Below, piece after piece: positions 1 to 64,000 of a DNA stretch of 64,000 bases. Location of the stretch: IMG/VR virus record IMGVR_UViG_3300020122_000238, positions 124,001 through 188,000 of that record; one strand, 5' to 3'. Numbering within the stretch: the stretch's first letter is position 1; the number at the start of each line of letters is the position of its first letter. Below the pieces are notes generated by a model. The model did not search any database. It saw only the letters and a program-made list of their open reading frames with translations, and had not been told where the DNA came from. Both the position numbers and the translations under genes were made by a program.

Positions 1-2
1 CC

Positions 3-785
3 TACAGCAAAGCGTACTACCAGGATCACAAGGGCGTGATCAACGACCGTATGGTGGCCATCAACCGTCGCCGCCGTCACGATCGCTACGAGGAGATCCA
101 GAAGCTCAAGGCCATGCCATGCACCGATTGTGAGCGGAGCTATGACGCCTACGTGATGGACTTCGACCACCGAGATCCGACACAGAAGACGATGGATGTG
201 TCCCTCATGGTCAAGCGGATGTTTGCTTGGAAGACTGTTCTTGCCGAGATCGTCAAATGCGACATCGTTTGCGCGTGTTGCCATCGGAAGCGGACGTACC
301 ACGGAGACAACAACTACCGCACACATCGCCATCTATTTAACATGGCGATCCTCAACGAGCTGAAGGCCACAACTCCATGCCTCGACTGTGGGGGCACTTT
401 TCTCGCTTGCCAAATGGACTTCGACCACCTCGGCGCAAAGGTCTCCAATGTCGCCCGCCTGGTTCCTGGTCCACAGGAACCGCTTCTCGCTGAGATCCGG
501 AAGTGCCACCTCGTCTGCGCCAATTGTCACCGCATTCGAGGCTTTACAGGCGTTCGTAAGGATGCCCCCGAGCACCCCGAGATGTTGATTGCTACTTTTC
601 TGGAGATCGCTGCCCGCACCCCCTACCCCCAGGATGGACGACGAGCTGACTTCCCTTGGGCTCCTCTTGTAGGGACTATGCCTGACAAGGAGATTGCCAA
701 AAATTCAGGAGTCTCGCAAGCCATGGTTGCATGGGTTCGTAGAAAGCGAAGGGTTCAACCCTTCAAGAGAGTGGCACCATGGTGA
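3..785 (+). CDS. Tandem HNH endonuclease with C-terminal HTH (probably 5'-partial)
   Basis: Two copies of CxxC...DFDH...CxxVCAxCHR; C-terminal DKEIAKNSGVSQAMVAWVRRK is HTH-like; frame is open back to the window edge. Confidence 0.8.
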   Translation, partial: YSKAYYQDHKGVINDRMVAINRRRRHDRYEEIQKLKAMPCTDCERSYDAYVMDFDHRDPTQKTMDVSLMVKRMFAWKTVLAEIVKCDIVCACCHRKRTYHGDNNYRTHRHLFNMAILNELKATTPCLDCGGTFLACQMDFDHLGAKVSNVARLVPGPQEPLLAEIRKCHLVCANCHRIRGFTGVRKDAPEHPEMLIATFLEIAARTPYPQDGRRADFPWAPLVGTMPDKEIAKNSGVSQAMVAWVRRKRRVQPFKRVAPW

Positions 786-3364
786 AGTACTTCGGAGCCG
801 CGGTGAGCGGCTATCTGGATCCGTCAGGACGCAACTTCGAGTCGACCGTGAGCCAGGCCGGGAAGCCGGTTCTCGACAAGGAGCTGAACCTCGCAGAGGA
901 CATCGCAGAGGGCTTTTCGCAAGGGCTCGCTCAGCGCATGCCTTCGGGCTGGCTTGCGGATGACTTTTTGGGGACGAGTAGCGCCTCCTCGGGCATCTTC
1001 ACGGCGAGCGTGGTCGCCAACCAGCTCGCGATGCCCAACAACCTCGTTGCACAGGTCAACGGCTGGACGTTCCTCATCGCCCATACCAACGCGAACGGGT
1101 CCAACAAGCTAGATATGGGAGCGGCTCCCGCTGGAGCTGGGGCCAACCGAACGGATCTCGTTGTCCTGGAAGTCTGGAGGGCTCTCATCTCGGCCTCCCC
1201 CAACGCAACGAACAAGAGCCCCGCGGGTCGCATCTGGAAAAACGGCAACGTCAAGGTCACCTCTGGCAACGACTTGGCGTTGAACTACGCCGACGACATT
1301 TTGGACGTCAACGTGGGGTTGGAGACCACCAAGAGGGTTCAGCTACAATACCGGCTGAGGGTCCTTCATGGGGTCGACCTTTTCGCAACCCCCTACGGGC
1401 TCGATGACCCGACTGTGGTCGCGAATTCAATCCCGACCAACGCGGCCACTCCGGATGGAGTGGCCACACTTTTCGCCTACGACAACCAATCACCGAGTGG
1501 CGACCCTGGTCTTTGGCTCGCCGGGGATGGGGACCCCACGAACACCTTGGGAACTGTGGATGGGTACATGTACGCCATCCCTCTCCTTGCGGTGTTCCGG
1601 CGGAACACCACGGCGTTTGCACGCAACACGAACCACAACGGAGGGGTCGCGAGCCCGGGGCCGAGTGATCGTCCGGATGGGCTTTTCCACGACATCTTTG
1701 CTGCAAAGGATGTCGCTGATCTCCGGCATGCTGTGAGTCCTTCAGGCTGGGACTACCGCGAACTCCTGGAGAAGAGCTTCAATGCGCTCCTCGATAACTC
1801 GATTCAGACGGATTGGACGTCGACCGTGATTGGTGGTGGATCCAATGGGCACACGGTCCTCTGGGCTGACTCGATTGGTATCTCGAACGCCAACGGCGGA
1901 GATGGGACAACGACTGGGTCGACACCTGGAGCAGCTTTCATTGGGGAGTTCGATGCTGCTCGGAGGTCGTTCTCGGATCGTGTGATCTACGAGATCATCA
2001 CGGTTGCTGTGCCGGCTCCTGGTGGGGGGTGGGTTGATGGCTCAGTGGTCACGATCGACCCTACTGCCTTGGCAATCTACCCGTACCCCGCCTTCAACTG
2101 GGCGTCTTACAACCCTGCCTCCGTGTCCTTCGTGGACTACCTGGGTGCCCAATGGATTGGGGATGGCAGCGGGAAGGTGACTCGGGATGCCATCAACGGG
2201 GTTTATTTCGTGACAGGGCTCGGTGAGGTTCCTGTGAACACCATTACGATCACGATGGGGATCCTCTTCGGGTTCGGTTTGACGAACGAGACGCTGTACG
2301 TGGATCTCTTGGTGGCCTACCCGGCTGGGATTGGTCTCTCGAAGACGCCGACCACATCGTTTGGGGCGGCTTCCTTTGAGGTGAACAACCCTCTGGCTCT
2401 ACCGGCCCCCTCCCCCATTTCGTTTTCGGCTCTGGCGTCAACGAATGCCATCGATGCCCCCCATCGCGAGGTGCGGCTCCAGTACAACACGTCAACGATC
2501 ACGCTGACGATGGACGCGGACACGACTCAAATCGCTACGCGCTACCGACTTCCGGAACGGGCAGAGAGCATCGTTTCTGTGCTCAAGAATGGGTCCCCGA
2601 TCTCGGGGACGACATCGCTGCACTTCAGCGGGCGCTACTTCGATTTCACAACCGAGTCAACGACCCCTGGGGATGTGCTCGACATCTCCTACGTGGCTAT
2701 TCGACCGCTCCCTCAGAACGGGGAGCAGTTGACGGTCTACTACGAAGCGCGGGCCCCTCAAACGGCTCGGTCCGAGCTGCTCGGGATGACCCTGACTTTG
2801 ACCCCGAGGCTTGTCGGTGAGTCCCTCTTCGCTTTCTCCACGGGGAGCGGGTCTCAGGATGAGGGTTATCCTTTCCCCTTCGCCTACGTCCAGGTGGGAG
2901 GCATCTACCCGACGGACGGCGGTTCCTTCAATGGGGACCATGAGCTGACGGGCTCGAAGCAACTCTCGGTGATGAACTTCAACGCCTCGACGGGCTTCCT
3001 CAAGTTGCCGCTGTACGTGCCTTTCGTCCCGAGCCCGGAAGCCATGACCTTCGACCGTGATCTTGTGGACACTGATATCGAGGGGCGTAGTTTCTTCAAG
3101 TCCGTGCCTGGAGGGTATACCCCCAACGCCTACGCGCAGAGCTTGTCTGATGCAAAAACGCACCGAGATGTTCTCCCGGTGCTCGCGGAGCTTTCCTCGG
3201 ATTCACCGTTGGGCTTCCGTGGTCAACTCGTTCTCGTGATGCTCGTCCGGAATGCTCCGCTCGACGATGGGAATTGGGTGGCTTTTGACTCCAATCTCTC
3301 TCTGAATACGACGACAGCAGGTGTAGTCCGCATCAAGGGCAACCCGCTCTCTCGGAGGTTCTGA
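779..3364 (+). CDS. Virion structural protein (tail/baseplate-like), paralogue of 6139..10449
   Basis: 861 aa, Gly/Thr/Ser-rich; shares GKPxxDxxLN, ETTxRVQLQYRxRV, GLWxAGDG, DGYxYAIP and RPDGLF blocks with 6139..10449. Confidence 0.65.
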   Translation: MVKYFGAAVSGYLDPSGRNFESTVSQAGKPVLDKELNLAEDIAEGFSQGLAQRMPSGWLADDFLGTSSASSGIFTASVVANQLAMPNNLVAQVNGWTFLIAHTNANGSNKLDMGAAPAGAGANRTDLVVLEVWRALISASPNATNKSPAGRIWKNGNVKVTSGNDLALNYADDILDVNVGLETTKRVQLQYRLRVLHGVDLFATPYGLDDPTVVANSIPTNAATPDGVATLFAYDNQSPSGDPGLWLAGDGDPTNTLGTVDGYMYAIPLLAVFRRNTTAFARNTNHNGGVASPGPSDRPDGLFHDIFAAKDVADLRHAVSPSGWDYRELLEKSFNALLDNSIQTDWTSTVIGGGSNGHTVLWADSIGISNANGGDGTTTGSTPGAAFIGEFDAARRSFSDRVIYEIITVAVPAPGGGWVDGSVVTIDPTALAIYPYPAFNWASYNPASVSFVDYLGAQWIGDGSGKVTRDAINGVYFVTGLGEVPVNTITITMGILFGFGLTNETLYVDLLVAYPAGIGLSKTPTTSFGAASFEVNNPLALPAPSPISFSALASTNAIDAPHREVRLQYNTSTITLTMDADTTQIATRYRLPERAESIVSVLKNGSPISGTTSLHFSGRYFDFTTESTTPGDVLDISYVAIRPLPQNGEQLTVYYEARAPQTARSELLGMTLTLTPRLVGESLFAFSTGSGSQDEGYPFPFAYVQVGGIYPTDGGSFNGDHELTGSKQLSVMNFNASTGFLKLPLYVPFVPSPEAMTFDRDLVDTDIEGRSFFKSVPGGYTPNAYAQSLSDAKTHRDVLPVLAELSSDSPLGFRGQLVLVMLVRNAPLDDGNWVAFDSNLSLNTTTAGVVRIKGNPLSRRF

Positions 3365-5502
3365 TGCCCAGCTCGAAGAATCCGATCACCGTCGTCGTCC
3401 CCGGCCCCGGTAAGCTCCCGGCGAACGTGGCCAATGCTTCGGCGTTGCTCTTTCCGGCTGGCGGGGCGTCAGGGGTGAGCATCTCCAGCCACATCACGGA
3501 TCCGACCGACGCGCACATGTCGTCCGCGATCGGAGTGGCGGCAACCGACCCGGTGACTTCCGAACCTCTTCTGGAGAGTGCTGGCGGGATCATTCGCGGA
3601 GAGAGCGTCTTTGACTTCATCCGGCAGTTTAAAGACCTCGCTCCGATTCCCCCCAACACCCTGGGGTCGGACGACCCTACGACCCCAAACTCGGGGGCCC
3701 CTTACTGGGGGGATCCTATTTCTCTCACGGGTGTCAACGGGGCATGGTCTCAAGACTCGACACATGGTCGAGTGACTCGTTCCTTGATGCCTGCCTTCGG
3801 GGTGACGAACACCATCACGGGGTTTCTCTATCCCGCAGATCGTGGAGTGCTCGCGATCTACAAGACGACGGCCACGAACTTCTTTGACAGTGCCAACACG
3901 ACACTGGTCGGGGCTCTCTGGTTGGGGGGGTCTACGTCCCCTGCGTACAGCGTGCCCTACGCAGGCTTTGATGAGGCTCTTCGTGCCGTGGGGCAAGCGG
4001 ACTACAGCCCCAGCCAGTCGGGTATCGACACGATCACGCTGCAATATCGCGGCCCGCAGAGCACGAACAGCATGGGGGGTAACTATTCACCATACCCCCA
4101 AAACTTCTCTGCGTACCAGATCGCTGAGTACAGATACTCCTTCAACATTGCTTCGGGGGACAATGGAAGCTACCTCCTGATTCATTGGAAGGAGTCCTAC
4201 GCGACTACCCTTGCGTCCATTCAGCCGGCTGGGTTGACGTCGTTGACGTTCGTCGAGGCCAACTGTTATTCGGCGACTCCGTCGTCCTCCTTCTTCGAGA
4301 ACGTCATTCGGACGAGTATCTACGCTGATGCGACGGCAACTCTCCCGACAAGTGTGTCTCTCACCACGGCACCCGCGGGTACAGTGACAACTGCGCTGAC
4401 TTCCGGCGTGCCTTACTACAACAGCTCGAACCTCGCATTCACGATCACAGGGATCGCCAACAATTTGTTCGCGAACTCCTACTACACGAATACCAATGTA
4501 ACCTTGGCGGTGCCCCAAGGTTATACCTCGACCACTACGCCGATTGCGATCGACTGGTCAGATTTTGGGGGTCCCGTTCATGCGTTCGACCTTTTTGCGT
4601 CGCCCTCCTACATCTTCAATAACGCGACTTCTTCGTCCTTTTCCAATGGGAATCCCCCGATGCCTGGCACGGTCGTGAAGTTCAACGGCGTTGCACTTCA
4701 GGTCCTTGGGTCGAGTCCACAATGGCCACACGCCGTGATCCGCCTTCAATACCAGGCAGCATTTCGGTCTCCCTTGGTGGTGCAAAGCACGGAGAAGTAC
4801 ATGTACAACTCCCTGTCCTTGCCCGCGTCAACGAACACGCTTGAGCTTTTCAGCGACGAAGTCTATCGCCATGTGGGTTCATTCACGGCGGCATCGTCCA
4901 CCACCCCCATCATCCCGGTGGGCGGGAACAAGTACACCTCTGCCACTGTGATCACGTCCAACAACGGTGAACTCCAGTGCAGTCTTGGGTACTTGACGTA
5001 CCCTAGCGTCAACTACACGTCAGGGTACTTCCCGGCGACGGGTCCGGATTACGCGGCTGTCTTCTCTGGTGATTCTTCTACCCATATCCGCCGGTACATC
5101 CGTGCCTTCGATACGGGATTTCCGACCAGCACCGGCAAGCTCAGGCTACGGGGGTTGAACCCAGCCGACTTTGCTTCTGGGGGTGTCGCGTATACCGGAG
5201 CTGAGGTCGCCGACCACCCCGGAGGTGCCATCGTTCAGGTTAAGGTTCCTGGGGTCACGGGATGGCTGGACGTGGGGCGAGCCAAGGGAGATCCCGACCT
5301 CACCACGGTGGACTTCCATGGGTGCCGTACCCGGCTCACCATCTCCCCTACGATTGTGGAGAATGTGTATGTGGAGTATGACACGACCCTCCCCACCGTG
5401 AACAATGGGAGCGGGCGCTACCTGATCTTCGTTCGAGTGAGCTACATCAAGAGCACGGGAAACGTGCGAGTTCTGTCTGAACTCGAATGGACAGCGGAAT
5501 GA
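3364..5502 (+). CDS. Putative virion structural protein
   Basis: 712 aa, Ser/Thr/Tyr-rich, translationally coupled (TGATG) inside the structural operon. Confidence 0.55.
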   Translation: MPSSKNPITVVVPGPGKLPANVANASALLFPAGGASGVSISSHITDPTDAHMSSAIGVAATDPVTSEPLLESAGGIIRGESVFDFIRQFKDLAPIPPNTLGSDDPTTPNSGAPYWGDPISLTGVNGAWSQDSTHGRVTRSLMPAFGVTNTITGFLYPADRGVLAIYKTTATNFFDSANTTLVGALWLGGSTSPAYSVPYAGFDEALRAVGQADYSPSQSGIDTITLQYRGPQSTNSMGGNYSPYPQNFSAYQIAEYRYSFNIASGDNGSYLLIHWKESYATTLASIQPAGLTSLTFVEANCYSATPSSSFFENVIRTSIYADATATLPTSVSLTTAPAGTVTTALTSGVPYYNSSNLAFTITGIANNLFANSYYTNTNVTLAVPQGYTSTTTPIAIDWSDFGGPVHAFDLFASPSYIFNNATSSSFSNGNPPMPGTVVKFNGVALQVLGSSPQWPHAVIRLQYQAAFRSPLVVQSTEKYMYNSLSLPASTNTLELFSDEVYRHVGSFTAASSTTPIIPVGGNKYTSATVITSNNGELQCSLGYLTYPSVNYTSGYFPATGPDYAAVFSGDSSTHIRRYIRAFDTGFPTSTGKLRLRGLNPADFASGGVAYTGAEVADHPGGAIVQVKVPGVTGWLDVGRAKGDPDLTTVDFHGCRTRLTISPTIVENVYVEYDTTLPTVNNGSGRYLIFVRVSYIKSTGNVRVLSELEWTAE

Positions 5503-6116
5503 GCACCCACTACTTCATCGACTACTTCGGGTCCACTTCGTACGCTCGGGTTCAGGATGTCCGTACCACGATCTCTGGGCAGAGTGTGGCAACGGGCTCG
5601 ATGGTGATCCGAGTCCCGGACTCGATTCCTATCGCCTACTCTGGGTACGCCTATGATGTGCTGAGCCAGAAGCACACGGGACAACTGGCTCAATACCCGG
5701 GGTACACCAACATCGTGTACGACGATCTCCTCGATACCTCCGGGATCGATCTTGGGAGTTCGAGGTGGCTCTATACTGGGAAACGAGGAGCTGTGTCTCT
5801 CCGTGACAGCTCCTCGTTCTTCCGAACCCTGCCTGTGGTTCTGAACAGCACGCCGACCCAAGCGATCTTCGCTTGGGAGGCGTTTGGGTACGACCTTCTC
5901 GACTTCGCTTCGGAGAACTTGGTCTTGACCTATAGTGAGGCGAATCCTGGGCTCTTCTCGGCTCTGGTGAGCTTCGATGGGGGGGCCACGTATATCAGTG
6001 TGAATGACGGCACCCCCTTCCAGATTCCAGTGGGCCAACAGGGGTCTACCTTCGTGATCCAAATCTCGGGCTATAGCTCCAGGCTCAACCTGGGGGCTTG
6101 GTCGCTAGTGTATTGA
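5499..6116 (+). CDS. Putative virion structural protein
   Basis: ATGA overlap with upstream gene; beta-rich with VSFDGGATY Asp-box-like turn. Confidence 0.5.
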   Translation: MSTHYFIDYFGSTSYARVQDVRTTISGQSVATGSMVIRVPDSIPIAYSGYAYDVLSQKHTGQLAQYPGYTNIVYDDLLDTSGIDLGSSRWLYTGKRGAVSLRDSSSFFRTLPVVLNSTPTQAIFAWEAFGYDLLDFASENLVLTYSEANPGLFSALVSFDGGATYISVNDGTPFQIPVGQQGSTFVIQISGYSSRLNLGAWSLVY

Positions 6117-6138
6117 TTCGATCCCCCAATAGATCCAC

Positions 6139-9100
6139 ATGACAAATCTCGGCAGCGGCGTTTCTCGGGTTCTGGACCCCACTGGAACTTCCTACACAGA
6201 GGTGATCTGGCAACAGGGAAAGCCCCCGATGGATGCCGATCTGAACCTCCTCCAGGAGCTTTCGCAGAACTTCTGTCGGCAGATCGTCATGCGTGGCACG
6301 CCGAGTGGGTGGCTCAGCAATGAGACCAACGCGACGGAAGACTACGTGACCAACTCGATCTGGTCGAACTGGTTCCAGTTCGGTCGGCAGAGGACGGGGG
6401 AGAAAGCGGCCATCGAGTGGGCAGCCGTCAACGGTTGGCTTGTGCCGGTCATGGGTACGAAGACGGGGACGCCGCCGGGCAATCCGGACGATGTCAACAC
6501 CTGGAATGTCATCGCCCTGGATCCGCCTCCCTCGAACTCGGGGGACTTCCGGATCGACTACGTCTTCATGGAGGTGTGGCAGGCTCGGATCCCGACCAAC
6601 CCATCGACGCTCAACAAGCCCGCTGCAAACTCGGTCTACCGCTACGGCAACGTGGAAGGTGGGTTCACTTTCCTCACGGACGACCTCATCGACCCGGCTC
6701 TCGGGTTCGAGACCACGCAGCGTGTCCAGCTCCAGTACCGGATCCGGGTGGTCAAGGGGCTCGTGGGGCTCACGAGCTACCCGTCGGGATTCGATCCTGT
6801 GGTCGTGAAGGCGCAGGGCGGAGCGACGACGCCTTCGAGCTATGTCTTCACGAACATGCGGAAGGACCTCGGGGATGCAGGTTTGTGGCGAGCTGGCGAT
6901 GGGGTGCCCTCCAATGCCTTCGGGACGACTGACGGCTATGTGTACGCGATCCCCATCGCGTCGATCTTCCGTCGCAACTCGGTCGCCTGGAACGGGGACC
7001 CGGCACAGAACCTCAATGGAGCCTTCAACCGCAACACGACGGCGGTTGATCGGACGGGGATCAGGACCTTCTCGACGACGGCCACGCTGGCGTTGGACCT
7101 CTCGGCTTCGGCCGTCTCGATCCAGCTCGTGTCCTCCTCGAACATCCCCCTGCCTCTCGCTCCGACGCTCCCTGTTCTCATTCAGATTGGGGACGAGATT
7201 CTCACCTACTCTTCTGTCTCGGGATCTCCTCCGATTCTGGGGGGCCTGACTCGGGGTGTGAACGGTTCGCGAGCGGAGACCCACAAGGCTGGGACCGTCG
7301 TCACCATTCTATCGGGACGCCCCGATGGGCTTTTCTCCGATCAGATCGCCGCGACGGACATCCTGGACCTCCGGCATATTGTGAACCCTAACGGGTTCAA
7401 CTACGACGTCCTTCTCAGAATGAACCTGGACAAGATGCTCCGGGGTCAGATGAGGGCGAACTGGAAGCGTTCTGGAGCTGGGCCGCAAGGTCCTTTCGTC
7501 TTCTACCAGGACAAGATCGTCAACGGGTCATCTGCACTTGGGGTCACCAAGCTTGATGGGCCGGACAACATTCGAACGGTTTTCTCGGATGCTGCTGTCA
7601 CACAAGCCGTCGAGCTTGTGGTGAAGGCGAACTCCGTTTCTTTGCCGGCAGCAGTGAACGTTGCATGGTCCTTGACCATGAACGCGAACCACGTCACGCG
7701 TTCGGTTACGAATACCTTCAGCCCACTCGATGTCATCTCGATCCCGGTAGCCCAGCTCAAGGCGGGGCTACCGGGAGGAGATTCTGATCAGATCCGATGG
7801 CTCACTGATTTCGAGGGGAATGCGGTTGTTCTTCGGATTGATGGGGAGTTGAATCCGATCCACGCGAGTCATTTCACGGTGACTCCGGCATCCCCGACTC
7901 CGACGGATGACTTGGTCATCACGCTTGCGTCAAGCTTCCCCTCGACGACCAAACAGATATACATTACGGCGCACGTTCAATACGGCCCGGGACGAGGACT
8001 GGCTCGCCGGCCGGATGCTTTGCACTCGCTGGCTTTCATCAATCCGAGCACGGAGCTGCTCCTTCAGACAGCCGCAGTCCCTCTGGCCAACCAGACGCTC
8101 CGGACTTCATGGCTTGCACTTTGGAGCAAGTTCCGTGGAGCGACCTACCAGGGTCTTCTCCCTGTCACGGCGGAAGCCTATGCCGACCTCGGAAGCAAGA
8201 CGGTGGCGATCACCCCCTTCCGTCGCATTGATTGGCCGGATGAGTTCCGGACGATGGATGGTACAGGAGCGAACCCGAACGCCACAACGTTCGTTACCAG
8301 CGTCAATGGTGCTAGCTCTGGCACCACGACATTGACCGACACTCTGGTCAATTTCACATCGTTGGGTGTTGTCGTGGGCGATGTGGTCACCATTCCCAGT
8401 GGTGTTCGCACAGGGAAGTACTTGGTGACTCAAGTGTCTCCTGGAGGAGACACCACGAAGATCGTGCTCGATCGTGCAACTGCTTCTGGGTTCACTTTCG
8501 ATTTCACGATCTCGCATGCTCAAGGAGTAATGCCTCTCCTCAAGTCTGACGGAGTCACTGCGAAGTGGACGACGACGGATCCTCTCCAGCTCTTCTCGGG
8601 TACGACTGAATCGACGGCTGCAACGAAGAATATCTACGTCACGATGCCCCGACACATGGTGCCTGGATGGGGAGCGTTTTACGTCCCTGTTCTTTGGCAA
8701 GACAACGGGGTCTTCGCTGAGGGAATTGACTTCATGTTGATCAGTCGGAAAGGGGGCTCTCCTTTCGCCGACAGCGACAAGAACTACTGCCCCTACTCGA
8801 ACGGACCGTTGACGTACGCTGCCTTCTCGACGTTGAACTTCAACCCTCCGGCAATGACGGCAACCTACAACGCGGCGTTCTCTTTTGGTGGGAAGACATT
8901 TGCGGGTATGCGGTTCTACACGGATACCCGAGGTCTCGGCCGAGAAGGGCTGGAGCTGCCTCCTTTCTACGGGATCTCCAGGTTGTTTGCGGTCTACGAA
9001 GCGGACGACTACAAGCTCAACGGGTCGGCGTACGACGCTACCACGAGGAATCTCACGGGCAGCGGGGCAACGAACCTCCTTCGGCAGAACTTCGCAGGTC

Positions 9101-10449
9101 CGACCTGCTGGGTTGAGCTGGATGCCGATGGCGACTCGACGTTCATTCTCAACGCTGCGGTGATTGACCTCGCACGTTCGCCGAACACGATCGCCACCTT
9201 CGCTTCTGGCAACTACGTCATCGAGTCGAACATCTTCGGCTTTGATCGAGGCTCCTTCGACATCACGAAGGACTTCCGTTTGGTCCTGACGCGGCCGACG
9301 AGCGCGGGTCTCATGCGGAGCCAGGCAGCGGATACGGTGACACGAGCCAACAACTTGGGAGTCGTCGTCGCGGGACCTGTTGGGGTTCTCCCGGGACCTG
9401 TCACGGTCTCGGACCAGATTGTGGCCAACTACTCCCGGACGGTCTACCAGGGCGATGCTTGGGGGTCGCAGACCAGCTACACGGACATCGGGTACGCCCC
9501 GGGGCCCATTCAGTCGGGATCTGCCTTTCAGGTGGCTTCCACTTCTCTCGATGCAGCGAACCTGACGCGGCCGAATCAGAAGGTCTTTGAGGTGCTCGCG
9601 TCGATCGGCTTCACGACGACACTGGGTACGGGTCGGCTCTCGGGGGACTCCGTTTCACAGGTCATCGATCTGCGTAACGTCAGCTACGAGGACACGACAG
9701 ACTTCCCTCCCGTCACGTCCATTGCGGCTCGCCCTCCCATCTTCCCGGCGGCATTCAGCAGTGAACCCAACACGGTGAACATCGGGACGGAGTATCACGG
9801 CTGCACGGAGCGGCTGCCCCTTGGGGCTCTGTGCCGAGACAAGGACTTCCGAGGAGGCACCATCAACTCCACGACTGACATGCCCTTCGTCTATCTCCAG
9901 GACTGTGGGATGGGCTTCCTGGCAAGTCAGGGCAACGCCAAGAAGCTGGAGCAGACGGAGGTCAACGTCTCGTCCGCCTCTGTCATCACGGGAGCACCCG
10001 GAGACATGGGGGTACATGTCGATGGGGAGCAGGGGAACTACTCTCTCCTCACGAACTTCAGGACCTACCGGGGTGGAAGTCTCTACTGTGCTTCGGGGTC
10101 ACACCCTGGGGGAGAGATGGCTGTCGTGCATCCCACGGTCAGCGCCCCGTCAGGGCGGACGAACGTGATCACGGCACGGGCCTTCCTCGTGCGGAACACG
10201 GTGACTCTGGTGGGCTCGACGGAAGTCTCTGCCGGAGACGAGCTGATGATGGTGGTCGTCACGACGGCCATCCTCATCTCCGATACAAACGGTCACCCGG
10301 GGCTTGTCGTCATCGGGACGAACGGGACTGGGGAAGGGTACTCGGCGGCAGACATCTACCGCATCGAGGGACACCCTCTCGTCTCGAACAACAGCCGGTT
10401 CACCATCGACCCGTCGACCATCCCGCTCACGATTTCGCTGAAGGGTTGA
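6139..10449 (+). CDS. Large virion structural protein (tail/baseplate-like)
   Basis: 1436 aa; N-terminal ~430 aa paralogous to 779..3364; Thr/Ser/Gly-rich. Confidence 0.65.
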   Translation: MTNLGSGVSRVLDPTGTSYTEVIWQQGKPPMDADLNLLQELSQNFCRQIVMRGTPSGWLSNETNATEDYVTNSIWSNWFQFGRQRTGEKAAIEWAAVNGWLVPVMGTKTGTPPGNPDDVNTWNVIALDPPPSNSGDFRIDYVFMEVWQARIPTNPSTLNKPAANSVYRYGNVEGGFTFLTDDLIDPALGFETTQRVQLQYRIRVVKGLVGLTSYPSGFDPVVVKAQGGATTPSSYVFTNMRKDLGDAGLWRAGDGVPSNAFGTTDGYVYAIPIASIFRRNSVAWNGDPAQNLNGAFNRNTTAVDRTGIRTFSTTATLALDLSASAVSIQLVSSSNIPLPLAPTLPVLIQIGDEILTYSSVSGSPPILGGLTRGVNGSRAETHKAGTVVTILSGRPDGLFSDQIAATDILDLRHIVNPNGFNYDVLLRMNLDKMLRGQMRANWKRSGAGPQGPFVFYQDKIVNGSSALGVTKLDGPDNIRTVFSDAAVTQAVELVVKANSVSLPAAVNVAWSLTMNANHVTRSVTNTFSPLDVISIPVAQLKAGLPGGDSDQIRWLTDFEGNAVVLRIDGELNPIHASHFTVTPASPTPTDDLVITLASSFPSTTKQIYITAHVQYGPGRGLARRPDALHSLAFINPSTELLLQTAAVPLANQTLRTSWLALWSKFRGATYQGLLPVTAEAYADLGSKTVAITPFRRIDWPDEFRTMDGTGANPNATTFVTSVNGASSGTTTLTDTLVNFTSLGVVVGDVVTIPSGVRTGKYLVTQVSPGGDTTKIVLDRATASGFTFDFTISHAQGVMPLLKSDGVTAKWTTTDPLQLFSGTTESTAATKNIYVTMPRHMVPGWGAFYVPVLWQDNGVFAEGIDFMLISRKGGSPFADSDKNYCPYSNGPLTYAAFSTLNFNPPAMTATYNAAFSFGGKTFAGMRFYTDTRGLGREGLELPPFYGISRLFAVYEADDYKLNGSAYDATTRNLTGSGATNLLRQNFAGPTCWVELDADGDSTFILNAAVIDLARSPNTIATFASGNYVIESNIFGFDRGSFDITKDFRLVLTRPTSAGLMRSQAADTVTRANNLGVVVAGPVGVLPGPVTVSDQIVANYSRTVYQGDAWGSQTSYTDIGYAPGPIQSGSAFQVASTSLDAANLTRPNQKVFEVLASIGFTTTLGTGRLSGDSVSQVIDLRNVSYEDTTDFPPVTSIAARPPIFPAAFSSEPNTVNIGTEYHGCTERLPLGALCRDKDFRGGTINSTTDMPFVYLQDCGMGFLASQGNAKKLEQTEVNVSSASVITGAPGDMGVHVDGEQGNYSLLTNFRTYRGGSLYCASGSHPGGEMAVVHPTVSAPSGRTNVITARAFLVRNTVTLVGSTEVSAGDELMMVVVTTAILISDTNGHPGLVVIGTNGTGEGYSAADIYRIEGHPLVSNNSRFTIDPSTIPLTISLKG

Positions 10450-10450
10450 T

Positions 10451-10681
10451 ATGGGGATCCAGCACCTTTCGTATCACGACATCCCGCCCGAGAAGCGACG
10501 GAAGGGGGCGGAAGAAGCTCGGAGGAGGGTTCAGGCTCTCCTCTCGACGCCGCTTCTTTCCGCGGACCAGGTGAAGGCTCTCCAGGAGCAGATTCGTCGC
10601 ATCGATCAGTGGGAACGAGGGGATCTTGATCCCCTTATGCCTCTCGATAATCGAGGCGATTCCCATGAGCACACAGGTTGA
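10451..10681 (+). CDS. Hypothetical protein
   Basis: 76 aa ORF starting 1 nt after the upstream stop. Confidence 0.5.
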   Translation: MGIQHLSYHDIPPEKRRKGAEEARRRVQALLSTPLLSADQVKALQEQIRRIDQWERGDLDPLMPLDNRGDSHEHTG

Positions 10682-11129
10682 CCACCTTCTCGACGTCTAC
10701 TTCTGGCCCACTCTCTTCCTCTGTCTCGGCATCTATCTCACGACCTACTTCGTGAGGACGTCGATTGAGGGGGTCTTCCCGAAGGTGAAGACCAAACTCC
10801 TCTGGACGGAGGTGTGTCTTCCCCTTGGGCCTATCGGAATGGGGCTCCTCTTCGCGCTCATCGGGAAGTCCTTCCCGTGGCCGTCGACTGTGGAGACCTA
10901 CGGGGTCTGGGTCCGGCTCACCTACAGCGGCCTCTGTGGGATCGGGTCGGCATGGGTCTACGGACGCTTCCGGTCGACCCTCAAGGCTCTCGCCATCAAG
11001 AAGCTCCTGGCGGAGTTGGCCAAGGACCCGGAGCCGACCCTCACACCGGCCGATCCCTCTGAGGAGAAGTTCCTCGATGCGAAGCTCGCGACCACCACCC
11101 TGAGCAGCAAGACGGACAGCCTCAACTGA
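10665..11129 (+). CDS. Membrane protein, holin-like
   Basis: About three hydrophobic segments plus charged C-tail; lies after the structural genes. Confidence 0.45.
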   Translation: MSTQVDHLLDVYFWPTLFLCLGIYLTTYFVRTSIEGVFPKVKTKLLWTEVCLPLGPIGMGLLFALIGKSFPWPSTVETYGVWVRLTYSGLCGIGSAWVYGRFRSTLKALAIKKLLAELAKDPEPTLTPADPSEEKFLDAKLATTTLSSKTDSLN

Positions 11130-11134
11130 GACCC

Positions 11135-11503
11135 ATGAAAAAGTATCTCTATCTCGTTCTCCCTCTGGCCCTCATGAGCTGTCAGATGTCAGCGAAGGAT
11201 GCAGCCACCTTGGCTGCAAACGAAACCCGAGACATCGCCGCGACCGAGCACAAGATCATCCTCGACTACTGCGTTCCTCGCTACAAGGCCGCGTCGACTC
11301 CGACGGAAATCAAGGAGGTCGACAAGCTGTGTTTGCCGGCTGAGGCCGCCTATGTGTCCACCAAGGCGGCTTGGGGCCAGGTGCTCACCCTTCTCAACGC
11401 TGCGAAGAGTGGGACGGTGTCGATCCAGGAACTCAACGATGCAGCGCGAGGGTTGGGTGAGACCCTCGCGAAGCTTCAGCATATCTCGGGGGAAATGCAA
11501 TGA
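11135..11503 (+). CDS. Lipoprotein
   Basis: MKK + hydrophobic stretch + LMSC lipobox. Confidence 0.6.
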   Translation: MKKYLYLVLPLALMSCQMSAKDAATLAANETRDIAATEHKIILDYCVPRYKAASTPTEIKEVDKLCLPAEAAYVSTKAAWGQVLTLLNAAKSGTVSIQELNDAARGLGETLAKLQHISGEMQ

Positions 11504-11679
11504 GCGTTCAGGAAGTTCTCGTTCTTCTTCAGTTTCTCGATGACCTCTTCGAGCTGGGGGGCAAGATGGTCGCTGTGGCTCAAGGGAAGCATCCCGAGCT
11601 TGTGACGACTCCTCTCCCGGATCTCGCGGAGATGGACAAGGCACGAGAAGCCGCCATCAAGCGTACATCGGACACCTGA
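11500..11679 (+). CDS. Small hypothetical protein (59 aa, MSVQEVLVLL...)
   Basis: Below the ORF-track cutoff; ATGA and TGATG overlaps with both neighbours. Confidence 0.55.
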   Translation: MSVQEVLVLLQFLDDLFELGGKMVAVAQGKHPELVTTPLPDLAEMDKAREAAIKRTSDT

Positions 11680-12644
11680 TGAGCAACGAGGGCTCACACC
11701 AAGCGGACTTGAATCCGCCTCTCGGGAAGCCTGGAGGGCCCTCATCAGTCGTGCAGCGCATCCTTCAGCGGGTGCAAAACCCCCATCTTCAGCACGACCT
11801 CGTGGACGAAGTTCAGCAGGGAGAGGACCTCTCGAATGCTGAGGCCTCGAAGGTCTACCACCTGGACATCGAGCCCGGGATTGGTCTGATCAAGAGGATC
11901 CAGATCACAGCTCATGCCCAGTACCGGATGGATCTCCGGGGGGTAACTGTCGAGGCTGTTCAGGATGTTCTCAAGCACTTCGTGACACAGCTCAACAACT
12001 GGAAAGTGTTGAAGAGCCCTGCCTACGAGCGGATGCTCTCGACGCTCGGCTCAGGGGACAAGATCGAATGGGCGAACCCGAAAACGGGGCTCAGGATCGT
12101 GTTCTCCACGATTGGGCCGGGGACGGTGAATCTCATCACCACCTTCAACAAGTGGCACAACAGCTCGACGCCTGATCCTTCTATCGGGGCACCCACAAGA
12201 GGCGATATGTACTCTGATCTCGTTCATCGGGTTGCGGATCGATTCCAGGATGACGCTGTGATCACGGCGGCCGATGACGGAGGGGTGTGGCTCCCGGACA
12301 TGCTCGGCTCGAAGGAGAACCTCGTGAAAGAGATCCTCCTCGCCGCGAAAAAGATGGCAACCGCCGACACCTTCAAGAAGGGGACATCAAGAGCATCTGC
12401 GGCGGGGTCTTGTATTTCCTCATGGAGGAAAAGGCTGGGAAGGCCGTCGCGGACAAGCTCTGGAATCTCCTCGATGCCTCCGCTGGGCTTGATGTTGGGG
12501 CTGCGGTCAACAAGCTCGTCTGGCGAATCACGCCTCACCTGGACCATGGGGACAAGGGGAAAGTCCAGGCGGCAGCCGTTGGGATCTCGCTTCTCCAGCG
12601 CTCCAAGCAGCCGACCAAGGCTCAGCGAGCCAACGCCATTTTGA
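11679..12644 (+). CDS. DUF4258/RelE-like domain protein; the part after ~12380 is probably out of frame
   Basis: ITAHAQYRMDLRGV ... LRIVF ... LITTF pattern; in-frame internal start at 12207. Confidence 0.4.
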   Translation: MSNEGSHQADLNPPLGKPGGPSSVVQRILQRVQNPHLQHDLVDEVQQGEDLSNAEASKVYHLDIEPGIGLIKRIQITAHAQYRMDLRGVTVEAVQDVLKHFVTQLNNWKVLKSPAYERMLSTLGSGDKIEWANPKTGLRIVFSTIGPGTVNLITTFNKWHNSSTPDPSIGAPTRGDMYSDLVHRVADRFQDDAVITAADDGGVWLPDMLGSKENLVKEILLAAKKMATADTFKKGTSRASAAGSCISSWRKRLGRPSRTSSGISSMPPLGLMLGLRSTSSSGESRLTWTMGTRGKSRRQPLGSRFSSAPSSRPRLSEPTPF

Positions 12645-13078
12645 GGGACGCTATCAAGTCCTCGATCGACATGGCCGGGCCTCCTGAAGAGAAGGGGAAG
12701 ACCCCGACGGCGAAGGACACCTTCCTCCAGATGGTGAAGGACCAGATCCCCTTCGCGCAGACCCTCTACGGCGAGATCAAAGATCCCGGGATTGCCGCGC
12801 TGGTTGTCTCGTATGCTCTCGACAACGCGAACTTCGGAGAGGCAGCCTACTTCGCCGAGTCGACCCTCAAGTCGATCGCCACCAAAAACCCTCCCGACGA
12901 TGTCGTTCAAGACTTTGGGGGGCAGGTCTCGGACGAGATCAATTTCTCTGTCTACGAGACGGCCGCTTTTGGTGTGGCTCTGATGCAAGAAGCCGGTCAA
13001 GCGTCCGCAGCGCGAACCCTTTTCACCGGCTTCCTTCGCATCATCGGACCCGCCATCGGCCCTAGAAGCTTGTTCTAA
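12207..13078 (+). CDS. RVxxRF-tagged helical protein with a -1 frameshift near 12380
   Basis: MYSDLVHRVADRF start; protein-like sequence continues in the 12287..13078 frame after AAGAAGGGGAC. Confidence 0.5.
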
Positions 13079-13165
13079 AGAGCCCGGCACTCCTCGACGT
13101 ACTGGAGAAGTTGGGGGCTTGTATTCGGAACAGTCTCCCACACATCTGGGGCATCTGACGATGCT

Positions 13166-13204
13166 CATGGGGGTCCTACAGAGCGGACCCCCATGAGCTC
13201 AACC
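13166..13204 (-). promoter_or_regulatory. Class B promoter-like element (GGTTGAGC variant) overlapping a 14-bp hairpin
   Basis: GGTTGAGC-N16-TGTA-GGACCCCC-ATG; inverted repeat 13163-13176/13185-13198. Confidence 0.55.
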
Positions 13205-13710
13205 TAGAAGAGCGAAAGCTGCTCGGCGATCTTCTCGACGGGCTTCGTCTCCCAGACGATCTTCCCGTCGATCTTCCGGCCGATCTTGGCCCCGTTCTTC
13301 CTCCAGTAGTCAACGAACCTCTCGATCCCGACCTTATCGAGGCCAGTCCAGGAAGGCCGCACCATCTTCATGGCAGCCAGCCCTGCATACATGCCTTCGA
13401 GGCCCATGGCCATGGGCCCAAAGATGTCAGGGCAGGCATAGACCGAGTCCTTCGGGATCCGCGTGTCGAGCATGGGGGCAGCGAAGACGGCCCGCACGAT
13501 GTTGTCGTTGTCGAGGTTGTCGATGATGTAGACGTCGTCGACAACGTTCCCCAGCTCCCTCTCGAAGTCGTCGTGGGGGATGGAGACCGTGCTCTGGCCG
13601 TACCCCTCTTGAGGGCCGGGATAGCCCGTCAAGCCGCTCAGACCTCGCGTGAGGACAAGGTAGCGATCGTCGCGGGGGGCTTTGGGCGGCGTCTTCTTCT
13701 TGGTAGCCAT
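13204..13710 (-). CDS. Hypothetical protein ending in a beta-clamp-binding motif
   Basis: 168 aa, C-terminus EQLSLF; directly follows a class B element. Confidence 0.65.
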   Translation of the reverse strand: MATKKKTPPKAPRDDRYLVLTRGLSGLTGYPGPQEGYGQSTVSIPHDDFERELGNVVDDVYIIDNLDNDNIVRAVFAAPMLDTRIPKDSVYACPDIFGPMAMGLEGMYAGLAAMKMVRPSWTGLDKVGIERFVDYWRKNGAKIGRKIDGKIVWETKPVEKIAEQLSLF

Positions 13711-13746
13711 GGGGGTCCTACAAGACGAAAGGAGGCGGGATCAACC
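13708..13746 (-). promoter_or_regulatory. Class B promoter-like element
   Basis: GGTTGATC-N16-TGTA-GGACCCCC-ATG. Confidence 0.7.
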
Positions 13747-13749
13747 CCT

Positions 13750-14133
13750 TCAGTGAATGACGGCAGAAACCTCGTGCTCGACCTGGAAGCGAGCACGGAC
13801 CTTCGCGATCGTGACCCGGAGGCCAGCGTCCGCAATCGGGATCAGCTCGTCCCCCACCTGGCGGAAGCGGGTAGGGACACAGGTCACTTTCCAGCCGGGG
13901 CCCACCACGGATTCGAGCCCGAGGCCTTCGAGGACCGAGAGGACGAAGCTTCGAGCATGGATCTCGGCCGCACAGGGGGTTGCCCCACGACGTTCCTTGC
14001 GCTCTCGGGCCAGCTTGACCAGAGGAGCGCACAGCTCTTCCAGGACAGCCTGAGAGACCTTTTTGGTCGGAGACCATAGCGGAACCGCTTCCGGCCACTC
14101 CGCGTCGATGACCTCGGTGTCGATGCTTTTCAT
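13750..14133 (-). CDS. Hypothetical protein (MKSIDTEV...)
   Basis: Start chosen at the ATG after the class B element. Confidence 0.55.
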   Translation of the reverse strand: MKSIDTEVIDAEWPEAVPLWSPTKKVSQAVLEELCAPLVKLARERKERRGATPCAAEIHARSFVLSVLEGLGLESVVGPGWKVTCVPTRFRQVGDELIPIADAGLRVTIAKVRARFQVEHEVSAVIH

Positions 14134-14170
14134 ATTTTGCTCTACAGCAGTGGGGCCCCCCCGATCAACC
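14131..14170 (-). promoter_or_regulatory. Class B promoter-like element
   Basis: GGTTGATC-N16-TGTA-N9-ATG. Confidence 0.7.
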
Positions 14171-14197
14171 GCTCTCTGAATTTCTACACCGCTCTCT

Positions 14198-14203
14198 GGT
14201 GTA
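14198..14203 (+). promoter_or_regulatory. Class A element GGTGTA
   Basis: 12 nt before ATG 14216; an inverted copy (TACACC) lies at 14185-14190. Confidence 0.6.
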
Positions 14204-14215
14204 GACAGGACTTCA

Positions 14216-15973
14216 ATGACCGCCCTATCCCCGCAAGACACGACGGCTTACGAAACGCTGAAGAAGGTTCGAGCGTCTACAACTGTTGCGTTGAAGCCCA
14301 CCCCCATGCTCAAGGCGAGCATCGTCGGCCTTGACGGACAAGCTCAGGATTTTCGCCTACGGTATTACCAGGTTCAGGGGGTCTTCCACCTTCTGACTAT
14401 GACCAGGATGATTTTGGGGGATGGGACGGGGCTCGGAAAAACGATCCAGGTGATCGCCGCTCTTTGCTATCTGCGTCCCCGGGAGCCCAACAACCGGGTC
14501 ATCATCGTCACCCCCAAGAGCGTTCTACGTCAGTGGGGAGAAGAGATCGAACGCTTCACGACGGGGGTCAAGTGCTACGTCGTGAGTGGGTCTCTTGAAG
14601 AACGCAAAGCGGTCTACGAGAAGTGGGCCAAAGCGCCTGTGGGGGATGACGCCCCCCTCTCCGTGCTCATCGTCAACTACGCGATCATCGTTCGAGACTG
14701 GGATCAGGGTAGCCAGTCTATTCCCGGGAAGACTCCCAAGGAGAAGCCGACCGTGCTGCCCGGCTACCTGGACGGGATCACTCGGGGAATGGACCTGGTC
14801 GTCATCTACGATGAGGCGACGGCATTCAAGAACCATTCAACCAAGACGTGGCAGACGTGCCGCTATCTCTCGGATCGAGCGAAGAGGTGCTACGGGCTCA
14901 CGGCGACGCTTCTCAAGAACAACTTGATGGAGGGCTTCTCGATCTTCAAGGTGATCGTCCCTCGCCTCTTTGCGACGAAGACTGCCTTCCTGGCAGCCTT
15001 CTGCATCGTCGAGCAAAAGAGGGTGGCGGGGAACCGGAAGATCCCCATGGTCGTGGGGTACAAGAACCTGGAAGCGTTCCGGGAGAGGATTGACCCCTAC
15101 TTCCTCGGGCGTCCGAAGCACGCGGTGTCTGCGGAGCTACCTGTGCTCACCACGAAGCAGATCATCGTGGAACTGTCGGCCGCCGAGGACCAGAAGTACC
15201 AGGAAGCCCTCTCGGGGGTCCTCGAAATGGGGGACGGGTCCACCAAGGACTACGAGGAGCACAAGGCCTTCGTCTCGCTCTGCTACTGCCAACAGGTCGT
15301 CGACTCGCTCACCTTGCTCAAGTACAAGGCGGGGGACGAGCTGCTCCCCGGCGGGTATGAGCGGCTCGATGCGGAGATCGCCAGCCACACGATCGCGAAG
15401 CTCGGGAGCAAGGAGCAGGCGTTCCAGGACCTCATTCTGGACGAGCTGGATGGTGAGAAGGTCATCGTCTACACCCGCTTCGAGTCTCTTGTGGGGCGCC
15501 TACAGGCCATCCTCAAGGAGAAGGGGATCAGGAGCGGGCGCATCACGGGGAAGGACTCGGATTCGGCTCGCCGAGCCCATCAGAAAGAATTCCAGAACCT
15601 CGATTCAGACATGAAGGTCATCTTCATCACGGACGCCGGAAGCGAGGCCATCAACCTCCAGGCGGCCAGCGCCCTCGTCTTCTACGATGCCCCCTGGAGC
15701 TGGGGCAACTACGTGCAGACCCTTGGGAGGCCGATTCGCATCGGGAGCCCTCACCCCAACGTGTGTGCTTACCACATCGTGGCTGTTCGTCCCAAGGCGG
15801 CGGGGAAGAACAAAAAGACGATCGACCATCACATCCTGACCCTCCTCACGAGTAAGAAGAACCTCGTCGACAAGGTTCTCGGAGAGGCCGCCGTTGGGGC
15901 TCTCGACTTCAAGAAGGATGGCGTTGGGGCTGGGACGAAGGAGCTGCTCAAGCAAATGCGTTCCGGCGAATGA
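14216..15973 (+). CDS. SNF2-family (SF2) helicase/ATPase
   Basis: LGDGTGLGKT Walker A, YDEA Walker B, LTAT motif III, AINLQ, QTLGRPIRIG motif VI. Confidence 0.9.
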   Translation: MTALSPQDTTAYETLKKVRASTTVALKPTPMLKASIVGLDGQAQDFRLRYYQVQGVFHLLTMTRMILGDGTGLGKTIQVIAALCYLRPREPNNRVIIVTPKSVLRQWGEEIERFTTGVKCYVVSGSLEERKAVYEKWAKAPVGDDAPLSVLIVNYAIIVRDWDQGSQSIPGKTPKEKPTVLPGYLDGITRGMDLVVIYDEATAFKNHSTKTWQTCRYLSDRAKRCYGLTATLLKNNLMEGFSIFKVIVPRLFATKTAFLAAFCIVEQKRVAGNRKIPMVVGYKNLEAFRERIDPYFLGRPKHAVSAELPVLTTKQIIVELSAAEDQKYQEALSGVLEMGDGSTKDYEEHKAFVSLCYCQQVVDSLTLLKYKAGDELLPGGYERLDAEIASHTIAKLGSKEQAFQDLILDELDGEKVIVYTRFESLVGRLQAILKEKGIRSGRITGKDSDSARRAHQKEFQNLDSDMKVIFITDAGSEAINLQAASALVFYDAPWSWGNYVQTLGRPIRIGSPHPNVCAYHIVAVRPKAAGKNKKTIDHHILTLLTSKKNLVDKVLGEAAVGALDFKKDGVGAGTKELLKQMRSGE

Positions 15974-15974
15974 C

Positions 15975-15980
15975 GGTGTA
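15975..15980 (+). promoter_or_regulatory. Class A element GGTGTA
   Basis: 11 nt before ATG 15992. Confidence 0.6.
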
Positions 15981-15991
15981 GGGGTAGGAAC

Positions 15992-16627
15992 ATGGTTCCC
16001 TCCAACATCGCGGACAACTTTCGTGCCGACCCTCAACTTTTTATCATGACCCGTTGGACTCAGATAAATCGGTCCAACCAAACATCAATGCACCCTTTAG
16101 TTGAAATCGATGTGGTTGAAATAGTCCACACCAAGGATGGGTCTTCACTATGTGTTGGTGTGGGCAGTAGCGGGCCTCTTCGATCATTTTGGGTGTTGAA
16201 TACGGAGCTTCTATCCGATACCTCCGCATTCAACTACATCGGAACAGCCTCAGAACTCGCGTTCATACAACTTCACACCTGGTTGTACCGTCTCGAATTG
16301 CTGTGGCCTACCCAAAGGAGAATCGGGCAGATCCGAAGCATTGAGGGTAATCTCGTCCGACTGGCCGATACGATCCCCCCCACGGATGCCTCCTATTTCT
16401 ATGAGGCCTATGATGCTATTCTAAGGACCTTCAGAGTAGCCTCGTCGGAAGAAGTCATTGAGGCTTCTCGGCCACCCTCAGAAACTGAGCAGATACAATT
16501 GACCGTGATTGAGGAGGGGATTGGCCCTCTTCCACCTAATCCTATCCCGAATGTTATCGAAGAACTCCCCAGGACCTATGGTCGCCTGACGTCGTGGGAC
16601 ATCCTGGACTTCGAGTCGGACATCTAG
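15992..16627 (+). CDS. Hypothetical protein with TSWDIL-acidic tail
   Basis: 211 aa ORF after a class A element. Confidence 0.6.
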   Translation: MVPSNIADNFRADPQLFIMTRWTQINRSNQTSMHPLVEIDVVEIVHTKDGSSLCVGVGSSGPLRSFWVLNTELLSDTSAFNYIGTASELAFIQLHTWLYRLELLWPTQRRIGQIRSIEGNLVRLADTIPPTDASYFYEAYDAILRTFRVASSEEVIEASRPPSETEQIQLTVIEEGIGPLPPNPIPNVIEELPRTYGRLTSWDILDFESDI

Positions 16628-16628
16628 C

Positions 16629-16634
16629 GGTGTA
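16629..16634 (+). promoter_or_regulatory. Class A element GGTGTA
   Basis: 12 nt before ATG 16647. Confidence 0.6.
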
Positions 16635-16646
16635 GGGACGAAGCGA

Positions 16647-17540
16647 ATGCCTGACGAGAAAAAGGTCTGCTCCAAATGTGGGGGTACGGGGCGAATCGAG
16701 GTGGACGACCTTACGGTCCGCCAGTGCATCTGCGCGTTTGCCCGAGCAATGAAGGAACACCTCGGGGCAGAGATCGCTCTAGCCCCGTCCATCACGTCGA
16801 GCCCGCTGTTCGAGATGGGCGGCGTGGACAAGGACCCCAAGACCGATCTAACGAGCAAGAACCTCTTCCTCAAAGGGGCCTGGGAAGACCTTCTCCCTCA
16901 TCTGAAATGTGCTCTTGTCGGGAAAGGTCTTTTTTTCTCCTTCAAGGTCTTGACCGACGAGCGGCTCAAGATCGTTTACGTTGGGGATGAGAGCTACAAG
17001 GCTCGCTCCAAGAGCAAGCGAGATGAGTCTCCTACCTTCAACTCGCTGACGGACATCTTGGGCCCGGATGTCGACCTTGTGATCCTACGTATCGGTAAAT
17101 TGGGGTACCCCAATAAAGCCATGCCCGGGATTCTCAAGGAAGCTCTCATGCTTCGTGAAGCTGCCTCGAAAGCTACTTGGATCAACGAGACGCCAGATAG
17201 CTTTTTCGGTCCCGGTCACTTCTCCTACGATGAGAACGTGGCTGAGTACATCGAAAAGAGATTCGCGATCATGGACCTGACGAACAAGAATCGTACGAAG
17301 GAAGCTCCCCAGGGGTGCTACATTCCTTCCGAGCCTGTCGACGTGGATATGAACTCTCCGCCGCAAGCACAGATCGTCACGGAAAAGGCATGGGAATCAG
17401 CTCCGAAGCCTCGGTTCGAGAGCCGTCCTTCGAGTGCCAACTCGGATGGGGCGTTGGGGGATGGCGGCGGAGGGTACAAGCCGAAGTACAAGCCGAAGAA
17501 GTACGGTGACAACGGTGGAGGAGGGGGTCCGCTCGGATGA
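16647..17540 (+). CDS. Zn-finger protein, possible degenerate DnaC-like helicase loader
   Basis: N-terminal CSKCGGTG...CIC; directly upstream of and coupled to the helicase; no intact Walker A seen. Confidence 0.45.
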   Translation: MPDEKKVCSKCGGTGRIEVDDLTVRQCICAFARAMKEHLGAEIALAPSITSSPLFEMGGVDKDPKTDLTSKNLFLKGAWEDLLPHLKCALVGKGLFFSFKVLTDERLKIVYVGDESYKARSKSKRDESPTFNSLTDILGPDVDLVILRIGKLGYPNKAMPGILKEALMLREAASKATWINETPDSFFGPGHFSYDENVAEYIEKRFAIMDLTNKNRTKEAPQGCYIPSEPVDVDMNSPPQAQIVTEKAWESAPKPRFESRPSSANSDGALGDGGGGYKPKYKPKKYGDNGGGGGPLG

Positions 17541-19000
17541 AGCGCCTACTTCGATCCATCATCGACTTCGATGGGCAGACACCTCAAGAGCACCTGACGC
17601 AGAATCTCCAGCGGCTCATTGCTGCTCAAATTGCCTGGAATCGTCCCGACGACGAGAAAATCTTCGAGTACGTCAAGTCGTACTTTCAACAGCGGTTGGA
17701 GATCCCCGCTTCCCAGACGATCAAGGACTATTTCGTCCGCATGGACGACGTCGAGATCCAGGAGCGCATTCCGGATATCGAGGCTTCGCCGACATACGTC
17801 CGAACCAACTTCGCGGCCTTGCTCCAAACGATCCTGGAGCAACAGAACACGAACAAGACGATCGCTCTCCTCAAAGAGACGCACGAGATCGTCACCCGCG
17901 GTTTGGAGATCGTCGAGGGACGCGAGAAGATTCGGAAGCAAGGAGTTCGAGATGCCCTCGTGCATTTCACCTCGAAGTCTCACGACCTGATCATCCCGGA
18001 GTACAACGCGAGGACCTCGGGCGACATCCGGAAGGATGGTCAAGCCATCCTCGATCAGTACCAGGATGCCAAGGTCAACAAGGAGAAGACCTGGGGGAAG
18101 TTTTGCGGGCTCAACGAGATCGATAAGAATACCCACGGAATCAAGCGTGGGGAGCTGTGGGTTCACGCGGCCTTCCCCGGCGAGCTGAAGACCACGTTCT
18201 CGCTCAATTGGTGTTACAACCTCGTCACCCGATATCGGACGAACATCGTCTACTGGTCGCTGGAAATGCCCTACGAGCAGATCCGCCTCCAGTTTTACGT
18301 GCTCCACTCGGCCAACATGAAGTGGCGAGCCATGGGGTACATGCCTCTCGATTACCGGAAGGTCCGGGATGGGGAGCTAACCCCCGCGGAGGAACTCTTC
18401 TACGAGAAGGTTGTTGACGACTTCGCCAACAACCCGGACTACTGCCACTGCGAGATCATCTCCCCTGACCGGGAGGTGACCATGGATGACATTCGCCTGG
18501 AGTGCGAGCTTCTCCACAAGCAGATGGAAGTGGGGCTGATCGTCATCGACCACGGACAAGAGGTCGAGGCTCGCAAGACCAAGAGGTCGAAGGATTACGG
18601 CGTCGAGCTGAACTCTGTCGTTCGGGATGCGAAGCGATTAGCTTTGCACTTCAACCACGGGGAGCGTATCGCCGTCCTCATGCTCTTCCAGATCAACCGG
18701 CAAGGCAAGGACGAGGCGTCCAAGAACGAGGGCAAGTACAAAATGAGCGCCGTGGCCTACGCCAACCAGGTCGAGAAGTCGTCGGACGTGCTGACGACAA
18801 CCTACCTGGATGAGAACCACCGGGCTAACGGCACCACCCTGTTCTGCAACCTCAAGAACCGGGACAACCCGATCTTCGAGCCCTTCTTGGCGTCGGTCCA
18901 CTTCAGCTCGAAGCGGATCTACAACATGGACATGTACCAGGGCAAGGGGATGAGCGTCGAGGAGCACAAGCAGGTGCTCGACGAGATGTTCAACGTGTAA
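17537..19000 (+). CDS. dnaB: DnaB-like replicative helicase
   Basis: GIKRGEL..AAFPGELKT, SLEM, IVIDH, QINR and KNRD motifs. Confidence 0.85.
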   Translation: MKRLLRSIIDFDGQTPQEHLTQNLQRLIAAQIAWNRPDDEKIFEYVKSYFQQRLEIPASQTIKDYFVRMDDVEIQERIPDIEASPTYVRTNFAALLQTILEQQNTNKTIALLKETHEIVTRGLEIVEGREKIRKQGVRDALVHFTSKSHDLIIPEYNARTSGDIRKDGQAILDQYQDAKVNKEKTWGKFCGLNEIDKNTHGIKRGELWVHAAFPGELKTTFSLNWCYNLVTRYRTNIVYWSLEMPYEQIRLQFYVLHSANMKWRAMGYMPLDYRKVRDGELTPAEELFYEKVVDDFANNPDYCHCEIISPDREVTMDDIRLECELLHKQMEVGLIVIDHGQEVEARKTKRSKDYGVELNSVVRDAKRLALHFNHGERIAVLMLFQINRQGKDEASKNEGKYKMSAVAYANQVEKSSDVLTTTYLDENHRANGTTLFCNLKNRDNPIFEPFLASVHFSSKRIYNMDMYQGKGMSVEEHKQVLDEMFNV

Positions 19001-19001
19001 G

Positions 19002-19238
19002 ATGCCCGTACTCGAAAATGAAGAACAGCTTCGGATTCATGCCTTTCTGTCTGTAAGCGCAGTGCAGAGCATCTTCCCAGGGCTGACAGACAAGGAGTAC
19101 GAGGAGTTGGCATTCGTCTTTTTGGAGCTTGAGGCAGAAGACTTGGAGCCCATGACTCTACCTGGGTATGCTCTGTCCTGTACGATCCCTATCCCGAGCC
19201 TCAAGACAGCGTGGGATTACCTGGAGGAGGACCTGTGA
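19002..19238 (+). CDS. Small protein with TAWDYL-acidic tail; paralogue of the next gene
   Basis: QSIFPG...PGY...TAWDYL aligns with QNIFPG...PGY...TSWDHL. Confidence 0.55.
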   Translation: MPVLENEEQLRIHAFLSVSAVQSIFPGLTDKEYEELAFVFLELEAEDLEPMTLPGYALSCTIPIPSLKTAWDYLEEDL

Positions 19239-19492
19239 GCCTTACTGAAGAAGCAGCTCAAATCTGCATTAAAGCCGAGCTGGCTTTTCGTGCCATGCAA
19301 AATATATTCCCAGGTGTGTATGGCTCAAATGCAACCCTGTTGATATGTTCATTTCTCCTTCTTGAAGACACACATTTAAAAGAGATGTGTGTCCCTGGGT
19401 ACCCGTTGTTCACTGAGTTGTGGTGTGTGTCTACAACTAGCTGGGACCATCTTGATGGGAATCTTTTGAAGGATGACAACGATGGCATTTGA
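19235..19492 (+). CDS. Small protein with TSWDHL-acidic tail
   Basis: GTG start overlapping upstream TGA; paralogous to 19002..19238. Confidence 0.55.
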   Translation: MSLTEEAAQICIKAELAFRAMQNIFPGVYGSNATLLICSFLLLEDTHLKEMCVPGYPLFTELWCVSTTSWDHLDGNLLKDDNDGI

Positions 19493-20108
19493 ACCCCAAG
19501 ACCACGAGCGGAAAGAAGTCTTTCGCCGTTGGATCCAGGCTCGCATCGAGGCGATTCACCGCCAGGTGACGGCCTATGACGTGCTCCGCCGGAACGGGGT
19601 GAGCCTTCGGAATGGGGGTGCTCGCGAGGAACAGTTCGCCTGTCCCTTCCACGGGCGAGACAACAAGCCCTCAGTCCGGTATCACCCGGAGTCGAATCGC
19701 GGCCCGTCTCACGCATGGTGCTTCGTGTGCCAGGAACGCTGGGACTGCATCGCCCTCTACAAGAGGTTCGAAGGGTTTGAGGGCAAGTTCACCCAGCTCC
19801 TCGCGATGATCGAGCGGGACAACGGGCTCACCGCGCCTGAAGGCCCCCCGCCAGAGCAGCATGGGGAAGAAGAAGAGGCTCTGGCTCAAGATGCAGAGGT
19901 ACATGGCCTTCTCGGAATCTGTGAACGCCGGCTTCTCGCCGCCAAGGGGCTCTTTGACATGAAGGCCTACCTGGTCCTCGGGACGATCCTCGATCGACTC
20001 TATGGATCTCTTGACGATCGCCGAGTGCTCCCGCTCAAAGCCAAGGAGACCATCCGGCTTGTGCTTGACAAGATCGGACAGAGGGAGCGGGCTTGTCCCG
20101 ACGTCTGA
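19473..20108 (+). CDS. Stand-alone primase-type CHC2 zinc-binding domain protein
   Basis: CPFHGRDNKPS...WCFVC; no TOPRIM domain. Confidence 0.75.
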   Translation: MTTMAFEPQDHERKEVFRRWIQARIEAIHRQVTAYDVLRRNGVSLRNGGAREEQFACPFHGRDNKPSVRYHPESNRGPSHAWCFVCQERWDCIALYKRFEGFEGKFTQLLAMIERDNGLTAPEGPPPEQHGEEEEALAQDAEVHGLLGICERRLLAAKGLFDMKAYLVLGTILDRLYGSLDDRRVLPLKAKETIRLVLDKIGQRERACPDV

Positions 20109-20518
20109 AGCTCCGGACCAACGAGCTGGGCTTCTTGGAGCTGTTTCTCATCTACATCTACGGCGAGGCCTGGGAAGATGAATGGCTCCAGCTTCAAGGC
20201 CAGCCGATCACGGCCAACATCCCACAAATCTCGAAGGCGACGATGGACCATGCCCTTCGAGGTTGGACCCGCCCCTTCATCGACCAGCTAGGCCCAGCGC
20301 CAGCTCTACTTCTACGCAAGCTCCCTGAGACACATTCTCAGTGTGTCCAGCGGAAGCGGTGTAGCCTCTACATCCCCCATTACTGCGTCCCCTCGGCCAA
20401 GAAGATGCCTTGGTGTTTTCAGCCCGAGGGGACGGATGATTTTACGGGGCCTCTCGCGGCGGAAGTCATCCGGCTCTGGCGTGAAGGTGTGTACATCGTG
20501 TTGGTTCAGGAGGCGTGA
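20093..20518 (+). CDS. Hypothetical Cys-rich protein
   Basis: 141 aa filling the gap between the ZBD and polymerase genes. Confidence 0.55.
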   Translation: MSRRLKLRTNELGFLELFLIYIYGEAWEDEWLQLQGQPITANIPQISKATMDHALRGWTRPFIDQLGPAPALLLRKLPETHSQCVQRKRCSLYIPHYCVPSAKKMPWCFQPEGTDDFTGPLAAEVIRLWREGVYIVLVQEA

Positions 20519-23415
20519 TGGCTGACGAGTTCGATGACGACGATTTTGATTTCTTGAACTCCCCAGCTCCTCTCGGACGCAAGGAGCTGGCCCTCACCGC
20601 GATGGCAAAACAGGCGATGAATCGCCCCGTCGAGTCTTTCGAGGATGAGGGTGGGCTCGACGACTTCATGTCGAACACCGGGATGGTCCGGGAACGCGAT
20701 GTCCCGGACCCGACGAAGCCTTGGATGCGTTTCCACGAGTTCGTGCTCGTGAAGACTATCGAGGAGGTTCGAGCAATCGTCGATGCGGCCATCGCTGCCA
20801 AGAACTGCTCGCTCGACCTGGAAACCCAGGGCCTCGACAACCGCATCTTCTACGATGCGGAGGGCAAACCTCAGACGGTTCACAAGATCGTGGGGTTCTG
20901 TATCTCGTACAACTCCAAGACGGGCTACTACATCCCTGTCCGCCACAGGACCGGCGAGGGGATGCCGGATCTGAACGTCAAGCCGAGCGAGGTCGAGGCG
21001 GAAATCCGTCGCCTATGTCTCGCCTCGCAGCCGACCCCCAAGGGCTCTCCGAAGGACCTCCTTTCCTTCAAGGAGTTCGAGGAGGGGCCTCAGCTCGTCA
21101 TCAACTTCTGGAACGCCAAGTTCGATCAGGAGTTCCTCTTCCCCATTACGGGGATCGACTGGTGGCACCCTGACTCCTTCGAGGATGGTTGCCTGGCTGC
21201 CTTTACGGTCTACTCCGATGATTGGCTCGGTCTCAAGGAGAATGCGAAGGAGAAGCTCCGCGTCTCTGAAGAGGTTACGGGATCGGATGGGAGGCGCTTG
21301 AAGGTCGAATACGCCTACGAGATGATCGAGCTGAAGGAGCTGTTTCTCAAGGGCCGTCCGATCCAGTTCGATGCTCTCTCGCCGGATGAGCCGGGCGTGA
21401 TCAAATACGCCTGTTCAGACGCCATCTGCACGAATCTCCTCTGCCTACGAGACGACCTCGTGAAGCTGTGCCGGGACAAGTACGGCTTCACCTACCGTCT
21501 GGAGAAGCAAGTTTCCCAAGTGGCTCGGGTCATGGAACGCAATCGTGCGATGGTGAACCGAAACAAGGTCAAGCTCCTCTTGGACAAGCACACCAAGAAG
21601 CGCGACGAGCTTCTCGTGCTCATCGATGCTCTCGCCAAGAGCAAGGGCTTCCACGGTTTTGATCCCGCGAGCACCAAGCAGCTCGGGGAGTTCCTCTTCG
21701 GGGAGAAGGGTCTGGATATCTCCCCGAAGCCCGAGAAGAACGAGAAGTCACAGCAGTACAAGACCGACGGAGAGACGCTCGAAAACCTCACGAAGGACAT
21801 GGGCCCCAATGCCCCCATGATCCTCCAGTGGATGGTCAAGCTCCGCGAAGAGGAGAAGCTCCTCGGGACCTATCTTCACAACCTCTACGAGAACTACGAC
21901 AAGCACGCGATGCCTCTGTCGGAGATGCGTTTCGACTGGAAGCAGACGGGAGCTGCCACGGGGCGCTTCTCAGCTCCCGGCCGGAAGGATCACATCGACC
22001 ACGGCTTCAGCGGAGTCCCTATTCACGGGATTCCCTCGACGTCCGATCTCCGGACGTGCTTCGAGGCCCGTCCGGGCTACGCGATGTGCAAGTGCGATTA
22101 CGCAGGGCAAGAGCTGCGGATCGTTACGAACCTCTCGAACGAAAGCGTCTGGATCAAGGAGTTCAAGGAAGGGTCGGGCGACCTTCACAGCATCACCGCC
22201 AGGGCCTTCTTCAACAAGGCGGACATTACCAAGGACGAGCGGAAGATGGGCAAGATTGCCAACTTCGCTCTCGTCTACGGTGGTGGCCCGGCTGCCATCA
22301 TGCGGGCAACGGGCTGTGACAAGGTCGAGGGGCAACGCCGGAAGGCGGCCTTCGATAAGGCTGTCCCGACCTTCGCGAAGTGGGTCAAGCAGCAACATAC
22401 GAAAGTCAAGAGGGACAAGGGTGTCTGGACGGCCTTCGGTCGTTGGATCGCCATCCCCGATGCCAACGTGATGGAAGGGGAGATGCTCAACGGTCGGATC
22501 TTGTCGTCGCAAGACGCGAACATGATCCGAGCTGCCTGTGAGCGACACGCGACGAACTACCCGATTCAGGGGAGCGGCGCGGACATTATGAAGATCGCTA
22601 TGGTTCTTCTTCACAAGGAATTCCACCGCCGGGGCTGGCTCCGAAATGGGGGTGACGATTCGGTTCGGATGCTCCTCACGGTTCACGACGAGCTTGTCTT
22701 CGAGATTCGCTACGATCGTGTGGCGGAAGCCATCCCCCTCATCGTCGAGCAGATGGAGATGCCGACGAAGATGGCAAGGCCTCCCTACTCGCCTGTGTGG
22801 CAGGTCCCTCTTGTTGTCGAGCCCTTGATCGGCTTCAACTGGGGCGCGGGCTACGGGATCGTTCCCTTCAAGGAGGGGTATGTCCTCAAGGAGTTCGAAG
22901 TGCTCCTCGGCGGATTCGTCTACTCTCTCACCCGCGTGGTCGAGAAGGAAGGCGAGATTCTGGAGGAGGAAGTCATCGTCAAGACGGAGGAGAAGAGTGG
23001 CAAGAAGGTCTTCACCATCCGGTTGAAGATCGACCCCCCGTGGCTCAAGGGTGGATCCAGCTCACCTCCGCCGCCTCCTTCAACTCCGCCGTCCTCGGAT
23101 AGCCGTGAGAGGATTGCGCCCCCCTCTTCACCGATGGCCCCCCTGTCTCAACAGACGTTGAAGCAGGATGGGCCGCCGCCCGAGGTGGTCACGATTCGAC
23201 TGCGAGAACTGTCCCCGTCCACGCTTCGGCAAGTCCGTGGAGTGTGCGCGCAGTACATCGATCCCGACAATGGATCGCTTCTCCGGCTGATTGACCCGAT
23301 GTCGGGTAAGACGATCATTGACCCCAAGCTCGGAGTCAAGATCAACCCCGAGATGGTTGCGGGGGCTCTCAAGGAGATGCATCTTTCCGACGGACAGTAT
23401 CTTCCCAGTTCGTAA
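20515..23415 (+). CDS. polA: Family A DNA polymerase with 3'-5' exonuclease
   Basis: Exo DLETQG, NAKFD, YACSD; pol TGRFS, DYAGQELR, KIANFALVYG, IQGSGADIMK, VHDE. Confidence 0.93.
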   Translation: MMADEFDDDDFDFLNSPAPLGRKELALTAMAKQAMNRPVESFEDEGGLDDFMSNTGMVRERDVPDPTKPWMRFHEFVLVKTIEEVRAIVDAAIAAKNCSLDLETQGLDNRIFYDAEGKPQTVHKIVGFCISYNSKTGYYIPVRHRTGEGMPDLNVKPSEVEAEIRRLCLASQPTPKGSPKDLLSFKEFEEGPQLVINFWNAKFDQEFLFPITGIDWWHPDSFEDGCLAAFTVYSDDWLGLKENAKEKLRVSEEVTGSDGRRLKVEYAYEMIELKELFLKGRPIQFDALSPDEPGVIKYACSDAICTNLLCLRDDLVKLCRDKYGFTYRLEKQVSQVARVMERNRAMVNRNKVKLLLDKHTKKRDELLVLIDALAKSKGFHGFDPASTKQLGEFLFGEKGLDISPKPEKNEKSQQYKTDGETLENLTKDMGPNAPMILQWMVKLREEEKLLGTYLHNLYENYDKHAMPLSEMRFDWKQTGAATGRFSAPGRKDHIDHGFSGVPIHGIPSTSDLRTCFEARPGYAMCKCDYAGQELRIVTNLSNESVWIKEFKEGSGDLHSITARAFFNKADITKDERKMGKIANFALVYGGGPAAIMRATGCDKVEGQRRKAAFDKAVPTFAKWVKQQHTKVKRDKGVWTAFGRWIAIPDANVMEGEMLNGRILSSQDANMIRAACERHATNYPIQGSGADIMKIAMVLLHKEFHRRGWLRNGGDDSVRMLLTVHDELVFEIRYDRVAEAIPLIVEQMEMPTKMARPPYSPVWQVPLVVEPLIGFNWGAGYGIVPFKEGYVLKEFEVLLGGFVYSLTRVVEKEGEILEEEVIVKTEEKSGKKVFTIRLKIDPPWLKGGSSSPPPPPSTPPSSDSRERIAPPSSPMAPLSQQTLKQDGPPPEVVTIRLRELSPSTLRQVRGVCAQYIDPDNGSLLRLIDPMSGKTIIDPKLGVKINPEMVAGALKEMHLSDGQYLPSS

Positions 23416-23455
23416 TCCTGGCATATCCTGAAACGTTCGGGTATTATCCTCCCTC

Positions 23456-24001
23456 ATGGCTTCGGAACGTCGAGATCTGTACGGAGAATGCAACGTGGAC
23501 GGGGCGACGCTCGACCAGTTCACGGCCGAGTGCTGTTCCCGTTGCATGACTTCGGAGTGTTCTCGGAGCCTCTTGGGTGGGGGTAAGTTCGAGCGTCGTA
23601 TACAGAGCTGGGAGGATCGGTTGTTCACCAACCCTCCGCAGTTGGACCCCAAAGACCCGCGCTACATGAAGATCCAGGGTCAACGCTTCCTGACCCTGGA
23701 TGTCGGGCGCACCCCCGAGATTCGATCCTCGGGGTGGATCGACCCCCTGGCACCAGCTGAAACACAGGAGGCGGCACCCATTTCCCCGCCTTCTCTCATT
23801 TCGGTTCCGGCTGCCCCCAGCTCGAAGTTGGTCCTCCCGCGGCGGCTATCCGGGGCAAATGCTCCGGATCAATCGGGAAAAATGGTGGGGGCCCCGGCGG
23901 CTCCTTCAAGAGATCCGTGGGCCGCTTCTTCTCTTCCTCCCACAACGGATCCAACTATTTCGCCGGGAGGCACAGTCAAGCTCCGCGGTTCTGGTGTATA
24001 G
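23456..24001 (+). CDS. Hypothetical protein (Cys cluster, Pro-rich tail)
   Basis: 181 aa ORF, CCSRCxxxEC. Confidence 0.55.
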   Translation: MASERRDLYGECNVDGATLDQFTAECCSRCMTSECSRSLLGGGKFERRIQSWEDRLFTNPPQLDPKDPRYMKIQGQRFLTLDVGRTPEIRSSGWIDPLAPAETQEAAPISPPSLISVPAAPSSKLVLPRRLSGANAPDQSGKMVGAPAAPSRDPWAASSLPPTTDPTISPGGTVKLRGSGV

Positions 24002-24046
24002 ATCGGCTGTCCCCCACACCATCGAAGCTACCGGAGAGACACAGAC

Positions 24047-24229
24047 ATGAAGTTCAAGGCCACCATCAAGTCCGACGGCAAGGTCGTCACCGAGGTTCTC
24101 GCCCGCGAGAACCACCTTTGCAGCGAAATCTACAAGGTGACCAACGCCATCGGCAAGCAGCTCAGCGACGACGAGATCGGCCCCGAGTGCGATCCGCAGA
24201 CCGAGGTCAACAGCGACACCTCGCTGTAG
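24047..24229 (+). CDS. DUF2997-like small protein
   Basis: IKSDGKVVTEV...C pattern; GGAG RBS; typical context next to DUF1257 and AAA. Confidence 0.55.
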   Translation: MKFKATIKSDGKVVTEVLARENHLCSEIYKVTNAIGKQLSDDEIGPECDPQTEVNSDTSL

Positions 24230-24268
24230 GTCTCTCCAGTAGTACCCTTTCGAGAGGAATCCCAGAGC

Positions 24269-24592
24269 ATGTCACACCGCGTCACGACCCAGACCAGCAT
24301 GAAGAATGCCGCCAACGTGAAGGAAGCCTGCAAGCAGCAGGACGTCTCCTTCCAGGAGCACGGCACCACCATCCGCTTCACGAGCGGGCCCCTCAACACG
24401 GCCTCGCTCGACCTCACCACGGGGACGATCACGGGCGACACGGATCGCCACAGCGCCTCGACGCTGGGGGCCCTCAAGCAGGCCTACGGCGAGGTGTCCT
24501 ACCGTTTCGAGTGCATGAAGCAGGGCATCACCGTCGAGTCTCGCACCGTCGAGAAGAACGGTGATATCACTCTGATGTGCGCGAGCGCCTGA
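24269..24592 (+). CDS. DUF1257/Ycf35-like protein
   Basis: MSH.....T start, LKQAY, G..V......NG.I.L end. Confidence 0.6.
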   Translation: MSHRVTTQTSMKNAANVKEACKQQDVSFQEHGTTIRFTSGPLNTASLDLTTGTITGDTDRHSASTLGALKQAYGEVSYRFECMKQGITVESRTVEKNGDITLMCASA

Positions 24593-24629
24593 TCCGGTTC
24601 CCTTCGGCGGCCGGGCGAGTCCCCGGTAA

Positions 24630-24680
24630 CTGAAATGCGAGTGCCCTTTCTCCAATGGAGAAAGGGCACTCGCATTTCAG
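24630..24680. repeat. 51-bp palindrome (25-bp perfect arms)
   Basis: CTGAAATGCGAGTGCCCTTTCTCCA-A-TGGAGAAAGGGCACTCGCATTTCAG. Confidence 0.9.
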
Positions 24681-24719
24681 GGGTAGAAGTTCAATCAAGA
24701 TGGGGGTCAAGGCCCCAAC

Positions 24720-24725
24720 GGTGTA
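24720..24725 (+). promoter_or_regulatory. Class A element GGTGTA
   Basis: 10 nt before ATG 24736. Confidence 0.65.
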
Positions 24726-24735
24726 AAGAGTCCTT

Positions 24736-26310
24736 ATGTCATCCCACGAAGATCTCGTCTTCCACCTTCGAAGCCTGAGCCGCGTGATCTACTACGTCAC
24801 CGACGAGGAAGATCGGTTTCTCGTGAAGCTGCGGGACACCCTCAAGAAGCACGCTGATCGGTGCTGGGTGTTCAGCGCAACCTTCGGGCTCGTTACGCTC
24901 AAGAACCTGATCTCGGACTGGACCTCGAAGCAGCACGCGATCAATCGTGAGCAGCTCTCGATCCACGACGCCTTGGAGAGCATCTACAAGGACGACCCCA
25001 AGGACGAGCGCAATTTCTACGTTTTCACGGACCCGGAGCGCTGGCTCGCCGATGCCCACGTCAATCGGCGCCTCCTGAACATCGTCCACCAGGTCCACCA
25101 GGACATCAGAACCCTCAAGATCCTGATCTTCGTCGGGACCCGCAAGGCGATGCCGGAATCGCTTGCCCCCTACATGGAGGTCATCCAGGACACCGGGCTG
25201 ACGCCGGAAGAGATCATGTCGACGGTCGAGGCAGCCTGCAAGCACCTCCCCGGAGTCGAGCCCCCGCCCAACTGCGCGCAGCTCTTCGCTGGGATGAACA
25301 GCTACCAGATCGACATGGCCGTGGCGAAGTCTATCGTGGCCACCAAGAAGGACGAGACGTCTCCGAAGCGGATCGACCCGGCGCACATCACGAAATACCG
25401 TCGGAACCAGCTCAAGAAGACGGACCTGCTCCAGCTCCTCGACGTCGAGGGGGTGACCTTCGATCAGCTCGGCGGCAACCACCGCTTCAAGGAGTGGGCC
25501 ATTGAGACGAAGGATAGCTGGAGTGAGGAAGGGCGGGCCTTCGGTCTCAAGCCCCCGAAGGGTGTCCTCCTCGTGGGTGTCTGGGGCTGCGGTAAGTCGC
25601 TGGCGTCGAAGGCGATGGCTCAGGCGTGGGGTATGCCGGTCGTCCAGCTCGAAATGGGCAAGCTCCGTTCGGCCAACGTTGGCCAGTCCGAAGCCAACGT
25701 CTATAAGGCCATTCGGCACATCGAGTCGATCGCTCCCTGTGTGGTGTGGATCGATGAGGCCGAGAAGAGCCTCGGCGGCGGGGCGTCCTCGGCGGCCTCC
25801 GATGCAGGAACGACGAGCCGCACGATCGGTATCCTCTCGACATGGCTCCAGGAGACCACGTCTCCGATCTGCCTCGCCCTCACGGCGAACAGCCTGAAAA
25901 CGCTTCCGATCGAGTTCGTCAACCGGATGGACGAGCGGTTCTTCTTCGACATCCCGAGCGAGGAAGAGCGGATCGAGATCCTTCGTATTCATCTCCGCAA
26001 GGCGGGGCAGAACCCGAGTGATTTCCAGCTCGCCGCTCTGTCCGATGCCTGCAAGGGCATGGTCGGTCGCGAGATCGAGCAGACGGTCGGAGCAGGTATG
26101 CGGAAGAGCTTCAAGGTACGCAGCAAGAAGCTCGATGAGACCATCCTCCTGGACATCGCGGGGAAGAAGCCCCGGATCCTGAAGACGATGGTCGACGAGA
26201 TCCGCGAGCTGGTCGAGTGGGTCGGCTTCGACACGGACGCTAACGAAGGGATCAAGGCTCGCCTGGCTTCGGCCCCGAGCAAGGGAAGCAGCTTCAAGCT
26301 CGTCGAGTGA
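24736..26310 (+). CDS. Ycf46-like AAA+ ATPase
   Basis: PKGVLLVGVWGCGKS, WIDEAEK, TAN, RMDERFFFDIP; degenerate N-terminal AAA. Confidence 0.85.
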   Translation: MSSHEDLVFHLRSLSRVIYYVTDEEDRFLVKLRDTLKKHADRCWVFSATFGLVTLKNLISDWTSKQHAINREQLSIHDALESIYKDDPKDERNFYVFTDPERWLADAHVNRRLLNIVHQVHQDIRTLKILIFVGTRKAMPESLAPYMEVIQDTGLTPEEIMSTVEAACKHLPGVEPPPNCAQLFAGMNSYQIDMAVAKSIVATKKDETSPKRIDPAHITKYRRNQLKKTDLLQLLDVEGVTFDQLGGNHRFKEWAIETKDSWSEEGRAFGLKPPKGVLLVGVWGCGKSLASKAMAQAWGMPVVQLEMGKLRSANVGQSEANVYKAIRHIESIAPCVVWIDEAEKSLGGGASSAASDAGTTSRTIGILSTWLQETTSPICLALTANSLKTLPIEFVNRMDERFFFDIPSEEERIEILRIHLRKAGQNPSDFQLAALSDACKGMVGREIEQTVGAGMRKSFKVRSKKLDETILLDIAGKKPRILKTMVDEIRELVEWVGFDTDANEGIKARLASAPSKGSSFKLVE

Positions 26311-27503
26311 CATGCATGCACAGCTCTTCTTTGGTCCCGCTGATCCCCGAGGTCCGGACGCTCGCTCGTCCGGCTCCGGGGGATCTTCTCGCCGCCCGGC
26401 AAGAAATCCAACGCAACCCTGCCCTTCAACAGCTCTTCCGAGCAGCACGAGACGAGAAGCAAGAGCCTCAGCGGTTTGCTGAAGACCTCGCTGAGGTGCT
26501 CTTCAATCACATTGAGGGCACCAACGCAGAGATTCAGACGGCTGCGGCCTACCTCGCCGATGAGTACCTCCAGCTCGGCGATGGGATGCTCATCATCTCG
26601 TCAACGACGGGCCGGGCCATCTACAAGGTCACGGAGGAAGACATCTGGCAGCCTCCTGAAGTGCCTCGTGAGAGCGGGGGGATGGCTACCCCGCTCCGTC
26701 GGCTCCGCCCTGCTCTTGAAGGCTTCCTGGTCCAGTGGGTCTTCGATGAAGCTCGGGAGACGAACATCCTGCGAGACACCTATCAACGTCTTGCGGCCAA
26801 AGGGACCCACGTCGAGAACGACTCTCGCTTCCTCCCCATCACGAGGCGAGGGCGGAAGACGATCGTCGAGGAGATCCGGGAGCAGCTCCCATCCCTGCTC
26901 CCCGGACGTGTTCGAGGGAACATGGGGGCGTTCCTGGCTTGCTTCGAGCTGAGGGACACAGACCCCGTAGAATCCAAGCTCACGCCCCTGGTTCGGAGCA
27001 TCGGGGTTGCGTCAGGGCGATCCAACATCGCCGATCCGACGACCATCAACCTCAACTTCCATCAGACGACGGCCATCACAGCTCGGATCGCCGCTCAGTG
27101 GACCTCGGAGATCGCGCGGACAATTTCGGTGGCTGCACATGCAGCCACCGAAATGCACGAGATTTCCTATTTGGCGTCCGATCTCCGAAGTCTTTTGAGG
27201 GGTCTTGGGGGAGAAAGCCTGTGGGTGGCAAATCCTCAAGAATGGGCTTGTATTCGAGAGCGGGCTCGCCCCATGGATCGGCCCCTGATTGTCCACCCCA
27301 TTGAGGGTGGAAATCTGACTAAGATCGAGAAACAGGCGGGGGTCATCGTTATTCACCCGGACTCTTTCACGATCGAAGCCCGCGAAGTCCACGATCGCTG
27401 GGACGTGGTCGCCACCTTCGAGTACACGCTCTGGATCGATTGGCGCCACGTCGAGGGCATGGTGATGACAGACCTTCCCGTCGAGGTACAGATCGTCCGA
27501 TGA
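26307..27503 (+). CDS. Hypothetical protein
   Basis: 398 aa ORF coupled to both neighbours. Confidence 0.6.
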   Translation: MTCMHSSSLVPLIPEVRTLARPAPGDLLAARQEIQRNPALQQLFRAARDEKQEPQRFAEDLAEVLFNHIEGTNAEIQTAAAYLADEYLQLGDGMLIISSTTGRAIYKVTEEDIWQPPEVPRESGGMATPLRRLRPALEGFLVQWVFDEARETNILRDTYQRLAAKGTHVENDSRFLPITRRGRKTIVEEIREQLPSLLPGRVRGNMGAFLACFELRDTDPVESKLTPLVRSIGVASGRSNIADPTTINLNFHQTTAITARIAAQWTSEIARTISVAAHAATEMHEISYLASDLRSLLRGLGGESLWVANPQEWACIRERARPMDRPLIVHPIEGGNLTKIEKQAGVIVIHPDSFTIEAREVHDRWDVVATFEYTLWIDWRHVEGMVMTDLPVEVQIVR

Positions 27504-27724
27504 AGACCGGCGGCTTTTACTCGTTCGTCGTCTGGGCTGTTGAAGAGGTGCCGCTTCCGGAGCACCTCTTGCTCCTCGAACCGGGCATGAACGCCTTCAA
27601 CGCTCAACTGGAAGACCTGGATGGGTTCATCGCCTGTCTCAGGGAAGCCAAGGTCGAGGTCCGCCAGGTCAACAACCTCACGGATCCTTCGTTCGTCCCT
27701 CTCACCAATCTCCTGACGGAATAG
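27500..27724 (+). CDS. Hypothetical protein
   Basis: ATGA overlap, MKTGGFYSF... Confidence 0.5.
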   Translation: MKTGGFYSFVVWAVEEVPLPEHLLLLEPGMNAFNAQLEDLDGFIACLREAKVEVRQVNNLTDPSFVPLTNLLTE

Positions 27725-27726
27725 GT

Positions 27727-28080
27727 ATGATCACAGATCCCGAAGAAGCTCTCACGCACATTCAACGGGTGGCGGCAGAAGGTCGCCTCGAATGGGCCCC
27801 CACAGATCAGGTTACCTCTCTTGATGCGGAGATCCAAGAGATATTCTCTGAGGTCTACGGTGCTCTCATGGGGAGACTGGTAAAGAAAGGGGGCATCATG
27901 GCGACCGATCGCTCCTACATTGGGGATGTCCTCGACTTTGAGGGCGACGAGTACACAGCCAAATCGGAAGCTGCCCTCAAGACGGCTTCCGATAAGCTCG
28001 GTATCCCTCTGAGTGCGGACAACCTCTTTGTGACGGCTGCCCTGCTTCTTCGGGCAAAACGAGCCACGTCCCACAGCTAA
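27727..28080 (+). CDS. Hypothetical protein
   Basis: 117 aa ORF in operon. Confidence 0.55.
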   Translation: MITDPEEALTHIQRVAAEGRLEWAPTDQVTSLDAEIQEIFSEVYGALMGRLVKKGGIMATDRSYIGDVLDFEGDEYTAKSEAALKTASDKLGIPLSADNLFVTAALLLRAKRATSHS

Positions 28081-28084
28081 ATTC

Positions 28085-28090
28085 GGTGTA
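28085..28090 (+). promoter_or_regulatory. Class A element GGTGTA
   Basis: 10 nt before ATG 28101. Confidence 0.65.
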
Positions 28091-28100
28091 GACGTTTCGG

Positions 28101-28688
28101 ATGAAGAAACGTCTCCGCATTTTGATGGACATTGATGGTGTTGTGGCCGATTTCATGGCCACTGCCCTCGACATCGTGGAAAAGCTCTCGGGGGATCGAT
28201 ACCACCCCACCGATTTCCACGCGTGGGACATCTTCGAGACCATCCCCCGAGAGCACGAGCTGGACTTCCTCGACGCATTCAAGGTCAAGGGGACCTGCCT
28301 TGGGATTCCCCTCATCCCGGGCTCCAAGGAAGGCGTCGATGGGCTGCGGGCTCGCGGCGATCTCTACGTCGTGACCTCCCCGATGGGGTGCGTCGAGACT
28401 TGGTCCCATGAGCGGGATGCCTGGCTGAAGCAGCACTTCGAGATCCCTACCTCGAAAATCATACACACATCGGCCAAGTACGTCTGTGCGGGGGACTGGC
28501 TCATCGACGACAAGCCGGCGAACATAACCCCCTGGCTGGAGCACAACCCGAACGGGAAAGCGATGCTCTGGCACCACAACTACAACGCCAAGGAAGACCT
28601 CGGGCCTCGCGTGCATCGAGTCCACAACTGGGTTGATGTCTTTGCCATCCTGGACGCGGAGACGACCACTGGACGATTCGATGACTGA
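28101..28688 (+). CDS. 5'(3')-deoxyribonucleotidase (HAD, NT5C family)
   Basis: DIDGVVADF, VVTS, WLIDDKP motifs. Confidence 0.85.
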   Translation: MKKRLRILMDIDGVVADFMATALDIVEKLSGDRYHPTDFHAWDIFETIPREHELDFLDAFKVKGTCLGIPLIPGSKEGVDGLRARGDLYVVTSPMGCVETWSHERDAWLKQHFEIPTSKIIHTSAKYVCAGDWLIDDKPANITPWLEHNPNGKAMLWHHNYNAKEDLGPRVHRVHNWVDVFAILDAETTTGRFDD

Positions 28689-28899
28689 GCTGCGAGATCG
28701 ATCTGGCGAGGTGTGTATTGATTCGAAGCTTGTGAGCTTCCTCTACGATCTCATGCGAGATCATCTTCCGCCGGGGGTTGTGGAGACCCTCGTTCAAAAT
28801 GCGTCGAATCCAGACGTGACCTACACAAATGGTTGGTTGGCATCTTATGCCGAAGACCTCGCCAAGAGACTCGGCGACACCCCCAAAAGGATCAAATGA
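28681..28899 (+). CDS. Hypothetical protein
   Basis: MTELRDRSG..., coupled to thyA. Confidence 0.5.
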   Translation: MTELRDRSGEVCIDSKLVSFLYDLMRDHLPPGVVETLVQNASNPDVTYTNGWLASYAEDLAKRLGDTPKRIK

Positions 28900-30014
28900 A
28901 GCAATATCAAGACGCAGTCCGACACGTCCTCGCCAACGGAACTCGCAAGGAGAATCGGACTGGGGTCGATACCCTATCGACTTTCGGATACTACTACGAA
29001 GTGGACCTCGCCGAGGGTTTCCCGCTCCTCACCACCAAGAACGTGAGCTGGAAGAACATCGTCGTTGAGCTTTTGTGGTTCCTCTCGGGTCAAACCGATA
29101 TCGCGATCCTCAAGCGCCACGGTTGCAAGTTCTGGGATGCTTGGGCGGACCCTGATACGGGCAAGGTCCCGAGCGCCTATGGCAACTTCTGGCGCAAGTT
29201 TCCGGTTCATCGTCAAGATGATCCGAAATCCCCCGCAGTCCAATCCAGGGGATCAGCCATTTCGCCTGACTTCAACGACCAGATCGCCTGGGTGCTCGCT
29301 GAGATGCGCAGGAACCCCATGAGTCGGCGGATGGTCGTCTCGGCTTGGGCTCCCGGAAACGCACAGACGAGCAAGCTCCCGCCCTGCCACTGCCTCTACG
29401 TGTTCAACGTGCAGAACGCGGACCCGACGCCGAGGTACGTGCATTACGGACACAATAGGGGAGAGGACCCTGTGTGCGGCAACTACAATGACGGCCGACG
29501 GGTTCTGCCGCACGGGGAAGGGATGAAGTATCGGGAGGCATGGTGCCCCGACTGCCAGGTCCTTCTCAACGGAGCGCGAGGGGGCGATGTCTTCAAGAAC
29601 CCTCCTGTGGGGGACGACCCGCGTCGCCTCTGCCTTCATTTGACGCAGAGATCGCTGGATGTAATGCTTGGCGCACCGTACAACCTCGCCTCGTACGCGC
29701 TGCTCATCGAGCTGTTCAGCCGGTTCACGGGAATCAAGCCTGGGATTTTCGGGCATTCCGTGGTCGACATGCACATCTACTGTGCCAAGCCCGATGGGTC
29801 TATGGCCGAATACGACCACACCCCTGGTGCTCGCGAGCAACTTACGAGAGAGCCCCGTCTTCTTCCTCGCCTCATCATCGATGACAGTATCAAGGACCTC
29901 AGCGATATCGAACGCCTGATGGATCCATCGGTCACTACAGAAGAAATCATGGGTCTCTTCCGCTTGGAAGGGTACAATCCACACCCGGCCATCAACTTCA
30001 AAGTTGCAGTCTGA
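28896..30014 (+). CDS. thyA: Thymidylate synthase with a Cys/His-rich insertion
   Basis: NRTG, FPLLTTK, ELLWF, SRRMVVSAW, LPPCH, QRSLD, DMHIY; ends FKVAV. Confidence 0.93.
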   Translation: MKQYQDAVRHVLANGTRKENRTGVDTLSTFGYYYEVDLAEGFPLLTTKNVSWKNIVVELLWFLSGQTDIAILKRHGCKFWDAWADPDTGKVPSAYGNFWRKFPVHRQDDPKSPAVQSRGSAISPDFNDQIAWVLAEMRRNPMSRRMVVSAWAPGNAQTSKLPPCHCLYVFNVQNADPTPRYVHYGHNRGEDPVCGNYNDGRRVLPHGEGMKYREAWCPDCQVLLNGARGGDVFKNPPVGDDPRRLCLHLTQRSLDVMLGAPYNLASYALLIELFSRFTGIKPGIFGHSVVDMHIYCAKPDGSMAEYDHTPGAREQLTREPRLLPRLIIDDSIKDLSDIERLMDPSVTTEEIMGLFRLEGYNPHPAINFKVAV

Positions 30015-30032
30015 TGTTCACTGTGCTACGTC

Positions 30033-30911
30033 TTGGACGTGGTGACTGAAGAGTTCCTCCGAAAGAAGTACCTTGGCGATCTGCTCTCCCTTCGGCAGAT
30101 CGCTTCTCTTTGTGGTGTGGCTGTCGGCACGATCCGCTACCACATGAAGCGCTTTGGGATTCCTCGCCGAACGAAATCCGAGGCCCTCTCTGGGGACAAG
30201 AACCCCATGCATGGGAAGACGAAGTCAGATGCGACCCGGCGGAAAACCTCAGAGACCCTTCAAGTCACAAATAAGGATCCTGATGTAAAGGCCCGCCGAA
30301 GCGCCTCAACTTCGGGGATCCGAAATCCCATGTATGGGAAAACACACACAGAAGAGGTAAAGGAAGCCGCACACACAAGGCTGAATTCTATACGACACAC
30401 CCCAGACTTTGTGTCAGCTCAAAAAGCTGCAATGCAACGACTGGAAGTCCGCCAAGCTCTCTCGGAGAGCGCCTCCCAAAGAGTGGGGGAGAAGAACCCC
30501 TTCTTTGGGCATGAGCATAGCTCCGAGACCAAGCAGAAAATAGCTCAAGCCAACCGAGGTCGTTTTCTAGGGGAGAAGGGTTCCAACTGGAAGGGCGGGA
30601 AGACTCGACTCTCAGCTCTGATTCGGAACTCCGAACCGGCAATCCGATGGCGAAAGGATGTCTTCAAGAGGGACGCCTATACTTGCCAGAGGTGTGGTCA
30701 AATTGGGGGTCAACTACAGGCGGATCACATTCAACCTCTTGCGGGGCTCCTCGACGAGCACTGCATCAAGACCCTCGAAGATGCGTTCAACTGTCCCACC
30801 CTCTGGGATTTGACCAACGGTCGGACGCTCTGCATTTCGTGTCACAAAAAGACGCCTTCCTACGCGGGCAACTATCAGAAGAATTATCCTGCGTTCAAGG
30901 TCGCGGTGTAG
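30033..30911 (+). mobile_element. Free-standing HNH homing endonuclease with NUMOD3-like repeats
   Basis: NPMHGK/NPMYGKTH/NPFFGHEHS repeats, CQRC, DHI, NGRTLCISCH; ends FKVAV like thyA. Confidence 0.85.
30905..30910 (+). promoter_or_regulatory. Class A element GGTGTA overlapping a stop codon
   Basis: 10 nt before ATG 30921. Confidence 0.6.
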
Positions 30912-30920
30912 GCTTTCACA

Positions 30921-31430
30921 ATGCGGGCTCTCGACTGCTTCCTTCTTGAGGTTATACCCACCGGGGCCCTTGCGTTTTTTGACTTGGACCTCGGGGTGTA
31001 CTATCGACTGGGGGAGTCGCCGGCTCATGGGTATCCCAACATCGTGGAAGGGGAGGTCCAGCGACGGATTCAACGTATATTGTGCGAGCCCGTCGCTGTC
31101 TTCGATAGGATACTTGAGGATCGCGCTATGGAAATGCTGTGGAGAGCAGCATTGTCAAATGGGTGGATCCCTGAAGACACCCTCACAACCTGGTTTGCAT
31201 CGCATGACCTCGATTACCAGGGGTGTCGTATAGTCCACAACGGCTGTGAATTGGCTGTTGTTACTCCTGATACTCTCGGGGGGATTATCAGAGCTGATGA
31301 CGTGCAAGACTCACCCTCTGCCAGAAACCTTCTCCTGTTCAACCTCAAGGGGGTTGTGAGGATTGGAGACACGGAAGCAGTTCAAAACGCACGTCCCACC
31401 TTGTGGGACAAACTTGGAGACGACCTATGA
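30921..31430 (+). CDS. Hypothetical protein with TLWDKL-acidic tail
   Basis: 169 aa after a class A element. Confidence 0.55.
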   Translation: MRALDCFLLEVIPTGALAFFDLDLGVYYRLGESPAHGYPNIVEGEVQRRIQRILCEPVAVFDRILEDRAMEMLWRAALSNGWIPEDTLTTWFASHDLDYQGCRIVHNGCELAVVTPDTLGGIIRADDVQDSPSARNLLLFNLKGVVRIGDTEAVQNARPTLWDKLGDDL

Positions 31431-31606
31431 AAATCGGTGATGTGGTACAGCTCAAGTCCGGCGGTCCCGATATGACCGTGTTAGAAAAAACTCGCGAAGA
31501 AGATCTCTGGTGGCTGTGCGCCTGGTTCCATGGAGCCAACGTGGTTCAAGAGAGCTTCCCCGAAGCAGCTCTCGACCACATGAAGACGAAGTGCGACTTC
31601 GAGTGA
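31427..31606 (+). CDS. YodC/DUF2158-family small protein
   Basis: MKIGDVVQLKSGGPDMTV...CAWF...FPEAAL. Confidence 0.8.
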   Translation: MKIGDVVQLKSGGPDMTVLEKTREEDLWWLCAWFHGANVVQESFPEAALDHMKTKCDFE

Positions 31607-31845
31607 GCCCTGAAGAACTCGCGGCGCACAAGAAGCGCTTCCTCGACACGATGGAGAAGGCCTGGCACGATATTGAGGTTGCTTACAAGCAGCCGCACTT
31701 CCCCGCTTGCAAGGCAACGGAAATGAACGTCTTCATCGAGATGAAGTTCGACACGAACGACTACGTGATCGCCTGCAACCCCATCATCCCCATGCAGGGC
31801 GATTTCAACTCTTGGGCGCCCACCAAGACCATCAAGACCGGGTAG
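31603..31845 (+). CDS. Hypothetical protein
   Basis: GTG start overlapping upstream TGA. Confidence 0.5.
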   Translation: MSPEELAAHKKRFLDTMEKAWHDIEVAYKQPHFPACKATEMNVFIEMKFDTNDYVIACNPIIPMQGDFNSWAPTKTIKTG

Positions 31846-31852
31846 CGCTTTC

Positions 31853-31858
31853 GGTGTA
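31853..31858 (+). promoter_or_regulatory. Class A element GGTGTA
   Basis: 10 nt before ATG 31869. Confidence 0.65.
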
Positions 31859-31868
31859 CTATGCCCAG

Positions 31869-32372
31869 ATGGGCACCGAATTCGAGCGCAAGTTCCTCCT
31901 CACCACCACCGAGTACTTCCACCCCGAGGCCTATCGGAGTGGCGGGACGAACATCGTCCAGGGCTACCTCTCGGAGAAGCCCTGCGTGCGGGTTCGGACC
32001 ACGCTGAACACCCCCAACGAATTCCACGGTTTCCTCACCGTCAAGGGTCCGGGTCTACTCGAACGCCCCGAGTTCGAGTACGAAATCCCCTATGAAGAGG
32101 GAGTTTCGATGCTCGCCATGTGCCCGGACACACTGAAGAAGGTCAGATTCACGGTGTACACCGCGGGGCATCTTTGGGAGGTCGACCGTTTCGGTGGCCA
32201 CCTCGAAGGGCTCTGGCTTGCGGAAGTCGAGTTGAAGAACTCGACTGAGTACATCGAGCACCCCGCCTGGCTCGGGAAAGAGGTCACGTTCGACGCTCGC
32301 TACCAGAACGTGAACCTCATCAAATGGGGGGTCCCCCAAGAAGACCCCGGTGTAATCTTGGGGAATGCCTGA
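31869..32372 (+). CDS. CYTH-domain (triphosphate tunnel) protein
   Basis: EFERKFL, QGYL, VRVR, LTVKG, EFEYEI, WEVD, AEVEL. Confidence 0.88.
   Translation: MGTEFERKFLLTTTEYFHPEAYRSGGTNIVQGYLSEKPCVRVRTTLNTPNEFHGFLTVKGPGLLERPEFEYEIPYEEGVSMLAMCPDTLKKVRFTVYTAGHLWEVDRFGGHLEGLWLAEVELKNSTEYIEHPAWLGKEVTFDARYQNVNLIKWGVPQEDPGVILGNA
32349..32354 (+). promoter_or_regulatory. Class A element GGTGTA
   Basis: 10 nt before ATG 32365. Confidence 0.65.
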
Positions 32373-32832
32373 GAAAGAAACCTCCGCAGTCCAGGGCTTG
32401 ATCCGCTTCTACAAGCAGGTCCTCAACGACCCAGCCCGCGTGGGAGCGATCCTCACTTCTTCCGGGGATCACTACAACGTACGAATCGTCGTGTTCTCGG
32501 GTTATGGGCACAACGCCGTGTTGTTCCAGATTTGCAGTGCGGACAGCACCGAGTCGTATGAGACTGCGGCCCAACAGCTCTTGCACAGCTACCGGGACAT
32601 CGCTATCGCCTTCCAGGACCTCTCCTTCTACAGCAACGGGCAGAAGATCCCAAAGGTGCGGTGCCTGTGCGTCAACTGTTCATCCGGGCATCGGAAAAAC
32701 CTGTGCTATGCCCGGGTGGCTGACATTCAGAGTTTTGGGGGGACGCTCCTGTGCTCAAGCTGCATGAGAAACCACCCTTCAAGTGTGGCGGCTGTGCTCA
32801 ATCAGGATGACGATGAAGAGGATATCGGGTAG
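32365..32832 (+). CDS. Hypothetical Zn-finger protein
   Basis: CLCVNC...C...CSSC. Confidence 0.5.
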   Translation: MPEKETSAVQGLIRFYKQVLNDPARVGAILTSSGDHYNVRIVVFSGYGHNAVLFQICSADSTESYETAAQQLLHSYRDIAIAFQDLSFYSNGQKIPKVRCLCVNCSSGHRKNLCYARVADIQSFGGTLLCSSCMRNHPSSVAAVLNQDDDEEDIG

Positions 32833-32837
32833 GTCCT

Positions 32838-32843
32838 GGTGTA
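32838..32843 (+). promoter_or_regulatory. Class A element GGTGTA
   Basis: 10 nt before ATG 32854. Confidence 0.65.
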
Positions 32844-32853
32844 CTAGACCCCC

Positions 32854-33237
32854 ATGAAGAACTTCCCGTCTGACCTTCACCATGACATCCCCGAAGAGCG
32901 GGCGACCATGATCCTCAAAATGAAGATGGCATCACAAAACTACTACAGTAGCGCCATCAGGACGGGCGTCCACGCCTTCATCGAGTTCAACGGGCTGATG
33001 AACGAGTTCATACAGGTCTGCGAGAAAGCCCAGAACGCCGGCCAAGACTTTACGATGGCCAACACCCATTCGGGGCAGGCGCTTCCGTTCCACGAATACA
33101 ACGCGAAGTACCTCGCCGAGAAGCTCAACTGCATCTACGGTCCCGCGCTTCTCGGCGACGATGCCAACCGTCGTGCCTTCGTCGAGGAACTCTTCGAGGG
33201 TGAGTACGAGCTGGTCAAGAAGAAGCCCCAGCGATGA
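32854..33237 (+). CDS. Hypothetical protein
   Basis: 127 aa. Confidence 0.6.
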   Translation: MKNFPSDLHHDIPEERATMILKMKMASQNYYSSAIRTGVHAFIEFNGLMNEFIQVCEKAQNAGQDFTMANTHSGQALPFHEYNAKYLAEKLNCIYGPALLGDDANRRAFVEELFEGEYELVKKKPQR

Positions 33238-33542
33238 GCTACAAGGAAGAGAAGGCGGCGAAGAAAGCTCTGCGTCAAGCTCCAGGGCCTGACGCACATC
33301 AGGCGATCCCTGCCAAGAAGGACAAGAAGCGTTGGTGCGGCGGTCATGAGGGTCGCGAGCACACGCCGGTCTGCATGAAGGACCTCGCTTGGGATGGGTG
33401 GGCCGCAAGGTTCAAGAAACCGAATACGCACCGGCTCCTCTCCTGTACGACGTGCGGGAAGGTTCTTGAGCGATACTACGGTACGGGGTCTCTGTGGGCA
33501 GGACACACTCCGAAGCCCAAGCCCGACTGGGTGACCTTCTGA
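33234..33542 (+). CDS. Basic Zn-binding hypothetical protein
   Basis: WCGGH...H...CTTCGK. Confidence 0.55.
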   Translation: MSYKEEKAAKKALRQAPGPDAHQAIPAKKDKKRWCGGHEGREHTPVCMKDLAWDGWAARFKKPNTHRLLSCTTCGKVLERYYGTGSLWAGHTPKPKPDWVTF

Positions 33543-34105
33543 TGCCCTCCTTCGACCCCACTAAGTGCATCACGTTCAGGAAGACCAGGGAAGCTTGGGG
33601 CGGCTACTCCAACATGGCCGCCGGGTTCCCTCTGCGTCTCTTTGACCTGGAGATCGCAACGAGCGAATCGCTCTACCAAGCGTGCCGCTTCCCGGATGAC
33701 CCCGCGTTGCAGGGTGTCATTCTGGCAATCCGGAATCCCATGCACGCCAAGATGGCGACCAAGCCTCATCGTCATCTGACCCGGGGGGACTGGGAGGTGG
33801 GGGATGCCAGGGTCAAGGCCATGGAATGGGCCTTGAGGATCAAGCTGATGCAGCACCCGGTGACGTTCGGGGATCTGTTGATGCTGTCGGGAACTCTCGA
33901 CATCGTTGAGGATTCTCCGAAGGACAGATTTTGGGGTGCTGTGCGAGATTACGCGGGGATGCTCAATGGTGCGAATATGTTGGGCTGCCTCCTGATGAAG
34001 CTCCGAGAGGAAGTCCGCGAGAACGGGCCTATCGTTCGAGTAGCACCCCCGGAACTCCCCAACTTCAAAATTGCGGGCGTAATTGTCCCTGTCCTCACGA
34101 TCTAG
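33542..34105 (+). CDS. NADAR-family hydrolase
   Basis: GGYSNM, TSESLYQACRF, MEWALRIK, IVEDSPKDRFWG, GANMLGCLLMKLR. Confidence 0.85.
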   Translation: MPSFDPTKCITFRKTREAWGGYSNMAAGFPLRLFDLEIATSESLYQACRFPDDPALQGVILAIRNPMHAKMATKPHRHLTRGDWEVGDARVKAMEWALRIKLMQHPVTFGDLLMLSGTLDIVEDSPKDRFWGAVRDYAGMLNGANMLGCLLMKLREEVRENGPIVRVAPPELPNFKIAGVIVPVLTI

Positions 34106-34108
34106 CTC

Positions 34109-34606
34109 ATGGCCAACAACGCTTTCGTGACGGTCTCTGGGGGCAGGTTCAGCTCTGGGAAAATTGATCTTTTCCTTACCCAGCTTGTACAGACGAAGTG
34201 GGGTGACCGTATCGCTGTCTCACGAGACAGCGATACGTGGTGGCGTATCGAGCAACAGGGAGTTATGAGCCTTACTGTCGAGATGAGGAACCCTCGCAGA
34301 ATAAGTCTGCGTCCTGGAACATGGCCGCTGACACAGTGGGCTCTGTGTTATGTTCAGGAGTCCCTGGCGACCTATCTGAATGGGGTTTGCTCCGATGAAG
34401 GCTTCGACGGCACTTGGAAGGGGGTCCCCGAGAGGTTGGACACTTTTCAGAAGTGGTTCGCTCTTGCAACTCGCCAAACTTCTAACAGACATCCTGAAGA
34501 GATTCCGGAATTTCTGGACGATGACGCTGAGTTCCAGAAGACGCTCGATCGTATTGTGGGACGTCTTTCGAGCGTCTGGAAAATCCCGAAAGCGTTGCTC
34601 GGGTGA
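34109..34606 (+). CDS. Hypothetical protein
   Basis: 165 aa in operon. Confidence 0.55.
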   Translation: MANNAFVTVSGGRFSSGKIDLFLTQLVQTKWGDRIAVSRDSDTWWRIEQQGVMSLTVEMRNPRRISLRPGTWPLTQWALCYVQESLATYLNGVCSDEGFDGTWKGVPERLDTFQKWFALATRQTSNRHPEEIPEFLDDDAEFQKTLDRIVGRLSSVWKIPKALLG

Positions 34607-34757
34607 AAACATATAGCGGTCGACCCGAGCAGTGTCTCATGGATCGTTTCCGTCGCTACCGGAGACGAAGATTTCGAGCTGGTCGTCTCCTGGAAGAGCG
34701 AGCTGGGAAACGTCGAGCGCGAGCCTCTGGGCATGCCGAAGTCCTGGGGTTCCTCGC

Positions 34758-35369
34758 ATGAGCACGTACGATGCGAGATTTCTCGCATGGGCTCACTCGA
34801 TGCCCGTACCCGCAAACACAGTCCTGGCTGAAGGAGATGATCAGGTGGAAGATAGCTCGATCGCTGTGGGTTTGATTGCAGCCATGGACCCCAGCGGAGT
34901 CATTGGCATCGACGGGAAGATGCCCTGGAAGTACCCGGCAGACTTCCGACGGTTCAAGCAGGTCACGATGGGTGGGGTTCTCGTCATGGGGAGCAAGACT
35001 TTTCGGTCTCTCCCGGGGCTGCTTCCTGGGAGGACTCACTTCGTCGTGAGCCGGGGGGACATGAAGGCGGACAAAGTCCAACCCGAGCTTGTCTGTGAGA
35101 GCCTGGACTTGGCCATCGAGACGGCAGAGAACATCGCAGATACCCACGCGATCTGGATCGCCGGGGGAGCACAAATCTACCGACTGGCTCTGGAAGGTCG
35201 CCGGGTGGACTTCATCGACCTCACGATCGTTCCTCCTGTGGACATCCCGCCGGGCGCTTCAGTGGTTCGATTCCCCACTGATCTTCTTTCGGACTGGGAG
35301 ATGGTGAGAGAGAGTCCTCTCACCGAGGACCCCCGCCTCATGGTTCAACGCTACGAACATCACCCGTAG
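34758..35369 (+). CDS. folA: Dihydrofolate reductase (alternative GTG start near 34845)
   Basis: LIAAM..GVIG..GKMPW..DFRRFK..T..VMGSKTF.SL..LPGR; IAGGAQIY. Confidence 0.9.
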   Translation: MSTYDARFLAWAHSMPVPANTVLAEGDDQVEDSSIAVGLIAAMDPSGVIGIDGKMPWKYPADFRRFKQVTMGGVLVMGSKTFRSLPGLLPGRTHFVVSRGDMKADKVQPELVCESLDLAIETAENIADTHAIWIAGGAQIYRLALEGRRVDFIDLTIVPPVDIPPGASVVRFPTDLLSDWEMVRESPLTEDPRLMVQRYEHHP

Positions 35370-35407
35370 CGTCCCTAGTATACTCTCCTGTTGAGACTCT
35401 TTCCCTA

Positions 35408-35797
35408 ATGGATGATATCGATCTCTCGACGTACTTCGCAGTCCAGTCCACGCGTTATGAGACGTCGCATGACGTGGCAAAAGCGGTGATGTTGGCCTCC
35501 AAGACAGCTCAGGTGCTCTTCAGGAGGTTGGAAAGTCTCGACACGATGAGTGTCGGGACCTCCACATTTATCCGATTCAGGGCTGATCTCGGGACGCCCC
35601 GGGCAATCTTCGATGCGCTCTTGGCGGGCGGCCGGGGGATCATCGAGTGCCAGGGGAAGGCCTACGTGGTGAAGCTCCCTGGGGGTCGTTCAGGGCCCAT
35701 GAACACGCTGACGATGCACGCTGAACCCAAGCCGGGGAATCAGCGCATGTACCGCGGGACCAAGATCAAAGAATGGGCTGATCAGTTTCCCCGCTGA
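35408..35797 (+). CDS. Hypothetical protein
   Basis: 129 aa. Confidence 0.5.
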   Translation: MDDIDLSTYFAVQSTRYETSHDVAKAVMLASKTAQVLFRRLESLDTMSVGTSTFIRFRADLGTPRAIFDALLAGGRGIIECQGKAYVVKLPGGRSGPMNTLTMHAEPKPGNQRMYRGTKIKEWADQFPR

Positions 35798-36503
35798 CGG
35801 CCCGTTTACGAGCCCACCCAGCTTTCAAGGCTGTAATCCTTCTAGCTCTGGCTTCGGGGTCTGCCCAAACTCCTTTCAGGGAGTTTCTCATCTTGTCTTT
35901 TACTTCAGGAGCTGAAAGAGCTTCTTTCATTCTCTTGATGCGTCGAGCCTTGATGTCAGAGTCTTCCCAGCTTTTCTTTTGCGCTTCCTTCTGTTTTGCC
36001 TTCGTCTCGGGGAGATTTTGGGCCACCTTGGATGCTGTACGTTGTCTTTCTTGTGTTTGGGGATCATCGCGTGCTGTTTTCAAGGCAGCACAACGTTGCT
36101 CTCTTTTCTGGGGATCTGCCCATGCCTTCTTTTGAGCTTCGCCAATCCTGGCTTTAGCAATAGAAGTGTGGGACATACCGATGATACCCCCACCTCCATC
36201 AGTATGATTTGTGAGTCGATCTCCCATGCCTCTATAGTGGGCTACCCATCGCACCTCTGCGTCATTCCATCCGTTGTCTGTTCCAGTCTCTACTACAGTA
36301 AAAACAGGCTCAACACCTGACGACAGAAGAAACCTCTTCCAGTACCCACAGTGCGTCTTATCGCATCCTGACTTCGCTACCTGCAAGTGTCGGCGCCATC
36401 GGTCACATGGTTTTTGATGTGTTTTACCGACATAGCGAACCTCATGGGGCTCTCTGGGATCATGTAGGGTGTAAATGACCCACGACCTAGATTTGAAGGG
36501 CAT
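35766..36503 (-). mobile_element. GIY-YIG homing endonuclease with helical repeat tail
   Basis: VIYTL...RYVGKT, LTNHTDGG, repeated KxxWxDP; opposite strand to neighbours. Confidence 0.8.
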
Positions 36504-36542
36504 GCTCTTTTATAGCAAAAAGAGCTGGGAGGACCAGTTCTC

Positions 36543-36548
36543 GGTGTA
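36543..36548 (+). promoter_or_regulatory. Class A element GGTGTA
   Basis: 10 nt before ATG 36559. Confidence 0.65.
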
Positions 36549-36558
36549 AAGCGTCCAC

Positions 36559-37104
36559 ATGGAACCCTTTGAGCCATTTCAAAAAATCACCCGATTGAAC
36601 CGCGAATGCATCGCCACAGAGAAGCTCGACGGAGCCAACGTCGGGATCACCATCGCCGACGACTTCAGGAGCTACTTGGTCAACTCCCGCACGAAGTACA
36701 TCAACTACAAGGACGACTACAAGGGCTTCGCCCGCTGGGTCGAGGAGAACCGGGAAGAGGTCCTCAAGCTCGGCCCCGGGCGTCACAACGGCGAGTGGTG
36801 GGGGTCGGGGCTCGGTCGGGGCTATGGGCTCAAGGAGAAGCGGTTCTCCCTCTTCAACACCGCCATCTGGAGTGATGATGCGGTTCGGCCGAAGTGCTGC
36901 CATGTCGTCCCGGTTCTTGGGCGAGGCAAGGACATCCGGGTCGTCACGGAGAACGCTCTGACCCTTCTTCGCGAGAAGGGTAGCCAGGCTGCTCCGGGTT
37001 TTCTTGATCCGGAGGGCATTGTGGTGTTCCACACTGCTTCGGGGCATCTCTACAAAGTGACCCTCAAGAACGACGAGTCCCCCAAGGGGGCTCAGGCTGA
37101 GTGA
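36559..37104 (+). CDS. RNA ligase (Rnl2-like adenylyltransferase domain)
   Basis: TEKLDGAN motif I, GEWWG, EGIVV, YK. Confidence 0.8.
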   Translation: MEPFEPFQKITRLNRECIATEKLDGANVGITIADDFRSYLVNSRTKYINYKDDYKGFARWVEENREEVLKLGPGRHNGEWWGSGLGRGYGLKEKRFSLFNTAIWSDDAVRPKCCHVVPVLGRGKDIRVVTENALTLLREKGSQAAPGFLDPEGIVVFHTASGHLYKVTLKNDESPKGAQAE

Positions 37105-37107
37105 GCC

Positions 37108-37272
37108 ATGGGTGCCGAACCTGATTGGGCCAAAGATCCTGACGCCGTGATCGCCAAGCTGAATGCGCCCGAGAGCCCTTACTCCAATGGGTGCTCGTGT
37201 GCAATCGGTCTCGCGATCATGTGCGTCGTAATCTTGGGGGGCATTGGTGGTCTGATCTCCCTGTCCCACTGA
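37108..37272 (+). CDS. Small membrane protein (54 aa)
   Basis: MGAEPDW... with C-terminal hydrophobic helix; below ORF-track cutoff. Confidence 0.45.
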   Translation: MGAEPDWAKDPDAVIAKLNAPESPYSNGCSCAIGLAIMCVVILGGIGGLISLSH

Positions 37273-37313
37273 GGGATCCTTCTATCGTCTCCTATGCGTA
37301 GGAGACGCGCACA

Positions 37314-38093
37314 ATGCCCCTCAAAGTCGCCGCTGTTCAATTCGCTCCTATGTATGGGGACAAGCTCGGAAATCTCCGCAGAGTCGCCAGGCTCGTTCTC
37401 CATGCGGCGGAGAACGGGGCCCGGCTTATCGTTCTCCCGGAGCTGGTCACCACGGGGTACAGCTTCATGGGCGAGGAGGATGCTATCCCTGTGGCTGAGG
37501 AAATCTCCCTCAACAGCCTGACGATGAAGGCGATGCACGCGCTCGCGTCCTCCTACAACGTCCACCTCGTCTGGGGAATGGTCGAGCGCGAGGTGGGCAC
37601 CAACAAGCTCTACAACAGCCAGGTCTACATCGACCCCACGGGCTACTTCGAGTCCTATCGCAAGGTCAACCTGTGGGGGAACGATATCCTTTGGGCGCAC
37701 GAGGGGAAGGGGAATCCACCCATCATCCGAGCGAAGTTCGAGGCAGGAATTGGGGAGCCTTCCACCACGATGCGGGTGGGGCTGCTCATCTGCCGAGACG
37801 TCCGAAACAAGAAGGACGATAAGTGGACCGACTTCTACGAGTCGGGGGATGCTGATGTCGTGTGCTTCTCAGCCAACTGGGGTAACGGGGGCTTCCCGTC
37901 AACGACGTGGTGGGACTTCGCGAGGGACAACAACACCTGGCTCATCGTCGCGAACCGCTACGGCAAAGAGGTTCCGAACGACTTCGGGGAGGGCGGCATC
38001 TGCGTCATTGAGCCTTCGGGGAAGGTCCACTGCGACGGCCTCAAGGGGCACTGGCTTCAGGACTGCATTGTCTATGCGGAGATCCCGGCATGA
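37314..38093 (+). CDS. Carbon-nitrogen hydrolase (nitrilase superfamily)
   Basis: VAAVQ, LPEL (Glu), YRK (Lys), ICRD (Cys), VANRYG. Confidence 0.88.
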   Translation: MPLKVAAVQFAPMYGDKLGNLRRVARLVLHAAENGARLIVLPELVTTGYSFMGEEDAIPVAEEISLNSLTMKAMHALASSYNVHLVWGMVEREVGTNKLYNSQVYIDPTGYFESYRKVNLWGNDILWAHEGKGNPPIIRAKFEAGIGEPSTTMRVGLLICRDVRNKKDDKWTDFYESGDADVVCFSANWGNGGFPSTTWWDFARDNNTWLIVANRYGKEVPNDFGEGGICVIEPSGKVHCDGLKGHWLQDCIVYAEIPA

Positions 38094-39202
38094 TTGCAGC
38101 TAGGGTTGTAGCTCGCTACCTTCGAGCAGACGAAGGCGAGGCGGACTCAGCGAAGGGGGGCGTTCCCGCTCGTTGGAAGGAGTGGTTGGACGCACTCCAC
38201 GATGGGGGGAAGTCGAGGATTACAAATCCCAACCCAGAAACGAAGAGCCGTCATCCGGAGGTATCGTACAGCACTGCCCTCAAGACTCCCCACTTCTTCA
38301 CGCATGCGCTGAAGGAGTACAAGGAGTGGGCGAAGAAGAACCCCGAGAAAGACGGAGGCACCCCAAAAAAGGAGAAAGCCCCTGAAAAAGAGACGGAGTC
38401 TTCTGGGCTCACCTTGAAGGGGCCCTTCAGCATCAAGCCCGGCACCATTGACGAAATGCTTGAGAAGCATAAGGCCCATTTTGATACCATTGTGGGGGGT
38501 TTGAAAAAGAAAGTCGATACCTACCTATCTTCAAGTGAGGTGTCTGAGGACCCTATCATGAAGAAGCACTTCCTTTCTCTTTCGCCCAATGAGAAAATGG
38601 TTCATGTGGGGGGCCATGAGATCGGGAAGTATTTCGAGGACAACGTTCTTTCAAAGGATGACGTTGAAATCCACGATATCTACTTCAATGCTTGGCGGAT
38701 CTCCGCTGGGAATAATGAATCAAATCATCTACATGGGATGATGGCAGCCTCGGGGGTGAAAGGATATAAAACCCCCGAGGAAGAGAAGGATGATGGGCGT
38801 ACAGACAAAAACCGTAAGTTCGGAGCGGGGGACGAAGAGCTTCATGGGTATGCACAGAAGATGTATGCTTTTCAACAAGCCTTTTTCAAACATATCGGCC
38901 TGAAGGAAGTGACTCTTTTCCGTGGGGTGCGTGGGCAAGGGTTGGACAAAGAGCCTCCCCATGAAGATGATTCCGTATCTTTCAAAGCTCGCGAGCTATC
39001 CTCGTATACAACGGACCCCCGTGTATCGGATGGGTATGGGCGGGCTCTCAAATTCAAAGTACCTGTTGAAAGAGTATTTGGGTCATCTCTTGTCCGACCC
39101 AAGATAGGATCGGACACCTCTCCAGGGTCATTTGGAGAAGCCGAAATGATCCTCATGGGAGCTTCTGACCTTCAAGGTACTATCATTAACAAGGCTGAGT
39201 AA
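38090..39202 (+). CDS. Putative ADP-ribosyltransferase (R-S-E type) with RVVARY tag
   Basis: TLFRGV ... LSSYTTD ... GEAEMIL in the C-terminal domain. Confidence 0.6.
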   Translation: MIAARVVARYLRADEGEADSAKGGVPARWKEWLDALHDGGKSRITNPNPETKSRHPEVSYSTALKTPHFFTHALKEYKEWAKKNPEKDGGTPKKEKAPEKETESSGLTLKGPFSIKPGTIDEMLEKHKAHFDTIVGGLKKKVDTYLSSSEVSEDPIMKKHFLSLSPNEKMVHVGGHEIGKYFEDNVLSKDDVEIHDIYFNAWRISAGNNESNHLHGMMAASGVKGYKTPEEEKDDGRTDKNRKFGAGDEELHGYAQKMYAFQQAFFKHIGLKEVTLFRGVRGQGLDKEPPHEDDSVSFKARELSSYTTDPRVSDGYGRALKFKVPVERVFGSSLVRPKIGSDTSPGSFGEAEMILMGASDLQGTIINKAE

Positions 39203-39204
39203 AT

Positions 39205-39369
39205 ATGGCGGATATAGAGATCCATCTGTCTGGGGAAAACGAAGACTGGCTTTGTAAGAAAGATGACGAAGAACCCAAAAAGCCAAAAGAGGCGACGCTC
39301 GTTGAACGTGTGGCTCGGCGAGCGTCGCGATCAAAACGTCCCCCAAAAGAATCCGGAATGGTGTACTAG
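39205..39369 (+). CDS. 54-aa protein with LVERVARRA tag
   Basis: MADIEIHLSGENEDWL...; starts 2 nt after ART stop; below ORF-track cutoff. Confidence 0.5.
   Translation: MADIEIHLSGENEDWLCKKDDEEPKKPKEATLVERVARRASRSKRPPKESGMVY
39360..39365 (+). promoter_or_regulatory. Class A element GGTGTA
   Basis: 10 nt before ATG 39376. Confidence 0.65.
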
Positions 39370-39375
39370 ATCCCC

Positions 39376-40623
39376 ATGGCCCAAAACATCGCTAAGTGCT
39401 CGTTCTGTGGAAAGCCCCGCAATGAGGTGAAAGCCCTCGCGGGGAGTGACGGGGGCGCCCTCATCTGTGACAAGTGTGTGGGGCAGATCGGTCGAGCCTT
39501 CGGCGAAGCGGAGCTGAAGAAGAACGCCGACAAGAAGGAAGTCCTTCGCAAGCCCATGGAAATCCGGGCTTTCCTGGATCAATACGTCATCGGGCAGGAA
39601 CGGGCGAAGGTGGACATGGCGGTGGCTGTCTACAACCACTACAAGCGGCGGGATGCCATCCGCCAACACCTGGATCTCGGAGTCGAGATCCAGAAGAGCA
39701 ACATGATGGTCATCGGCCCGAGCGGGTGCGGCAAGACCGAGATCGCTCGAACCCTCGCCAGGATGCTGGGGGTGCCGATGTTCAACGCGGACGCCACCAA
39801 GCTGACACAGGCGGGCTACGTCGGAGATGACGTCGAGAGCTTGATCCAGGGGCTCATCGCGGATGCCAACGGGGACATCGAGCGTGCTCAATGGGGGATC
39901 ATCTTCATCGATGAGTTCGACAAGCTGGCTCGGAAGTCGGGGCGGGGGTCGACCGGCTATCGCGACGTCACGGGGGAAGGCGTTCAGCAGAGCCTCCTCA
40001 AACTCCTCGAAGGGAACAAGATCAACGTGCCCCGCGGGCAGATGAAGAGCACGTCGGGTGGCGAATCGGATCCGTTCGACACCACCAACGTGCTCTTCAT
40101 CTGCGCGGGATCCTTCGCTGGCATTGAGGACATCATCTCGCAACGGGTGAACCACAAGTCGAGCCTTGGATTCGGCGCGGAGGACAAGAAGAAGCTCTCC
40201 AAGACGGAGACCTACCTGGAGGTGAAGGAAGACGACATCCTCAGCTTTGGGATCATCCCCGAGCTGATGGGCCGCGTGCCGGTGCTCACGACGGTGATCG
40301 AGCTGACGGAGGATGAGATGTTGCAGATCCTCACGGAGCCCCGTAACGCCATCATCAAGCAGGTCAAGGCCCTCTTTCACATGGACCGCATCAATCTCCA
40401 GTTCGATGATGCCGCCCTCCGGCACATCGCCAAGGAGGCCAAGAAGCGCCCGACTGGAGCCCGCGGGCTTCGTTCCGTCGTCGAGAGCATCTTGGCTCCG
40501 TACGCCTACAGCTCGCCGAGCGACCCCACGATTGTCTCGATCCGGATCACGGAGGAAGCGACCATGGGGAAGGAGCAGGCCGTCATCCTCCGCAGGTATG
40601 TCCCGGCAGAAGCGGTGGGGTAA
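39376..40623 (+). CDS. clpX: Clp protease ATP-binding subunit ClpX
   Basis: CSFCGK Zn domain, GPSGCGKT, AGYVGDDVE, IDEFDK, RDVTGEGVQQ, LGF loop, TGARGLR. Confidence 0.95.
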   Translation: MAQNIAKCSFCGKPRNEVKALAGSDGGALICDKCVGQIGRAFGEAELKKNADKKEVLRKPMEIRAFLDQYVIGQERAKVDMAVAVYNHYKRRDAIRQHLDLGVEIQKSNMMVIGPSGCGKTEIARTLARMLGVPMFNADATKLTQAGYVGDDVESLIQGLIADANGDIERAQWGIIFIDEFDKLARKSGRGSTGYRDVTGEGVQQSLLKLLEGNKINVPRGQMKSTSGGESDPFDTTNVLFICAGSFAGIEDIISQRVNHKSSLGFGAEDKKKLSKTETYLEVKEDDILSFGIIPELMGRVPVLTTVIELTEDEMLQILTEPRNAIIKQVKALFHMDRINLQFDDAALRHIAKEAKKRPTGARGLRSVVESILAPYAYSSPSDPTIVSIRITEEATMGKEQAVILRRYVPAEAVG

Positions 40624-40627
40624 GACA

Positions 40628-40903
40628 ATGATGTCCGACGCAGAATACATCCGAGAGTATCTCCGGGTCTGTCGAGTTGTCCTTGACAAGAGCCCCAACG
40701 TCGGTTGGGTGATCCACATGCCAGGCATCGGAGATGCCTCTGAAATCGATCGGGACGACCGTTTCGAGGAGTCGTGTCGGCTTCGGCGGGAAGTCTGTCT
40801 CTCTAAGTGGAGAGGCCTGTCGGACGAGGATCTCGTGAAGGAGTTCGGTACGGTTCTCTCGAACCGCGACACCATCAATCGCATGATTCCGCAGCCGCAC
40901 TGA
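40628..40903 (+). CDS. Hypothetical protein
   Basis: MMSDAEYIREY... Confidence 0.5.
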   Translation: MMSDAEYIREYLRVCRVVLDKSPNVGWVIHMPGIGDASEIDRDDRFEESCRLRREVCLSKWRGLSDEDLVKEFGTVLSNRDTINRMIPQPH

Positions 40904-40913
40904 AGGCAGATAC

Positions 40914-41185
40914 ATGATGGGTATTCCGCGAAAAGGTAGCCGACGGATGAGGTAGCTGGGAGGGCCTTTCGCTACCTCATCAAAGAGGAACGCGATAATG
41001 AAGAGGTTGAGTGGGGGCGCCGGCTGACTCTCACACTTCAAGAAGTCGCCCTTCATACAGGTCGCCCTTTGCAGGTTAAGATCCCACATTGGGTCGGGTG
41101 CGTTACCCCTTCGATGATCGCCGAGATCATCACGAAGAAGCTCAGTGCAGGTTGGGATCCAAGTTCTCGAAAAGCTACTCCATGA
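40914..41185 (+). pseudogene. Frameshifted hypothetical gene (MMGIPRKGSRR / EVAGRAFRYLIKE...)
   Basis: One extra base near 40948 joins two frames into ~90 aa that overlap the next ATG. Confidence 0.45.
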
Positions 41186-41901
41186 AAGTTGGCCTCATCT
41201 CAGACCTTCACTTCGAGTTTCAACGAGACTCGGGGCGGTCGCTCGTGAACCACATCCTCCCTGATGGCTGCGATGTGCTCGTTGTGGCGGGAGACCTCAC
41301 GGTGGGAGCTGAGCTGGTCCCGGCTCTGAAGATGCTGTGTGAGCAGTACCGAGAGGTGGTCTACGTCCCGGGGAACCACGAGTACTACCGGATGACCCGG
41401 GGCGAGCTTCGCAAGAGGCTACACACCTTCGCCGGCCGCCACAAGAATTTCCACTGGCTGGACAACAGCTCTGTGGTTCTTGGGGGACATCGCTTCCTTG
41501 GGGGTACGATGTGGTTTCGACATGACCCCGTCGCCCTGAAGGATGAAATGTGGGACTTCCGGCTCATCCCCGAGCTGGAGTCCTGGGTGTACCAGGATAA
41601 TGCAGCCACACTCACATTCTTCCAGAAGGAGGTGCAGGAGGGAGACATTGTCGTCACGCACCATCTCCCTTCTCCGCGGTCGACTCCCGAGCAGTACAAG
41701 GAATTCAAGATCAATCCGTTCTTCGTCTGCAACATGGAGGAGCTGATCCTCGCGAAGAAGCCTGCGATTTGGATGCACGGCCATACCCACGGGTCCTTCG
41801 ACTATCGGCTTGGGGATACGCGGGTGCTCTGCAACCCATTCGGGTACGCTCGGAAAGAAGAGAACCCCAAGTTCAATTTCGAGTTGACCGTGACCGTTTG
41901 A
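41182..41901 (+). CDS. Calcineurin-like metallophosphoesterase
   Basis: SDLH, AGD, GNHE, THHLP, HGHTH. Confidence 0.9.
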   Translation: MKVGLISDLHFEFQRDSGRSLVNHILPDGCDVLVVAGDLTVGAELVPALKMLCEQYREVVYVPGNHEYYRMTRGELRKRLHTFAGRHKNFHWLDNSSVVLGGHRFLGGTMWFRHDPVALKDEMWDFRLIPELESWVYQDNAATLTFFQKEVQEGDIVVTHHLPSPRSTPEQYKEFKINPFFVCNMEELILAKKPAIWMHGHTHGSFDYRLGDTRVLCNPFGYARKEENPKFNFELTVTV

Positions 41902-41927
41902 GAGTTCTTTGATATGACGGATGGATC

Positions 41928-42434
41928 ATGGATCGTCTTGCACTTGAGGTTTTCCGTCGGTTCCAAGAGTCTCACTTGAAGCCTACTTGTTTGTTCCGTA
42001 TCGGGAAGCCTTCCAGTGCCAAACCCTACGCTCAGGTCAACATCACGGCGTCTGTGGCCTTGAGCCAAAAAACCCCGTTGGGGGTTGACCCCTCACGGGG
42101 TGGCAACGGGTTGACCCGCCCTCAGTTCAACCCCGAGATCCCAGAAAAGGTGGCTGCGCTAGCCGCAACGGTTCGGGATTCCCTGGGCAAGTTCTTCGAG
42201 GAAAATGGGGTTGAAGGGGCGGTCACCTACTGCGAATCTGCGGCCTCGTTGAGCCGATTCGTGGGGCAACTGCACGCTGGGAACTACACGGACCCTCTCA
42301 ATTTCCTGGGGGCCCATTTCAGGGTTCCCTACGGAGCCGGGCAGAAGAAACGAGTGGTTCACCTCTCTCGGGACATCGCTCGACTGGCCAGTGCGTTCGA
42401 GAGCAGCATGGATGTCGAAGTGAAACTGGAGTGA
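41928..42434 (+). CDS. Hypothetical protein (LEVFRRF tag variant)
   Basis: 168 aa. Confidence 0.55.
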   Translation: MDRLALEVFRRFQESHLKPTCLFRIGKPSSAKPYAQVNITASVALSQKTPLGVDPSRGGNGLTRPQFNPEIPEKVAALAATVRDSLGKFFEENGVEGAVTYCESAASLSRFVGQLHAGNYTDPLNFLGAHFRVPYGAGQKKRVVHLSRDIARLASAFESSMDVEVKLE

Positions 42435-42468
42435 TCTTCTTGTTTTTCTCTTGTGCCCCTCCCTCAGT

Positions 42469-43260
42469 GTGAGTGACCTCGTCCATCGTGTTGCGAACCG
42501 CTATGCAGCGGTGGTCCTCCCTTTCAAACCCAAGTTTGGGGTCCCGACGGCCACCATTGGGGGTCGGAAGTACGTGCTCAGCACGTACCGTGGAGAGGGG
42601 ATGGACGTCTCGGAGAAAGTCAATGAGGGCGGCCCTGGAACGGGGCACGCTCGCTACATTCATCTCCCGAGCAACACCCCTTGGCGATACATATGGGTGT
42701 TCGATGCTGAGAAAAAGATCGTGGCCATGTGGCAAGTCTCTGAAGGGGACCTGAAGATCCACGGCCCTTCTGGGCACTTCGCTTCGATGATCGTGCATCT
42801 CGAAAAGAAGGGGCAGCTCAACCGGGTCACTCACGAAGAATACCGCGACCTCGAAAAGAAGATGGAGCTTGTCTACGACAAGACCGTGTCTGACCTCAAG
42901 ACTTTTTTCGAGCAGAACGACAGCGACTTCCAAAAGAAGGTCAATGCGGGCGTTCAGGAATACTATGCCAAGTACGTCAAGCCCAAGGTGGACAAGGCCA
43001 TCTCTGATGTGTTGAATGGTGCCACTCCTCTGGGGTTCAAGCCCTACGTGAGCCCGCACCGATCCACACAGAGCCAGGCTATCGGCTTCAACGTGGGGAT
43101 GGTTCTCAAGAGGGAGCTGGACCTATCGAAGGTTGAAGAGGCTCTGGTCCGCATGGGGATCAATGTGCATTCCCCCCACGAGGACAACCAGGCGACCTAC
43201 TGGGCCATCGGCGATATCAAGGATACAGTTCTTGACCGGCTTTCCACCGAGTATACCTGA
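42469..43260 (+). CDS. RVANRY-tagged hypothetical protein
   Basis: GTG start gives MSDLVHRVANRY, nearly identical to the 12207 N-terminus. Confidence 0.6.
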   Translation: MSDLVHRVANRYAAVVLPFKPKFGVPTATIGGRKYVLSTYRGEGMDVSEKVNEGGPGTGHARYIHLPSNTPWRYIWVFDAEKKIVAMWQVSEGDLKIHGPSGHFASMIVHLEKKGQLNRVTHEEYRDLEKKMELVYDKTVSDLKTFFEQNDSDFQKKVNAGVQEYYAKYVKPKVDKAISDVLNGATPLGFKPYVSPHRSTQSQAIGFNVGMVLKRELDLSKVEEALVRMGINVHSPHEDNQATYWAIGDIKDTVLDRLSTEYT

Positions 43261-43303
43261 TGCCCCGCCGATAAATCTCCTATCTTTCCGCCAAGGTGCC
43301 CCC

Positions 43304-44101
43304 ATGACTACACGTCGCACACTTCTCCGCGTTGTCGCTCGTTTCCAAATGCAGCTTGCCATGGAGCATTCATCGCCAGAAGAGCTGAAAGAGTACCTGC
43401 ACGAGCACCCCCAAGCCGACCCTGCGAACCACACCGTCACGAAGAAGGAAGAGCACGGGGGTGGTGATGAGCACGATGCCCCCAAGAAGTCCTGGAAAGA
43501 ACGCCTGCAAGGACTCGGGGCAAAGGCGAAGAAGTTCTACGAAGACGCGCCCGCGGGAGTCAAGCAGTTCTTCACCGACGATGCCTATCGTCGAACGGCG
43601 CTCATGGGAGCCCACAAAAAGCTGATGGATGCTCCGCACAACGTCGTTCAGCACGCCATTCAGACGGTCAAAAACGAGGTGAAGGAGTACAAGGATGCGG
43701 CAGCCGGGGTGAAGGCTGTCCTCAAGGGAGGCAAGATGACCCCCGAGCAGAAGCATGCCTTCAAGACGGTTGTCAAGCACATGGCTGTTACCGCAGCAGC
43801 AACGGCTCTAACAGTGAGTGGGGGGCCTCTTGTTGCTGCGGGTGCTTTTGGAAAGACGCTCGCAAAGAATCTCGCGATGCGAGCAGCACATGATGCTCTT
43901 GGCCATTATGATGGTCTCCACGAATACATGGAGATTGGCCACGGGATCCACAAACATCTCCATCACCTTCTCGCCGCGGATGAGGACGCCAAGGTGGACG
44001 AGGCGATCGCGAAGTTCGTCATGGCCAAGGTCGCCAAACAGATCCAGGACCTCGACATGGACGCGATCGAAGCGGCCCTCAAGGAAATGGACTCGGAGTA
44101 A
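43304..44101 (+). CDS. RVVARF-tagged His/Lys-rich protein
   Basis: MTTRRTLLRVVARFQ; central Ala/Gly hydrophobic segment. Confidence 0.6.
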   Translation: MTTRRTLLRVVARFQMQLAMEHSSPEELKEYLHEHPQADPANHTVTKKEEHGGGDEHDAPKKSWKERLQGLGAKAKKFYEDAPAGVKQFFTDDAYRRTALMGAHKKLMDAPHNVVQHAIQTVKNEVKEYKDAAAGVKAVLKGGKMTPEQKHAFKTVVKHMAVTAAATALTVSGGPLVAAGAFGKTLAKNLAMRAAHDALGHYDGLHEYMEIGHGIHKHLHHLLAADEDAKVDEAIAKFVMAKVAKQIQDLDMDAIEAALKEMDSE

Positions 44102-44112
44102 TGCCTCCAGTT

Positions 44113-44118
44113 GGTGTA
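44113..44118 (+). promoter_or_regulatory. Class A element GGTGTA
   Basis: 10 nt before ATG 44129. Confidence 0.65.
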
Positions 44119-44128
44119 CTTGGGGGAT

Positions 44129-44644
44129 ATGCCCTCCTACAAAAATAAGCCCTCCCCCAAGAACCCCCTCCTCCTGGGAGGGTTCTTTCTCATCCTCCTC
44201 ATCGGTTTCGGGATCACCGCGGGGTGCAAGGATATCCGGTTCGATCAGAACTGCGAGGGGCATCTCAAGCGAGCAGCAGACGCCAACACGATCGAGCTGG
44301 CATCCACGGAGCTGGGGACGGCCATTCAGTACCTCAAGAGGTCGGGGCTCACGTCCGGCAACACGTCGATCCTCTTCGACACCCCCAACAACGACATCGG
44401 CTTTTGGTTCTCGAACCTCAGCGCTTCCCAGGCGGAGCTGGCCAAGGTGACGCCCGAGACCGCCATGCTGGAGAGGAGCATGTTGCTCCTCAAGCTCCGG
44501 GAGACGTTGCTCGATGGGCAAGTGGTGACCGTCCCGTCGGGCATCACGCTTTTACCGAATGTCCAGCTCTACTTCTGGTGGGGCGTCATCTCGGCGATCG
44601 GGTTCGTCACGGGCCTGGGTGTGGCGATGTCCCGCGCCTATTGA
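44129..44644 (+). CDS. Membrane protein (two TM segments)
   Basis: N- and C-terminal hydrophobic helices. Confidence 0.6.
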   Translation: MPSYKNKPSPKNPLLLGGFFLILLIGFGITAGCKDIRFDQNCEGHLKRAADANTIELASTELGTAIQYLKRSGLTSGNTSILFDTPNNDIGFWFSNLSASQAELAKVTPETAMLERSMLLLKLRETLLDGQVVTVPSGITLLPNVQLYFWWGVISAIGFVTGLGVAMSRAY

Positions 44645-44661
44645 CGCGTGTAGAGACGACG

Positions 44662-45510
44662 ATGAGAAATCCCCCCCTTCGAAGCGGTCGCGAAGAAAAT
44701 CTCCCTTACAGCCTGAGCCGGTGGACGGACGTCCCGGCCGCCAAGTGGGAGTGGTTCAAGACCTCCCTCCGGGAAGGCTTCATGGATGGCTTCGACCCGC
44801 GGACCGCCATCCCGGCGAAGTGGTCTCTCCAACCCGAAGAGACCCTCGGGCTCGTTTTCTGGACGAAGGACCCCTGGAATCTGGTCATGGATCAGCGTCT
44901 CCTCCAGGACTTCAAGGTCAAGATCCACGTCACCGTCACGGGCTGGGAGGAAGTGGAGAAGGGAGCCCCGACGCTGATCCAGGGAGCGCACGGCTTGATG
45001 ACCGCTTCGGACGCGTTCGGCCCTGAGAACGTCACCTGGCGTTTCTCGCCCGTCCCGATGGTCCCCAACGTCGTTGAGCGGTTCGGTCGGATCCTCGTCC
45101 ACGCGGCGGATGCTGGACTCAAGAGCGTCTTCCTGTCCTTCCTCCAGACGAACGACATGATGGCCGAAACCCGGACCGACGTCGATCGCCTCAACACCCT
45201 CGTGCAGATTGCCGAGCTGGGTGAGAAGTACGGCGTCACGGTCCTCCTCTGCAATGAGGACCGTCTCCTCATCGGGTATCCGGATGCACATGCGAACCTC
45301 GCCTCTGGTATCTGTGCTCCGCCGGAAGACTTCTTCCTCAAAGGTCGTGAGATGGCCCCCTCGGAGGGCTGTGGCTGCGTTCTGATGGTCGACCCGTTCA
45401 CCATCAACGAGACCTGTACGATGGGATGCAAGTATTGCTACGCGGCAGACGCGAGCCTCGCGCACAAGAAGCGCAACACGACCAAGGTGTCTCTGCCTCT
45501 CGTGCGATGA
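44662..45510 (+). CDS. DUF1848-like radical-SAM-related protein
   Basis: SRWTDVPA, VFWTKDP, WRFSP, C-terminal CGC...CTMGCKYCYA; CGTGTA 9 nt upstream. Confidence 0.75.
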   Translation: MRNPPLRSGREENLPYSLSRWTDVPAAKWEWFKTSLREGFMDGFDPRTAIPAKWSLQPEETLGLVFWTKDPWNLVMDQRLLQDFKVKIHVTVTGWEEVEKGAPTLIQGAHGLMTASDAFGPENVTWRFSPVPMVPNVVERFGRILVHAADAGLKSVFLSFLQTNDMMAETRTDVDRLNTLVQIAELGEKYGVTVLLCNEDRLLIGYPDAHANLASGICAPPEDFFLKGREMAPSEGCGCVLMVDPFTINETCTMGCKYCYAADASLAHKKRNTTKVSLPLVR

Positions 45511-45573
45511 CCCCGGCCAAGAAAAAGGGGAAACCCCTCCCTAAAGTCAAACCTCGTACCACCTTGGGGAAGG

Positions 45574-45855
45574 ATGCACTTGACGATGAAGCCTGAAATT
45601 TCTGTCGTCCCTCTCGACGAAGACTCTCCCGACTTGACGGACGAAGATACCCGTCAAGCACAACCGACAGACTCCGCCGGGGATGTCACCCAATCGCTGA
45701 AAAACTTGTCGTGCTGCTCTTGTGGGGCTCGACCCGAGCCCACCTCGTATGCTTTACGACGAAGAGGCCCTCACTTTTACTGGAAGGTGAGCTTGCGCTG
45801 CCTTGAGGGGCACGAGCGGATCATGGTTTTCCAGACGGATTGGATCGGACGATGA
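45574..45855 (+). CDS. Hypothetical Zn-ribbon protein
   Basis: CCSCG...CLEGH. Confidence 0.45.
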   Translation: MHLTMKPEISVVPLDEDSPDLTDEDTRQAQPTDSAGDVTQSLKNLSCCSCGARPEPTSYALRRRGPHFYWKVSLRCLEGHERIMVFQTDWIGR

Positions 45856-46202
45856 GCGACAACGGTTGTTGCGACGAGGAGCCCCGATGCACCAACTGCG
45901 ATCGGGACACGAAGAACAACGTGTGGCTGGAGCGAGGCACGCCGGGGGCGATCGGCATCTGCCTCCTCGACACGATGACCCGATCGCAGGTCATCTACTG
46001 CCTGGAGCACGATGAGAGATCCCGAGCGGACCTCCTACGGATCACATCCAATCCGGATCTCCTGGAGCTGGCTGCTACGGTCACCAGGCTCCCGACTGTG
46101 GAGCTGATGGACGCAATGCAGAGCGACTTCAATCGAGAGGGCCCCTCTACGAACGTGCTCTACTCGACGTTCAAGGGGATCTCTCCCTGGGTGGGCTCGT
46201 GA
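45852..46202 (+). CDS. Hypothetical protein
   Basis: ATGA overlap, CTNC. Confidence 0.5.
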   Translation: MSDNGCCDEEPRCTNCDRDTKNNVWLERGTPGAIGICLLDTMTRSQVIYCLEHDERSRADLLRITSNPDLLELAATVTRLPTVELMDAMQSDFNREGPSTNVLYSTFKGISPWVGS

Positions 46203-46735
46203 ATGAAGACCCGTCTACTGGAGACCCCGTCGCAGTCCTTGGCTCCGAAGAACGCAATCGAGTGGCACCGGCTGATGACGGAGGTCCTCACCTCCGCTCA
46301 GACGATCGAATCCAGGCATCTTCCCGGGCTACGTCTGGCCGTGTCGAAGGGGCAGACCGAGCAAGCTCTCCGCCGGTTGGGGATCATCTGCCAGGCGGAC
46401 ATCGAGCGGGAGTTCCCCAAGAAGTAGACCCTGCTGAAGAGGCCCTCCAGAGCTTCTCGACCGGAGATCCCACCCAGGTCTTCGCCGCCGTTGAGAAGCT
46501 CGCTGAGGCCTATCACGAGATTCTTGCGGAAGGGGCTCGGCTACGGTTCCGTCTGAATTTCGGGACGGTGATCTGCGAGCGTTGCGAAGGGCTCAAGGCT
46601 GGGCCTGGGGTGATTGCAACGTGCTTCCAGATCAAGAAGTGCAATTTTGCAAACGTCCGTGAAGAGGACGTCTCCAAAAAGCATCTCAGAGTCCTGAAAT
46701 CTCGAATTGGGACCGACCCCAAAATATATCCTTGA
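46203..46735 (+). CDS. Hypothetical protein with probable -1 frameshift near 46416
   Basis: MKTRLLE...EREFP joins QEVDPAEE...CERC if one C is added to CCCC. Confidence 0.4.
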
Positions 46736-46839
46736 CAGAACCTTCTAGTTAGGGTCCTATCACAGGGAACCATCTTACCGTCTTCGACATACCCCAAGGG
46801 GACCGAGAGACGGCATGTGCATCTGGAGATCATCCCAAT

Positions 46840-47637
46840 ATGAACAAGATCACGTACGAGAGCACCCTATCCGAGCTTCAGTCGGACGTCACCGCGAAGC
46901 AGGCCGAAGCGATGAAGGCCGCGGACAAGGTGACGAAGTTCGTCGAAATCTTCGGGGAGGGGGCGGAAGCCGCCTCCTTCACCATCGGCCCCCCGAAGGG
47001 CAAGCCCGGCCGCAAGCCGAAGGACAAGACCGCAGATCCCAAGGACTCGCCAGAACCTGCGGCCCCGAAAGGCAAGCCGGGTCGCAAGCCGAAGCCCAAG
47101 GACGAGTCCGCCGCAGACCCGAAGCCGAAGGGCAAGCCGGGACCGAAGCCCAAGGTGGCGGGCCTGAGCCGAGCCGCGGAAGGCCGTCGCCAGGTGGCCA
47201 ATGGGGAGCGCCCCAAGCTGCATGACGCCATGGCCGTGACGGCTGGAGATCGCATCGTGAACGCCGACACCCTCTTCGAGGAGATGCAGGTCCTCGGCTG
47301 GCTCCCCAATTCGAGTGATCCGCGGGGGTACATCTCGTACACCTTCAGCTCGGCTAAGGAGGTCTTCGAGAAGGTCCCGGCGAAGGGACGCGGATTCTAC
47401 CGCGTCGTGTCCTCGTACGAGGCTCCCGCTGCCCTCGTCGCGCAAAAGAACGCCAAGGGAAGCACGCCCAAGGCTTCCTCGGACGAGGACACGAAGGCGG
47501 AATCGGAAGTGACCGCAGCTCCCGTCGAAGACGAGGCCCCCGTCGCTGCCCCCAAGGCGGCCGTGGTGAAGCGCAAGAGCACGGACGACGTCCTCAAGGA
47601 TGCCGGTCTCGATCTCGGCGGTCCTTTCGGCGGCTGA
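46840..47637 (+). CDS. Histone-like/nucleoid DNA-binding protein
   Basis: Three KGKPG[RP]KPK repeats then a winged-helix-like domain ending GRGFYR. Confidence 0.55.
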   Translation: MNKITYESTLSELQSDVTAKQAEAMKAADKVTKFVEIFGEGAEAASFTIGPPKGKPGRKPKDKTADPKDSPEPAAPKGKPGRKPKPKDESAADPKPKGKPGPKPKVAGLSRAAEGRRQVANGERPKLHDAMAVTAGDRIVNADTLFEEMQVLGWLPNSSDPRGYISYTFSSAKEVFEKVPAKGRGFYRVVSSYEAPAALVAQKNAKGSTPKASSDEDTKAESEVTAAPVEDEAPVAAPKAAVVKRKSTDDVLKDAGLDLGGPFGG

Positions 47638-47682
47638 ACGATCCCTCTCTGCTTGGAAGCGGATTCGGTGTCAGTATAAACG

Positions 47683-48033
47683 ATGCCCTCCGCTATCCTC
47701 GCCCAACACCTCGCCCAACGCCTGCTTCGCAGCCTGGCTCGCAGGACTGTCTACCTCCCGAAAAGTCGCTACCATCGCATGCTCGGTCTGGAAGACGACA
47801 TCGAGAAGTCCGCTCACGCTGAATGGGTCGAGCATCTCAAGACCTGGGATCTTTACAAGCCATCCCACAAAGCCATCCTGACGCACATCGTAGAGATTTC
47901 CTTCCGGAATGCGCTCTACGACGTGCGTCGGTCGTTCGAAGATGACGCATCAACGGCGTACCCCATCCTCAAGAAGTTCGAGGAGCAGTTCACGCCCCAA
48001 GACCTTCTGACCCCGGCAGTGGTGGAGGCATGA
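47683..48033 (+). CDS. Hypothetical protein
   Basis: GGTGTC variant 10 nt upstream of ATG. Confidence 0.55.
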   Translation: MPSAILAQHLAQRLLRSLARRTVYLPKSRYHRMLGLEDDIEKSAHAEWVEHLKTWDLYKPSHKAILTHIVEISFRNALYDVRRSFEDDASTAYPILKKFEEQFTPQDLLTPAVVEA

Positions 48034-48548
48034 AGCTCGGAGACCTCCTTCTGCACGACGGGCAGCACTGGATTGTCCGTAAGTATGACCCGAAGCGAAC
48101 GCACATGTCGGAGTTGCTTGCAGCCTCCGGACAGGTGAAGGAGATCCGCTTCGATGCCGACCTCAAGGGGGAGGCAACGGTTCTCTCCAACCCTCAGACG
48201 GAGTGGCCGTTCGTGGTCATGGCGTCCAGGCCCAGCTTGGGCCGGTTGCAGCACATTGCTCGCATCATCGGGCCTCTGGCAACTCCGACGGAAGAACCCT
48301 TGAGGTTGTACGTTGACTGGGTGGCGAGTGACCCAGCTCGTATGGGTGGCCCCGTGTTCTTCTCGCCCATGTTGGGGTTGCAACCTGGGAACCTCCTCGT
48401 GGCTGTCCACGACAAAGGCCGCTCTCGGATCGACATCACCGCTCAATTCAAGACGGTCAAGCAACGGATCGCCCATGTCGCCGTCAAGCCGAAACCCGAG
48501 AAGAACGTCTACACCCATCTTCTCGATGACTCCGAGTTCGACGAATGA
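48030..48548 (+). CDS. Hypothetical protein with NVYTHLL-acidic tail
   Basis: 172 aa, coupled. Confidence 0.55.
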   Translation: MKLGDLLLHDGQHWIVRKYDPKRTHMSELLAASGQVKEIRFDADLKGEATVLSNPQTEWPFVVMASRPSLGRLQHIARIIGPLATPTEEPLRLYVDWVASDPARMGGPVFFSPMLGLQPGNLLVAVHDKGRSRIDITAQFKTVKQRIAHVAVKPKPEKNVYTHLLDDSEFDE

Positions 48549-49177
48549 CTCGACGGTCGCTCCCTCTACTCTTCGAGAGAGATACCCATGAGGTCCAAGC
48601 TCAACGCTTCGAGCGGGCTGGGGCCTTCGAGGCTTCGGTTCGGGATGCGGCAGAGGATCTCGGACGGGCGATCTCGTGTTCCGTGAAATGCTCAGCCTGC
48701 TGTTCCCACCCCGTGGGGATCTCCATTCTGGAGGGGATCAGTCTCTTCCGTTGGCTGGCAGAACGAGGTCTATGGACCGCGAGCCTTCAGGAAAAACTCC
48801 AGACGCATTCAACGCAGGTCTGGGGCCTGGCTCATGAAATCTGGTTTCTGAGCAACACCCCTTGCCCACTTCTCTCTGAGGGCAAGTGCTCTGCACACGA
48901 GGGCCGCCCCTTCGTCTGTAGGACAACCTGGTCGACGGGGGACCCCTACGATTGTCACCCGCACCGATTCGGGCCTCGAACAGGGATTGTCCCGAGAGCT
49001 GATGCCATTCGAGACTTCCACCAGATGGAAGCTTCCAAGCTCCGCCAACACGGGTTGAAACATATCCCTCTACCTATCTCCAAAGCGCTACTACTCGCTG
49101 AGCGTGTCTGTTCGGGTAAACTTGCGATAGAAGACGTACAGCACACGCTCTTGAAAGAGTATGGGGACGTCGGATGA
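48545..49177 (+). CDS. YkgJ-family cysteine-cluster protein
   Basis: CSVKCSACC ... CPLL...CSAHEGRPFVCR. Confidence 0.8.
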   Translation: MTRRSLPLLFERDTHEVQAQRFERAGAFEASVRDAAEDLGRAISCSVKCSACCSHPVGISILEGISLFRWLAERGLWTASLQEKLQTHSTQVWGLAHEIWFLSNTPCPLLSEGKCSAHEGRPFVCRTTWSTGDPYDCHPHRFGPRTGIVPRADAIRDFHQMEASKLRQHGLKHIPLPISKALLLAERVCSGKLAIEDVQHTLLKEYGDVG

Positions 49178-49461
49178 AATGCTGTGTTTGCTCGAAGAAG
49201 ATCGAATCGTCGGCCTGTGTCACGCTTCGACTATCGGACTCCGAGAAGGAGTCTGTACGCCAGATGGGGCAAGAGCCTCAAAATGAGTACGAGTATTGTC
49301 GACCCTGCTTTCGACTACTCTCGAACCCGGAGCAAGGCGCACAGCTCATCCGGGGGACATTCCAGCTTTCTTTGCGCTCCGCGGGCATCCCTGATGCAGA
49401 GTCAAAGTCTCGGAAGTATTACGATTTTCTGATCCGTGGCGCCAATCACCCCACCCACTGA
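49174..49461 (+). CDS. Hypothetical Zn-finger protein
   Basis: CCVC...YCRPC. Confidence 0.55.
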   Translation: MKCCVCSKKIESSACVTLRLSDSEKESVRQMGQEPQNEYEYCRPCFRLLSNPEQGAQLIRGTFQLSLRSAGIPDAESKSRKYYDFLIRGANHPTH

Positions 49462-49469
49462 GGATATGT

Positions 49470-49985
49470 ATGAGCGACAACAAAGAGCCTCTGGGACCGA
49501 ACGAGGAGTTTGCCCGTGTCCTTCAGGCACAGATGCCGGCGGTCACGACCCAAGCGCAGTTCAATGCCCTCATGGCGTCGTTTGACGCGCTTCGTTTCCT
49601 CTTCAACGGAATCTGCGCGTCAAACGCGGTTCAGGAGACGGAGGGCCGAAAGGCCCTGGACATGTCTCTTGAGCTGGGTCGCAAGGTGACCGAGGTGTCC
49701 GAACAGCTCAAAGACATCCCGGAGGCTGCTACCTCCAAGGCCGCGGAGGAGCACAAGAAGCCCCCGGCGCAGTACTACGAGTACGACGTCCAACGTGCTT
49801 TGCTCTCGGAGCTGAAACACACAGCAAATTACAATGAACTCAACAAGTGGTACGTTCTCACCAAAGAACGTCGAGAATTGGTGAGAACGTCAAGTCTCCG
49901 GAACGCTTTGTTCGATGCGATCCGGAATCACAGATCAGCACTCCAAGTGCTGAGGTCCGAAAGTTCAGGAGAAAAGACCCAGTGA
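49470..49985 (+). CDS. Hypothetical protein
   Basis: 171 aa helical; GAGGA RBS. Confidence 0.55.
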   Translation: MSDNKEPLGPNEEFARVLQAQMPAVTTQAQFNALMASFDALRFLFNGICASNAVQETEGRKALDMSLELGRKVTEVSEQLKDIPEAATSKAAEEHKKPPAQYYEYDVQRALLSELKHTANYNELNKWYVLTKERRELVRTSSLRNALFDAIRNHRSALQVLRSESSGEKTQ

Positions 49986-50377
49986 AAGTTTTGGTCTGCG
50001 GGAGTCGGGATTACGCCAACCGAGTTGGGATGCGGAAGGTCTTCGACAAGCTCGCCGAGAAAAAGATCCCCATCCTCATCGTCCACGGGGACTGCCCGAC
50101 GGGGGCTGATGCCATGGCGACCGAGCTGGCCAAGGAGTACGGCTTCGAGGTGCGGACCTACCCCGCCGACTGGGATGCGGCAAAAGCAGCGGGGAACCCC
50201 AAGTCTGCGGGCCCGATCCGGAACGCAAAGATGATCCGCGACGAGCACCCCCACAAGGACGGGACGTCCTTGGACCTCGGGATCGCCTTCACCCCCAACC
50301 TGGAGCGCAGCCGGGGAACGAAGGACTGCCACACCCGAGCGAGGGCGGCGGGGATCAAGATGCTCCTCTTCCCGTAG
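49982..50377 (+). CDS. DUF2493/YspA-like SLOG protein
   Basis: KVLVCGSRDY, IVHGDCPTGAD, YPADW, AGPIRNAKM, SRGT. Confidence 0.85.
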   Translation: MKVLVCGSRDYANRVGMRKVFDKLAEKKIPILIVHGDCPTGADAMATELAKEYGFEVRTYPADWDAAKAAGNPKSAGPIRNAKMIRDEHPHKDGTSLDLGIAFTPNLERSRGTKDCHTRARAAGIKMLLFP

Positions 50378-50382
50378 GTTTC

Positions 50383-50388
50383 GGTGTA
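50383..50388 (+). promoter_or_regulatory. Class A element GGTGTA
   Basis: 10 nt before ATG 50399. Confidence 0.65.
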
Positions 50389-50398
50389 AGATCGGAGG

Positions 50399-50749
50399 AT
50401 GCACACCATCCGTTTCGAGAGGTATTACAATGTCAAGGCCCAAAAACGCCCTCAACAACTCCGCCCCTCAACACGACGGTGGAATAGAGAGACACTTCTT
50501 GCTGTACTTCGTCAGGACATCCTGAATATTCAGACGAATCCCACACCAGAGACTCGCCGTCTTCACATCGAGAAGATGGCTGAGAAGTACAGAGCCAAGA
50601 GAAACATCGTGGCATGGTGTTTCTCCAGGTTGAAAACGGAGGGATTGATTGGCAAACCTGTCAATGGGATTCCTTCAGAATCTCCTTTCTCTCGCAAGAG
50701 GTCTGAAGTGGCCTGGACAGCAACCGCTTTCTACGTGACTGGGACATGA
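50399..50749 (+). CDS. Basic hypothetical protein, paralogue of the next gene
   Basis: RPS.RRW..E.LL, VAWCFSRLK.EG, W.AT shared. Confidence 0.6.
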   Translation: MHTIRFERYYNVKAQKRPQQLRPSTRRWNRETLLAVLRQDILNIQTNPTPETRRLHIEKMAEKYRAKRNIVAWCFSRLKTEGLIGKPVNGIPSESPFSRKRSEVAWTATAFYVTGT

Positions 50750-51084
50750 TCTTCTACCGAAGCGGGGACATAACCCGAACCCAAATCCGACCTTCGATGA
50801 GGCGTTGGAAGAAAGAAAAGCTTCTCGATGCGATCCGAGAGGCCATCAAAGATAAGTTCTCTACTTCGAATCCCAACAACTACTCTCGCCATGTCTTCAT
50901 TGAAGAATTCGTCAACATGTTTCTAGCCAAGCAGGCTCTTGTGGCTTGGTGCTTCTCGCGACTGAAGATTGAAGGCATCCTCGGGGCGCCTGTGAATCGG
51001 ATGCCTCACGACTGTTTTCGAGGCATCTGGAACCCCACATCGAGGTGGCAAGCAACCCGTTTCCCCGTTCTACTGGAAACATGA
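50746..51084 (+). CDS. Basic hypothetical protein, paralogue of the previous gene
   Basis: Same shared blocks as 50399..50749. Confidence 0.6.
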   Translation: MIFYRSGDITRTQIRPSMRRWKKEKLLDAIREAIKDKFSTSNPNNYSRHVFIEEFVNMFLAKQALVAWCFSRLKIEGILGAPVNRMPHDCFRGIWNPTSRWQATRFPVLLET

Positions 51085-51617
51085 TCCACTACCTAAAAGG
51101 CGACGCCACGCGACCTCAAGGCACGGGGATGCGGTACATCGTCCACGTCTGTAACGACGTTGGGGGTTGGGGCCGTGGTTTTGTCTTGGCGCTATCCAAG
51201 CGTTGGTCAGAACCTGAGCAAGCCTATCGAGAATGGCATCGAAATGGGAGCCCCCATCGAAGCGGGAAATTCGCTCTTGGGGAGGTTCAGAGTGTGAGTG
51301 TCCAGGGGCCTCCCTACCCTGAGAACACAGGGCTTTGGGTGATGAACATGATCGCTCAGACGGGCTATGGCTTCAAGAAGACGCAGCACAAGGGAGCAGA
51401 TGATAGCGGGCCCCCCATTCGCTACGACGCGCTGAGGGAGTGCCTCCGAAAGGTTGCAAAGGCTGCCAGGATCACCCGAGCCTCAATACACATGCCGAGG
51501 ATCGGGTGTTCTTTGGCTGGTGGATCCTGGATGGAAGTCTCCAAGATCATCGAAGAGACCATGCCCGACCTCGATGTATATGTGTATGACCTTCCTGGGG
51601 GGTCCTATCGAGCATGA
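51081..51617 (+). CDS. Macrodomain (ADP-ribose-processing) protein
   Basis: KGDAT, IVHVCNDVGGWGRGF, MPRIGCSLAGGSW. Confidence 0.85.
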   Translation: MIHYLKGDATRPQGTGMRYIVHVCNDVGGWGRGFVLALSKRWSEPEQAYREWHRNGSPHRSGKFALGEVQSVSVQGPPYPENTGLWVMNMIAQTGYGFKKTQHKGADDSGPPIRYDALRECLRKVAKAARITRASIHMPRIGCSLAGGSWMEVSKIIEETMPDLDVYVYDLPGGSYRA

Positions 51618-51810
51618 TCCTTCGATCCTGGGAGCCAGCGACACCAGATGCTCGTTACTTTTGCCGTCGGGATCACGAGACAGGGCGGGCAATCGTCTAC
51701 GTGATCCCCAAGAAAGTAGACGATATGGAAAGACCCAATGGCGTCTGTAAGAAAAGTGATGGGGATGGGGGTGGCGCTGGGAGGTAAATCGATGCCCTGA
51801 CTCTCATGTT

Positions 51811-51822
51811 GGGGGGGGGGGG
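51811..51822. repeat. G12 homopolymer
   Basis: Twelve consecutive G between the macrodomain and DHH genes. Confidence 0.85.
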
Positions 51823-51893
51823 TTTGAGCTGCACTTCGAAAAGGCAAAAGAGGCGGCTGATATTCTCGCTCTTCAGCTCGGACACACGTTCTT

Positions 51894-51899
51894 GGTGTA
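51894..51899 (+). promoter_or_regulatory. Class A element GGTGTA
   Basis: 10 nt before ATG 51910. Confidence 0.65.
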
Positions 51900-51909
51900 G
51901 CCACGAGGG

Positions 51910-52908
51910 ATGATATCTCTTGAAAGACTCGAAGAAGTCACCACCCTCATCGTCCACGACAACTGCCCGGATGGTCTCGCCTCAGCGATGATCCTGCATG
52001 ACGCTCTGCCCAAGGCCGAGATCGTCTACATGCGGCACATGTCCCCAGAGCTGGCCGCCCTGGAGCCCAAGCCGGGGATGCTCTTCTGCGACTTCTCTCC
52101 CCATGCCGACCAGGCCCAGAAGTTCGTGGACGCGGGCGCCATCGTGCTCGACCACCACAAGTCCTCCCAGGCTGTCATCGAGTCCTTCGGAGAGAACGGC
52201 GTCTTTGGGGATGAAGCGCAAGACCCGGGCGTCTCCGGAGCTGTGCTTGCCTTTTGCGAGGTGTGGCTCCCCATGTGGGATTCGATGTGCCTGAAGACGC
52301 TTGGGATGACGTACCCCCCTGTGGATGGGTTTCCCCGTGCAATCAGGGAGTTCGCAACTCTCGCTGGCATTCGAGACACCTGGCAGAGACAGAGCCCCCG
52401 TTGGCTCGAAGCCTGTGCTCAGGCCGAAGCGCTTCTGTTCTGGCCGCGAGAGAAGTGGTTCGAAGCGGAGCTGGGGGAGATCCTCTCACGACCCATGCTG
52501 GACATTGGGCCCGTCCTGGTCCAGAAGCAGCAAGACAAGGTCAAGAGCATCGTGGAGAGGGCCTACCGCTTCACGACGCCGGTCGGAACGCGCGTGGTGG
52601 TCTTCCAGGGGCTCACGACGACGAGCGATGCAGCGGAGCTGATTGACAAGGATGCGGACCTCGTCATTGGATTCTCGTGTCAGTTCGACGGGGAGAACCA
52701 CAAGCTAGCGTTCTCGACGCGGAGCCACACGACGTTCGACTGTGCGAAGTTCGCGAAGGTCTTCGGGGGTGGCGGACACACGAAAGCCGCGGGGTTCAAT
52801 CGGACGATGGTCCCGACTGACCCGCAGCCTTACGAAATGGTGCGTCGGACTCTTGCGTTGTTCGAAGGCCCCATGGAGCCTGATAACACGAGCCTCATCG
52901 ACGGGTAG
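51910..52908 (+). CDS. DHH/DHHA1 phosphoesterase
   Basis: HDNCPDG, CDFS, LDHH, STRS, GGGGHTKAAGF. Confidence 0.88.
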   Translation: MISLERLEEVTTLIVHDNCPDGLASAMILHDALPKAEIVYMRHMSPELAALEPKPGMLFCDFSPHADQAQKFVDAGAIVLDHHKSSQAVIESFGENGVFGDEAQDPGVSGAVLAFCEVWLPMWDSMCLKTLGMTYPPVDGFPRAIREFATLAGIRDTWQRQSPRWLEACAQAEALLFWPREKWFEAELGEILSRPMLDIGPVLVQKQQDKVKSIVERAYRFTTPVGTRVVVFQGLTTTSDAAELIDKDADLVIGFSCQFDGENHKLAFSTRSHTTFDCAKFAKVFGGGGHTKAAGFNRTMVPTDPQPYEMVRRTLALFEGPMEPDNTSLIDG

Positions 52909-52909
52909 C

Positions 52910-53152
52910 TCAGAACTGGGGGAGGAGCTTGGCGGGGGCGATCTGCCAGCCGGGGATGACATCTCCCATGCTGAGGGGGCTGAGAGTCAGGGAGTTACGC
53001 CCCAGAACCTCAGCCAACCAGCCCACATGGTAGCAAGTACTTCCGATACTGACGGCGAGGGCATCGAACAAGCGGTCGCCGTCAACTGTGTACTCCCGCC
53101 CGTTGAACTCGAACTCGTACTTATCCGTCATCGTGTCGAGCTTGGCCTTCAT
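52910..53152 (-). CDS. Hypothetical protein
   Basis: 80 aa directly after a class B element. Confidence 0.6.
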   Translation of the reverse strand: MKAKLDTMTDKYEFEFNGREYTVDGDRLFDALAVSIGSTCYHVGWLAEVLGRNSLTLSPLSMGDVIPGWQIAPAKLLPQF

Positions 53153-53188
53153 GGGGGTCCTACGAGGCCAAGCTCGACACGATCAACC
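53150..53188 (-). promoter_or_regulatory. Class B promoter-like element within a 19-bp inverted repeat
   Basis: GGTTGATC-N16-CGTA-GGACCCCC-ATG; arms 53130-53148/53165-53183. Confidence 0.7.
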
Positions 53189-53247
53189 GGGTATCAGGTC
53201 GGGGGATGAACATTCGGGACTCCTCTGTGGGGTGTGGCAAAGCCCGG

Positions 53248-53622
53248 TTACGTAGCCAGTACACGAGCAGGGGCGAGGCGATCAATTTCGGAAGGTAAAA
53301 TCCTCCGAAGGGTGCATTCGAAGTCCTCCAGGGAGATTTTGAGCGGCATGTCGAAATAGTGGTGATTCCACTTCCCTGAGAAGGGGTTGAGCCCAGATGT
53401 CCCGACGACAGCCTTTGCCGCGTCGGGGTCGTTGAACTGGCAGGCGACCCAGTTGCCATAGGTGGCAATGCTGAGATACCCAGCTCGGGTCGTGATCTCG
53501 TAGTAGTTGGGGAGCCACTCCTTGCCTTGAGAGATCCCACCCAGACGAGTGACGATCTCTACCACCCCGGTATCGAAGGCAGCCTCTTGAACCGCTTTTT
53601 GCTTTTTGGTCAACTTCTTCAT
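53248..53622 (-). CDS. Hypothetical protein, paralogue of 53619..53912
   Basis: AFDTG..EIV.RLGG, T.AG.L, C.F.DP.AA, G.WNH.Y shared. Confidence 0.65.
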   Translation of the reverse strand: MKKLTKKQKAVQEAAFDTGVVEIVTRLGGISQGKEWLPNYYEITTRAGYLSIATYGNWVACQFNDPDAAKAVVGTSGLNPFSGKWNHHYFDMPLKISLEDFECTLRRILPSEIDRLAPARVLAT

Positions 53623-53912
53623 GGCAGGACCTTTCGGAGAGTCTCCTCGAATTCCTTCAACGCCGTGCGGATGGACTTTCCGAGGTATTCGTGATTCCAC
53701 TCGCCCGTCTGAGGGTCGACAGGGTCGACAGTGAGCTGGCTGGCCGCCCTGGGGTCGTCGAACCGACAGTCGACATAGTCCCACTTCGGAAGAACGCGAA
53801 GGGGTCCCGCCAGGGTCTTGATGTAGAGGGCCTCTCGGACGCCTTGCCAGCCTCCGAGACGTAGAACGATCTCGATGATGCCCGTATCGAAGGCGTTTTT
53901 TCGGGTGCTCAT
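53619..53912 (-). CDS. Hypothetical protein, paralogue of 53248..53622
   Basis: Same shared blocks; follows a class B element. Confidence 0.65.
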   Translation of the reverse strand: MSTRKNAFDTGIIEIVLRLGGWQGVREALYIKTLAGPLRVLPKWDYVDCRFDDPRAASQLTVDPVDPQTGEWNHEYLGKSIRTALKEFEETLRKVLP

Positions 53913-53948
53913 GGAGGTCCTACAGGAGGACGGGGCATACGATCAACC
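53910..53948 (-). promoter_or_regulatory. Class B promoter-like element
   Basis: GGTTGATC-N16-TGTA-GGACCTCC-ATG. Confidence 0.7.
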
Positions 53949-54317
53949 CTTCGGCTTCTTCAGGATCAGGGCGAGCTGTGCCGCGAAAGAGACCTGTTCC
54001 CTGGTCGGGCCCGGCTCACCCTTCGCGATCTTCTTCAGCTCCTTCTGGACAGCCTTGACAGCTCGCTTTGCGGGGGCTTCCTTCGACCAGCCGACCAGGC
54101 GATCCTCAACGGATTGCCCTGCGAAATCCTTCGGGTTGGCCAGGAAACAGGCCTGGAAGAGCCTGCAATGAAGGCTTTCATCCATGAAAGCTGCCCGAAG
54201 AGGCTCACTCTCGCCGTCTTCCGAGATGAGGTAGACACGGAAAGCCTTGGGGTCATCCCACTCCGCGAACACACCGTTGATTTTGCTAGCGTCTTCTTTG
54301 ATCTTGGAGGTAGACAT
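53943..54317 (-). CDS. Hypothetical protein (MSTSKIKED...)
   Basis: Start chosen at the ATG after the class B element. Confidence 0.6.
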   Translation of the reverse strand: MSTSKIKEDASKINGVFAEWDDPKAFRVYLISEDGESEPLRAAFMDESLHCRLFQACFLANPKDFAGQSVEDRLVGWSKEAPAKRAVKAVQKELKKIAKGEPGPTREQVSFAAQLALILKKPKG

Positions 54318-54353
54318 GCTTCTCTTACACACCGGAAACCTTGAGGATCAACC
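54315..54353 (-). promoter_or_regulatory. Class B promoter-like element
   Basis: GGTTGATC-N16-TGTA-N8-ATG. Confidence 0.7.
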
Positions 54354-54387
54354 GGAAAGTATTGATAGCGGCCCTCTCCGTAGAGAC

Positions 54388-54660
54388 ATGGCTTCTCGTG
54401 AAATGACCGCTAGGGGGTTCTTCGATGTGGGGGACCGGATTCTGTACGGCAAGTACAAGAACAAGAAGGGCCGGATCGTCTCCGTGGGGCTCGACGTCAA
54501 GGGAAACCCCATCATCGAGATTGAGCCCGTCCCCAAGGGCCGGAAGAAGAACCAGATCATCGGGCTCTACAAGATATGGCATGACCCTCCGCCGGCACTT
54601 GCTCAGAAGGTGCTCGCTCGTTACACCCAGTCCGCCATGCTCGACGACGGGGAAGACTGA
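54388..54660 (+). CDS. Small KOW/SH3-like protein with C-terminal KVLARY tag
   Basis: FDVGDRILYGKYKNKKGRIV. Confidence 0.5.
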   Translation: MASREMTARGFFDVGDRILYGKYKNKKGRIVSVGLDVKGNPIIEIEPVPKGRKKNQIIGLYKIWHDPPPALAQKVLARYTQSAMLDDGED

Positions 54661-54663
54661 ACC

Positions 54664-56544
54664 ATGTCTCTGACCTCTCGGGTTCTTGCCCGTTACCTCG
54701 AAGCAAAGAAGGCTCCTGATCCGGAGTTTTTCCTCTCCGCCAAGTTCTTCCGAGAGCAGAAGGCGGACTTGACGAAACGGCTCAAGGCACCGTTGAAGTC
54801 AGGCTCTCGTGGTCTGGACTCAATGGAATACGTTATTGGGGATACACTCACCCCCTTCTTCAAGAAGTTCGAGCAGGACTTTGCTGCCGTCATCACCTAT
54901 CAAAAAGCTTTGGACTTCGTACACCAAGCTGTTGAAGGCACCATCGCAAAGCTTGCGAAAATCGGGGATTACGCTCGTTTTGTGGGAACCATCGTCCCCT
55001 TGCCGCCCAAAGGAGATGTAGAGGCCGAGCTTCGCTGGCTGGCGCATAATGAGGCTTTGGGCGTTTTTGAGGAGAAGGTCAGTAACCTACAGGACTTTCT
55101 CAAGTATGAGTGGGATGTTGACAAGCATCTTCGAGAAGTGCTCGTCAACAGAACGTCCGTGGGCATTACCACTCCAGAATTGAAGAAAGCTTTCGAAGCC
55201 TCTTGGGATGATTCCTATGGGGACGTCAATAGCTTGCTAAGGTGGGAATACCTCACCCAAATGCACTTCTACGACACGGCAAAGAAGACTCTCAAGAGGA
55301 AGCCTCCGGCAGACCCCATCACGTTTTACACCCAATGGGTTGGAGCTGTGTATGAGGCTCTATTCAGGTTCAATTCCGATTACGTAGACCCTGCCAAACC
55401 CCTGTACCGAGAGATCGACCTCTACGGGATGAAGGTTGTCATCAATGACAACACTGTCACCCCGGAGGATACGGGGAACTACATTCAGTTCATCGATGAG
55501 ACATACGCTCGGCTTCGAGCCAAGAAGCTTGAATCTGCCTGGTATGGGCACATTCTCATTGAATGTAAGGAGTGCGGGGGCATCAACTCCAACGGAGCGG
55601 ACTATGGTGTGGGGGGCAACTATACAGTCAAGGAAGATACTGTTCGTATCTTTGACCGTCCCGGCAGGTATATCGTAGACCTTTTGGCGCACGAGCTGGG
55701 GCATCGCTACTGGTATCAAAAACTGACGTCTGAGCAACGCACACACTTCGCAGATCTGGTCAGGGTACACAAGCGCTCCCGTCCAGACCCCAAGAAGATG
55801 ACCCCCCCGTACATCATCAGCCCTGAAAGGGAGAAGAAAGTAAAGGGTATGATTCTTGACTATGGCGTCAAGATTGTACACGTCCTTGCTGAGTTCCGGG
55901 ACTCCAAAGAGGGGTATACCTCGGACATGGCCAAGTTTCGACCGCAACTCTCAAGTCTTGCGGAAGACTTCAAAGACGAGACCAACTACACTCTTGACTA
56001 CGCCGGTACAGAAAGGGATATCACCCCCGCAGTATCCGACCTATTCAAAGAAGTTCAGAAGGACGCCCAAAAGGTGGTCGAGACCTTGAGCTATGCCTCC
56101 AGGCTGGACAATTACTTGTACACGTCTCCTGACGAAAACGCCGAGAACCAAGCGTTCTCGGAACTCAAAGAGAACGTGTATAAAGAGGTGGTCAAGTTTC
56201 TCGATGACCACATGAACTCCGCGTATAGCTTCATCAAGCTAGCTATCATGGCGCACAACGCGAAAGAAACCAGAGAGCACGACCCGGCGGTCAAGACCAA
56301 AGAGTGGCAAGCTGAGTTCGACAACGACCCCAGGCCTGTGTCCCCCTTCTCAGAATACGGGAGCAACAACATCAGCGAGGCATGGGCGGAGGTGTTCATG
56401 GCCTACGTCACGAACAAGGACCTTGACAGGGATCAGCTCGAATCGTTCAAGACCATCCTGAAGCGATCCTCCCTCGTGACAGCCGAGCAAGTGCTTGCTC
56501 GCTTCCGGCTTCTTGTGGAAGATTGCTCTTGTACGTCGACCTGA
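54664..56544 (+). CDS. Zincin metallopeptidase-domain protein with RVLARY tag
   Basis: LAHELGHRYW (HExxH) and distal SEYG..N..EAWAEVF third-ligand motif. Confidence 0.7.
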   Translation: MSLTSRVLARYLEAKKAPDPEFFLSAKFFREQKADLTKRLKAPLKSGSRGLDSMEYVIGDTLTPFFKKFEQDFAAVITYQKALDFVHQAVEGTIAKLAKIGDYARFVGTIVPLPPKGDVEAELRWLAHNEALGVFEEKVSNLQDFLKYEWDVDKHLREVLVNRTSVGITTPELKKAFEASWDDSYGDVNSLLRWEYLTQMHFYDTAKKTLKRKPPADPITFYTQWVGAVYEALFRFNSDYVDPAKPLYREIDLYGMKVVINDNTVTPEDTGNYIQFIDETYARLRAKKLESAWYGHILIECKECGGINSNGADYGVGGNYTVKEDTVRIFDRPGRYIVDLLAHELGHRYWYQKLTSEQRTHFADLVRVHKRSRPDPKKMTPPYIISPEREKKVKGMILDYGVKIVHVLAEFRDSKEGYTSDMAKFRPQLSSLAEDFKDETNYTLDYAGTERDITPAVSDLFKEVQKDAQKVVETLSYASRLDNYLYTSPDENAENQAFSELKENVYKEVVKFLDDHMNSAYSFIKLAIMAHNAKETREHDPAVKTKEWQAEFDNDPRPVSPFSEYGSNNISEAWAEVFMAYVTNKDLDRDQLESFKTILKRSSLVTAEQVLARFRLLVEDCSCTST

Positions 56545-56554
56545 TGTAGCACCC

Positions 56555-57316
56555 ATGCCTAGCCTGCCCTTCCGAGTAGCTGCCCAACATGTCGTCTCCC
56601 GTCGGGGGGCCGCTCTACGATCCGTCGTGGCAAGGGGAAGCTCTGGGGGGATGCCACTTCCTCCGGAGATGGCGGACCACCCTGCTCTGACCGCGGGGCT
56701 GACGAAGATTTATCCCAACCCCAAAGAGGTCGGTGGCTACCTCGGGGTCATCGACGGCGGATCTTGGATCGCCTTCGTGGGTGTGGATGGGAAGACTGAG
56801 CTATGGACCTCCCGCGAACCCAAGGGCGGCACCATCGGGAATCCCTATGTGTTCCAACGGGACGACATCTCTTCGGCGTCGACCGTGACCATCCCGAACC
56901 CTGTGTTCCAGTTCTACTCCCCCATCGAACTCAAGATTATGGGGGTCACGCAACGGGTCGCTGCTCGCTACAAGAAGTCCTCCGATGACTCTCTGTCTGA
57001 GGTTGTCGAGAGATACATGATGGCAACCTCACAATATCTTGGAAAACGTCTCGGTGGGTCCAAGTCCGGCGTCATGAAGTCCCAGTTCCCCAAGTGGAAA
57101 ATCGGGGTCTCCCTGAGCAACCCGTTAGTTTTTGACCACGTCATCGACGTGGTCCTCGATGGGTGTACATTGGTGTTTTCAGCATACCAATACACCCCTG
57201 GTTCGACGGGACTGCAACTCATCAAAAAAGCCACAGCTTCCGTGAACTCGTCTCCCAGTGACTTCGTTGAAGTCTTGGCGAGGGCGTACGAAAATCAAGC
57301 TTCGGACCTGTACTGA
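56555..57316 (+). CDS. Two-module hypothetical protein with RVAAQH and RVAARY tags
   Basis: Motif at the N-terminus and again mid-protein. Confidence 0.55.
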   Translation: MPSLPFRVAAQHVVSRRGAALRSVVARGSSGGMPLPPEMADHPALTAGLTKIYPNPKEVGGYLGVIDGGSWIAFVGVDGKTELWTSREPKGGTIGNPYVFQRDDISSASTVTIPNPVFQFYSPIELKIMGVTQRVAARYKKSSDDSLSEVVERYMMATSQYLGKRLGGSKSGVMKSQFPKWKIGVSLSNPLVFDHVIDVVLDGCTLVFSAYQYTPGSTGLQLIKKATASVNSSPSDFVEVLARAYENQASDLY

Positions 57317-57324
57317 AGGCAACC

Positions 57325-57621
57325 ATGAACGATCTCACGCTTAGGGTTGCGGCCCGCTATGCTCTTGCTTCGGGGGTGGTCCTTGTCAAAAGCAAGGTGA
57401 AGGGGAATTACAGAACAGTAGATGGTGCCTACTGGTTTCGCCCCATGGAGACGCATAACAACAACACTCGTCCTGAACGCTATGATGTCATTCGGATGAG
57501 TGACCGGGTTACAGTTGCTGAGGGTATGACCCTCGCTACCGCTAAAAGGCGATTTGAGGCTTATCTCAAGGATGTTGAGACTGGGTCGCCGCTTCAAAAA
57601 CTTCCTTATGATCGTGGTTGA
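57325..57621 (+). CDS. RVAARY-tagged small protein
   Basis: MNDLTLRVAARYALA. Confidence 0.6.
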   Translation: MNDLTLRVAARYALASGVVLVKSKVKGNYRTVDGAYWFRPMETHNNNTRPERYDVIRMSDRVTVAEGMTLATAKRRFEAYLKDVETGSPLQKLPYDRG

Positions 57622-57664
57622 AATACAAGAATATCGGTAACTTCCCTCTAGAAAAATGAAAGCA

Positions 57665-59032
57665 ATGAGCACGTCTCAATCTCTTCGCGTTTTGGCGAAG
57701 TATAAAGCCAAAAAGAAGGTCAAGAATCAAGACGGCGAGGACATGACCGTCTACGAGTATTCCGACAAGCAAATCGCCAACCGGAACCGGGAGAAGGCGA
57801 AGCGAATCGAGAAGCTCCGAGGCAAGATCGACGACGTCCGCTCGAAGGCCAAGAAGGACCTGAAGTCGAGCGACCCCGAGAAGATGCTCACGGCACTCGC
57901 CGTGATGCTGATGGACCACACGTATGAAAGGGTTGGGAACGACGAGAGCGCGGACGACGGGCACTTTGGGGTCACGGGCTGGCAGAAGGACCACATCACC
58001 TTCAGCAAGGGCGGGGCGACCATCAAGTACGTCGGCAAGTCCGGCGTCAAGCACGTCAAGAAGGTGACCGACTCGACCATCACCAAGGCGCTCAAGGATG
58101 CCTGTGAGGCGGCTGAGAACGAGACGTCTTGCATCTTCGAGTGGGACGGGGGCAAGGTCTCAGCCGAGAAGGTGAACGCCTACCTGAAGGAGTTCGACAT
58201 CTCGGCGAAGGATATCCGTGGGCTACATGCAAATGTCGAAATGCAGGAACAGCTCAAGGCTGCCAGGAAGAAGGGCGGCAAGCTTCCCGAGGACCCCAAG
58301 AAGCGGGATAAGCAGCTCAAAGAGGAGTTCAAAGAAGCACTCGAAGTCACGGCGGAAGCCGTAGGCCACGAGCCTGCCACGCTGAAGAGCCAATATTTGG
58401 TCCCTGGAATGGAGGAAGATTTCTTGAAGGACGGCGTGATCAACGAGAAGCTCCACACGAAGACGGCAGATCTCAAGCAGGGGTGCGCCGGCTGTAGTTG
58501 CCACGCTAAACCCGAGGAGCACGACCAGTCGGAACGGGTGATTGCTCGTTTCTTGAGCCAGGACAAGAAAGCGGTGGGGTATTACGATACCGATCGTGAT
58601 GAGACTTGGGTGGATCCTACAAAGGACCTCGACAAGTGGCTTGATAGGCTTCTACGCTTGACTCAAGAGGCCAAACGAGATGCCCCAGGAGAGCATCGAC
58701 GTGGAGAAGGCCCTGGGAAGGCCTATCTAGAGCTTTCCAGCTTTATGGGAGACCGGGAGCACACGAAGTGGTACAAGTTCTTCTATGCTTCCACTGTTCA
58801 GAAGGATGTCTCGTCCGCTATAGTCCCCAACGACTATAGCGATCCCAAGATGGCGCAAGACTACAGTCAATGGCTCGACAAGTTGGAGGACGCTATCAAG
58901 GACGCGGACGCGGAAATCCGTAGGGATGACCGTCCTGGAGACAAGATGTTCGAGCTGAAATGGATCATGAAGAACTACAGTAAAGAGAAGTGGTATGCCT
59001 ATTACTTCATGCAGTCCATGACATTCCGGTGA
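57665..59032 (+). CDS. DNA topoisomerase IB with C-terminal extra domain
   Basis: RVGN, GKSG, KDIR, VGH.....KSQY match the catalytic R-K-R-H-Y set. Confidence 0.85.
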   Translation: MSTSQSLRVLAKYKAKKKVKNQDGEDMTVYEYSDKQIANRNREKAKRIEKLRGKIDDVRSKAKKDLKSSDPEKMLTALAVMLMDHTYERVGNDESADDGHFGVTGWQKDHITFSKGGATIKYVGKSGVKHVKKVTDSTITKALKDACEAAENETSCIFEWDGGKVSAEKVNAYLKEFDISAKDIRGLHANVEMQEQLKAARKKGGKLPEDPKKRDKQLKEEFKEALEVTAEAVGHEPATLKSQYLVPGMEEDFLKDGVINEKLHTKTADLKQGCAGCSCHAKPEEHDQSERVIARFLSQDKKAVGYYDTDRDETWVDPTKDLDKWLDRLLRLTQEAKRDAPGEHRRGEGPGKAYLELSSFMGDREHTKWYKFFYASTVQKDVSSAIVPNDYSDPKMAQDYSQWLDKLEDAIKDADAEIRRDDRPGDKMFELKWIMKNYSKEKWYAYYFMQSMTFR

Positions 59033-59147
59033 TTGCTCACCAGGTTCTTGATCGCCGACAAAGTCATGGTCGCCTACGGTCCCGGCCGAGTGCCGGAGCA
59101 AGTCCGACACTGGCTCCACATCGCCATCCCTGGGAAAGTCAAGTTCG

Positions 59148-60080
59148 CTAGAACTCTTCCATAAGGGCGTTCATGTAGGTAAAGGGGTCCTCTTGGTGCT
59201 CCGAGATGAAGGGGGTGAGCCCCTCCCTACGCCCCACCACCACAAGCTCTCCAACAGCCTCCCGCTTCGCTCCGTCCGAGTTGATAGAGCGCCCCATCTT
59301 GACCTCGTGGATCTCCCATCCAGCGTACAGCTCCCTCACGAGGGGCGTATCCGAGTTTGAGAGAACGACAGCCACACCACGCTCTGCCAGCTCGGCGAAG
59401 CTCTTGGCGAGGGCTCTCTGTGCTTCCTCGTCGAATCCTTCTGAGGTGTACCCCGTGAAGCTCGCGGTCTCAGAGACCGGCACGTAGGGGGGATCGAAGT
59501 AGACGAGGTCTCCCGGCTGAGCCTTGGAGATACTGTCCTGCCAGGAGTTGTGACGAACAAATAGTTCGTCTTGTCTTGAATCGATCTCCCGGAGTACCTG
59601 AGCACAAGCCGAGATATTGGCCGCATCACAAATCTGGGCCATCTCGTCCTTTCCCCAAGAAGAGTTGAATTGCCCCTTCTTGTTGGTACGGTACAGGCCG
59701 TTGAAGCAGGTCTTGTTCAGGAAGATCATCCTGACAGCGCGGGTGACCGGCTCCAGAAGAGCCGGATCCATCTGTCGCCAGGTCGTGAACGTTTCCTTGG
59801 GGGCGATGCGGTACGCTTCCGCAACCATGAGGAGGTCTCGAATCACCTCCTCACCGAAGCCGCCGATCATCAGGTACGCGTTGACCAGCTCGGCATTCAG
59901 GTCGGACAAGACGGCCTTCTCGAACCTCTTTTCTTGAGCGAGCGCCCAGAAACTAGCGCCACCCCCAAGGAAGGGTTCGTAGTAGGTCCCAATCTTCTTG
60001 GGGTAGATTTTGAGGAGGAAGGGAAGAAGGGTGGTCTTGCCACCAACCCATTTGAGAAAGGGGCGCGCGGGGGAGGACAT
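59148..60080 (-). CDS. dam: Dam-family (D12 class) DNA adenine methyltransferase
   Basis: FLKWVGGK, EPFLGGG, FNGLYRTN, YFDPPY, LSNS; target specificity not proven. Confidence 0.88.
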   Translation of the reverse strand: MSSPARPFLKWVGGKTTLLPFLLKIYPKKIGTYYEPFLGGGASFWALAQEKRFEKAVLSDLNAELVNAYLMIGGFGEEVIRDLLMVAEAYRIAPKETFTTWRQMDPALLEPVTRAVRMIFLNKTCFNGLYRTNKKGQFNSSWGKDEMAQICDAANISACAQVLREIDSRQDELFVRHNSWQDSISKAQPGDLVYFDPPYVPVSETASFTGYTSEGFDEEAQRALAKSFAELAERGVAVVLSNSDTPLVRELYAGWEIHEVKMGRSINSDGAKREAVGELVVVGRREGLTPFISEHQEDPFTYMNALMEEF

Positions 60081-60092
60081 ACCCCTCCTGGC

Positions 60093-60098
60093 TACACC
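60093..60098 (-). promoter_or_regulatory. Class A element GGTGTA
   Basis: 12 nt before methylase ATG 60080. Confidence 0.6.
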
Positions 60099-60100
60099 GC

Positions 60101-60394
60101 CTATCGTTCGTAGAAGCACGAAGCGCTGGGTACGCGCTTCGTGAGCTTGAGCCAGTAGTTCCCATCCTGCTGGTCACCCCCACCCTTCTCGACGTGCCAC
60201 CCACCTTCGGTCTCGTACTTCGTCTTCAGCTCGGCGAGGATACGAGTCGTGAACTGCGGTCCGAAACTGACGAGGATAGTGGACCCCGGCTGCCACTCCT
60301 TTTCGATCACATCATCGATGTGATCTTCCCCCTGCTTGATGATTTGGGTGTCCAGGACGCGGGTTCTCTCTTCGATTTCGCTTGCTTTGATCAT
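60101..60394 (-). CDS. Hypothetical protein
   Basis: 97 aa. Confidence 0.55.
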   Translation of the reverse strand: MIKASEIEERTRVLDTQIIKQGEDHIDDVIEKEWQPGSTILVSFGPQFTTRILAELKTKYETEGGWHVEKGGGDQQDGNYWLKLTKRVPSASCFYER

Positions 60395-60478
60395 GGTCAG
60401 TTCCCCACGCCATTCGAGTGCAGGCTACGAGCTTCCTCGTGACACAGGGATCGCTGGCGTGACTCTCGACCCCCATTT

Positions 60479-60517
60479 CATGGATCTCCTACAGGGCGCC
60501 CGGCTTGGGGATCAACC
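60479..60517 (-). promoter_or_regulatory. Class B promoter-like element
   Basis: GGTTGATC-N16-TGTA-GGAGATCC-ATG; the ATG opens an 18-aa ORF. Confidence 0.7.
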
Positions 60518-60522
60518 TTGAA

Positions 60523-61191
60523 TTACAGGTCGACCTCCCAGGAGAAGAGCGGCTCATCCACGGACCGCTCCCGGAGAATCCGAGCCACGGGTTCGTAGCT
60601 CCGCCTGTGGATCGGGCAAGGTCCGCGCGCCTGAAGAGCCCGTGTGTGTTGGTGGTTCGCATCCCCGCCATAACCCTTATTTTTGCTAAAGCCGTACTCA
60701 GGGTAGAGTTTGTCCGATTCGACCATAAGGCGGTCATGGGTGACTTTGGCGATGATACTCGCGGCTGACACAGCAGGGATAAAGCTATCCGCTTTGGGGA
60801 TGCTTCGGGCTCCTTCGATCTTGAGGTTACCATCCACGAAAGCTGCTGAAGGTTTGCCTCCGAACATCATCTGGACTTGAAGTGTTCCGGAATGTACACA
60901 GTCCGTGTGCATCGCACAGAGACAGACATAAACTCCTTTCTGATCGATTTCAGCAGGATGCGCTACGCACATCTGCCAAAAGATTGAAGAGTCCTCTTGA
61001 AGACCCTTAAATGCTCTCTCACGGGCTTTCTCGGTCAAATTCTTCGAATCACCTATAGGAACGCTCGGGACCCAATTCGCTGGGGCAGCGACCATCGCGA
61101 CCACAAGGGGTCCCGCCCACGCTCCATACCCAGCTTCATCGCAGCCAATGATGCAGAGGTTGCTCGAAGGATCGTAGGGTAGTTGAAACAT
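60523..61191 (-). CDS. rnhB: Ribonuclease HII
   Basis: GCDEAG.G..AGPLVVA, DSK, VDG, KAD, SAASIIAK, KGYG, HRRSY. Confidence 0.9.
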   Translation of the reverse strand: MFQLPYDPSSNLCIIGCDEAGYGAWAGPLVVAMVAAPANWVPSVPIGDSKNLTEKARERAFKGLQEDSSIFWQMCVAHPAEIDQKGVYVCLCAMHTDCVHSGTLQVQMMFGGKPSAAFVDGNLKIEGARSIPKADSFIPAVSAASIIAKVTHDRLMVESDKLYPEYGFSKNKGYGGDANHQHTRALQARGPCPIHRRSYEPVARILRERSVDEPLFSWEVDL

Positions 61192-61207
61192 ATACAAACC
61201 CACACCT

Positions 61208-61660
61208 CTATTCATCGGCATCGAGCTGTTCCCAGAAGGTCTTGGGGAGTGCCGGGGGAGGATCTTGCCATCTAATAAGGGTATTGCCGTTTTCTTCAAG
61301 AGAGTCCCAGATAGGTTCCGGACCATCGAGTGGGATAGACCATTCATGCTTCCAGCCGTGAGCGTGGAGAACGTTCGCTTTTACATCAATGATGTACTCC
61401 CACTCCAGATCAAATTGGGATCCTGGAGTTAAAAGTTTCGCGTTGGTGTAATTTTCAGCGGCCCGAGTTCCATAGAACACCTCCCACCTTTTTGAGGTAA
61501 GTATGTCTAAAAGACATTGATTTAGATTACTTCCTCTCCGAGCAATCTGGAGCTTATGCCAGAGGTTCCGCCCCAAGGCTGTTGGGTACGAATCGCAATG
61601 GTTGTAGACGCCAGCCCAGGCGCCAGGCACCCCAACAGCAACACATCCTCGGGTACTCAT
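61208..61660 (-). CDS. Hypothetical protein with TFWEQL-acidic tail
   Basis: MSTRG..., YNHCDSYP..LG, EWEYIID. Confidence 0.6.
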   Translation of the reverse strand: MSTRGCVAVGVPGAWAGVYNHCDSYPTALGRNLWHKLQIARRGSNLNQCLLDILTSKRWEVFYGTRAAENYTNAKLLTPGSQFDLEWEYIIDVKANVLHAHGWKHEWSIPLDGPEPIWDSLEENGNTLIRWQDPPPALPKTFWEQLDADE

Positions 61661-62070
61661 CAGGCCCACCCCGGAACATCCATCTTCTTCGCGCTCCAAT
61701 CATGGAAGTCGAAGCAGGGTTTGATGGGGGCGAGGCCGATAGCCACGTGAGCAACCACGTTGTGAAACACCCACCATTTATCGGGCTTCGAGGGGATTTC
61801 CTTGAGGCGCATCTCGGTAAACATCGGAACCAGGTCGCGCATTGCTCGGTTCTTGTTGAGCCAGTTCGAGGTGACCGTGTGCAGCTCGACCGTCCTCATG
61901 TTCGGGAGGACCCCCAGAAGAGGGTGAGCGACGCAGTTGTGCGCCAGCCACAAGAGGTGGTGTCGGAGTCGCGGGTTCGGTGTACCGTCTTGAACGAACT
62001 TCTCGACCCTCTCGTGATAGCGAGACTCGCAGGTCGACGGCGCCTCATCCTCAAAATCCTCGAAATTCAT
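61660..62070 (-). CDS. Hypothetical protein with duplicated HNxVAH motif
   Basis: WLAHNCVAHP and WVFHNVVAHV. Confidence 0.6.
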   Translation of the reverse strand: MNFEDFEDEAPSTCESRYHERVEKFVQDGTPNPRLRHHLLWLAHNCVAHPLLGVLPNMRTVELHTVTSNWLNKNRAMRDLVPMFTEMRLKEIPSKPDKWWVFHNVVAHVAIGLAPIKPCFDFHDWSAKKMDVPGWA

Positions 62071-62435
62071 GGCTTATCCTCCGGAATCACAGACAACACG
62101 AGGGAGAGGGCGCCCAAGGCTTCGTTGGCTCTCTCTGCTTGCTTGACGGAATCCGCGAGGAGCTTCTCCTGGTGTTCCACCACCTTCTTCCGGAAGGCGG
62201 GGAGAAGCGCTTGTGCCGCCTCATCGAGGGTCTTGCCCGTCCCCATGATGAAAAGGTTCGGCACGCTCTTGTCTCCGAAGGATTGGGATTGGGTGTCGAT
62301 CATGTCGATGTGGACATTGCCCACATTCCCAGCGGGGACTTCCGTCAGGATCTTCACCCTGAACGTGAACAGGGATTGCGGCCGAAGAACCAACGCTTGA
62401 GCAGCAAGAAGCCTGAAAATCTCTTCTAAAACCAT
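62067..62435 (-). CDS. Hypothetical protein
   Basis: 122 aa coupled to the downstream gene. Confidence 0.5.
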   Translation of the reverse strand: MVLEEIFRLLAAQALVLRPQSLFTFRVKILTEVPAGNVGNVHIDMIDTQSQSFGDKSVPNLFIMGTGKTLDEAAQALLPAFRKKVVEHQEKLLADSVKQAERANEALGALSLVLSVIPEDKP

Positions 62436-62823
62436 GGCTGACCCTTACACCAATCGTCGCTGGGAACGCGCTCAGAGACGTAGAAAACTACGCGAAAAGG
62501 CTGTCTCGTATCTTGGGGGTCGCTGTATGAATCCCAAATGTGGGTACGACCGCTGTATCACGGCGTTCGACTTCCATCACGTGGATGCCCGAGAGAAGGA
62601 CTTCACCATCTCGGACCGGATGACCTCCTGGAAGGTGATCCGGTCCGAGCTAGATAGGTGCGTGCTTCTCTGCGCAAATTGCCATCGGGAAGTCCACGAT
62701 GGACTTCTACCCGGCTTTCTTGCCGACGATGCTGACAGAGGATTCGATCTTGACGGGCCCGATTTTGATGATCCAACCCTCGGGGAGGACGATGTTCCGG
62801 ATCTGCTTGAGGATAGCGCCTAA
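62434..62823 (+). CDS. HNH endonuclease
   Basis: GGRC...CGY, FDFHH, LLCANCHREVH; same family as 3..785. Confidence 0.8.
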   Translation: MADPYTNRRWERAQRRRKLREKAVSYLGGRCMNPKCGYDRCITAFDFHHVDAREKDFTISDRMTSWKVIRSELDRCVLLCANCHREVHDGLLPGFLADDADRGFDLDGPDFDDPTLGEDDVPDLLEDSA

Positions 62824-62883
62824 CTCGGTCGCGGGAGCATCCGGCGGGGCGACAATCTGAATCGTGGCGGTGAGCTTGGTCAT
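62707..62883 (-). CDS. Possible 58-aa protein (MTKLTATIQIV...)
   Basis: Continues the minus-strand gene run; overlaps the acidic HNH tail antisense. Confidence 0.35.
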   Translation of the reverse strand: MTKLTATIQIVAPPDAPATELGAILKQIRNIVLPEGWIIKIGPVKIESSVSIVGKKAG

Positions 62884-62926
62884 GCCGGTAGGATAGAAGG
62901 TTGGCCCCCCCAGGCCAACTTTGCGG

Positions 62927-63565
62927 CTACGGCTTGTCGGAGGTCGGCGGGTAGAAGAAGGGCTCCACGGGCTTCGGAGTGGTTGCCGGTTCCGGAGTGG
63001 GCTCTTCTTTCTCCAGGATCGGGCGATCCTTCACGAGAAGGTCGAGTGCGGCCTCGGTCAGGGCTTCCTGGAAACCCTTCTCGTTCGAGGTCGGGTTGAA
63101 CATGCCGTCGAGGAGGTTCCGGATGCGTTGGGCCTCCTCGTCGATCAGGGTCATGACGCGGGCCGTTGCCGCGTAGAAGTTGTCCTCGGGGATGATTCGC
63201 ATGTATGAACATCCGCCCGGGATCTCGTCCACCGCATTCGGGGTGACCCCCGTCGTGTTGAGGCCCTGCTTGCCTTCGCCGTAGGAACGGCCCGCTCGCG
63301 GCATGCCCTTGTATTCGCTACCAGCGCTGGCGATCGTACCCGTGAAAACGATGGCCCCCAGCTCAGCGATCCAGAAGACCTTGAGCCCCAGAGCGAGAGG
63401 GGTCGACTCCAGGTAGCTGAACAGGGTCCCCATGCTGCGGGACTTCCTGGTCTCGGTGACAAGACCGAGCGGGAGAGCCACTTCTTGGAGGACCCTCGCC
63501 GTGAGCGTGATGGTCTCCGGAATCGTGTTGTTCTGACGGGAGATATTGAATATTTCTCGAAGCAT
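62927..63565 (-). CDS. Hypothetical protein
   Basis: 212 aa. Confidence 0.55.
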   Translation of the reverse strand: MLREIFNISRQNNTIPETITLTARVLQEVALPLGLVTETRKSRSMGTLFSYLESTPLALGLKVFWIAELGAIVFTGTIASAGSEYKGMPRAGRSYGEGKQGLNTTGVTPNAVDEIPGGCSYMRIIPEDNFYAATARVMTLIDEEAQRIRNLLDGMFNPTSNEKGFQEALTEAALDLLVKDRPILEKEEPTPEPATTPKPVEPFFYPPTSDKP

Positions 63566-63583
63566 GGGGATGGTCTTTCGGGG

Positions 63584-63997
63584 CTACAGGACGAACTTTT
63601 TGCGAAATGTTCTATCGAACAGCGCGGACTCTTCCGCGGGGGAGCCGTACAGCAATGACATGTTCGAGATGCCAATGGCAGTCGTGGGGTTGATAGCGAG
63701 CTGCCCCACAACATCGGAGAAGCGGCCTTGAATGAAGGTGCATCCGTCGCGAAAGAAGCGAGGGGTTTCTTTCATGATGTCGATCCCCACGTAGTTGATA
63801 CGAGGGTCAAAGAGGACATGCTGCAAGGCCAGGCAACACCCCACGTCGTAGACCGTAAGTCGCTGCTTTTCCCAGCCCATTCTAGCTCCCATCTCTCTGA
63901 TATCGGCTTTCCTCACGAGAAGCTGTGCGAAATTCTCGTAATCCTCAATGAAGCCGAGGAAGCTCATGTCGATTCCGACTGAATCGTCTTCACACAC
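63584..63997 (-). CDS. Class I SAM-methyltransferase-like protein (start uncertain)
   Basis: VYDVGC...YVGID resembles SAM-binding motifs I and II. Confidence 0.35.
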   Translation of the reverse strand: MCEDDSVGIDMSFLGFIEDYENFAQLLVRKADIREMGARMGWEKQRLTVYDVGCCLALQHVLFDPRINYVGIDIMKETPRFFRDGCTFIQGRFSDVVGQLAINPTTAIGISNMSLLYGSPAEESALFDRTFRKKFVL

Positions 63998-64000
63998 GAG

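Follow-up and report, generated by a model that had tools for sequence, protein, structure and literature searches.

The window analyzed here, a 64,000-nucleotide stretch of a 275-kb contig, carries a series of plus-strand genes whose products share a ten-residue peptide (hereafter the tag). The contig is metagenomic and derives from an uncultured phage (CheckV completeness 58%) from a large clade that has phage G among its relations, and most of the tagged genes of the window sit among genes of nucleotide metabolism and replication. A 370-aa ADP-ribosyltransferase (ART)-like protein of the DRAT/ADPrib_exo_Tox-like type (38090–39202) opens with the tag IAARVVARYL (38093–38122), followed by the acidic stretch RADEGEAD; several of its homologues match PF07357, and in these the tag is conserved. 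Beside it lie a small uncalled ORF (39205–39366), a weak candidate with the partial tag TLVERVARRA that has no aromatic residue, and the untagged gene of a 415-aa ClpX homologue (39376–40623) with a zinc-finger N-domain (zf-C4_ClpX), a pore loop of sequence GYVG and an IGF-type loop reading LGF. This ClpX gene within the tagged cluster, and the rival reading that follows from it, were missing from the initial annotation. Three more N-terminally tagged proteins follow: a 168-aa protein (41928–42434) with the weak tag LALEVFRRFQ (41937–41966; 14.2 bits with the independent matrix described below), a 263-aa protein with a GTG start (42469–43260; LVHRVANRYA, 42478–42507) and a helical, His-rich protein of 265 aa (43304–44101; TLLRVVARFQ, 43319–43348).

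Further along the plus strand, a small KOW-like protein (54403–54660) bears the tag LAQKVLARYT (54598–54627) about 10 residues ahead of its stop, and in the relative L002 the identical tag is found at the C-terminal end of a 335-aa protein. The adjacent gene (54664–56544) encodes a 626-aa zincin-like metallopeptidase (motifs HELGHRYW and EAWAEVF) tagged at both its N-terminus (LTSRVLARYL, 54670–54699) and its C-terminus (TAEQVLARFR, 56479–56508), both of which are kept in homologues. A 253-aa protein (56555–57316) combines a weak N-terminal tag, LPFRVAAQHV (56564–56593), with a strong internal one, VTQRVAARYK (56945–56974), which is preceded by an ATG; in L002, the N-terminal half of this protein and the tag are fused directly to topoisomerase IB. 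A 98-aa protein (57325–57621; LTLRVAARYA, 57334–57363) precedes topoisomerase IB itself (57656–59032; PF01028, 8e-27), which has the N-terminal tag QSLRVLAKYK (57677–57706) and an internal tag, QSERVIARFL (58526–58555), separating the topoisomerase core from a 165-aa C-terminal domain. Independent JGI gene calls place the starts identically at 38090, 41928, 42469 (GTG), 43304, 54664, 56555 and 57325, and set that of the topoisomerase at 57656, three codons upstream of 57665.

One tagged gene (12207–13078) is disrupted in the window copy. Its N-terminal tag LVHRVADRFQ (12219–12248; variant R-V-A-D-R-F) lies in an ORF starting at 12207 that ceases to look coding after about 57 codons, while coding signal resumes in the frame of 12287–13078 and the JGI call covers only 12422–13078. 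Contigs from three other runs have one additional G after 12379, in the G-run 12376–12379, yielding a single ORF of about 290 aa that extends to 13078; the window copy, and one contig identical to it, are therefore frameshifted.

The initial annotation had listed the motif at nine N-termini (12207, 38090, 41928, 42469, 43304, 54664, 56555, 57325 and 57665) and in internal or C-terminal copies (LVERVARRA, AQKVLARY, AEQVLARF, TQRVAARY and SERVIARF). We recovered it at every one of these sites, the internal and C-terminal copies lying within 39205–39366 and at 54598, 56479, 56945 and 58526, respectively; three sites are weak (41928, EVFRRF; 56555, RVAAQH; and 39205, where the aromatic residue is missing). 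More copies occur beyond the window, at genome positions 28509, 41424, 41951 and 55913. Some 15 otherwise unrelated proteins of this giant phage have in common one ten-residue peptide, which is either terminal or placed where two domains meet and has the consensus L-A-x-R-V-[AVL]-A-R-[YF]-L. Across the whole 275-kb contig, the pattern RV.A[RKNDQ][YFH] matches 10 times on the plus strand (8 of them at 38.1–58.5 kb of the window) versus once on the minus strand. The initial annotation had asked for enrichment to be measured against shuffled ORFs, and the excess is pronounced: using an independent scoring matrix derived solely from homologues encoded on other contigs (39 tags), we found 12 matches in the contig at 16 bits or more, against a mean of 0.33 and a maximum of 2 in shuffles, and 10 at 18 bits or more, against a mean of 0.07. 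All of these matches lie on the plus strand and in real ORFs. Third codon positions vary freely between tag sites, and because synonymous codons differ in this way the tag is a peptide signal and not a DNA motif. BLASTP among the bodies of the tagged proteins (the DRAT-like ART, the zincin, topoisomerase IB and the unknowns) found nothing in common except the tag, and DNA polymerase, the helicases, DnaB, thymidylate synthase and DHFR are without it, both in line with what had been noted earlier.

Counterparts of the tagged proteins in hundreds of related phages bear the same ten-residue peptide. Zincin and ART orthologues at 30–50% identity retain it at the N-terminus, the C-terminus or both; topoisomerase IB is tagged in L088, L089, L002, LR745208.1, G003 and G004, the relatives' enzymes keeping RVAARYK(E/S)KK; and tandem double tags occur in P0152, in the topoisomerase IB of G004 and in LR745208.1 at 462981. 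Other tagged proteins of relatives include a Tad3 anti-Thoeris domain (in G004), a zeta-kinase-like protein and a nucleotidyltransferase fusion. The tag thus exists as a peptide-level feature far above chance, conserved on diverging bodies, and, to judge from these sequences, it is a portable peptide under selection on unrelated proteins. The tag has so far been undescribed.

The idea of a signal confined to N-termini proved too narrow: among 74 non-redundant tags, 26 sit at the N-terminus and 13 at the C-terminus, the other 35 being internal or ambiguous. Neither strict N-terminal placement nor a conserved prohead-protease site, as in T4-type signals, was found among these 74, and no conserved cleavage site precedes or follows the tag. 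The alanine often following the motif had been proposed as a prohead-protease site, and this suggestion is not supported, as nothing is conserved past the aromatic residue across cargo families and the conserved acidic stretch ADEGE after the tag occurs in the ART family only. In the AlphaFold2 model of the zincin, the tags form helices at residues 3–13 and 607–619 (pLDDT approximately 40) that linkers part from a body of pLDDT 80–95. The tag is probably a short helix on a flexible linker, which agrees with the portability first ascribed to it. As in encapsulin-type systems, it sits at termini or between domains, judging from the positions of the 74 tags, and in this model it lies outside the cargo fold.

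The tag also occurs in the head module of this genome, where TerL and portal are followed by a 990-aa post-portal protein with the variant tag GRIVDRFLEA, two further small genes, then MVTGARVIQRF (41424) and then a 111-aa tagged protein ending TRVLARFQAESK... (genome positions 41687–42022), which directly precedes the head maturation protease (genome positions 42031–43518); the major head protein lies further downstream. Among 45 related head modules (905 kb), we counted 59 tags on the coding strand versus 1 on the opposite strand, recurring in the post-portal protein, in small ORFs ahead of the protease and in genes after the major capsid protein (MCP). As for T4-type signals, tagged ORFs adjoin portal, protease and TerL both here and in the related loci. 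In LR745208.1, portal and protease flank a tagged HAD-topoisomerase IB gene, and the post-portal protein of this genome has an N-terminus homologous to the tagged C-terminus which that gene encodes. The MCP, a 293-aa HK97-type protein (PF05065-like, a homologue of PDB 6WKK), gave a structure model of pLDDT 32. Tag and MCP are equally well conserved within the clade (89–100% identity, more than 470 contigs); the head module of Tunturi_5, with an MCP of just 48% identity, has no tag. No copy occurs in MCP, portal, scaffold-like protein or prohead protease. Two start-anchored, promoter-like DNA elements, (C/T)GGTGTA(A/G) some 16 nt and GGTTGATC-N17-TGTAGGA 36 nt upstream of the ATG, lie ahead of roughly one in four of the other genes; neither is present at the tagged genes, as the initial annotation had observed for these, or at the head genes at 24–66 kb.

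We favor, at about even odds, the explanation that the tag is a prohead-targeting peptide for cargo that is packaged or ejected. As a portable docking peptide some 10 residues long, it would direct unrelated proteins to the assembling prohead, so that the capsid closes around them and they are delivered together with the DNA. The cargo would consist of enzymes and counter-defence proteins in a set that changes (the DRAT-like ART, the zincin peptidase, topoisomerase IB and small unknowns), extending in relatives to the Tad3, zeta-kinase-like and nucleotidyltransferase-fusion proteins, and the structural or ejection-type head proteins encoded beside portal and protease are tagged as well. The tag would function from either protein end or between domains, and tag-plus-domain units may swap between genes with the tag as the junction. 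Its partner would be a prohead component, for which the candidates are a scaffold-like 425-aa protein, the post-portal protein and the HK97-type MCP, an unusually conserved protein that would bind through its inner face. Injection of the tagged cargo is likewise what we infer; nothing indicates that the prohead protease removes the tag. The head had been proposed as the destination at the outset, and this proposal gains circumstantial support from the tags in head-morphogenesis genes here and in the 45 modules, the topoisomerase IB between portal and protease, the Tad3 cargo and the missing promoter-like elements. We counted several observations against head targeting: at 15 bits or more, head modules have approximately 6.5 tags per 100 kb, an overall density not clearly above the genome average, most tagged genes of the window have the metabolic and replication setting noted above, no late-promoter motif common to tagged genes and head genes was found, no protease site is conserved, and the six consecutive conserved residues exceed the need of a one-faced amphipathic helix. 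The particle proteome of phage G is too inclusive to single out packaged proteins.

Also counted against head targeting is the likeness of the tag to known ligands of the ClpX N-domain, together with the ClpX embedded in the tagged cluster, and the main rival, which we consider unlikely, is that the tag is a ligand (tether or degron) of the zinc-finger N-domain, handing tagged proteins to the phage ClpX and perhaps to that of the host. Tagged proteins would then be unfolded, or degraded with the help of host ClpP, at set times (e.g., to shorten the life of toxic early effectors), or they would be remodelled by ClpX only. The SspB XB peptide RGGRPALRVVK binds the ClpX N-domain in competition with lambda O and two FtsZ sites (PMC3983244). 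The phi-phi-R-V-phi core of the tag matches this peptide, and an XB-like core of hydrophobic and basic residues, as in ALRVVK, recurs at termini (e.g., LALRVAARF), including that of a small protein of one relative that ends in the ClpX-ligand-like ...LALRVVARFTSR; tags at either terminus and in pairs are consistent with ClpX signal logic. The resemblance spans only five residues, however, XB has no counterpart of the invariant Ala and Arg-[Tyr/Phe] after the core, and the tags are modelled (at low confidence) as helices whereas XB is bound as a beta-strand. The ClpX gene stands between tagged genes here, and tagged genes also flank it in G003 and G004; ClpX is encoded in all five large clade genomes (53–65% identity; 4 complete), each without ClpP, as well as on 2 further contigs, and outside this genome, too, it has been found near the ART on one contig. 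LR745208.1, the only ClpX-less relative, has fewer and more degenerate tags (6 at 16 bits or more in 485 kb, versus 11–14 in the other complete genomes), yet it does retain these 6 without a phage ClpX. The window ClpX, 60–71% identical to many bacterial ClpX proteins, therefore bears no mark of specialisation, and degradation signals make little sense in head-module proteins. No PF00574 (ClpP) match is present in this contig or in the 4 complete clade genomes; because the ClpX has an LGF loop, host ClpP could still serve as its partner. Also in favor of this rival, the genome of phage G encodes both ClpX and ClpP (PMC12484599).

Somewhat less probable again is a general assembly or hub-binding helix unrelated to capsid or ClpX, by which tagged proteins would bind each other or a shared partner (a DNA-bound protein, the membrane or RNA polymerase) in a cytoplasmic multi-enzyme takeover complex. 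Helical detached tags, two-tag proteins and the tandem double tags would suit such bridging, as would the location of most tagged genes outside the structural module and the missing cleavage site; against this, no candidate hub was identified, and the tags in portal- and protease-adjacent genes and the parallel with packaged ART and anti-defence proteins are left unexplained. It is improbable that the motif is instead the site that a phage protease, be it the prohead enzyme or the tagged zincin, recognizes or cuts, marking where propeptides and fused modules are severed. Its occurrence at N-termini, near C-termini and at the borders of fused modules, the protease gene directly 3′ of a tagged gene and the constancy of the zincin in the tagged set would fit, but MCP, portal, scaffold-like protein and prohead protease are untagged, a helix with 6–7 consecutive conserved residues is unlike known prohead-protease sites, and cutting at tags 2–5 residues from the N-terminus would free only a stub.

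Prohead targeting, the explanation we prefer, has parallels in known systems. T4 delivers an ADP-ribosyltransferase, Alt, in its head, and the proposed cargo of this phage likewise includes an ADP-ribosyltransferase; the cargo types (ART and anti-defence) match those of known packaged proteins. The small tagged genes resemble T4 genes 67 and 68 in their placement just before the prohead protease. The diverse internal proteins of T4 have only the capsid targeting sequence (CTS) in common (PMC3012670). The tag is like the CTS of IPI, IPII and IPIII in being a short peptide that is the sole common part of diverse, fast-evolving, largely anti-host proteins, here the otherwise unrelated proteins of one phage. 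Unlike the CTS, with which it has no sequence likeness, the tag is found at C-termini and at inter-domain positions too, frequently in two copies per protein, has no protease site after it and is conserved over a very wide clade. The signals of SspB XB and the lambda O N-terminus share with the tag a terminal hydrophobic-hydrophobic-basic-V/I-hydrophobic core and paired sites, whereas the tag is longer, has the invariant Ala-Arg-[Tyr/Phe], is predicted to be helical and occurs in head-module proteins and in the ClpX-less relative.

Encapsulin cargo-loading and microcompartment encapsulation peptides are likewise short, terminal or inter-domain and carried on linkers, and bring unrelated enzymes to the inside of a shell, the role proposed for the tag; the encapsulin shell has the HK97 fold, as does the MCP of this phage. 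The consensus differs, however, and here the cargo genes are scattered and not beside the shell gene, and a scaffold and protease are present. A bolder and more doubtful proposal, to which we give roughly half the credence of prohead targeting itself, is that this is a clade of tailed megaphages with encapsulin-like cargo loading, in which a single 10-residue tag would dock on a hyperconserved component of the capsid (of HK97 type) or core, any protein that gained it at an end or an inter-domain position would be loaded and injected, the tag-coding sequence would be the junction at which cargo modules swap, and the clade's conserved ClpX, which has no ClpP beside it, may recognize this tag as well, for instance so as to hold, unfold or clear cargo. 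In the MuF-domain polymorphic toxins of temperate phages and the P1 Dar proteins, a constant targeting part takes variable enzyme or toxin modules, ARTs included, into the head, as proposed for the tag, although the constant part is a peptide of 10 residues in the tag system versus a folded domain of about 300 residues in MuF. Atlas clusters with fusions of Phage_Mu_F and ART are structural neighbors of the ART of the window.

About ten residues long, the peptide carried by otherwise unrelated proteins in the window is a well-established conserved address tag. Every peptide quoted in the initial annotation was found in place, and the start codons of seven of the nine N-terminal cases agree with independent JGI gene calls; all of the sites listed there are present, although those at window positions 41928, 56555 and 39205 are weak. 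The protein bodies are unrelated, as had been claimed: BLASTP finds nothing in common except the tag, which rules out paralogy. Synonymous codons vary within the motif (Arg as CGG, AGG, CGT, CGC or CGA; Val as GTT, GTG, GTA or GTC), and because these positions are free to vary it is the peptide that is conserved, not the DNA, ruling out a DNA-level repeat or regulatory element. The excess over shuffled sequence that had been anticipated was borne out using a position matrix built from 39 tags, all on homologues from other contigs so as to avoid circularity: a six-frame scan of the whole contig returned 12 matches scoring 16 bits or more, where residue shuffles gave 0.33 (maximum 2), and 10 scoring 18 bits or more, where they gave 0.07; all matches were on the coding strand and within real ORFs. 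Three of the 12 lie in orthologues of training proteins and nine are independent; four copies lie beyond the window, at genome positions (whole-contig numbering) 28509, 41424, 41951 and 55913. De novo enumeration of exact patterns was powerless, with R/S runs dominating the non-coding frames, gene starts imprecise and exact 5-of-6 patterns too strict. One tagged gene (window 12207-13078) has its frame broken at a run of four Gs (12376-12379); five Gs and an intact ORF of ~290 aa are found in contigs from three other sequencing runs, four Gs recur in one identical contig, and the break may reflect faulty assembly, a true frameshift or homopolymer slippage.

The tagged window proteins with an assignable function are a topoisomerase IB (57656-59032; PF01028, 8e-27), a zincin (54664-56544; HELGHRYW with a downstream EAWAEVF, and Peptidase_Mx families in some homologues) and a DRAT-like or exotoxin-like ADP-ribosyltransferase (ART; 38090-39202, from Atlas structural neighbours, with PF07357 in homologues); the others have no function assigned. 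Nearly all zincin homologues (30-45% identity, on contigs of 200-465 kb) begin with the tag (e.g., MHEDVLALRVAARF, MNLARRVVARH, VDQLAKRVARRF, MDLALRVAARY), and many carry a C-terminal copy as well (...RVLERYKAGL, ...ARVVARYLQAK, ...KVAARFARVT). ART homologues (36-52% identity) are likewise tagged, the tag being followed by a conserved acidic stretch (ADEGE...KGGVPxRW), and some have tandem double tags or a C-terminal tag, while the topoisomerase IB keeps RVAARYK(E/S)KK in every relative examined. Selection maintains the tag in a wide clade. Non-redundant tags scoring 16 bits or more number 74 (70 on the plus strand) in this genome plus 85 related loci; their consensus is L-A-x-R-V-[AVL]-A-R-[YF]-L, and they comprise 26 N-terminal copies, 13 within 20 residues of the C-terminus, 14 directly after an ATG that lies within a longer ORF and 21 other internal ones. 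An AlphaFold model of the zincin, computed from an alignment of 15 homologues, places the two tags in short helices (residues 3-13 and 607-619, pLDDT about 40) joined by unstructured linkers to a body with pLDDT of 80-95; detached, low-confidence helices of this kind are characteristic of peptides that take up their fold against a partner, and not of a part of the enzyme. Foldseek comparison of the zincin model with the PDB gave no significant match.

The phage itself comes from a JGI metagenome record within IMG/VR and is represented by a 275,300-bp single linear contig with an estimated completeness of 58%, the window covering its bases 124001-188000. Megablast against deposited phages found no near relatives, and scans of viral contigs for protein patterns of the zincin and topoisomerase returned none; relatives were instead retrieved via the protein database and via the major head protein (MCP; genome 45652-46533). 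The MCP, an HK97-type protein of 293 aa whose profile matches PDB 6WKK (5.6e-65), is 89-100% identical in the retrieved IMG/VR loci (drawn from >470 related contigs, several of which, at 360-510 kb, carry terminal repeats), 82% identical to that of LR745208.1, an uncultured 485-kb relative, 48% to that of Tunturiibacter phage Tunturi_5 and 39% to gp27 of Bacillus phage G. We therefore assign the phage to a large uncultured megaphage clade related to phage G. In comparison with LR745208.1, no other head protein comes near the MCP in conservation (portal 48%, protease 33%, scaffold-like protein 30%), and among loci L108-L187 of related phages the portal and TerL are ~50-66% and the protease 33-52% identical; on these identities, constraint on the shell protein is unusually strong. 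The MCP structural model (pLDDT 32, from 10 near-identical sequences) was unusable, and host identification by ClpX in genome contigs was uninformative, as the patterns matched random taxa.

Tags also occur among the head genes. An additional copy heads an ORF just upstream of the terminase genes (genome 28509), after which the head-morphogenesis operon runs from TerL (29680-33072) through the portal (35343-37181) to a 990-aa low-complexity protein with the variant tag GRIVDRFLEA, two small genes (125 and 243 aa) and the tag MVTGARVIQRF at 41424. Next, at 41687-42022, is a protein of 111 aa with TRVLARFQAESK... at its end, and it is followed by the head maturation protease (42031-43518), a scaffold-like protein of 425 aa (43608-44885), a protein of 210 aa and the MCP. 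Three tandem ~172-aa paralogues with similar N- and C-termini lie between terminase and portal (33327-34900). Across 45 related head modules (905 kb), 59 tags lie on the coding strand versus one on the opposite strand. Recurrent sites are the post-portal protein (close to the N-terminus after SLNYKxVGGS, and again around 700 aa), small ORFs directly upstream of the protease (RMVTP....RVAARY) and genes downstream of the MCP. In LR745208.1 the tagged topoisomerase IB gene, too, is located between those for portal and protease. No tag occurs in the Tunturi_5 head module, the MCP there being only 48% identical, and phage G (L188, 1-50000) has one convincing copy only, at the start of gp13 (MKRLISKTAARYA; MKRLISKTAARYAASG), just before the portal. 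Many head-module proteins of phage G share another N-terminal motif, [KR]RL[IK]K (gp5, gp9, gp10, gp12, gp17, gp20 and gp38).

Two classes of start-anchored DNA element together precede about a quarter of genes, many of them replication or metabolic. Class A, (C/T)GGTGTA(A/G), lies about 16 nt upstream of the ATG of 44 genes over the whole contig (e.g., window 14198, 16629, 24720, 28085, 32349, 36543 and 51894), and class B, GGTTGATC-N17-(C)TGTAGGA, begins 36 nt upstream of the start of 22 mostly small genes on both strands (e.g., window 13746, 14170, 53188, 53948 and 54353, minus strand). Since both place TGTA(G/A) 10-12 nt before the start codon, this suggests promoters with very short leaders. 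None of 13 tagged genes has either element, in agreement with the initial annotation, and the head genes at genome 24-66 kb likewise lack them.

With about even confidence, we infer that the tag addresses proteins to the phage head. In favor of this destination are the tagged head-module genes found here, in the 45 related modules and in LR745208.1, the lack of class A and B elements that tagged and head genes share, a tag conservation equal to that of the MCP, with the tag missing where the MCP has diverged (Tunturi_5), and cargo types matching those packaged by other phages (ART, peptidase, anti-defence). Indeed, Alt of T4 is an ART packaged by the phage, and MuF-ART fusions are among the structural neighbours of the window's ART. 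In one complete relative (G004), an anti-Thoeris domain of the Tad3 type (PF25185, 2e-24; L194:16360-17628) and a protein resembling zeta kinase (L204:7051-8742) each bear the tag, which may therefore help to locate anti-defence genes. The diverse internal anti-defence proteins of T4 have only their capsid targeting sequence in common (PMC3012670). Counting against the head are the tag density, which is not clearly higher in head modules than over the genome as a whole, the absence of a shared late promoter (none was seen on inspecting upstream regions of tagged and head genes by eye) and the want of a conserved cleavage site, the prohead-protease site proposed in the initial annotation having failed to appear at the tag. 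That the tag is itself a site for a protease is very improbable, and that it binds some other hub is decidedly unlikely. The particle proteome of phage G, from a recent multi-omic paper (PMC12484599), detects 55% of nucleic-acid enzymes and is unusable as a test of packaging; the paper describes no such tag.

The tag could alternatively be a tether or degron read by ClpX, which we judge unlikely and nevertheless keep, because the tag core resembles the SspB tail peptide XB (RGGRPALRVVK), a ClpX gene lies among the tagged genes and tags are fewer in LR745208.1. XB binds the ClpX N-domain, where it competes with lambda O and two FtsZ sites (PMC3983244). The window's ClpX (39376-40623), with a zinc-finger N-domain (39376-39540), GYVG loop and LGF loop, shares 60-71% identity with many ClpX proteins of bacteria. 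ClpX occurs in all five large clade genomes; the four complete ones keep it with its zinc-finger domain and lack ClpP. Tagged genes flank ClpX here, in G003 and in G004. Two ClpX frames, of 777 and 795 aa (G002:C1:280073-282379 and G005:C1:277116-279440), have ~350 extra residues near residue 120, which may be an intein or inserted domain. LR745208.1, which lacks ClpX, has fewer and more degenerate tags (six in its 485 kb at a threshold of 16 bits); however, they persist there at ~10 times chance. ClpX as the sole explanation is further opposed by the tags in head-module proteins, by the extra invariant Ala-Arg-aromatic and by the predicted helicity of the tag. Delivery to the head and recognition by ClpX need not exclude each other; if ClpX reads the tag, this would be the first instance in which a phage family both encodes ClpX and marks a dozen of its proteins with a degron or tether code dedicated to it.

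Head targeting would resemble in function the T4 capsid targeting sequence and the loading peptides of encapsulins and microcompartments, none of which the tag resembles in sequence; unlike the T4 peptide, it is not strictly N-terminal, nor is it followed by the protease site that defines that peptide. A literature search on the tag hexapeptides found nothing relevant. If head targeting is correct, short-peptide addressing of cargo would extend across a wide phage lineage. From sequence alone, one could then list the injected arsenal of an uncultured megaphage clade abundant in soils, fens or sediments (>470 IMG/VR contigs), and tagged proteins lacking an assigned function, of which there are many, would supply new candidates for anti-defence. 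The tag would also be a very compact handle, at either protein end, by which foreign proteins could be brought into a large capsid.

Whichever reading holds, the tag marks module borders at which effector domains are swapped among these phages. The 56555 protein is one example: in L002, the closest relative, its N-terminal half and internal tag lead directly into topoisomerase IB, whereas in the window they are separated from it by another C-terminal half, an entire tagged gene of 98 aa and a new tag. The topoisomerase IB of LR745208.1 is preceded by a HAD-like domain and a tag, and the tagged C-terminal 75 residues of this HAD-topoisomerase IB protein align with the tagged N-terminus of the 990-aa post-portal protein here. 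Internal tags are therefore largely N-terminal tags of fused or exchanged modules. The head operon also tolerates mobile insertions: in LR745208.1 (L092), two large ORFs resembling transposon-type RNA-guided nuclease or transposase accessory proteins (12006-13307 and 15475-16758) interrupt the terminase-portal region, and a GIY-YIG-like gene precedes the protease.

What the first reader, a model, noticed from the sequence alone, without database searches (positions are those of the whole stretch)
13166..60517. Class B bipartite promoter GGTTGATC-N16-YGTA-N8/9-ATG, seven copies, all on the minus strand
Seen at 13166-13204 (GGTTGAGC), 13708-13746, 14131-14170, 53150-53188, 53910-53948, 54315-54353 and 60479-60517. 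The 16-nt spacer is invariant and four copies have GGACC[CT]CC before the ATG. Nearly every small gene in the two minus-strand islands has its own copy. It shares the GTA core with class A but adds a TTGA-type -35. Inference: early, leaderless host-takeover genes.
Basis: partly seen in the sequence, partly recalled or inferred. Interest (0 to 1): 0.7.

Follow-up and report, generated by a model that had tools for sequence, protein, structure and literature searches.

The report
Phage promoter class making leaderless mRNAs
The seven repeats are real copies of a two-box promoter specific to one lineage of huge phages, set so that transcription should begin at the start codon of small, fast-evolving accessory genes; it is a new variant of a known kind of phage promoter.

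Summary
GGTTGATC-N16-YGTA occurs 7 times in the window, all on the minus strand, against 0.47 expected. With up to one mismatch it occurs 41 times in the 275-kb virus record; a 350-kb relative (G001) has 81 exact RGTTGATC-N16-YGTA sites. Reversed-pattern controls give 0. The 16-nt spacer is strongly preferred (36 sites, against 0-3 for other lengths). Between the two phages (~89% identical) the boxes changed at 2 of 264 positions and the spacers at 65 of 352.

The full consensus is RGTTGATC-N16-TGTAG(G/A)A-N4-CATG. An A lies 9 nt after TGTA even where no ATG follows. Taking that A as +1 puts TTGATC at -34..-29 and TGTA at -12..-9. That is the register reported for phiEco32 sigma gp36 promoters (AATGTA centred at -11.5).

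My reading is a sigma-70-family (ECF-like) bipartite promoter producing leaderless or 1-3-nt-leader mRNAs. It heads about 90-aa genes that are mostly ORFans, plus an ArdC-like anti-restriction gene and the lineage's divergent ECF-like sigma gene. A second class (GGTGTA-N10-ATG, no -35 box) heads replication genes.

No RNA data exist, so the start sites, the "early" timing and the factor that reads the promoter remain inferences.

The parts
13166..13204 (-). Class B copy 1: GGTTGAGC-N16-TGTA-N8-ATG. The -35 box is a variant, and 12 nt of the spacer are complementary to the start-codon region.
   Evidence: Its gene has lost about 200 nt compared with the G001 orthologue.
13708..13746 (-). Class B copy 2: GGTTGATC-N16-TGTA-N8-ATG, heading the ORF 13204-13710 (168 aa, no family match).
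   Evidence: The boxes are identical in the G001 orthologue while the spacer has 3 changes.
14131..14170 (-). Class B copy 3, with a 9-nt gap to the ATG, heading the ORF 13750-14133 (127 aa). It lies back to back with the class A promoter of the + strand helicase gene.
53150..53188 (-). Class B copy 4 (CGTA variant of the -10 box), heading the ORF 52910-53152 (80 aa). The spacer forms a 16-18-bp inverted repeat with codons 2-7.
   Evidence: predicted hairpin of -44.8 kcal/mol.
53910..53948 (-). Class B copy 5, heading the ORF 53619-53912 (97 aa), which is followed by the overlapping ORF 53248-53622.
   Evidence: In G001, +2 and -2 indels in the spacer keep its length at 16 nt.
54315..54353 (-). 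Class B copy 6 (TGTAAG), heading the ORF 53943-54317 (124 aa).
60479..60517 (-). Class B copy 7. In this genome the ATG opens only 18 codons, and the 97-aa ORF 60101-60394 follows in the same frame after a stop.
   Evidence: The G001 orthologue opens a 113-aa ORF.
53248..53287 (-). Weak eighth site, AATTGATC-N16-TGTAC, with no start codon after it.
   Evidence: score 16.4 against a median of 33 for true sites. The G001 orthologue has perfect boxes and also lacks an ATG.
14198..14218 (+). Example of class A: GGTGTA-N12-ATG, heading the helicase gene 14216-15973. Further class A heads precede the genes starting at 16647, 28101, 30921, 32365, 32854, 39376 and 51910 (+), and the minus-strand genes 59148-60080 and 62067-62435 (starts at 60080 and 62435).

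Best explanation
Class B is a genuine, selectively maintained promoter of the sigma-70-family two-box type. It is specific to one lineage of huge phages with genomes of roughly 475 kb.

The host core RNA polymerase, carrying a sigma factor, is proposed to bind RGTTGATC through sigma region 4. Exactly 16 bp downstream it would bind TGTAG through sigma region 2. Transcription would then start at the conserved A that lies 9 nt after TGTA. In 65 of 116 copies that A is the A of the start codon, so the mRNA is leaderless. In most of the remaining copies it leaves a leader of 1-3 nt.

Each copy drives one or two small, fast-evolving accessory genes. These include an ArdC-like anti-restriction protein and the phage's own divergent ECF-like sigma factor.

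Shown here: the motif, its rigidity, its conservation and its position before genes.

Inferred: the start site, and the reading factor. The factor is most likely the phage ECF-like sigma (about 0.45); otherwise a host factor (about 0.3). 'Early' timing is also inferred (about 0.45).
For: Abundance: 7 sites in the window against 0.47 expected. With up to one mismatch there are 41 in the record; G001 has 81 exact RGTTGATC-N16-YGTA sites; reversed-pattern controls give 0.

Spacing: a 16-nt spacer in 36 sites, against 0-3 for each length from 12 to 21.

Selection: in 22 orthologous pairs the boxes changed at 2 of 264 positions and the spacers at 65 of 352 (Fisher p = 6e-15). Compensating indels preserve the 16-nt length.

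Position: 96 of 827 called genes carry a site, and the gap from GTA to the start codon is 8 nt in 57 of them and 9-11 nt in 23.

Start-site signature: in the 51 sites with no ATG at positions 37-39, A37 still occurs in 51% (background 21%, p = 2e-6) and C36 in 51%.

Geometry: with A37 as +1, TTGATC lies at -34..-29 and TGTA at -12..-9. phiEco32 gp36 promoters have AATGTA centred at -11.5, with starts 6-8 bp after tAATGTAtA (PMC12276001, PMC8948821). The sigma of phage 7-11 reads a two-box promoter with a 16-bp spacer (PMC8948821).

No polymerase of its own was found: no Rpb1 domain in G000, no T7-like polymerase, and no DxDGD motif in any called protein.

Sigma candidate: all 9 members of a 302-aa protein family match the sigma70-ECF model (best E = 3.4e-7, below the curated cut-off). 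A class B promoter precedes that gene in three lineages.

The genes are real: orthologue differences fall 259/207/553 on codon positions 1/2/3.

Contrast: genes without either motif show a weak GGAG signal at -11..-8, and class B genes do not need one.
Against: There is no transcript evidence at all: no RNA run was listed.

One G001 copy ends 4 nt before a tRNA confirmed by Rfam. A start 9 nt after TGTA would fall inside that tRNA.

The TGTAGGA stretch often contains AGGA or GGAG 5-8 nt before the ATG, so it could also act as a ribosome-binding site on read-through transcripts.

The sigma assignment is weak. The matches are below curated cut-offs, the structure model is poor (pLDDT 57) and the fold search gave no significant hit.

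If the phage sigma reads class B and its own gene is driven only by class B, something else must provide the first molecules.

The -35 box lacks the AAC motif typical of ECF promoters.
Confidence: 0.62

Rival explanations
1. Class B is the true early class and is read by machinery already present at infection: the host holoenzyme with one of the host's own sigma factors, or a factor brought in by the virion. One of its products, the phage ECF-like sigma, then switches the polymerase to class A (GGTGTA) promoters of replication genes. This is the classical early-to-middle cascade seen in SPO1 and phiEco32.
For: In L155 and L159 the sigma gene has only a class B promoter, which creates a bootstrapping problem if the sigma reads class B. 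Class A heads ligase, helicase, clamp-loader, methyltransferase and dCTP deaminase genes, which are typical middle genes. Class A persists in the lineage whose sigma is only 33% identical, where no class B site was seen in 21 kb. The class B gene set looks like an early set. No third, canonical promoter class was found in the remaining intergenic regions.
Against: The -10 box TGTAG(G/A) has no A at -11 and no T at -7. Housekeeping sigma factors rely on both, so no known primary sigma would be expected to read it (established knowledge of sigma-70 -10 recognition). The host is unknown, so its consensus cannot be checked. The motif occurs in multiple copies only in this phage lineage across IMG/VR.
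Confidence: 0.3
2. The element is not a promoter. GGTTGATC is an operator for a phage DNA-binding protein, or part of an RNA-level signal, and TGTAGGA is a ribosome-binding site. The genes are transcribed from upstream, and the spacer-to-start-codon hairpins regulate translation.
For: About 8% of sites carry an inverted repeat of 8 nt or more between the spacer and the start-codon region, against 1.5% in controls (p = 7e-5). Some reach 16-18 bp. AGGA or GGAG is frequent after TGTA. Copies follow the stop codon of the previous gene directly, with no terminator, so read-through transcripts must exist.
Against: An operator or ribosome-binding site does not explain an invariant 16-nt spacing to an invariant TGTA, nor the conserved C-A where no ATG follows. 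Copies also precede tRNA genes and stretches without an ORF. No conserved promoter-like sequence lies upstream of the box (information content about 0). The hairpins occur in only a minority of sites.
Confidence: 0.08

Closest known systems
Middle and late promoters of phage phiEco32, read by the phage sigma gp36 (tAATGTAtA)
   Same: They share the TGTA core in the same register: AATGTA centred at -11.5, so TGTA at -12..-9, with starts 6-8 bp after the element (PMC12276001, PMC8948821). In both cases a phage-specific motif unlike the host consensus is used by host core polymerase with a phage sigma-like protein.
   Different: phiEco32 promoters are a single element with no -35 box, and gp36 lacks region 4. 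Here a strongly conserved octamer lies 16 bp upstream, and the AA before TGTA is absent. No sequence similarity between the 302-aa protein and any solved sigma factor was detected. Coupling to the start codon is not reported for phiEco32 in the text I read.
Late promoters of phage 7-11, read by sigma gp47 (GTAAtg-N16-aCTA)
   Same: A two-box promoter with a fixed 16-bp spacer, recognised by a divergent phage-encoded sigma factor (PMC8948821).
   Different: The box sequences differ. Those promoters number eight and head late genes. Here 40-80 copies per genome head small accessory genes.
Bacterial ECF (group 4) sigma promoters, such as sigma-E (GGAACTT-N16-TGTCAAA) and sigma-W (TGAAAC-N16-CGTA); consensus sequences recalled from memory
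   Same: A rigid 16-17-bp spacer, a long G-started -35 box, a short -10 box of the (T/C)GT(A/C) type, and a copy in front of the sigma gene itself (autoregulation).
   Different: The -35 box has no AAC motif. The regulon has about 80 members, each mostly a single ORFan gene, and starts are fused to the start codon.
T4-type early promoters and leaderless phage mRNAs such as lambda cI from PRM (recalled from memory)
   Same: Many individually promoted small ORFan genes. Leaderless mRNAs are known in phages.
   Different: T4 early promoters follow the host sigma-70 consensus and their mRNAs carry leaders with Shine-Dalgarno sites. Here 234 of 827 called genes (28%, classes A and B together) have a TGTA-containing motif where the leader would be.

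Membership tests
Sigma-70-family two-box promoter | Two conserved boxes separated by a non-conserved spacer of nearly fixed length (16-18 bp) | tested here: met
   A 16-nt spacer in 36 sites against 0-3 for other lengths. Boxes changed at 2 of 264 positions and spacers at 65 of 352 between the two phages.
Sigma-70-family two-box promoter | Lies upstream of genes and points the same way | tested here: met
   96 genes carry a site, with the start codon 8-11 nt after GTA in 80 of them. Sites occur on both strands.
Sigma-70-family two-box promoter | Transcripts start about 6-9 nt downstream of the -10 box | not testable with these tools
   No RNA run was listed. The only indirect evidence is the conserved C-A 8-9 nt after TGTA.
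Housekeeping (group 1) sigma promoter, TTGACA-N17-TATAAT | A -10 hexamer with A at -11 and T at -7 | tested here: not met
   The -10 region reads TGTAG(G/A), with no conserved A-11 or T-7 in any register that keeps the ATG inside the transcript. The consensus scanner finds no sigma-70-like site in either island.
ECF-type promoter | A -35 box containing AAC | tested here: not met
   The box is RGTTGATC, or GATTGATC in the L155 lineage.
ECF-type promoter | A short -10 box of the (C/T)GT(A/C) type at a rigid 16-17-bp spacing | tested here: met
   TGTA in 116 of 118 sites and CGTA in the other 2, at a 16-nt spacing.
ECF-type promoter | A cognate ECF sigma gene preceded by the same promoter | tested here: inconclusive
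   A divergent sigma70-ECF-like gene is preceded by class B in G001, L155 and L159. Whether that protein reads class B is untested, and its family matches are below cut-off.
phiEco32 gp36-type promoter | The single element tAATGTAtA, with TGTA at -12..-9 and no -35 box | tested here: inconclusive
   The TGTA core fits, and so does the register if A37 is +1. The flanking AA and tA are absent and a -35 box is present (PMC12276001, PMC8948821).
Leaderless mRNA | The 5' end of the transcript is the A of the start codon | not testable with these tools
   An ATG lies exactly 9 nt after TGTA in 65 of 116 sites. No transcript data are available.

The most novel reading that the evidence does not exclude
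A lineage of huge phages expresses over a quarter of its genes (classes A and B) as leaderless mRNAs. The proposed reader of their shared TGTA -10 core is a self-amplifying, divergent ECF-like sigma factor, which would have to be delivered with the virion or primed by an unknown route. In this reading, the spacer-to-start-codon hairpins found at some copies silence translation of read-through transcripts, so that only RNAs started at each gene's own promoter are translated.
Probability: 0.15. Interest if true: 0.7.

Novelty: new variant of a known kind. Interest (0 to 1): 0.45.

Why it matters
Huge phages are known almost only from metagenomes, and their gene-expression programmes are essentially unmapped. 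This motif gives a sequence-only handle on a regulon of about 80 members in an uncultured phage of roughly 475 kb.

It marks the probable accessory or anti-host gene set. It corrects start-codon calls. It also predicts two things that can be tested directly with core RNA polymerase and one recombinant protein: an unusually heavy reliance on leaderless translation, and a phage sigma with TGTA specificity.

It extends the small list of phage-sigma promoter types (SPO1, T4, phiEco32, 7-11) with a two-box form that shares its -10 core with phiEco32.

Tried and rejected
- RNA evidence: two searches for sequencing runs. The first listed only DNA runs holding 6-7% of the sampled words, and the RNA search listed none. 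No reads were laid.
- GenBank phages: no near-identical DNA. The closest DNA polymerase is 35% identical, in an uncultured 485-kb phage.
- A polymerase encoded by the phage: no Rpb1 domain in G000, no T7-like polymerase (though that control rang in no genome) and no DxDGD motif. Three large unknown proteins in the window match nothing in PHROGs or the PDB.
- Fold of the 302-aa sigma candidate: the model is poor (pLDDT 57) and Foldseek gave no significant hit, although several sigma factors appear among the non-significant top rows. A profile search of the PDB found nothing.
- The 236-aa protein with two sigma region-4-like domains: rejected as the class-B-specific factor. It has 693+ homologues at 60-76% identity on many huge-phage contigs that lack the motif, and it lies next to exonuclease and terminase genes.
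- A third, host-like promoter class: none found in the 173 intergenic regions that lack both motifs.
- GATC inside the -35 box as a methylation switch: GATC is neither avoided nor enriched genome-wide (observed/expected 0.95), so there is no support.
- Host identification: the phage tmRNA is the standard one-piece type, and one protein-atlas query was uninformative. The host remains unknown.
- Literature search for the box sequence returned only primers.
- The 377-kb contig containing L155 could not be searched as a whole.
Full report
**Context.** The window is bases 124001-188000 of a 275.3-kb IMG/VR virus record (G000). CheckV rates it 58% complete, which implies a phage of roughly 475 kb. 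Its GC content is 58%. The + strand of the window carries replication genes: a helicase, a DnaB-like helicase, a family A DNA polymerase and clamp-loader-like ATPases. The reported repeats lie in short minus-strand islands between these genes.

GGTTGATC-N16-YGTA, allowing one mismatch, gives exactly the seven reported sites, all on the minus strand. Dinucleotide-preserving shuffles give 0.47. The whole record has 41 such sites on both strands, and the reversed pattern has none. A spacer of 16 nt occurs 36 times, while each other length from 12 to 21 occurs 0-3 times. A weight matrix built from all copies ranks the seven sites first in the window. It adds only one weak site at 53287(-), which has no start codon.

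**Relatives.** A scan of IMG/VR found multiple copies only on three contigs from two sister samples. The largest of these, G001 (350 kb), has 81 exact RGTTGATC-N16-YGTA copies. It is about 89% identical to G000 over 81% of G000's length. In 22 orthologous site pairs the twelve box positions changed twice in 264 comparisons, and the sixteen spacer positions changed 65 times in 352 (p = 6e-15). At one site a +2 and a -2 indel together keep the spacer at 16 nt. More distant relatives were reached through a shared sigma-like protein. They carry the same architecture with a slightly different first box: GATTGATC on a 377-kb root-metagenome contig, and mixed forms on L159.

**Anatomy.** Across 118 copies the consensus is RGTTGATC, then S, a spacer with a weak T19 C20 and C24, then TGTA, G, R, A, four unconstrained bases, and C36 A37 T38 G39. 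Of 827 genes I called in the two genomes, 96 have a copy upstream. The gap from GTA to the start codon is 8 nt in 57 of them, 9 nt in 9, 10 nt in 3 and 11 nt in 11. Among 116 exact copies, 65 have ATG at positions 37-39. In the other 51, A37 and C36 are each still present in 51% (backgrounds 21% and 29%). These 51 include copies in the tRNA region of G001 that have no ORF behind them.

A pyrimidine-purine step at a fixed distance from the -10 box, independent of the ATG, is what a transcription start looks like. With A37 as +1, TTGATC occupies -34..-29 and TGTAGG occupies -12..-7, which is the ordinary sigma-70-family geometry. The -10 box has neither A-11 nor T-7, and a consensus scanner finds no sigma-70-like site in the islands.

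**What the promoter drives.** Products of class B genes have a median length of about 90 aa, against about 175 aa for class A. Of 88 products scanned, few have a Pfam hit (13 families in all). The hits are ArdC-N anti-restriction, GmrSD_N, an HD domain, a P-loop kinase, IrrE/M78, SWIM, DUF2314 and a cytidylyltransferase-like domain. The ORFs are real: differences between orthologues fall 259/207/553 on codon positions 1/2/3. They evolve faster than other genes, with a ratio of synonymous to non-synonymous codon changes of 1.1, against 1.8 for class A genes and 2.1 for the rest. Copies often begin directly at the stop codon of the previous gene, and no intrinsic terminators were found.

**A second class.** The most enriched hexamer upstream of genes is GGTGTA, found in 135 of 827 upstream regions against 15 expected. 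It has no upstream box, and the start codon follows 10 nt later, with a range of 9-12 nt. Genes with neither motif show a weak GGAG signal at -11..-8. The intergenic regions that lack both motifs contain no third motif.

**Which polymerase reads it.** I found no phage RNA polymerase, so the host core enzyme is the likely engine.

Two sigma-like proteins exist. The first is a 236-aa protein with two region-4-like helix-turn-helix domains (G000 23072-23782). It turned out to be a core gene of hundreds of huge-phage contigs that lack the motif, and it lies near the terminase gene. I set it aside.

The second is a 302-aa protein in G001, in a part of the genome missing from G000. It belongs to a family of nine proteins, all of which match the sigma70-ECF model, though below the curated cut-off (best E = 3.4e-7). 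The family has a strongly conserved region-2.4-like segment and a C-terminal helix-turn-helix. Its structure model was too poor to confirm the fold. A class B promoter precedes this gene in G001, L155 and L159, but not in the lineage where the protein is only 33% identical. In that lineage I saw class A sites only, within 21 kb.

**Comparison with known systems.** The phiEco32 sigma gp36 reads tAATGTAtA. AATGTA is centred at -11.5 and starts lie 6-8 bp after the element (PMC12276001, PMC8948821). That places TGTA at -12..-9, exactly where it falls in class B if A37 is +1. The sigma of the related phage 7-11 reads a two-box promoter with a 16-bp spacer (PMC8948821). Class B therefore combines features already seen in phage-sigma promoters, but with different boxes, a far larger regulon, and starts fused to start codons.

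**Verdict.** The motif is a real promoter-type element (about 0.85). Transcription starts at or within a few bases of the ATG (about 0.6). The reading factor is unresolved. The phage ECF-like sigma is favoured by the -10 core and by the rigid ECF-like geometry. A pre-existing factor is favoured by the bootstrapping argument, because in two lineages the sigma gene has only a class B promoter. 'Early' timing fits the gene content but has not been shown.

**Open conflicts.** One G001 copy ends 4 nt before a tRNA confirmed by Rfam, so a start 9 nt after TGTA would fall inside that tRNA. Another copy ends 12 nt before a tRNA-SeC gene, which fits the model. About 8% of copies have a spacer complementary to the start-codon region, up to 18 bp at 53188. 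Such a hairpin could form only in read-through RNA or in DNA, and its role is unknown.

Noticed in passing
window 14198-14218 (+), and upstream of the genes starting at 16647, 28101, 30921, 32365, 32854, 39376, 51910 (+) and of 59148-60080 and 62067-62435 (-): A second and more frequent promoter-like class: GGTGTA-N10(9-12)-ATG with no -35 box. It precedes 138 of 827 genes in the two genomes and heads replication and nucleotide-metabolism genes. A subclass reads GGTGTACTAGA, even though CTAG is about two-fold depleted genome-wide.
   Followed up: partly
window 53150-53188 and 13166-13204 (-); G000 203479 (+); G001 286260, 313054 (-): In about 8% of class B copies the 16-nt spacer is complementary to the start-codon region, with stems of 8-18 bp and a predicted energy of -44.8 kcal/mol at 53188. 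The stem would form only in read-through RNA or in DNA.
   Followed up: partly
window 12224-13204: The only copy with a variant -35 box (GGTTGAGC) precedes a gene that has lost about 200 nt compared with its 96-aa orthologue in G001. The resulting 314-aa minus-strand ORF runs antisense to a + strand gene. That + strand gene appears split (11679-12644 and 12287/12410-13078), whereas G001 has a single 459-aa gene.
   Followed up: partly
window 60394-60481 (-): A 14-nt insertion relative to G001 makes the promoter-proximal ATG open only 18 codons. The 97-aa ORF follows in the same frame after a TAG stop.
   Followed up: partly
window 53248-53287 (-); G001 56930-56957 (+): A class B-like site with no start codon behind it in either genome, with perfect boxes in G001. 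It may drive a short non-coding transcript.
   Followed up: no
L138:2600-16900 and L139:3400-5750 (G001 242.6-265.7 kb, minus strand): An array of about 40 tRNA genes plus a standard one-piece tmRNA (tag ANDNALVPMQMAA), interspersed with class A and class B sites. One class B site ends 4 nt before a confirmed tRNA.
   Followed up: partly
G000 23072-23782 (L009:1291-2001, +): A 236-aa protein with an acidic N-terminus and two sigma region-4-like helix-turn-helix domains. It has 693+ homologues at 60-76% identity on huge-phage contigs of up to 570 kb, and it lies between exonuclease and large-terminase genes. It could be a core transcription factor or a small-terminase-like DNA binder.
   Followed up: partly
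window 30033-30911 (+): An HNH/NUMOD3 homing-endonuclease gene inside the replication module.
   Followed up: no
alignment A3, columns 125-153 (P0006, P0007): Two members of the ECF-like sigma family carry a Cys-rich insertion (CxxC...CxxC) between the region-2-like segments. It resembles a DnaJ-type zinc ribbon.
   Followed up: no
G000 221851-221917; G001 13175-13241, 288023-288098, 297429-297484, 316916-316976: Class B copies often occur as back-to-back divergent pairs. In the G000 pair the two -35 boxes are 11 bp apart.
   Followed up: no

Follow-up and report, generated by a model that had tools for sequence, protein, structure and literature searches.

What is an exact clamp-binding peptide doing at the end of a small phage protein that belongs to no named family? 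The question is raised by P0001, a 168 aa protein of a jumbo phage which has been recorded from metagenomes alone. The window analysed here is a stretch of 64,000 nucleotides (bases 124001-188000) from a 275.3 kb IMG/VR virus record; the record has a GC content of 58%, and its completeness is 58% by CheckV estimate. In bacteria, the sliding clamp serves as a hub and is also a target of antibiotics. To our knowledge, few phage proteins engage it: Twort Gp168, an inhibitor which acts at the DNA channel, and MuC, a user which acts through clamp-binding motifs (CBMs). The P0001 locus points to an unnamed and fairly widespread phage and mobile-element family which would have acquired canonical clamp-docking tails repeatedly.

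Reading frame, motif and promoter-like element

The coding sequence of P0001 lies on the minus strand (13204..13710, stop codon included). It starts with ATG and has a GC3 of 86% in frame. The protein ends in ...EKIAEQLSLF, as the initial annotation had read it, and is followed by TAG. Codons Q164-L-S-L-F168 (13207..13221, minus strand) give an exact match to the beta-clamp-binding consensus QL[SD]LF at the extreme C-terminus; residues 164-168 fit the pentapeptide pattern QL[SD]LF (or Qxx[LM]xF). This pattern had been annotated as the consensus DnaN-binding peptide, and rightly so: peptides that bind bacterial DnaN in its hydrophobic cleft have this accepted consensus (PMC12867686; PMC9690074).

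QL[SD]LF occurs exactly once among the 3166 six-frame ORFs of at least 50 aa in the 275.3 kb record, and that one occurrence is the C-terminus of P0001. From the phage's own amino-acid composition, 4e-4 occurrences are expected at a C-terminus and 0.08 anywhere in the proteome. A chance origin of the peptide is unlikely. The last 21 codons have a GC3 of 95% in the QLSLF frame versus 25-50% in the other two frames; the motif therefore lies in an evolved, long-term coding frame. A soil-metagenome contig from another study spans 13199-13332 with two substitutions and no gaps relative to the window, and the intact QLSLF frame is thus reproduced. Elsewhere in the phage ORFs there is a sole other candidate for a terminal CBM-like peptide. 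This is a 91 aa ORF beyond the window (G000:46694-46969, minus strand) which has a coding-like GC3 and ends in ...VDDGPEQLELLE, a loose CBM-like peptide (QLELL) one residue from the C-terminus.

The gene had also been placed under a "class B promoter", which is borne out as a sequence feature. The element is bipartite, (G)GTTGATC-N17-19-(C)TGTAGGAC-N4-5-ATG, and belongs to the promoter-like class GGTTGATC/TGTAGGAC. At P0001 it reads GGGTTGATC-N18-TGTAGGACCCCC and lies directly against the ATG (13711..13747, minus strand). There are 19 copies in the genome (G000) versus about 1 expected (0-3 in shuffles); they are always found 4-5 nt ahead of an ATG, mostly in front of small ORFs without known function. 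The second box has seven near-matches in the window, a number which none of 100 shuffles attains. Both boxes are identical in the sister phage described below, where the spacer differs. A second copy, GTTGAGC ... TGTAGGACCCCC, comes right after the P0001 stop codon (13169..13203, minus strand). It serves the next small minus-strand ORF and includes the inverted repeat GGGGGTCC/GGACCCCC. Further copies in the window are found at 53153-53190 and 53913-53950, both on the minus strand. Since the element abuts start codons, leaderless or near-leaderless mRNAs are implied. The initial annotation had called the protein a putative early one; none of the RNA runs contains the locus.

Architecture and family of the core

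P0001 has a Lys/Pro-rich basic N-terminal tail (residues 1-16, MATKKKTPPKAPRDDR; 13663..13710, minus strand), which is missing in most family members. This is followed by a conserved alpha/beta core (residues 17-153; 13252..13662, minus strand), delimited by conservation among 143 relatives and by an AlphaFold2 model. A linker (E154-E163, ETKPVEKIAE; 13222..13251, minus strand) separates the invariant Trp153, with which the core ends, from the motif. The AlphaFold2 model, built with the family alignment, is of alpha/beta type (pLDDT 91.4, pTM 0.82). Residues 17-155 are well defined in it, the first 16 residues less well, and the linker is also modelled with low confidence. Mean pLDDT is 83 for residues 151-160 and 57 for the last eight (161-168), versus more than 90 for the core, and QLSLF comes after the final beta-hairpin. 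In the predicted structure, QLSLF sits on an exposed, flexible C-terminal tail and is not packed into the fold.

Structure searches gave no credible neighbour for the core with Foldseek against the PDB (best E 0.58), with VIA-align against 48,161 chains (best Z 3.1) or in the ESM Atlas by shape and by features (TM <= 0.34). BFVD holds one real structural match, A0A6J5RQT3, an uncharacterised protein of an uncultured Caudovirales phage. It shares fold and family with the P0001 core (Foldseek E 1.6e-10, TM 0.59/0.67, 22% identity); it is unannotated and, at 148 aa, too short for the linker and tail found in P0001. An RNase H-like/ASKHA fold was considered for the core and rejected. Weak matches of this kind recur, but they are non-significant (Foldseek E>=0.58, VIA Z<=3.1) and extend over no more than about 60-80 residues of the N-terminal beta-beta-beta-alpha-beta part.

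An exhaustive phmmer search places P0001 in a family of 143 representatives at E<=1e-3, most of which are 140-180 aa long. The family core ends in ...WR..GA[RK][IV]G.....G.I.W[ED], and its near-invariant residues are D64, P79, D125, W136, G140, A141, G144 and W153. Four acidic residues (D64, D82, D125 and E154) are conserved, which suggests that the core holds an enzymatic or metal-binding site. P0001 itself deviates from family-typical residues (SGY to SIP, EG to DD and DKR to DNL), so its core activity may be altered. Profiles from Pfam, PHROGs, NCBIfam and PADLOC match neither P0001 nor any of 88 aligned relatives. Together with the lack of a structural neighbour, this agrees with the annotated absence of a recognisable enzyme fold. 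The ten longer fusion members of the family have no added known domain, and a PDB profile search found no match (best E 0.55). Deposited phage genomes were also searched: tblastn of P0001 against 50,697 of them gave no match at E<=0.01, tblastn of members P0005 and P0037 gave no match, and neither did megablast of the P0001 locus.

Some family members lie among small phage genes that are unannotated and arranged in arrays; others have conjugative-element-like surroundings, next to RadC, DpdA, DUF2786 and relaxase/coupling-protein-like genes. A shared upstream partner gene was considered and discarded; several members are preceded by ORFs of ~126-131 aa, but these fail to align (11-30% identity in forced alignment).

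Tails in the sister phage and across the family

A word search returned a single close homologue of P0001. This protein, P0002, has 166 aa and is 77% identical to P0001. It is carried by a sister phage of 350-363 kb from at least five samples, and all seven loci compared are identical here. The annotated tail of P0002 is ...AALALLG, without QLSLF. At the DNA level, 58 of the last 59 nt are identical between the window and the sister phage, including CAG-CTC-TCG-CTC-TTC-TAG, and the single difference is synonymous in the window's frame. The two sequences differ by a 2-nt indel at codons K150-I151 (13258..13263, minus strand; GGGAAGATCGTC in one versus GGGCTTCGTC in the other), which leaves the QLSLF DNA of the sister phage out of frame at all seven loci. 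The frameshift is recent and derived, because the GC3 of the tail DNA in the sister phage still bears the mark of the QLSLF frame. The tail is dispensable there, since the sister phage lost the motif yet persists in at least five samples.

With a background of about 90% DNA identity for the two phages, 58/59 is only mildly notable; the idea that the tail DNA is a conserved nucleic-acid element was rejected accordingly. Between window and sister phage, the core has an overall dN/dS of 0.50; the value rises from about 0.33 in codons 1-92 to about 0.65 in codons 93-146, the C-terminal half being the fast-evolving one.

Tails vary widely over the family. Roughly half of the members end within about 8 residues after the invariant Trp. 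Strict Q-x-x-[LIM]-[FLI] ends, a pattern looser than QL[SD]LF, are found in 8/142 representatives versus about 0.07 expected: QLSLF, QGRLF, QLDLI, QGELF, QQDLF, QIELL, QPILF and QGRLL. The background of this pattern is ~1 in 3500 unrelated ORFs, which makes the enrichment in the family about 200-fold, and eight strict ends were attained in 0/2000 tail shuffles. Five more members have looser tails (QLSLLGESK, QASLGF, QLPLYE, QLEFAL and AADLPLD). Strict and loose tails together thus account for 8-13 of the 142 representatives (6-9% of the family). All have the same layout, in which the core Trp is followed by a short, often Pro-rich linker and the motif stands at the very end. Gln, the hallmark CBM residue, is fixed at position -5 in the enriched strict ends.

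The eight strict-tail members are scattered on a core-only tree, with 6-7 state changes, at least three of which are forced by well-supported branches; the counts are approximate, as the tree is poorly resolved (144 columns, 138 rows). This scatter indicates that the tail has been gained or lost repeatedly. One supported sister pair, P0051 and P0071, has a Q..LF end in both proteins despite deep divergence. No close relatives of the tail-bearing members turned up in a word search that used all of them as seeds; each is a database singleton. Conservation in homologues had been named in the initial annotation as a check on its reading, and the outcome is divided: the motif is enriched in distant homologues, but no more than 8-13/142 have a tail of this kind, and in the only close homologue a 2-nt frameshift has removed it. 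Taken together, the comparisons indicate that P0001 represents a new, unnamed family without a recognisable fold, in which a known short linear motif appears to be used in a modular and labile way.

Other tails also recur. A C-terminal extension of the form EDG...IP....R[YW] is found in about 24 representatives, which cluster on the tree. A third type, limited to a few members, is Cys-rich and zinc-ribbon-like (C.CW..C..C...YYVD...GPDDHCP.C). Members with EDG or Cys-rich tails include P0004, P0006, P0009, P0020 and P0021, as well as P0062, P0075, P0120 and P0122. The family may therefore use interchangeable C-terminal modules.

Proposed clamp docking and its alternatives

The P0001 gene belongs to an islet of three minus-strand genes, which adjoins the left end of a plus-strand replication module. 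The module encodes an SNF2 helicase (14216-15973), a DnaB-like helicase (17537-19000), a protein with a DnaG-type (primase) zinc ribbon (19473-20108), a 966 aa family-A polymerase (PolA; 20515-23415) and, just 3' of the polymerase gene, a 524 aa AAA ATPase (24736-26310). Neither the 275.3 kb record nor the 350 kb sister record, both incomplete, contains a detectable member of the DnaN, gp45 or PCNA families; the target of the P0001 tail would hence be the clamp of the host. A PCNA_N match in the C-terminal part of the AAA ATPase of both phages is sub-threshold (E 0.07) and was judged to be noise.

The QLSLF tail is probably functional. An exact motif, a flexible tail and the recurrence of similar tails in the family are best read as a functional clamp-docking peptide. 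The reading favoured here, to which we give a probability of roughly 45%, is that P0001 has a modular tail for clamp docking, by which an independent phage effector core is tethered to host DnaN. P0001 would then be a modular accessory protein, made up of a basic N-terminal tail, an alpha/beta core of ~140 residues and a flexible QLSLF tail of ~15 residues. The tail would most likely insert into the hydrophobic cleft of host DnaN, in the manner of the C-terminal motifs of bacterial polymerases and MuC. Insertion would tether the core to clamp-loaded DNA, that is, to replication forks and primer ends; abundant P0001 would also compete with host clamp clients. DnaN binding, tethering and competition are all things that we infer. 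The core would have an activity of its own; it must act independently of the clamp, since the tail is missing in more than 90% of the family and has been lost by the sister phage. The clamp tail may be considered an optional targeting module which is gained or lost repeatedly, with a recent loss in the sister phage. A tail that is optional and labile favours a clamp-tethered effector over a dedicated clamp inhibitor.

Bacterial clamp clients offer one point of comparison. Those with a C-terminal motif of the QL[SD]LF type include Pol II, Pol IV, Hda, MutS and others (Dalrymple consensus, cited in PMC9690074 and PMC11139829). Like P0001, they have the exact consensus at the extreme C-terminus, on a flexible tail behind a folded domain. 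P0001 differs from them in that it is encoded by a phage, its core is unrelated to the polymerase, repair or Hda families and is without a Pfam family or known fold, and the motif is present in a minority of its homologues.

MuC of phage Mu is a second one. Its near-consensus CBMs (QHDLF, QPDLF) enlist the host clamp productively for late transcription, and its overexpression is toxic in a CBM-dependent manner (PMC12867686). MuC/Mor and P0001 are both small phage proteins with CBMs, and MuC does engage the host clamp. However, P0001 has one C-terminal motif whereas MuC has two, the folds differ, and the CBM is sporadic in the P0001 family but family-wide in Mor/MuC. P0001 is thus not placed with the Mor/MuC-type activators: it matches no Pfam family at E<=1, its alpha/beta fold is unmatched and its motif is sporadic. 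Nor, given this lack of Pfam matches, is a Mor/MuC-type domain detected in it. It should be noted that MuC is a productive clamp user and is nevertheless toxic through its CBMs; toxicity alone therefore cannot separate an effector from an inhibitor. Gp168 of Staphylococcus phage Twort (Liu 2021, cited in PMC11139829) is likewise a small phage protein which targets host DnaN. It does so by occupying the DNA channel, not the canonical cleft, and by blocking clamp loading. Membership of P0001 in a Twort Gp168/G1 Gp240-type inhibitor group was considered and rejected, as tblastn against the 50,697 phage genomes gave no match at E<=0.01.

The initial annotation took P0001 for an inhibitor or hijacker of the host clamp. 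Its clamp-directed part is supported indirectly by the exact motif, the flexible tail and the ~200-fold enrichment in the family; dedicated inhibition fits less well than tethering. The main task of a dedicated inhibitor would be to fill the DnaN cleft and so stop replication of the host, with the core acting as bulk or as a second contact. One monovalent CBM competes poorly against multivalent clients, which counts against this role. Also unfavourable are the more than 90% of the family that have no such tail, so that the conserved core must have another function, and the loss of the tail in the sister phage. The canonical, high-affinity motif would nonetheless suit an inhibitor, as would a promoter-like element of its own, of a kind common to many small accessory ORFs. 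The phage has its own PolA/DnaB replisome and no clamp was found, so it may not need host DnaN; and CBM-dependent toxicity is known for MuC (PMC12867686). Precedent, however, counts against it. The one phage clamp inhibitor with a characterised structure, Twort Gp168, acts at the DNA channel instead of the cleft (PMC11139829), so that a phage inhibitor working through a CBM only would be without precedent. Dedicated inhibition is considered improbable.

A role as replisome adaptor is more doubtful again. Here the core would bind one of the phage replication proteins (PolA, the DnaB-like helicase or the primase) and the tail would connect it with the host clamp, for processivity or for coupling to phage DNA synthesis. 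In keeping with an adaptor are the position of the gene beside the replication module, the failure to find a phage clamp, and the lack of a terminal CBM-like peptide in any other phage ORF apart from the loose QLELL of the 91 aa ORF. However, the gene runs on the opposite strand to the module, within a three-gene islet that is variable and has its own promoter class; the sister phage has the same replication genes and lost the tail; and relatives occur in small accessory-gene arrays or conjugative-element-like contexts, not beside polymerases. A tail that has nothing to do with DnaN, being either a chance match or a hydrophobic peptide for self-association or for another partner, is unlikely but has to be taken seriously. 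Complex prediction of P0001 with E. coli DnaN (DPO3B_ECOLI) gave scores of 0.48, 0.51 and 0.48 versus 0.49 for one unrelated control; it is not specific and is counted neither for nor against binding. In favour of a tail unrelated to DnaN are the absence of the motif from most relatives, its loss in the sister phage and the use of a pattern looser than QL[SD]LF when the family was counted. Against this stand the 4e-4 expected for an exact C-terminal motif by chance, the enrichment of about 200-fold with Gln fixed at position -5, and the position of the motif on a flexible linker outside the fold.

Clamp tethering, the preferred reading, can be extended. The core could represent a new fold and a new class of phage and mobile-element effectors with interchangeable C-terminal "address" tails (CBM; EDG...IP....R[YW]; Cys-rich), in which P0001 would be an enzyme brought by the host clamp to forks or primer ends, acting there on DNA or on the replisome. 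This extension is speculative and, as a whole, rather unlikely. If true, it would amount to a clamp-guided takeover or anti-defence mechanism so far undescribed for phages. Confirmation of binding would be of use in several ways. The window phage with its tail and the sister phage without it would form a natural paired experiment, and there would be a handle on the function of an orphan family. It would also suggest that host-clamp targeting is commoner in environmental phages than one would judge from the few cultured examples.

The surroundings of the gene differ in several respects between the two phages. The minus-strand islet is evolving fast in both. The 96 aa gene downstream of P0002 in the sister phage (L002:8532-8822) is largely deleted or replaced at 13079-13168 of the window (minus strand), where the gap is ~170-190 nt. 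The remnant starts with MSIVRCPRCVGDC... and continues through the neighbouring gene as a 314 aa antisense shadow ORF (GC3 0.62). That plus-strand neighbour, 11679-13078, corresponds to a single gene of 435/459 aa in the sister phage, whereas the window has it divided between the overlapping frames 11679-12644 and 12287-13078 (tblastn pieces, frames 1 and 3). The split could be due to a frameshift, a pseudogene or an assembly error.

Three other genes of the window may be mentioned. In the family-A polymerase, the Pfam polymerase match ends at residue 777 and is followed by about 190 unannotated C-terminal residues. At 28833-30911 (plus strand), the thymidylate synthase is unusually long, with 393 aa, and its Pfam match falls into two stretches, which suggests an insertion within it; a NUMOD3/HNH homing-endonuclease-like gene directly follows. 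A 122 aa ORF at 11135-11503 (plus strand) starts with MKKYLYLVLPLALMSCQ, a lipoprotein-type signal peptide with a lipobox Cys, which hints at a diderm or lipoprotein-processing host.
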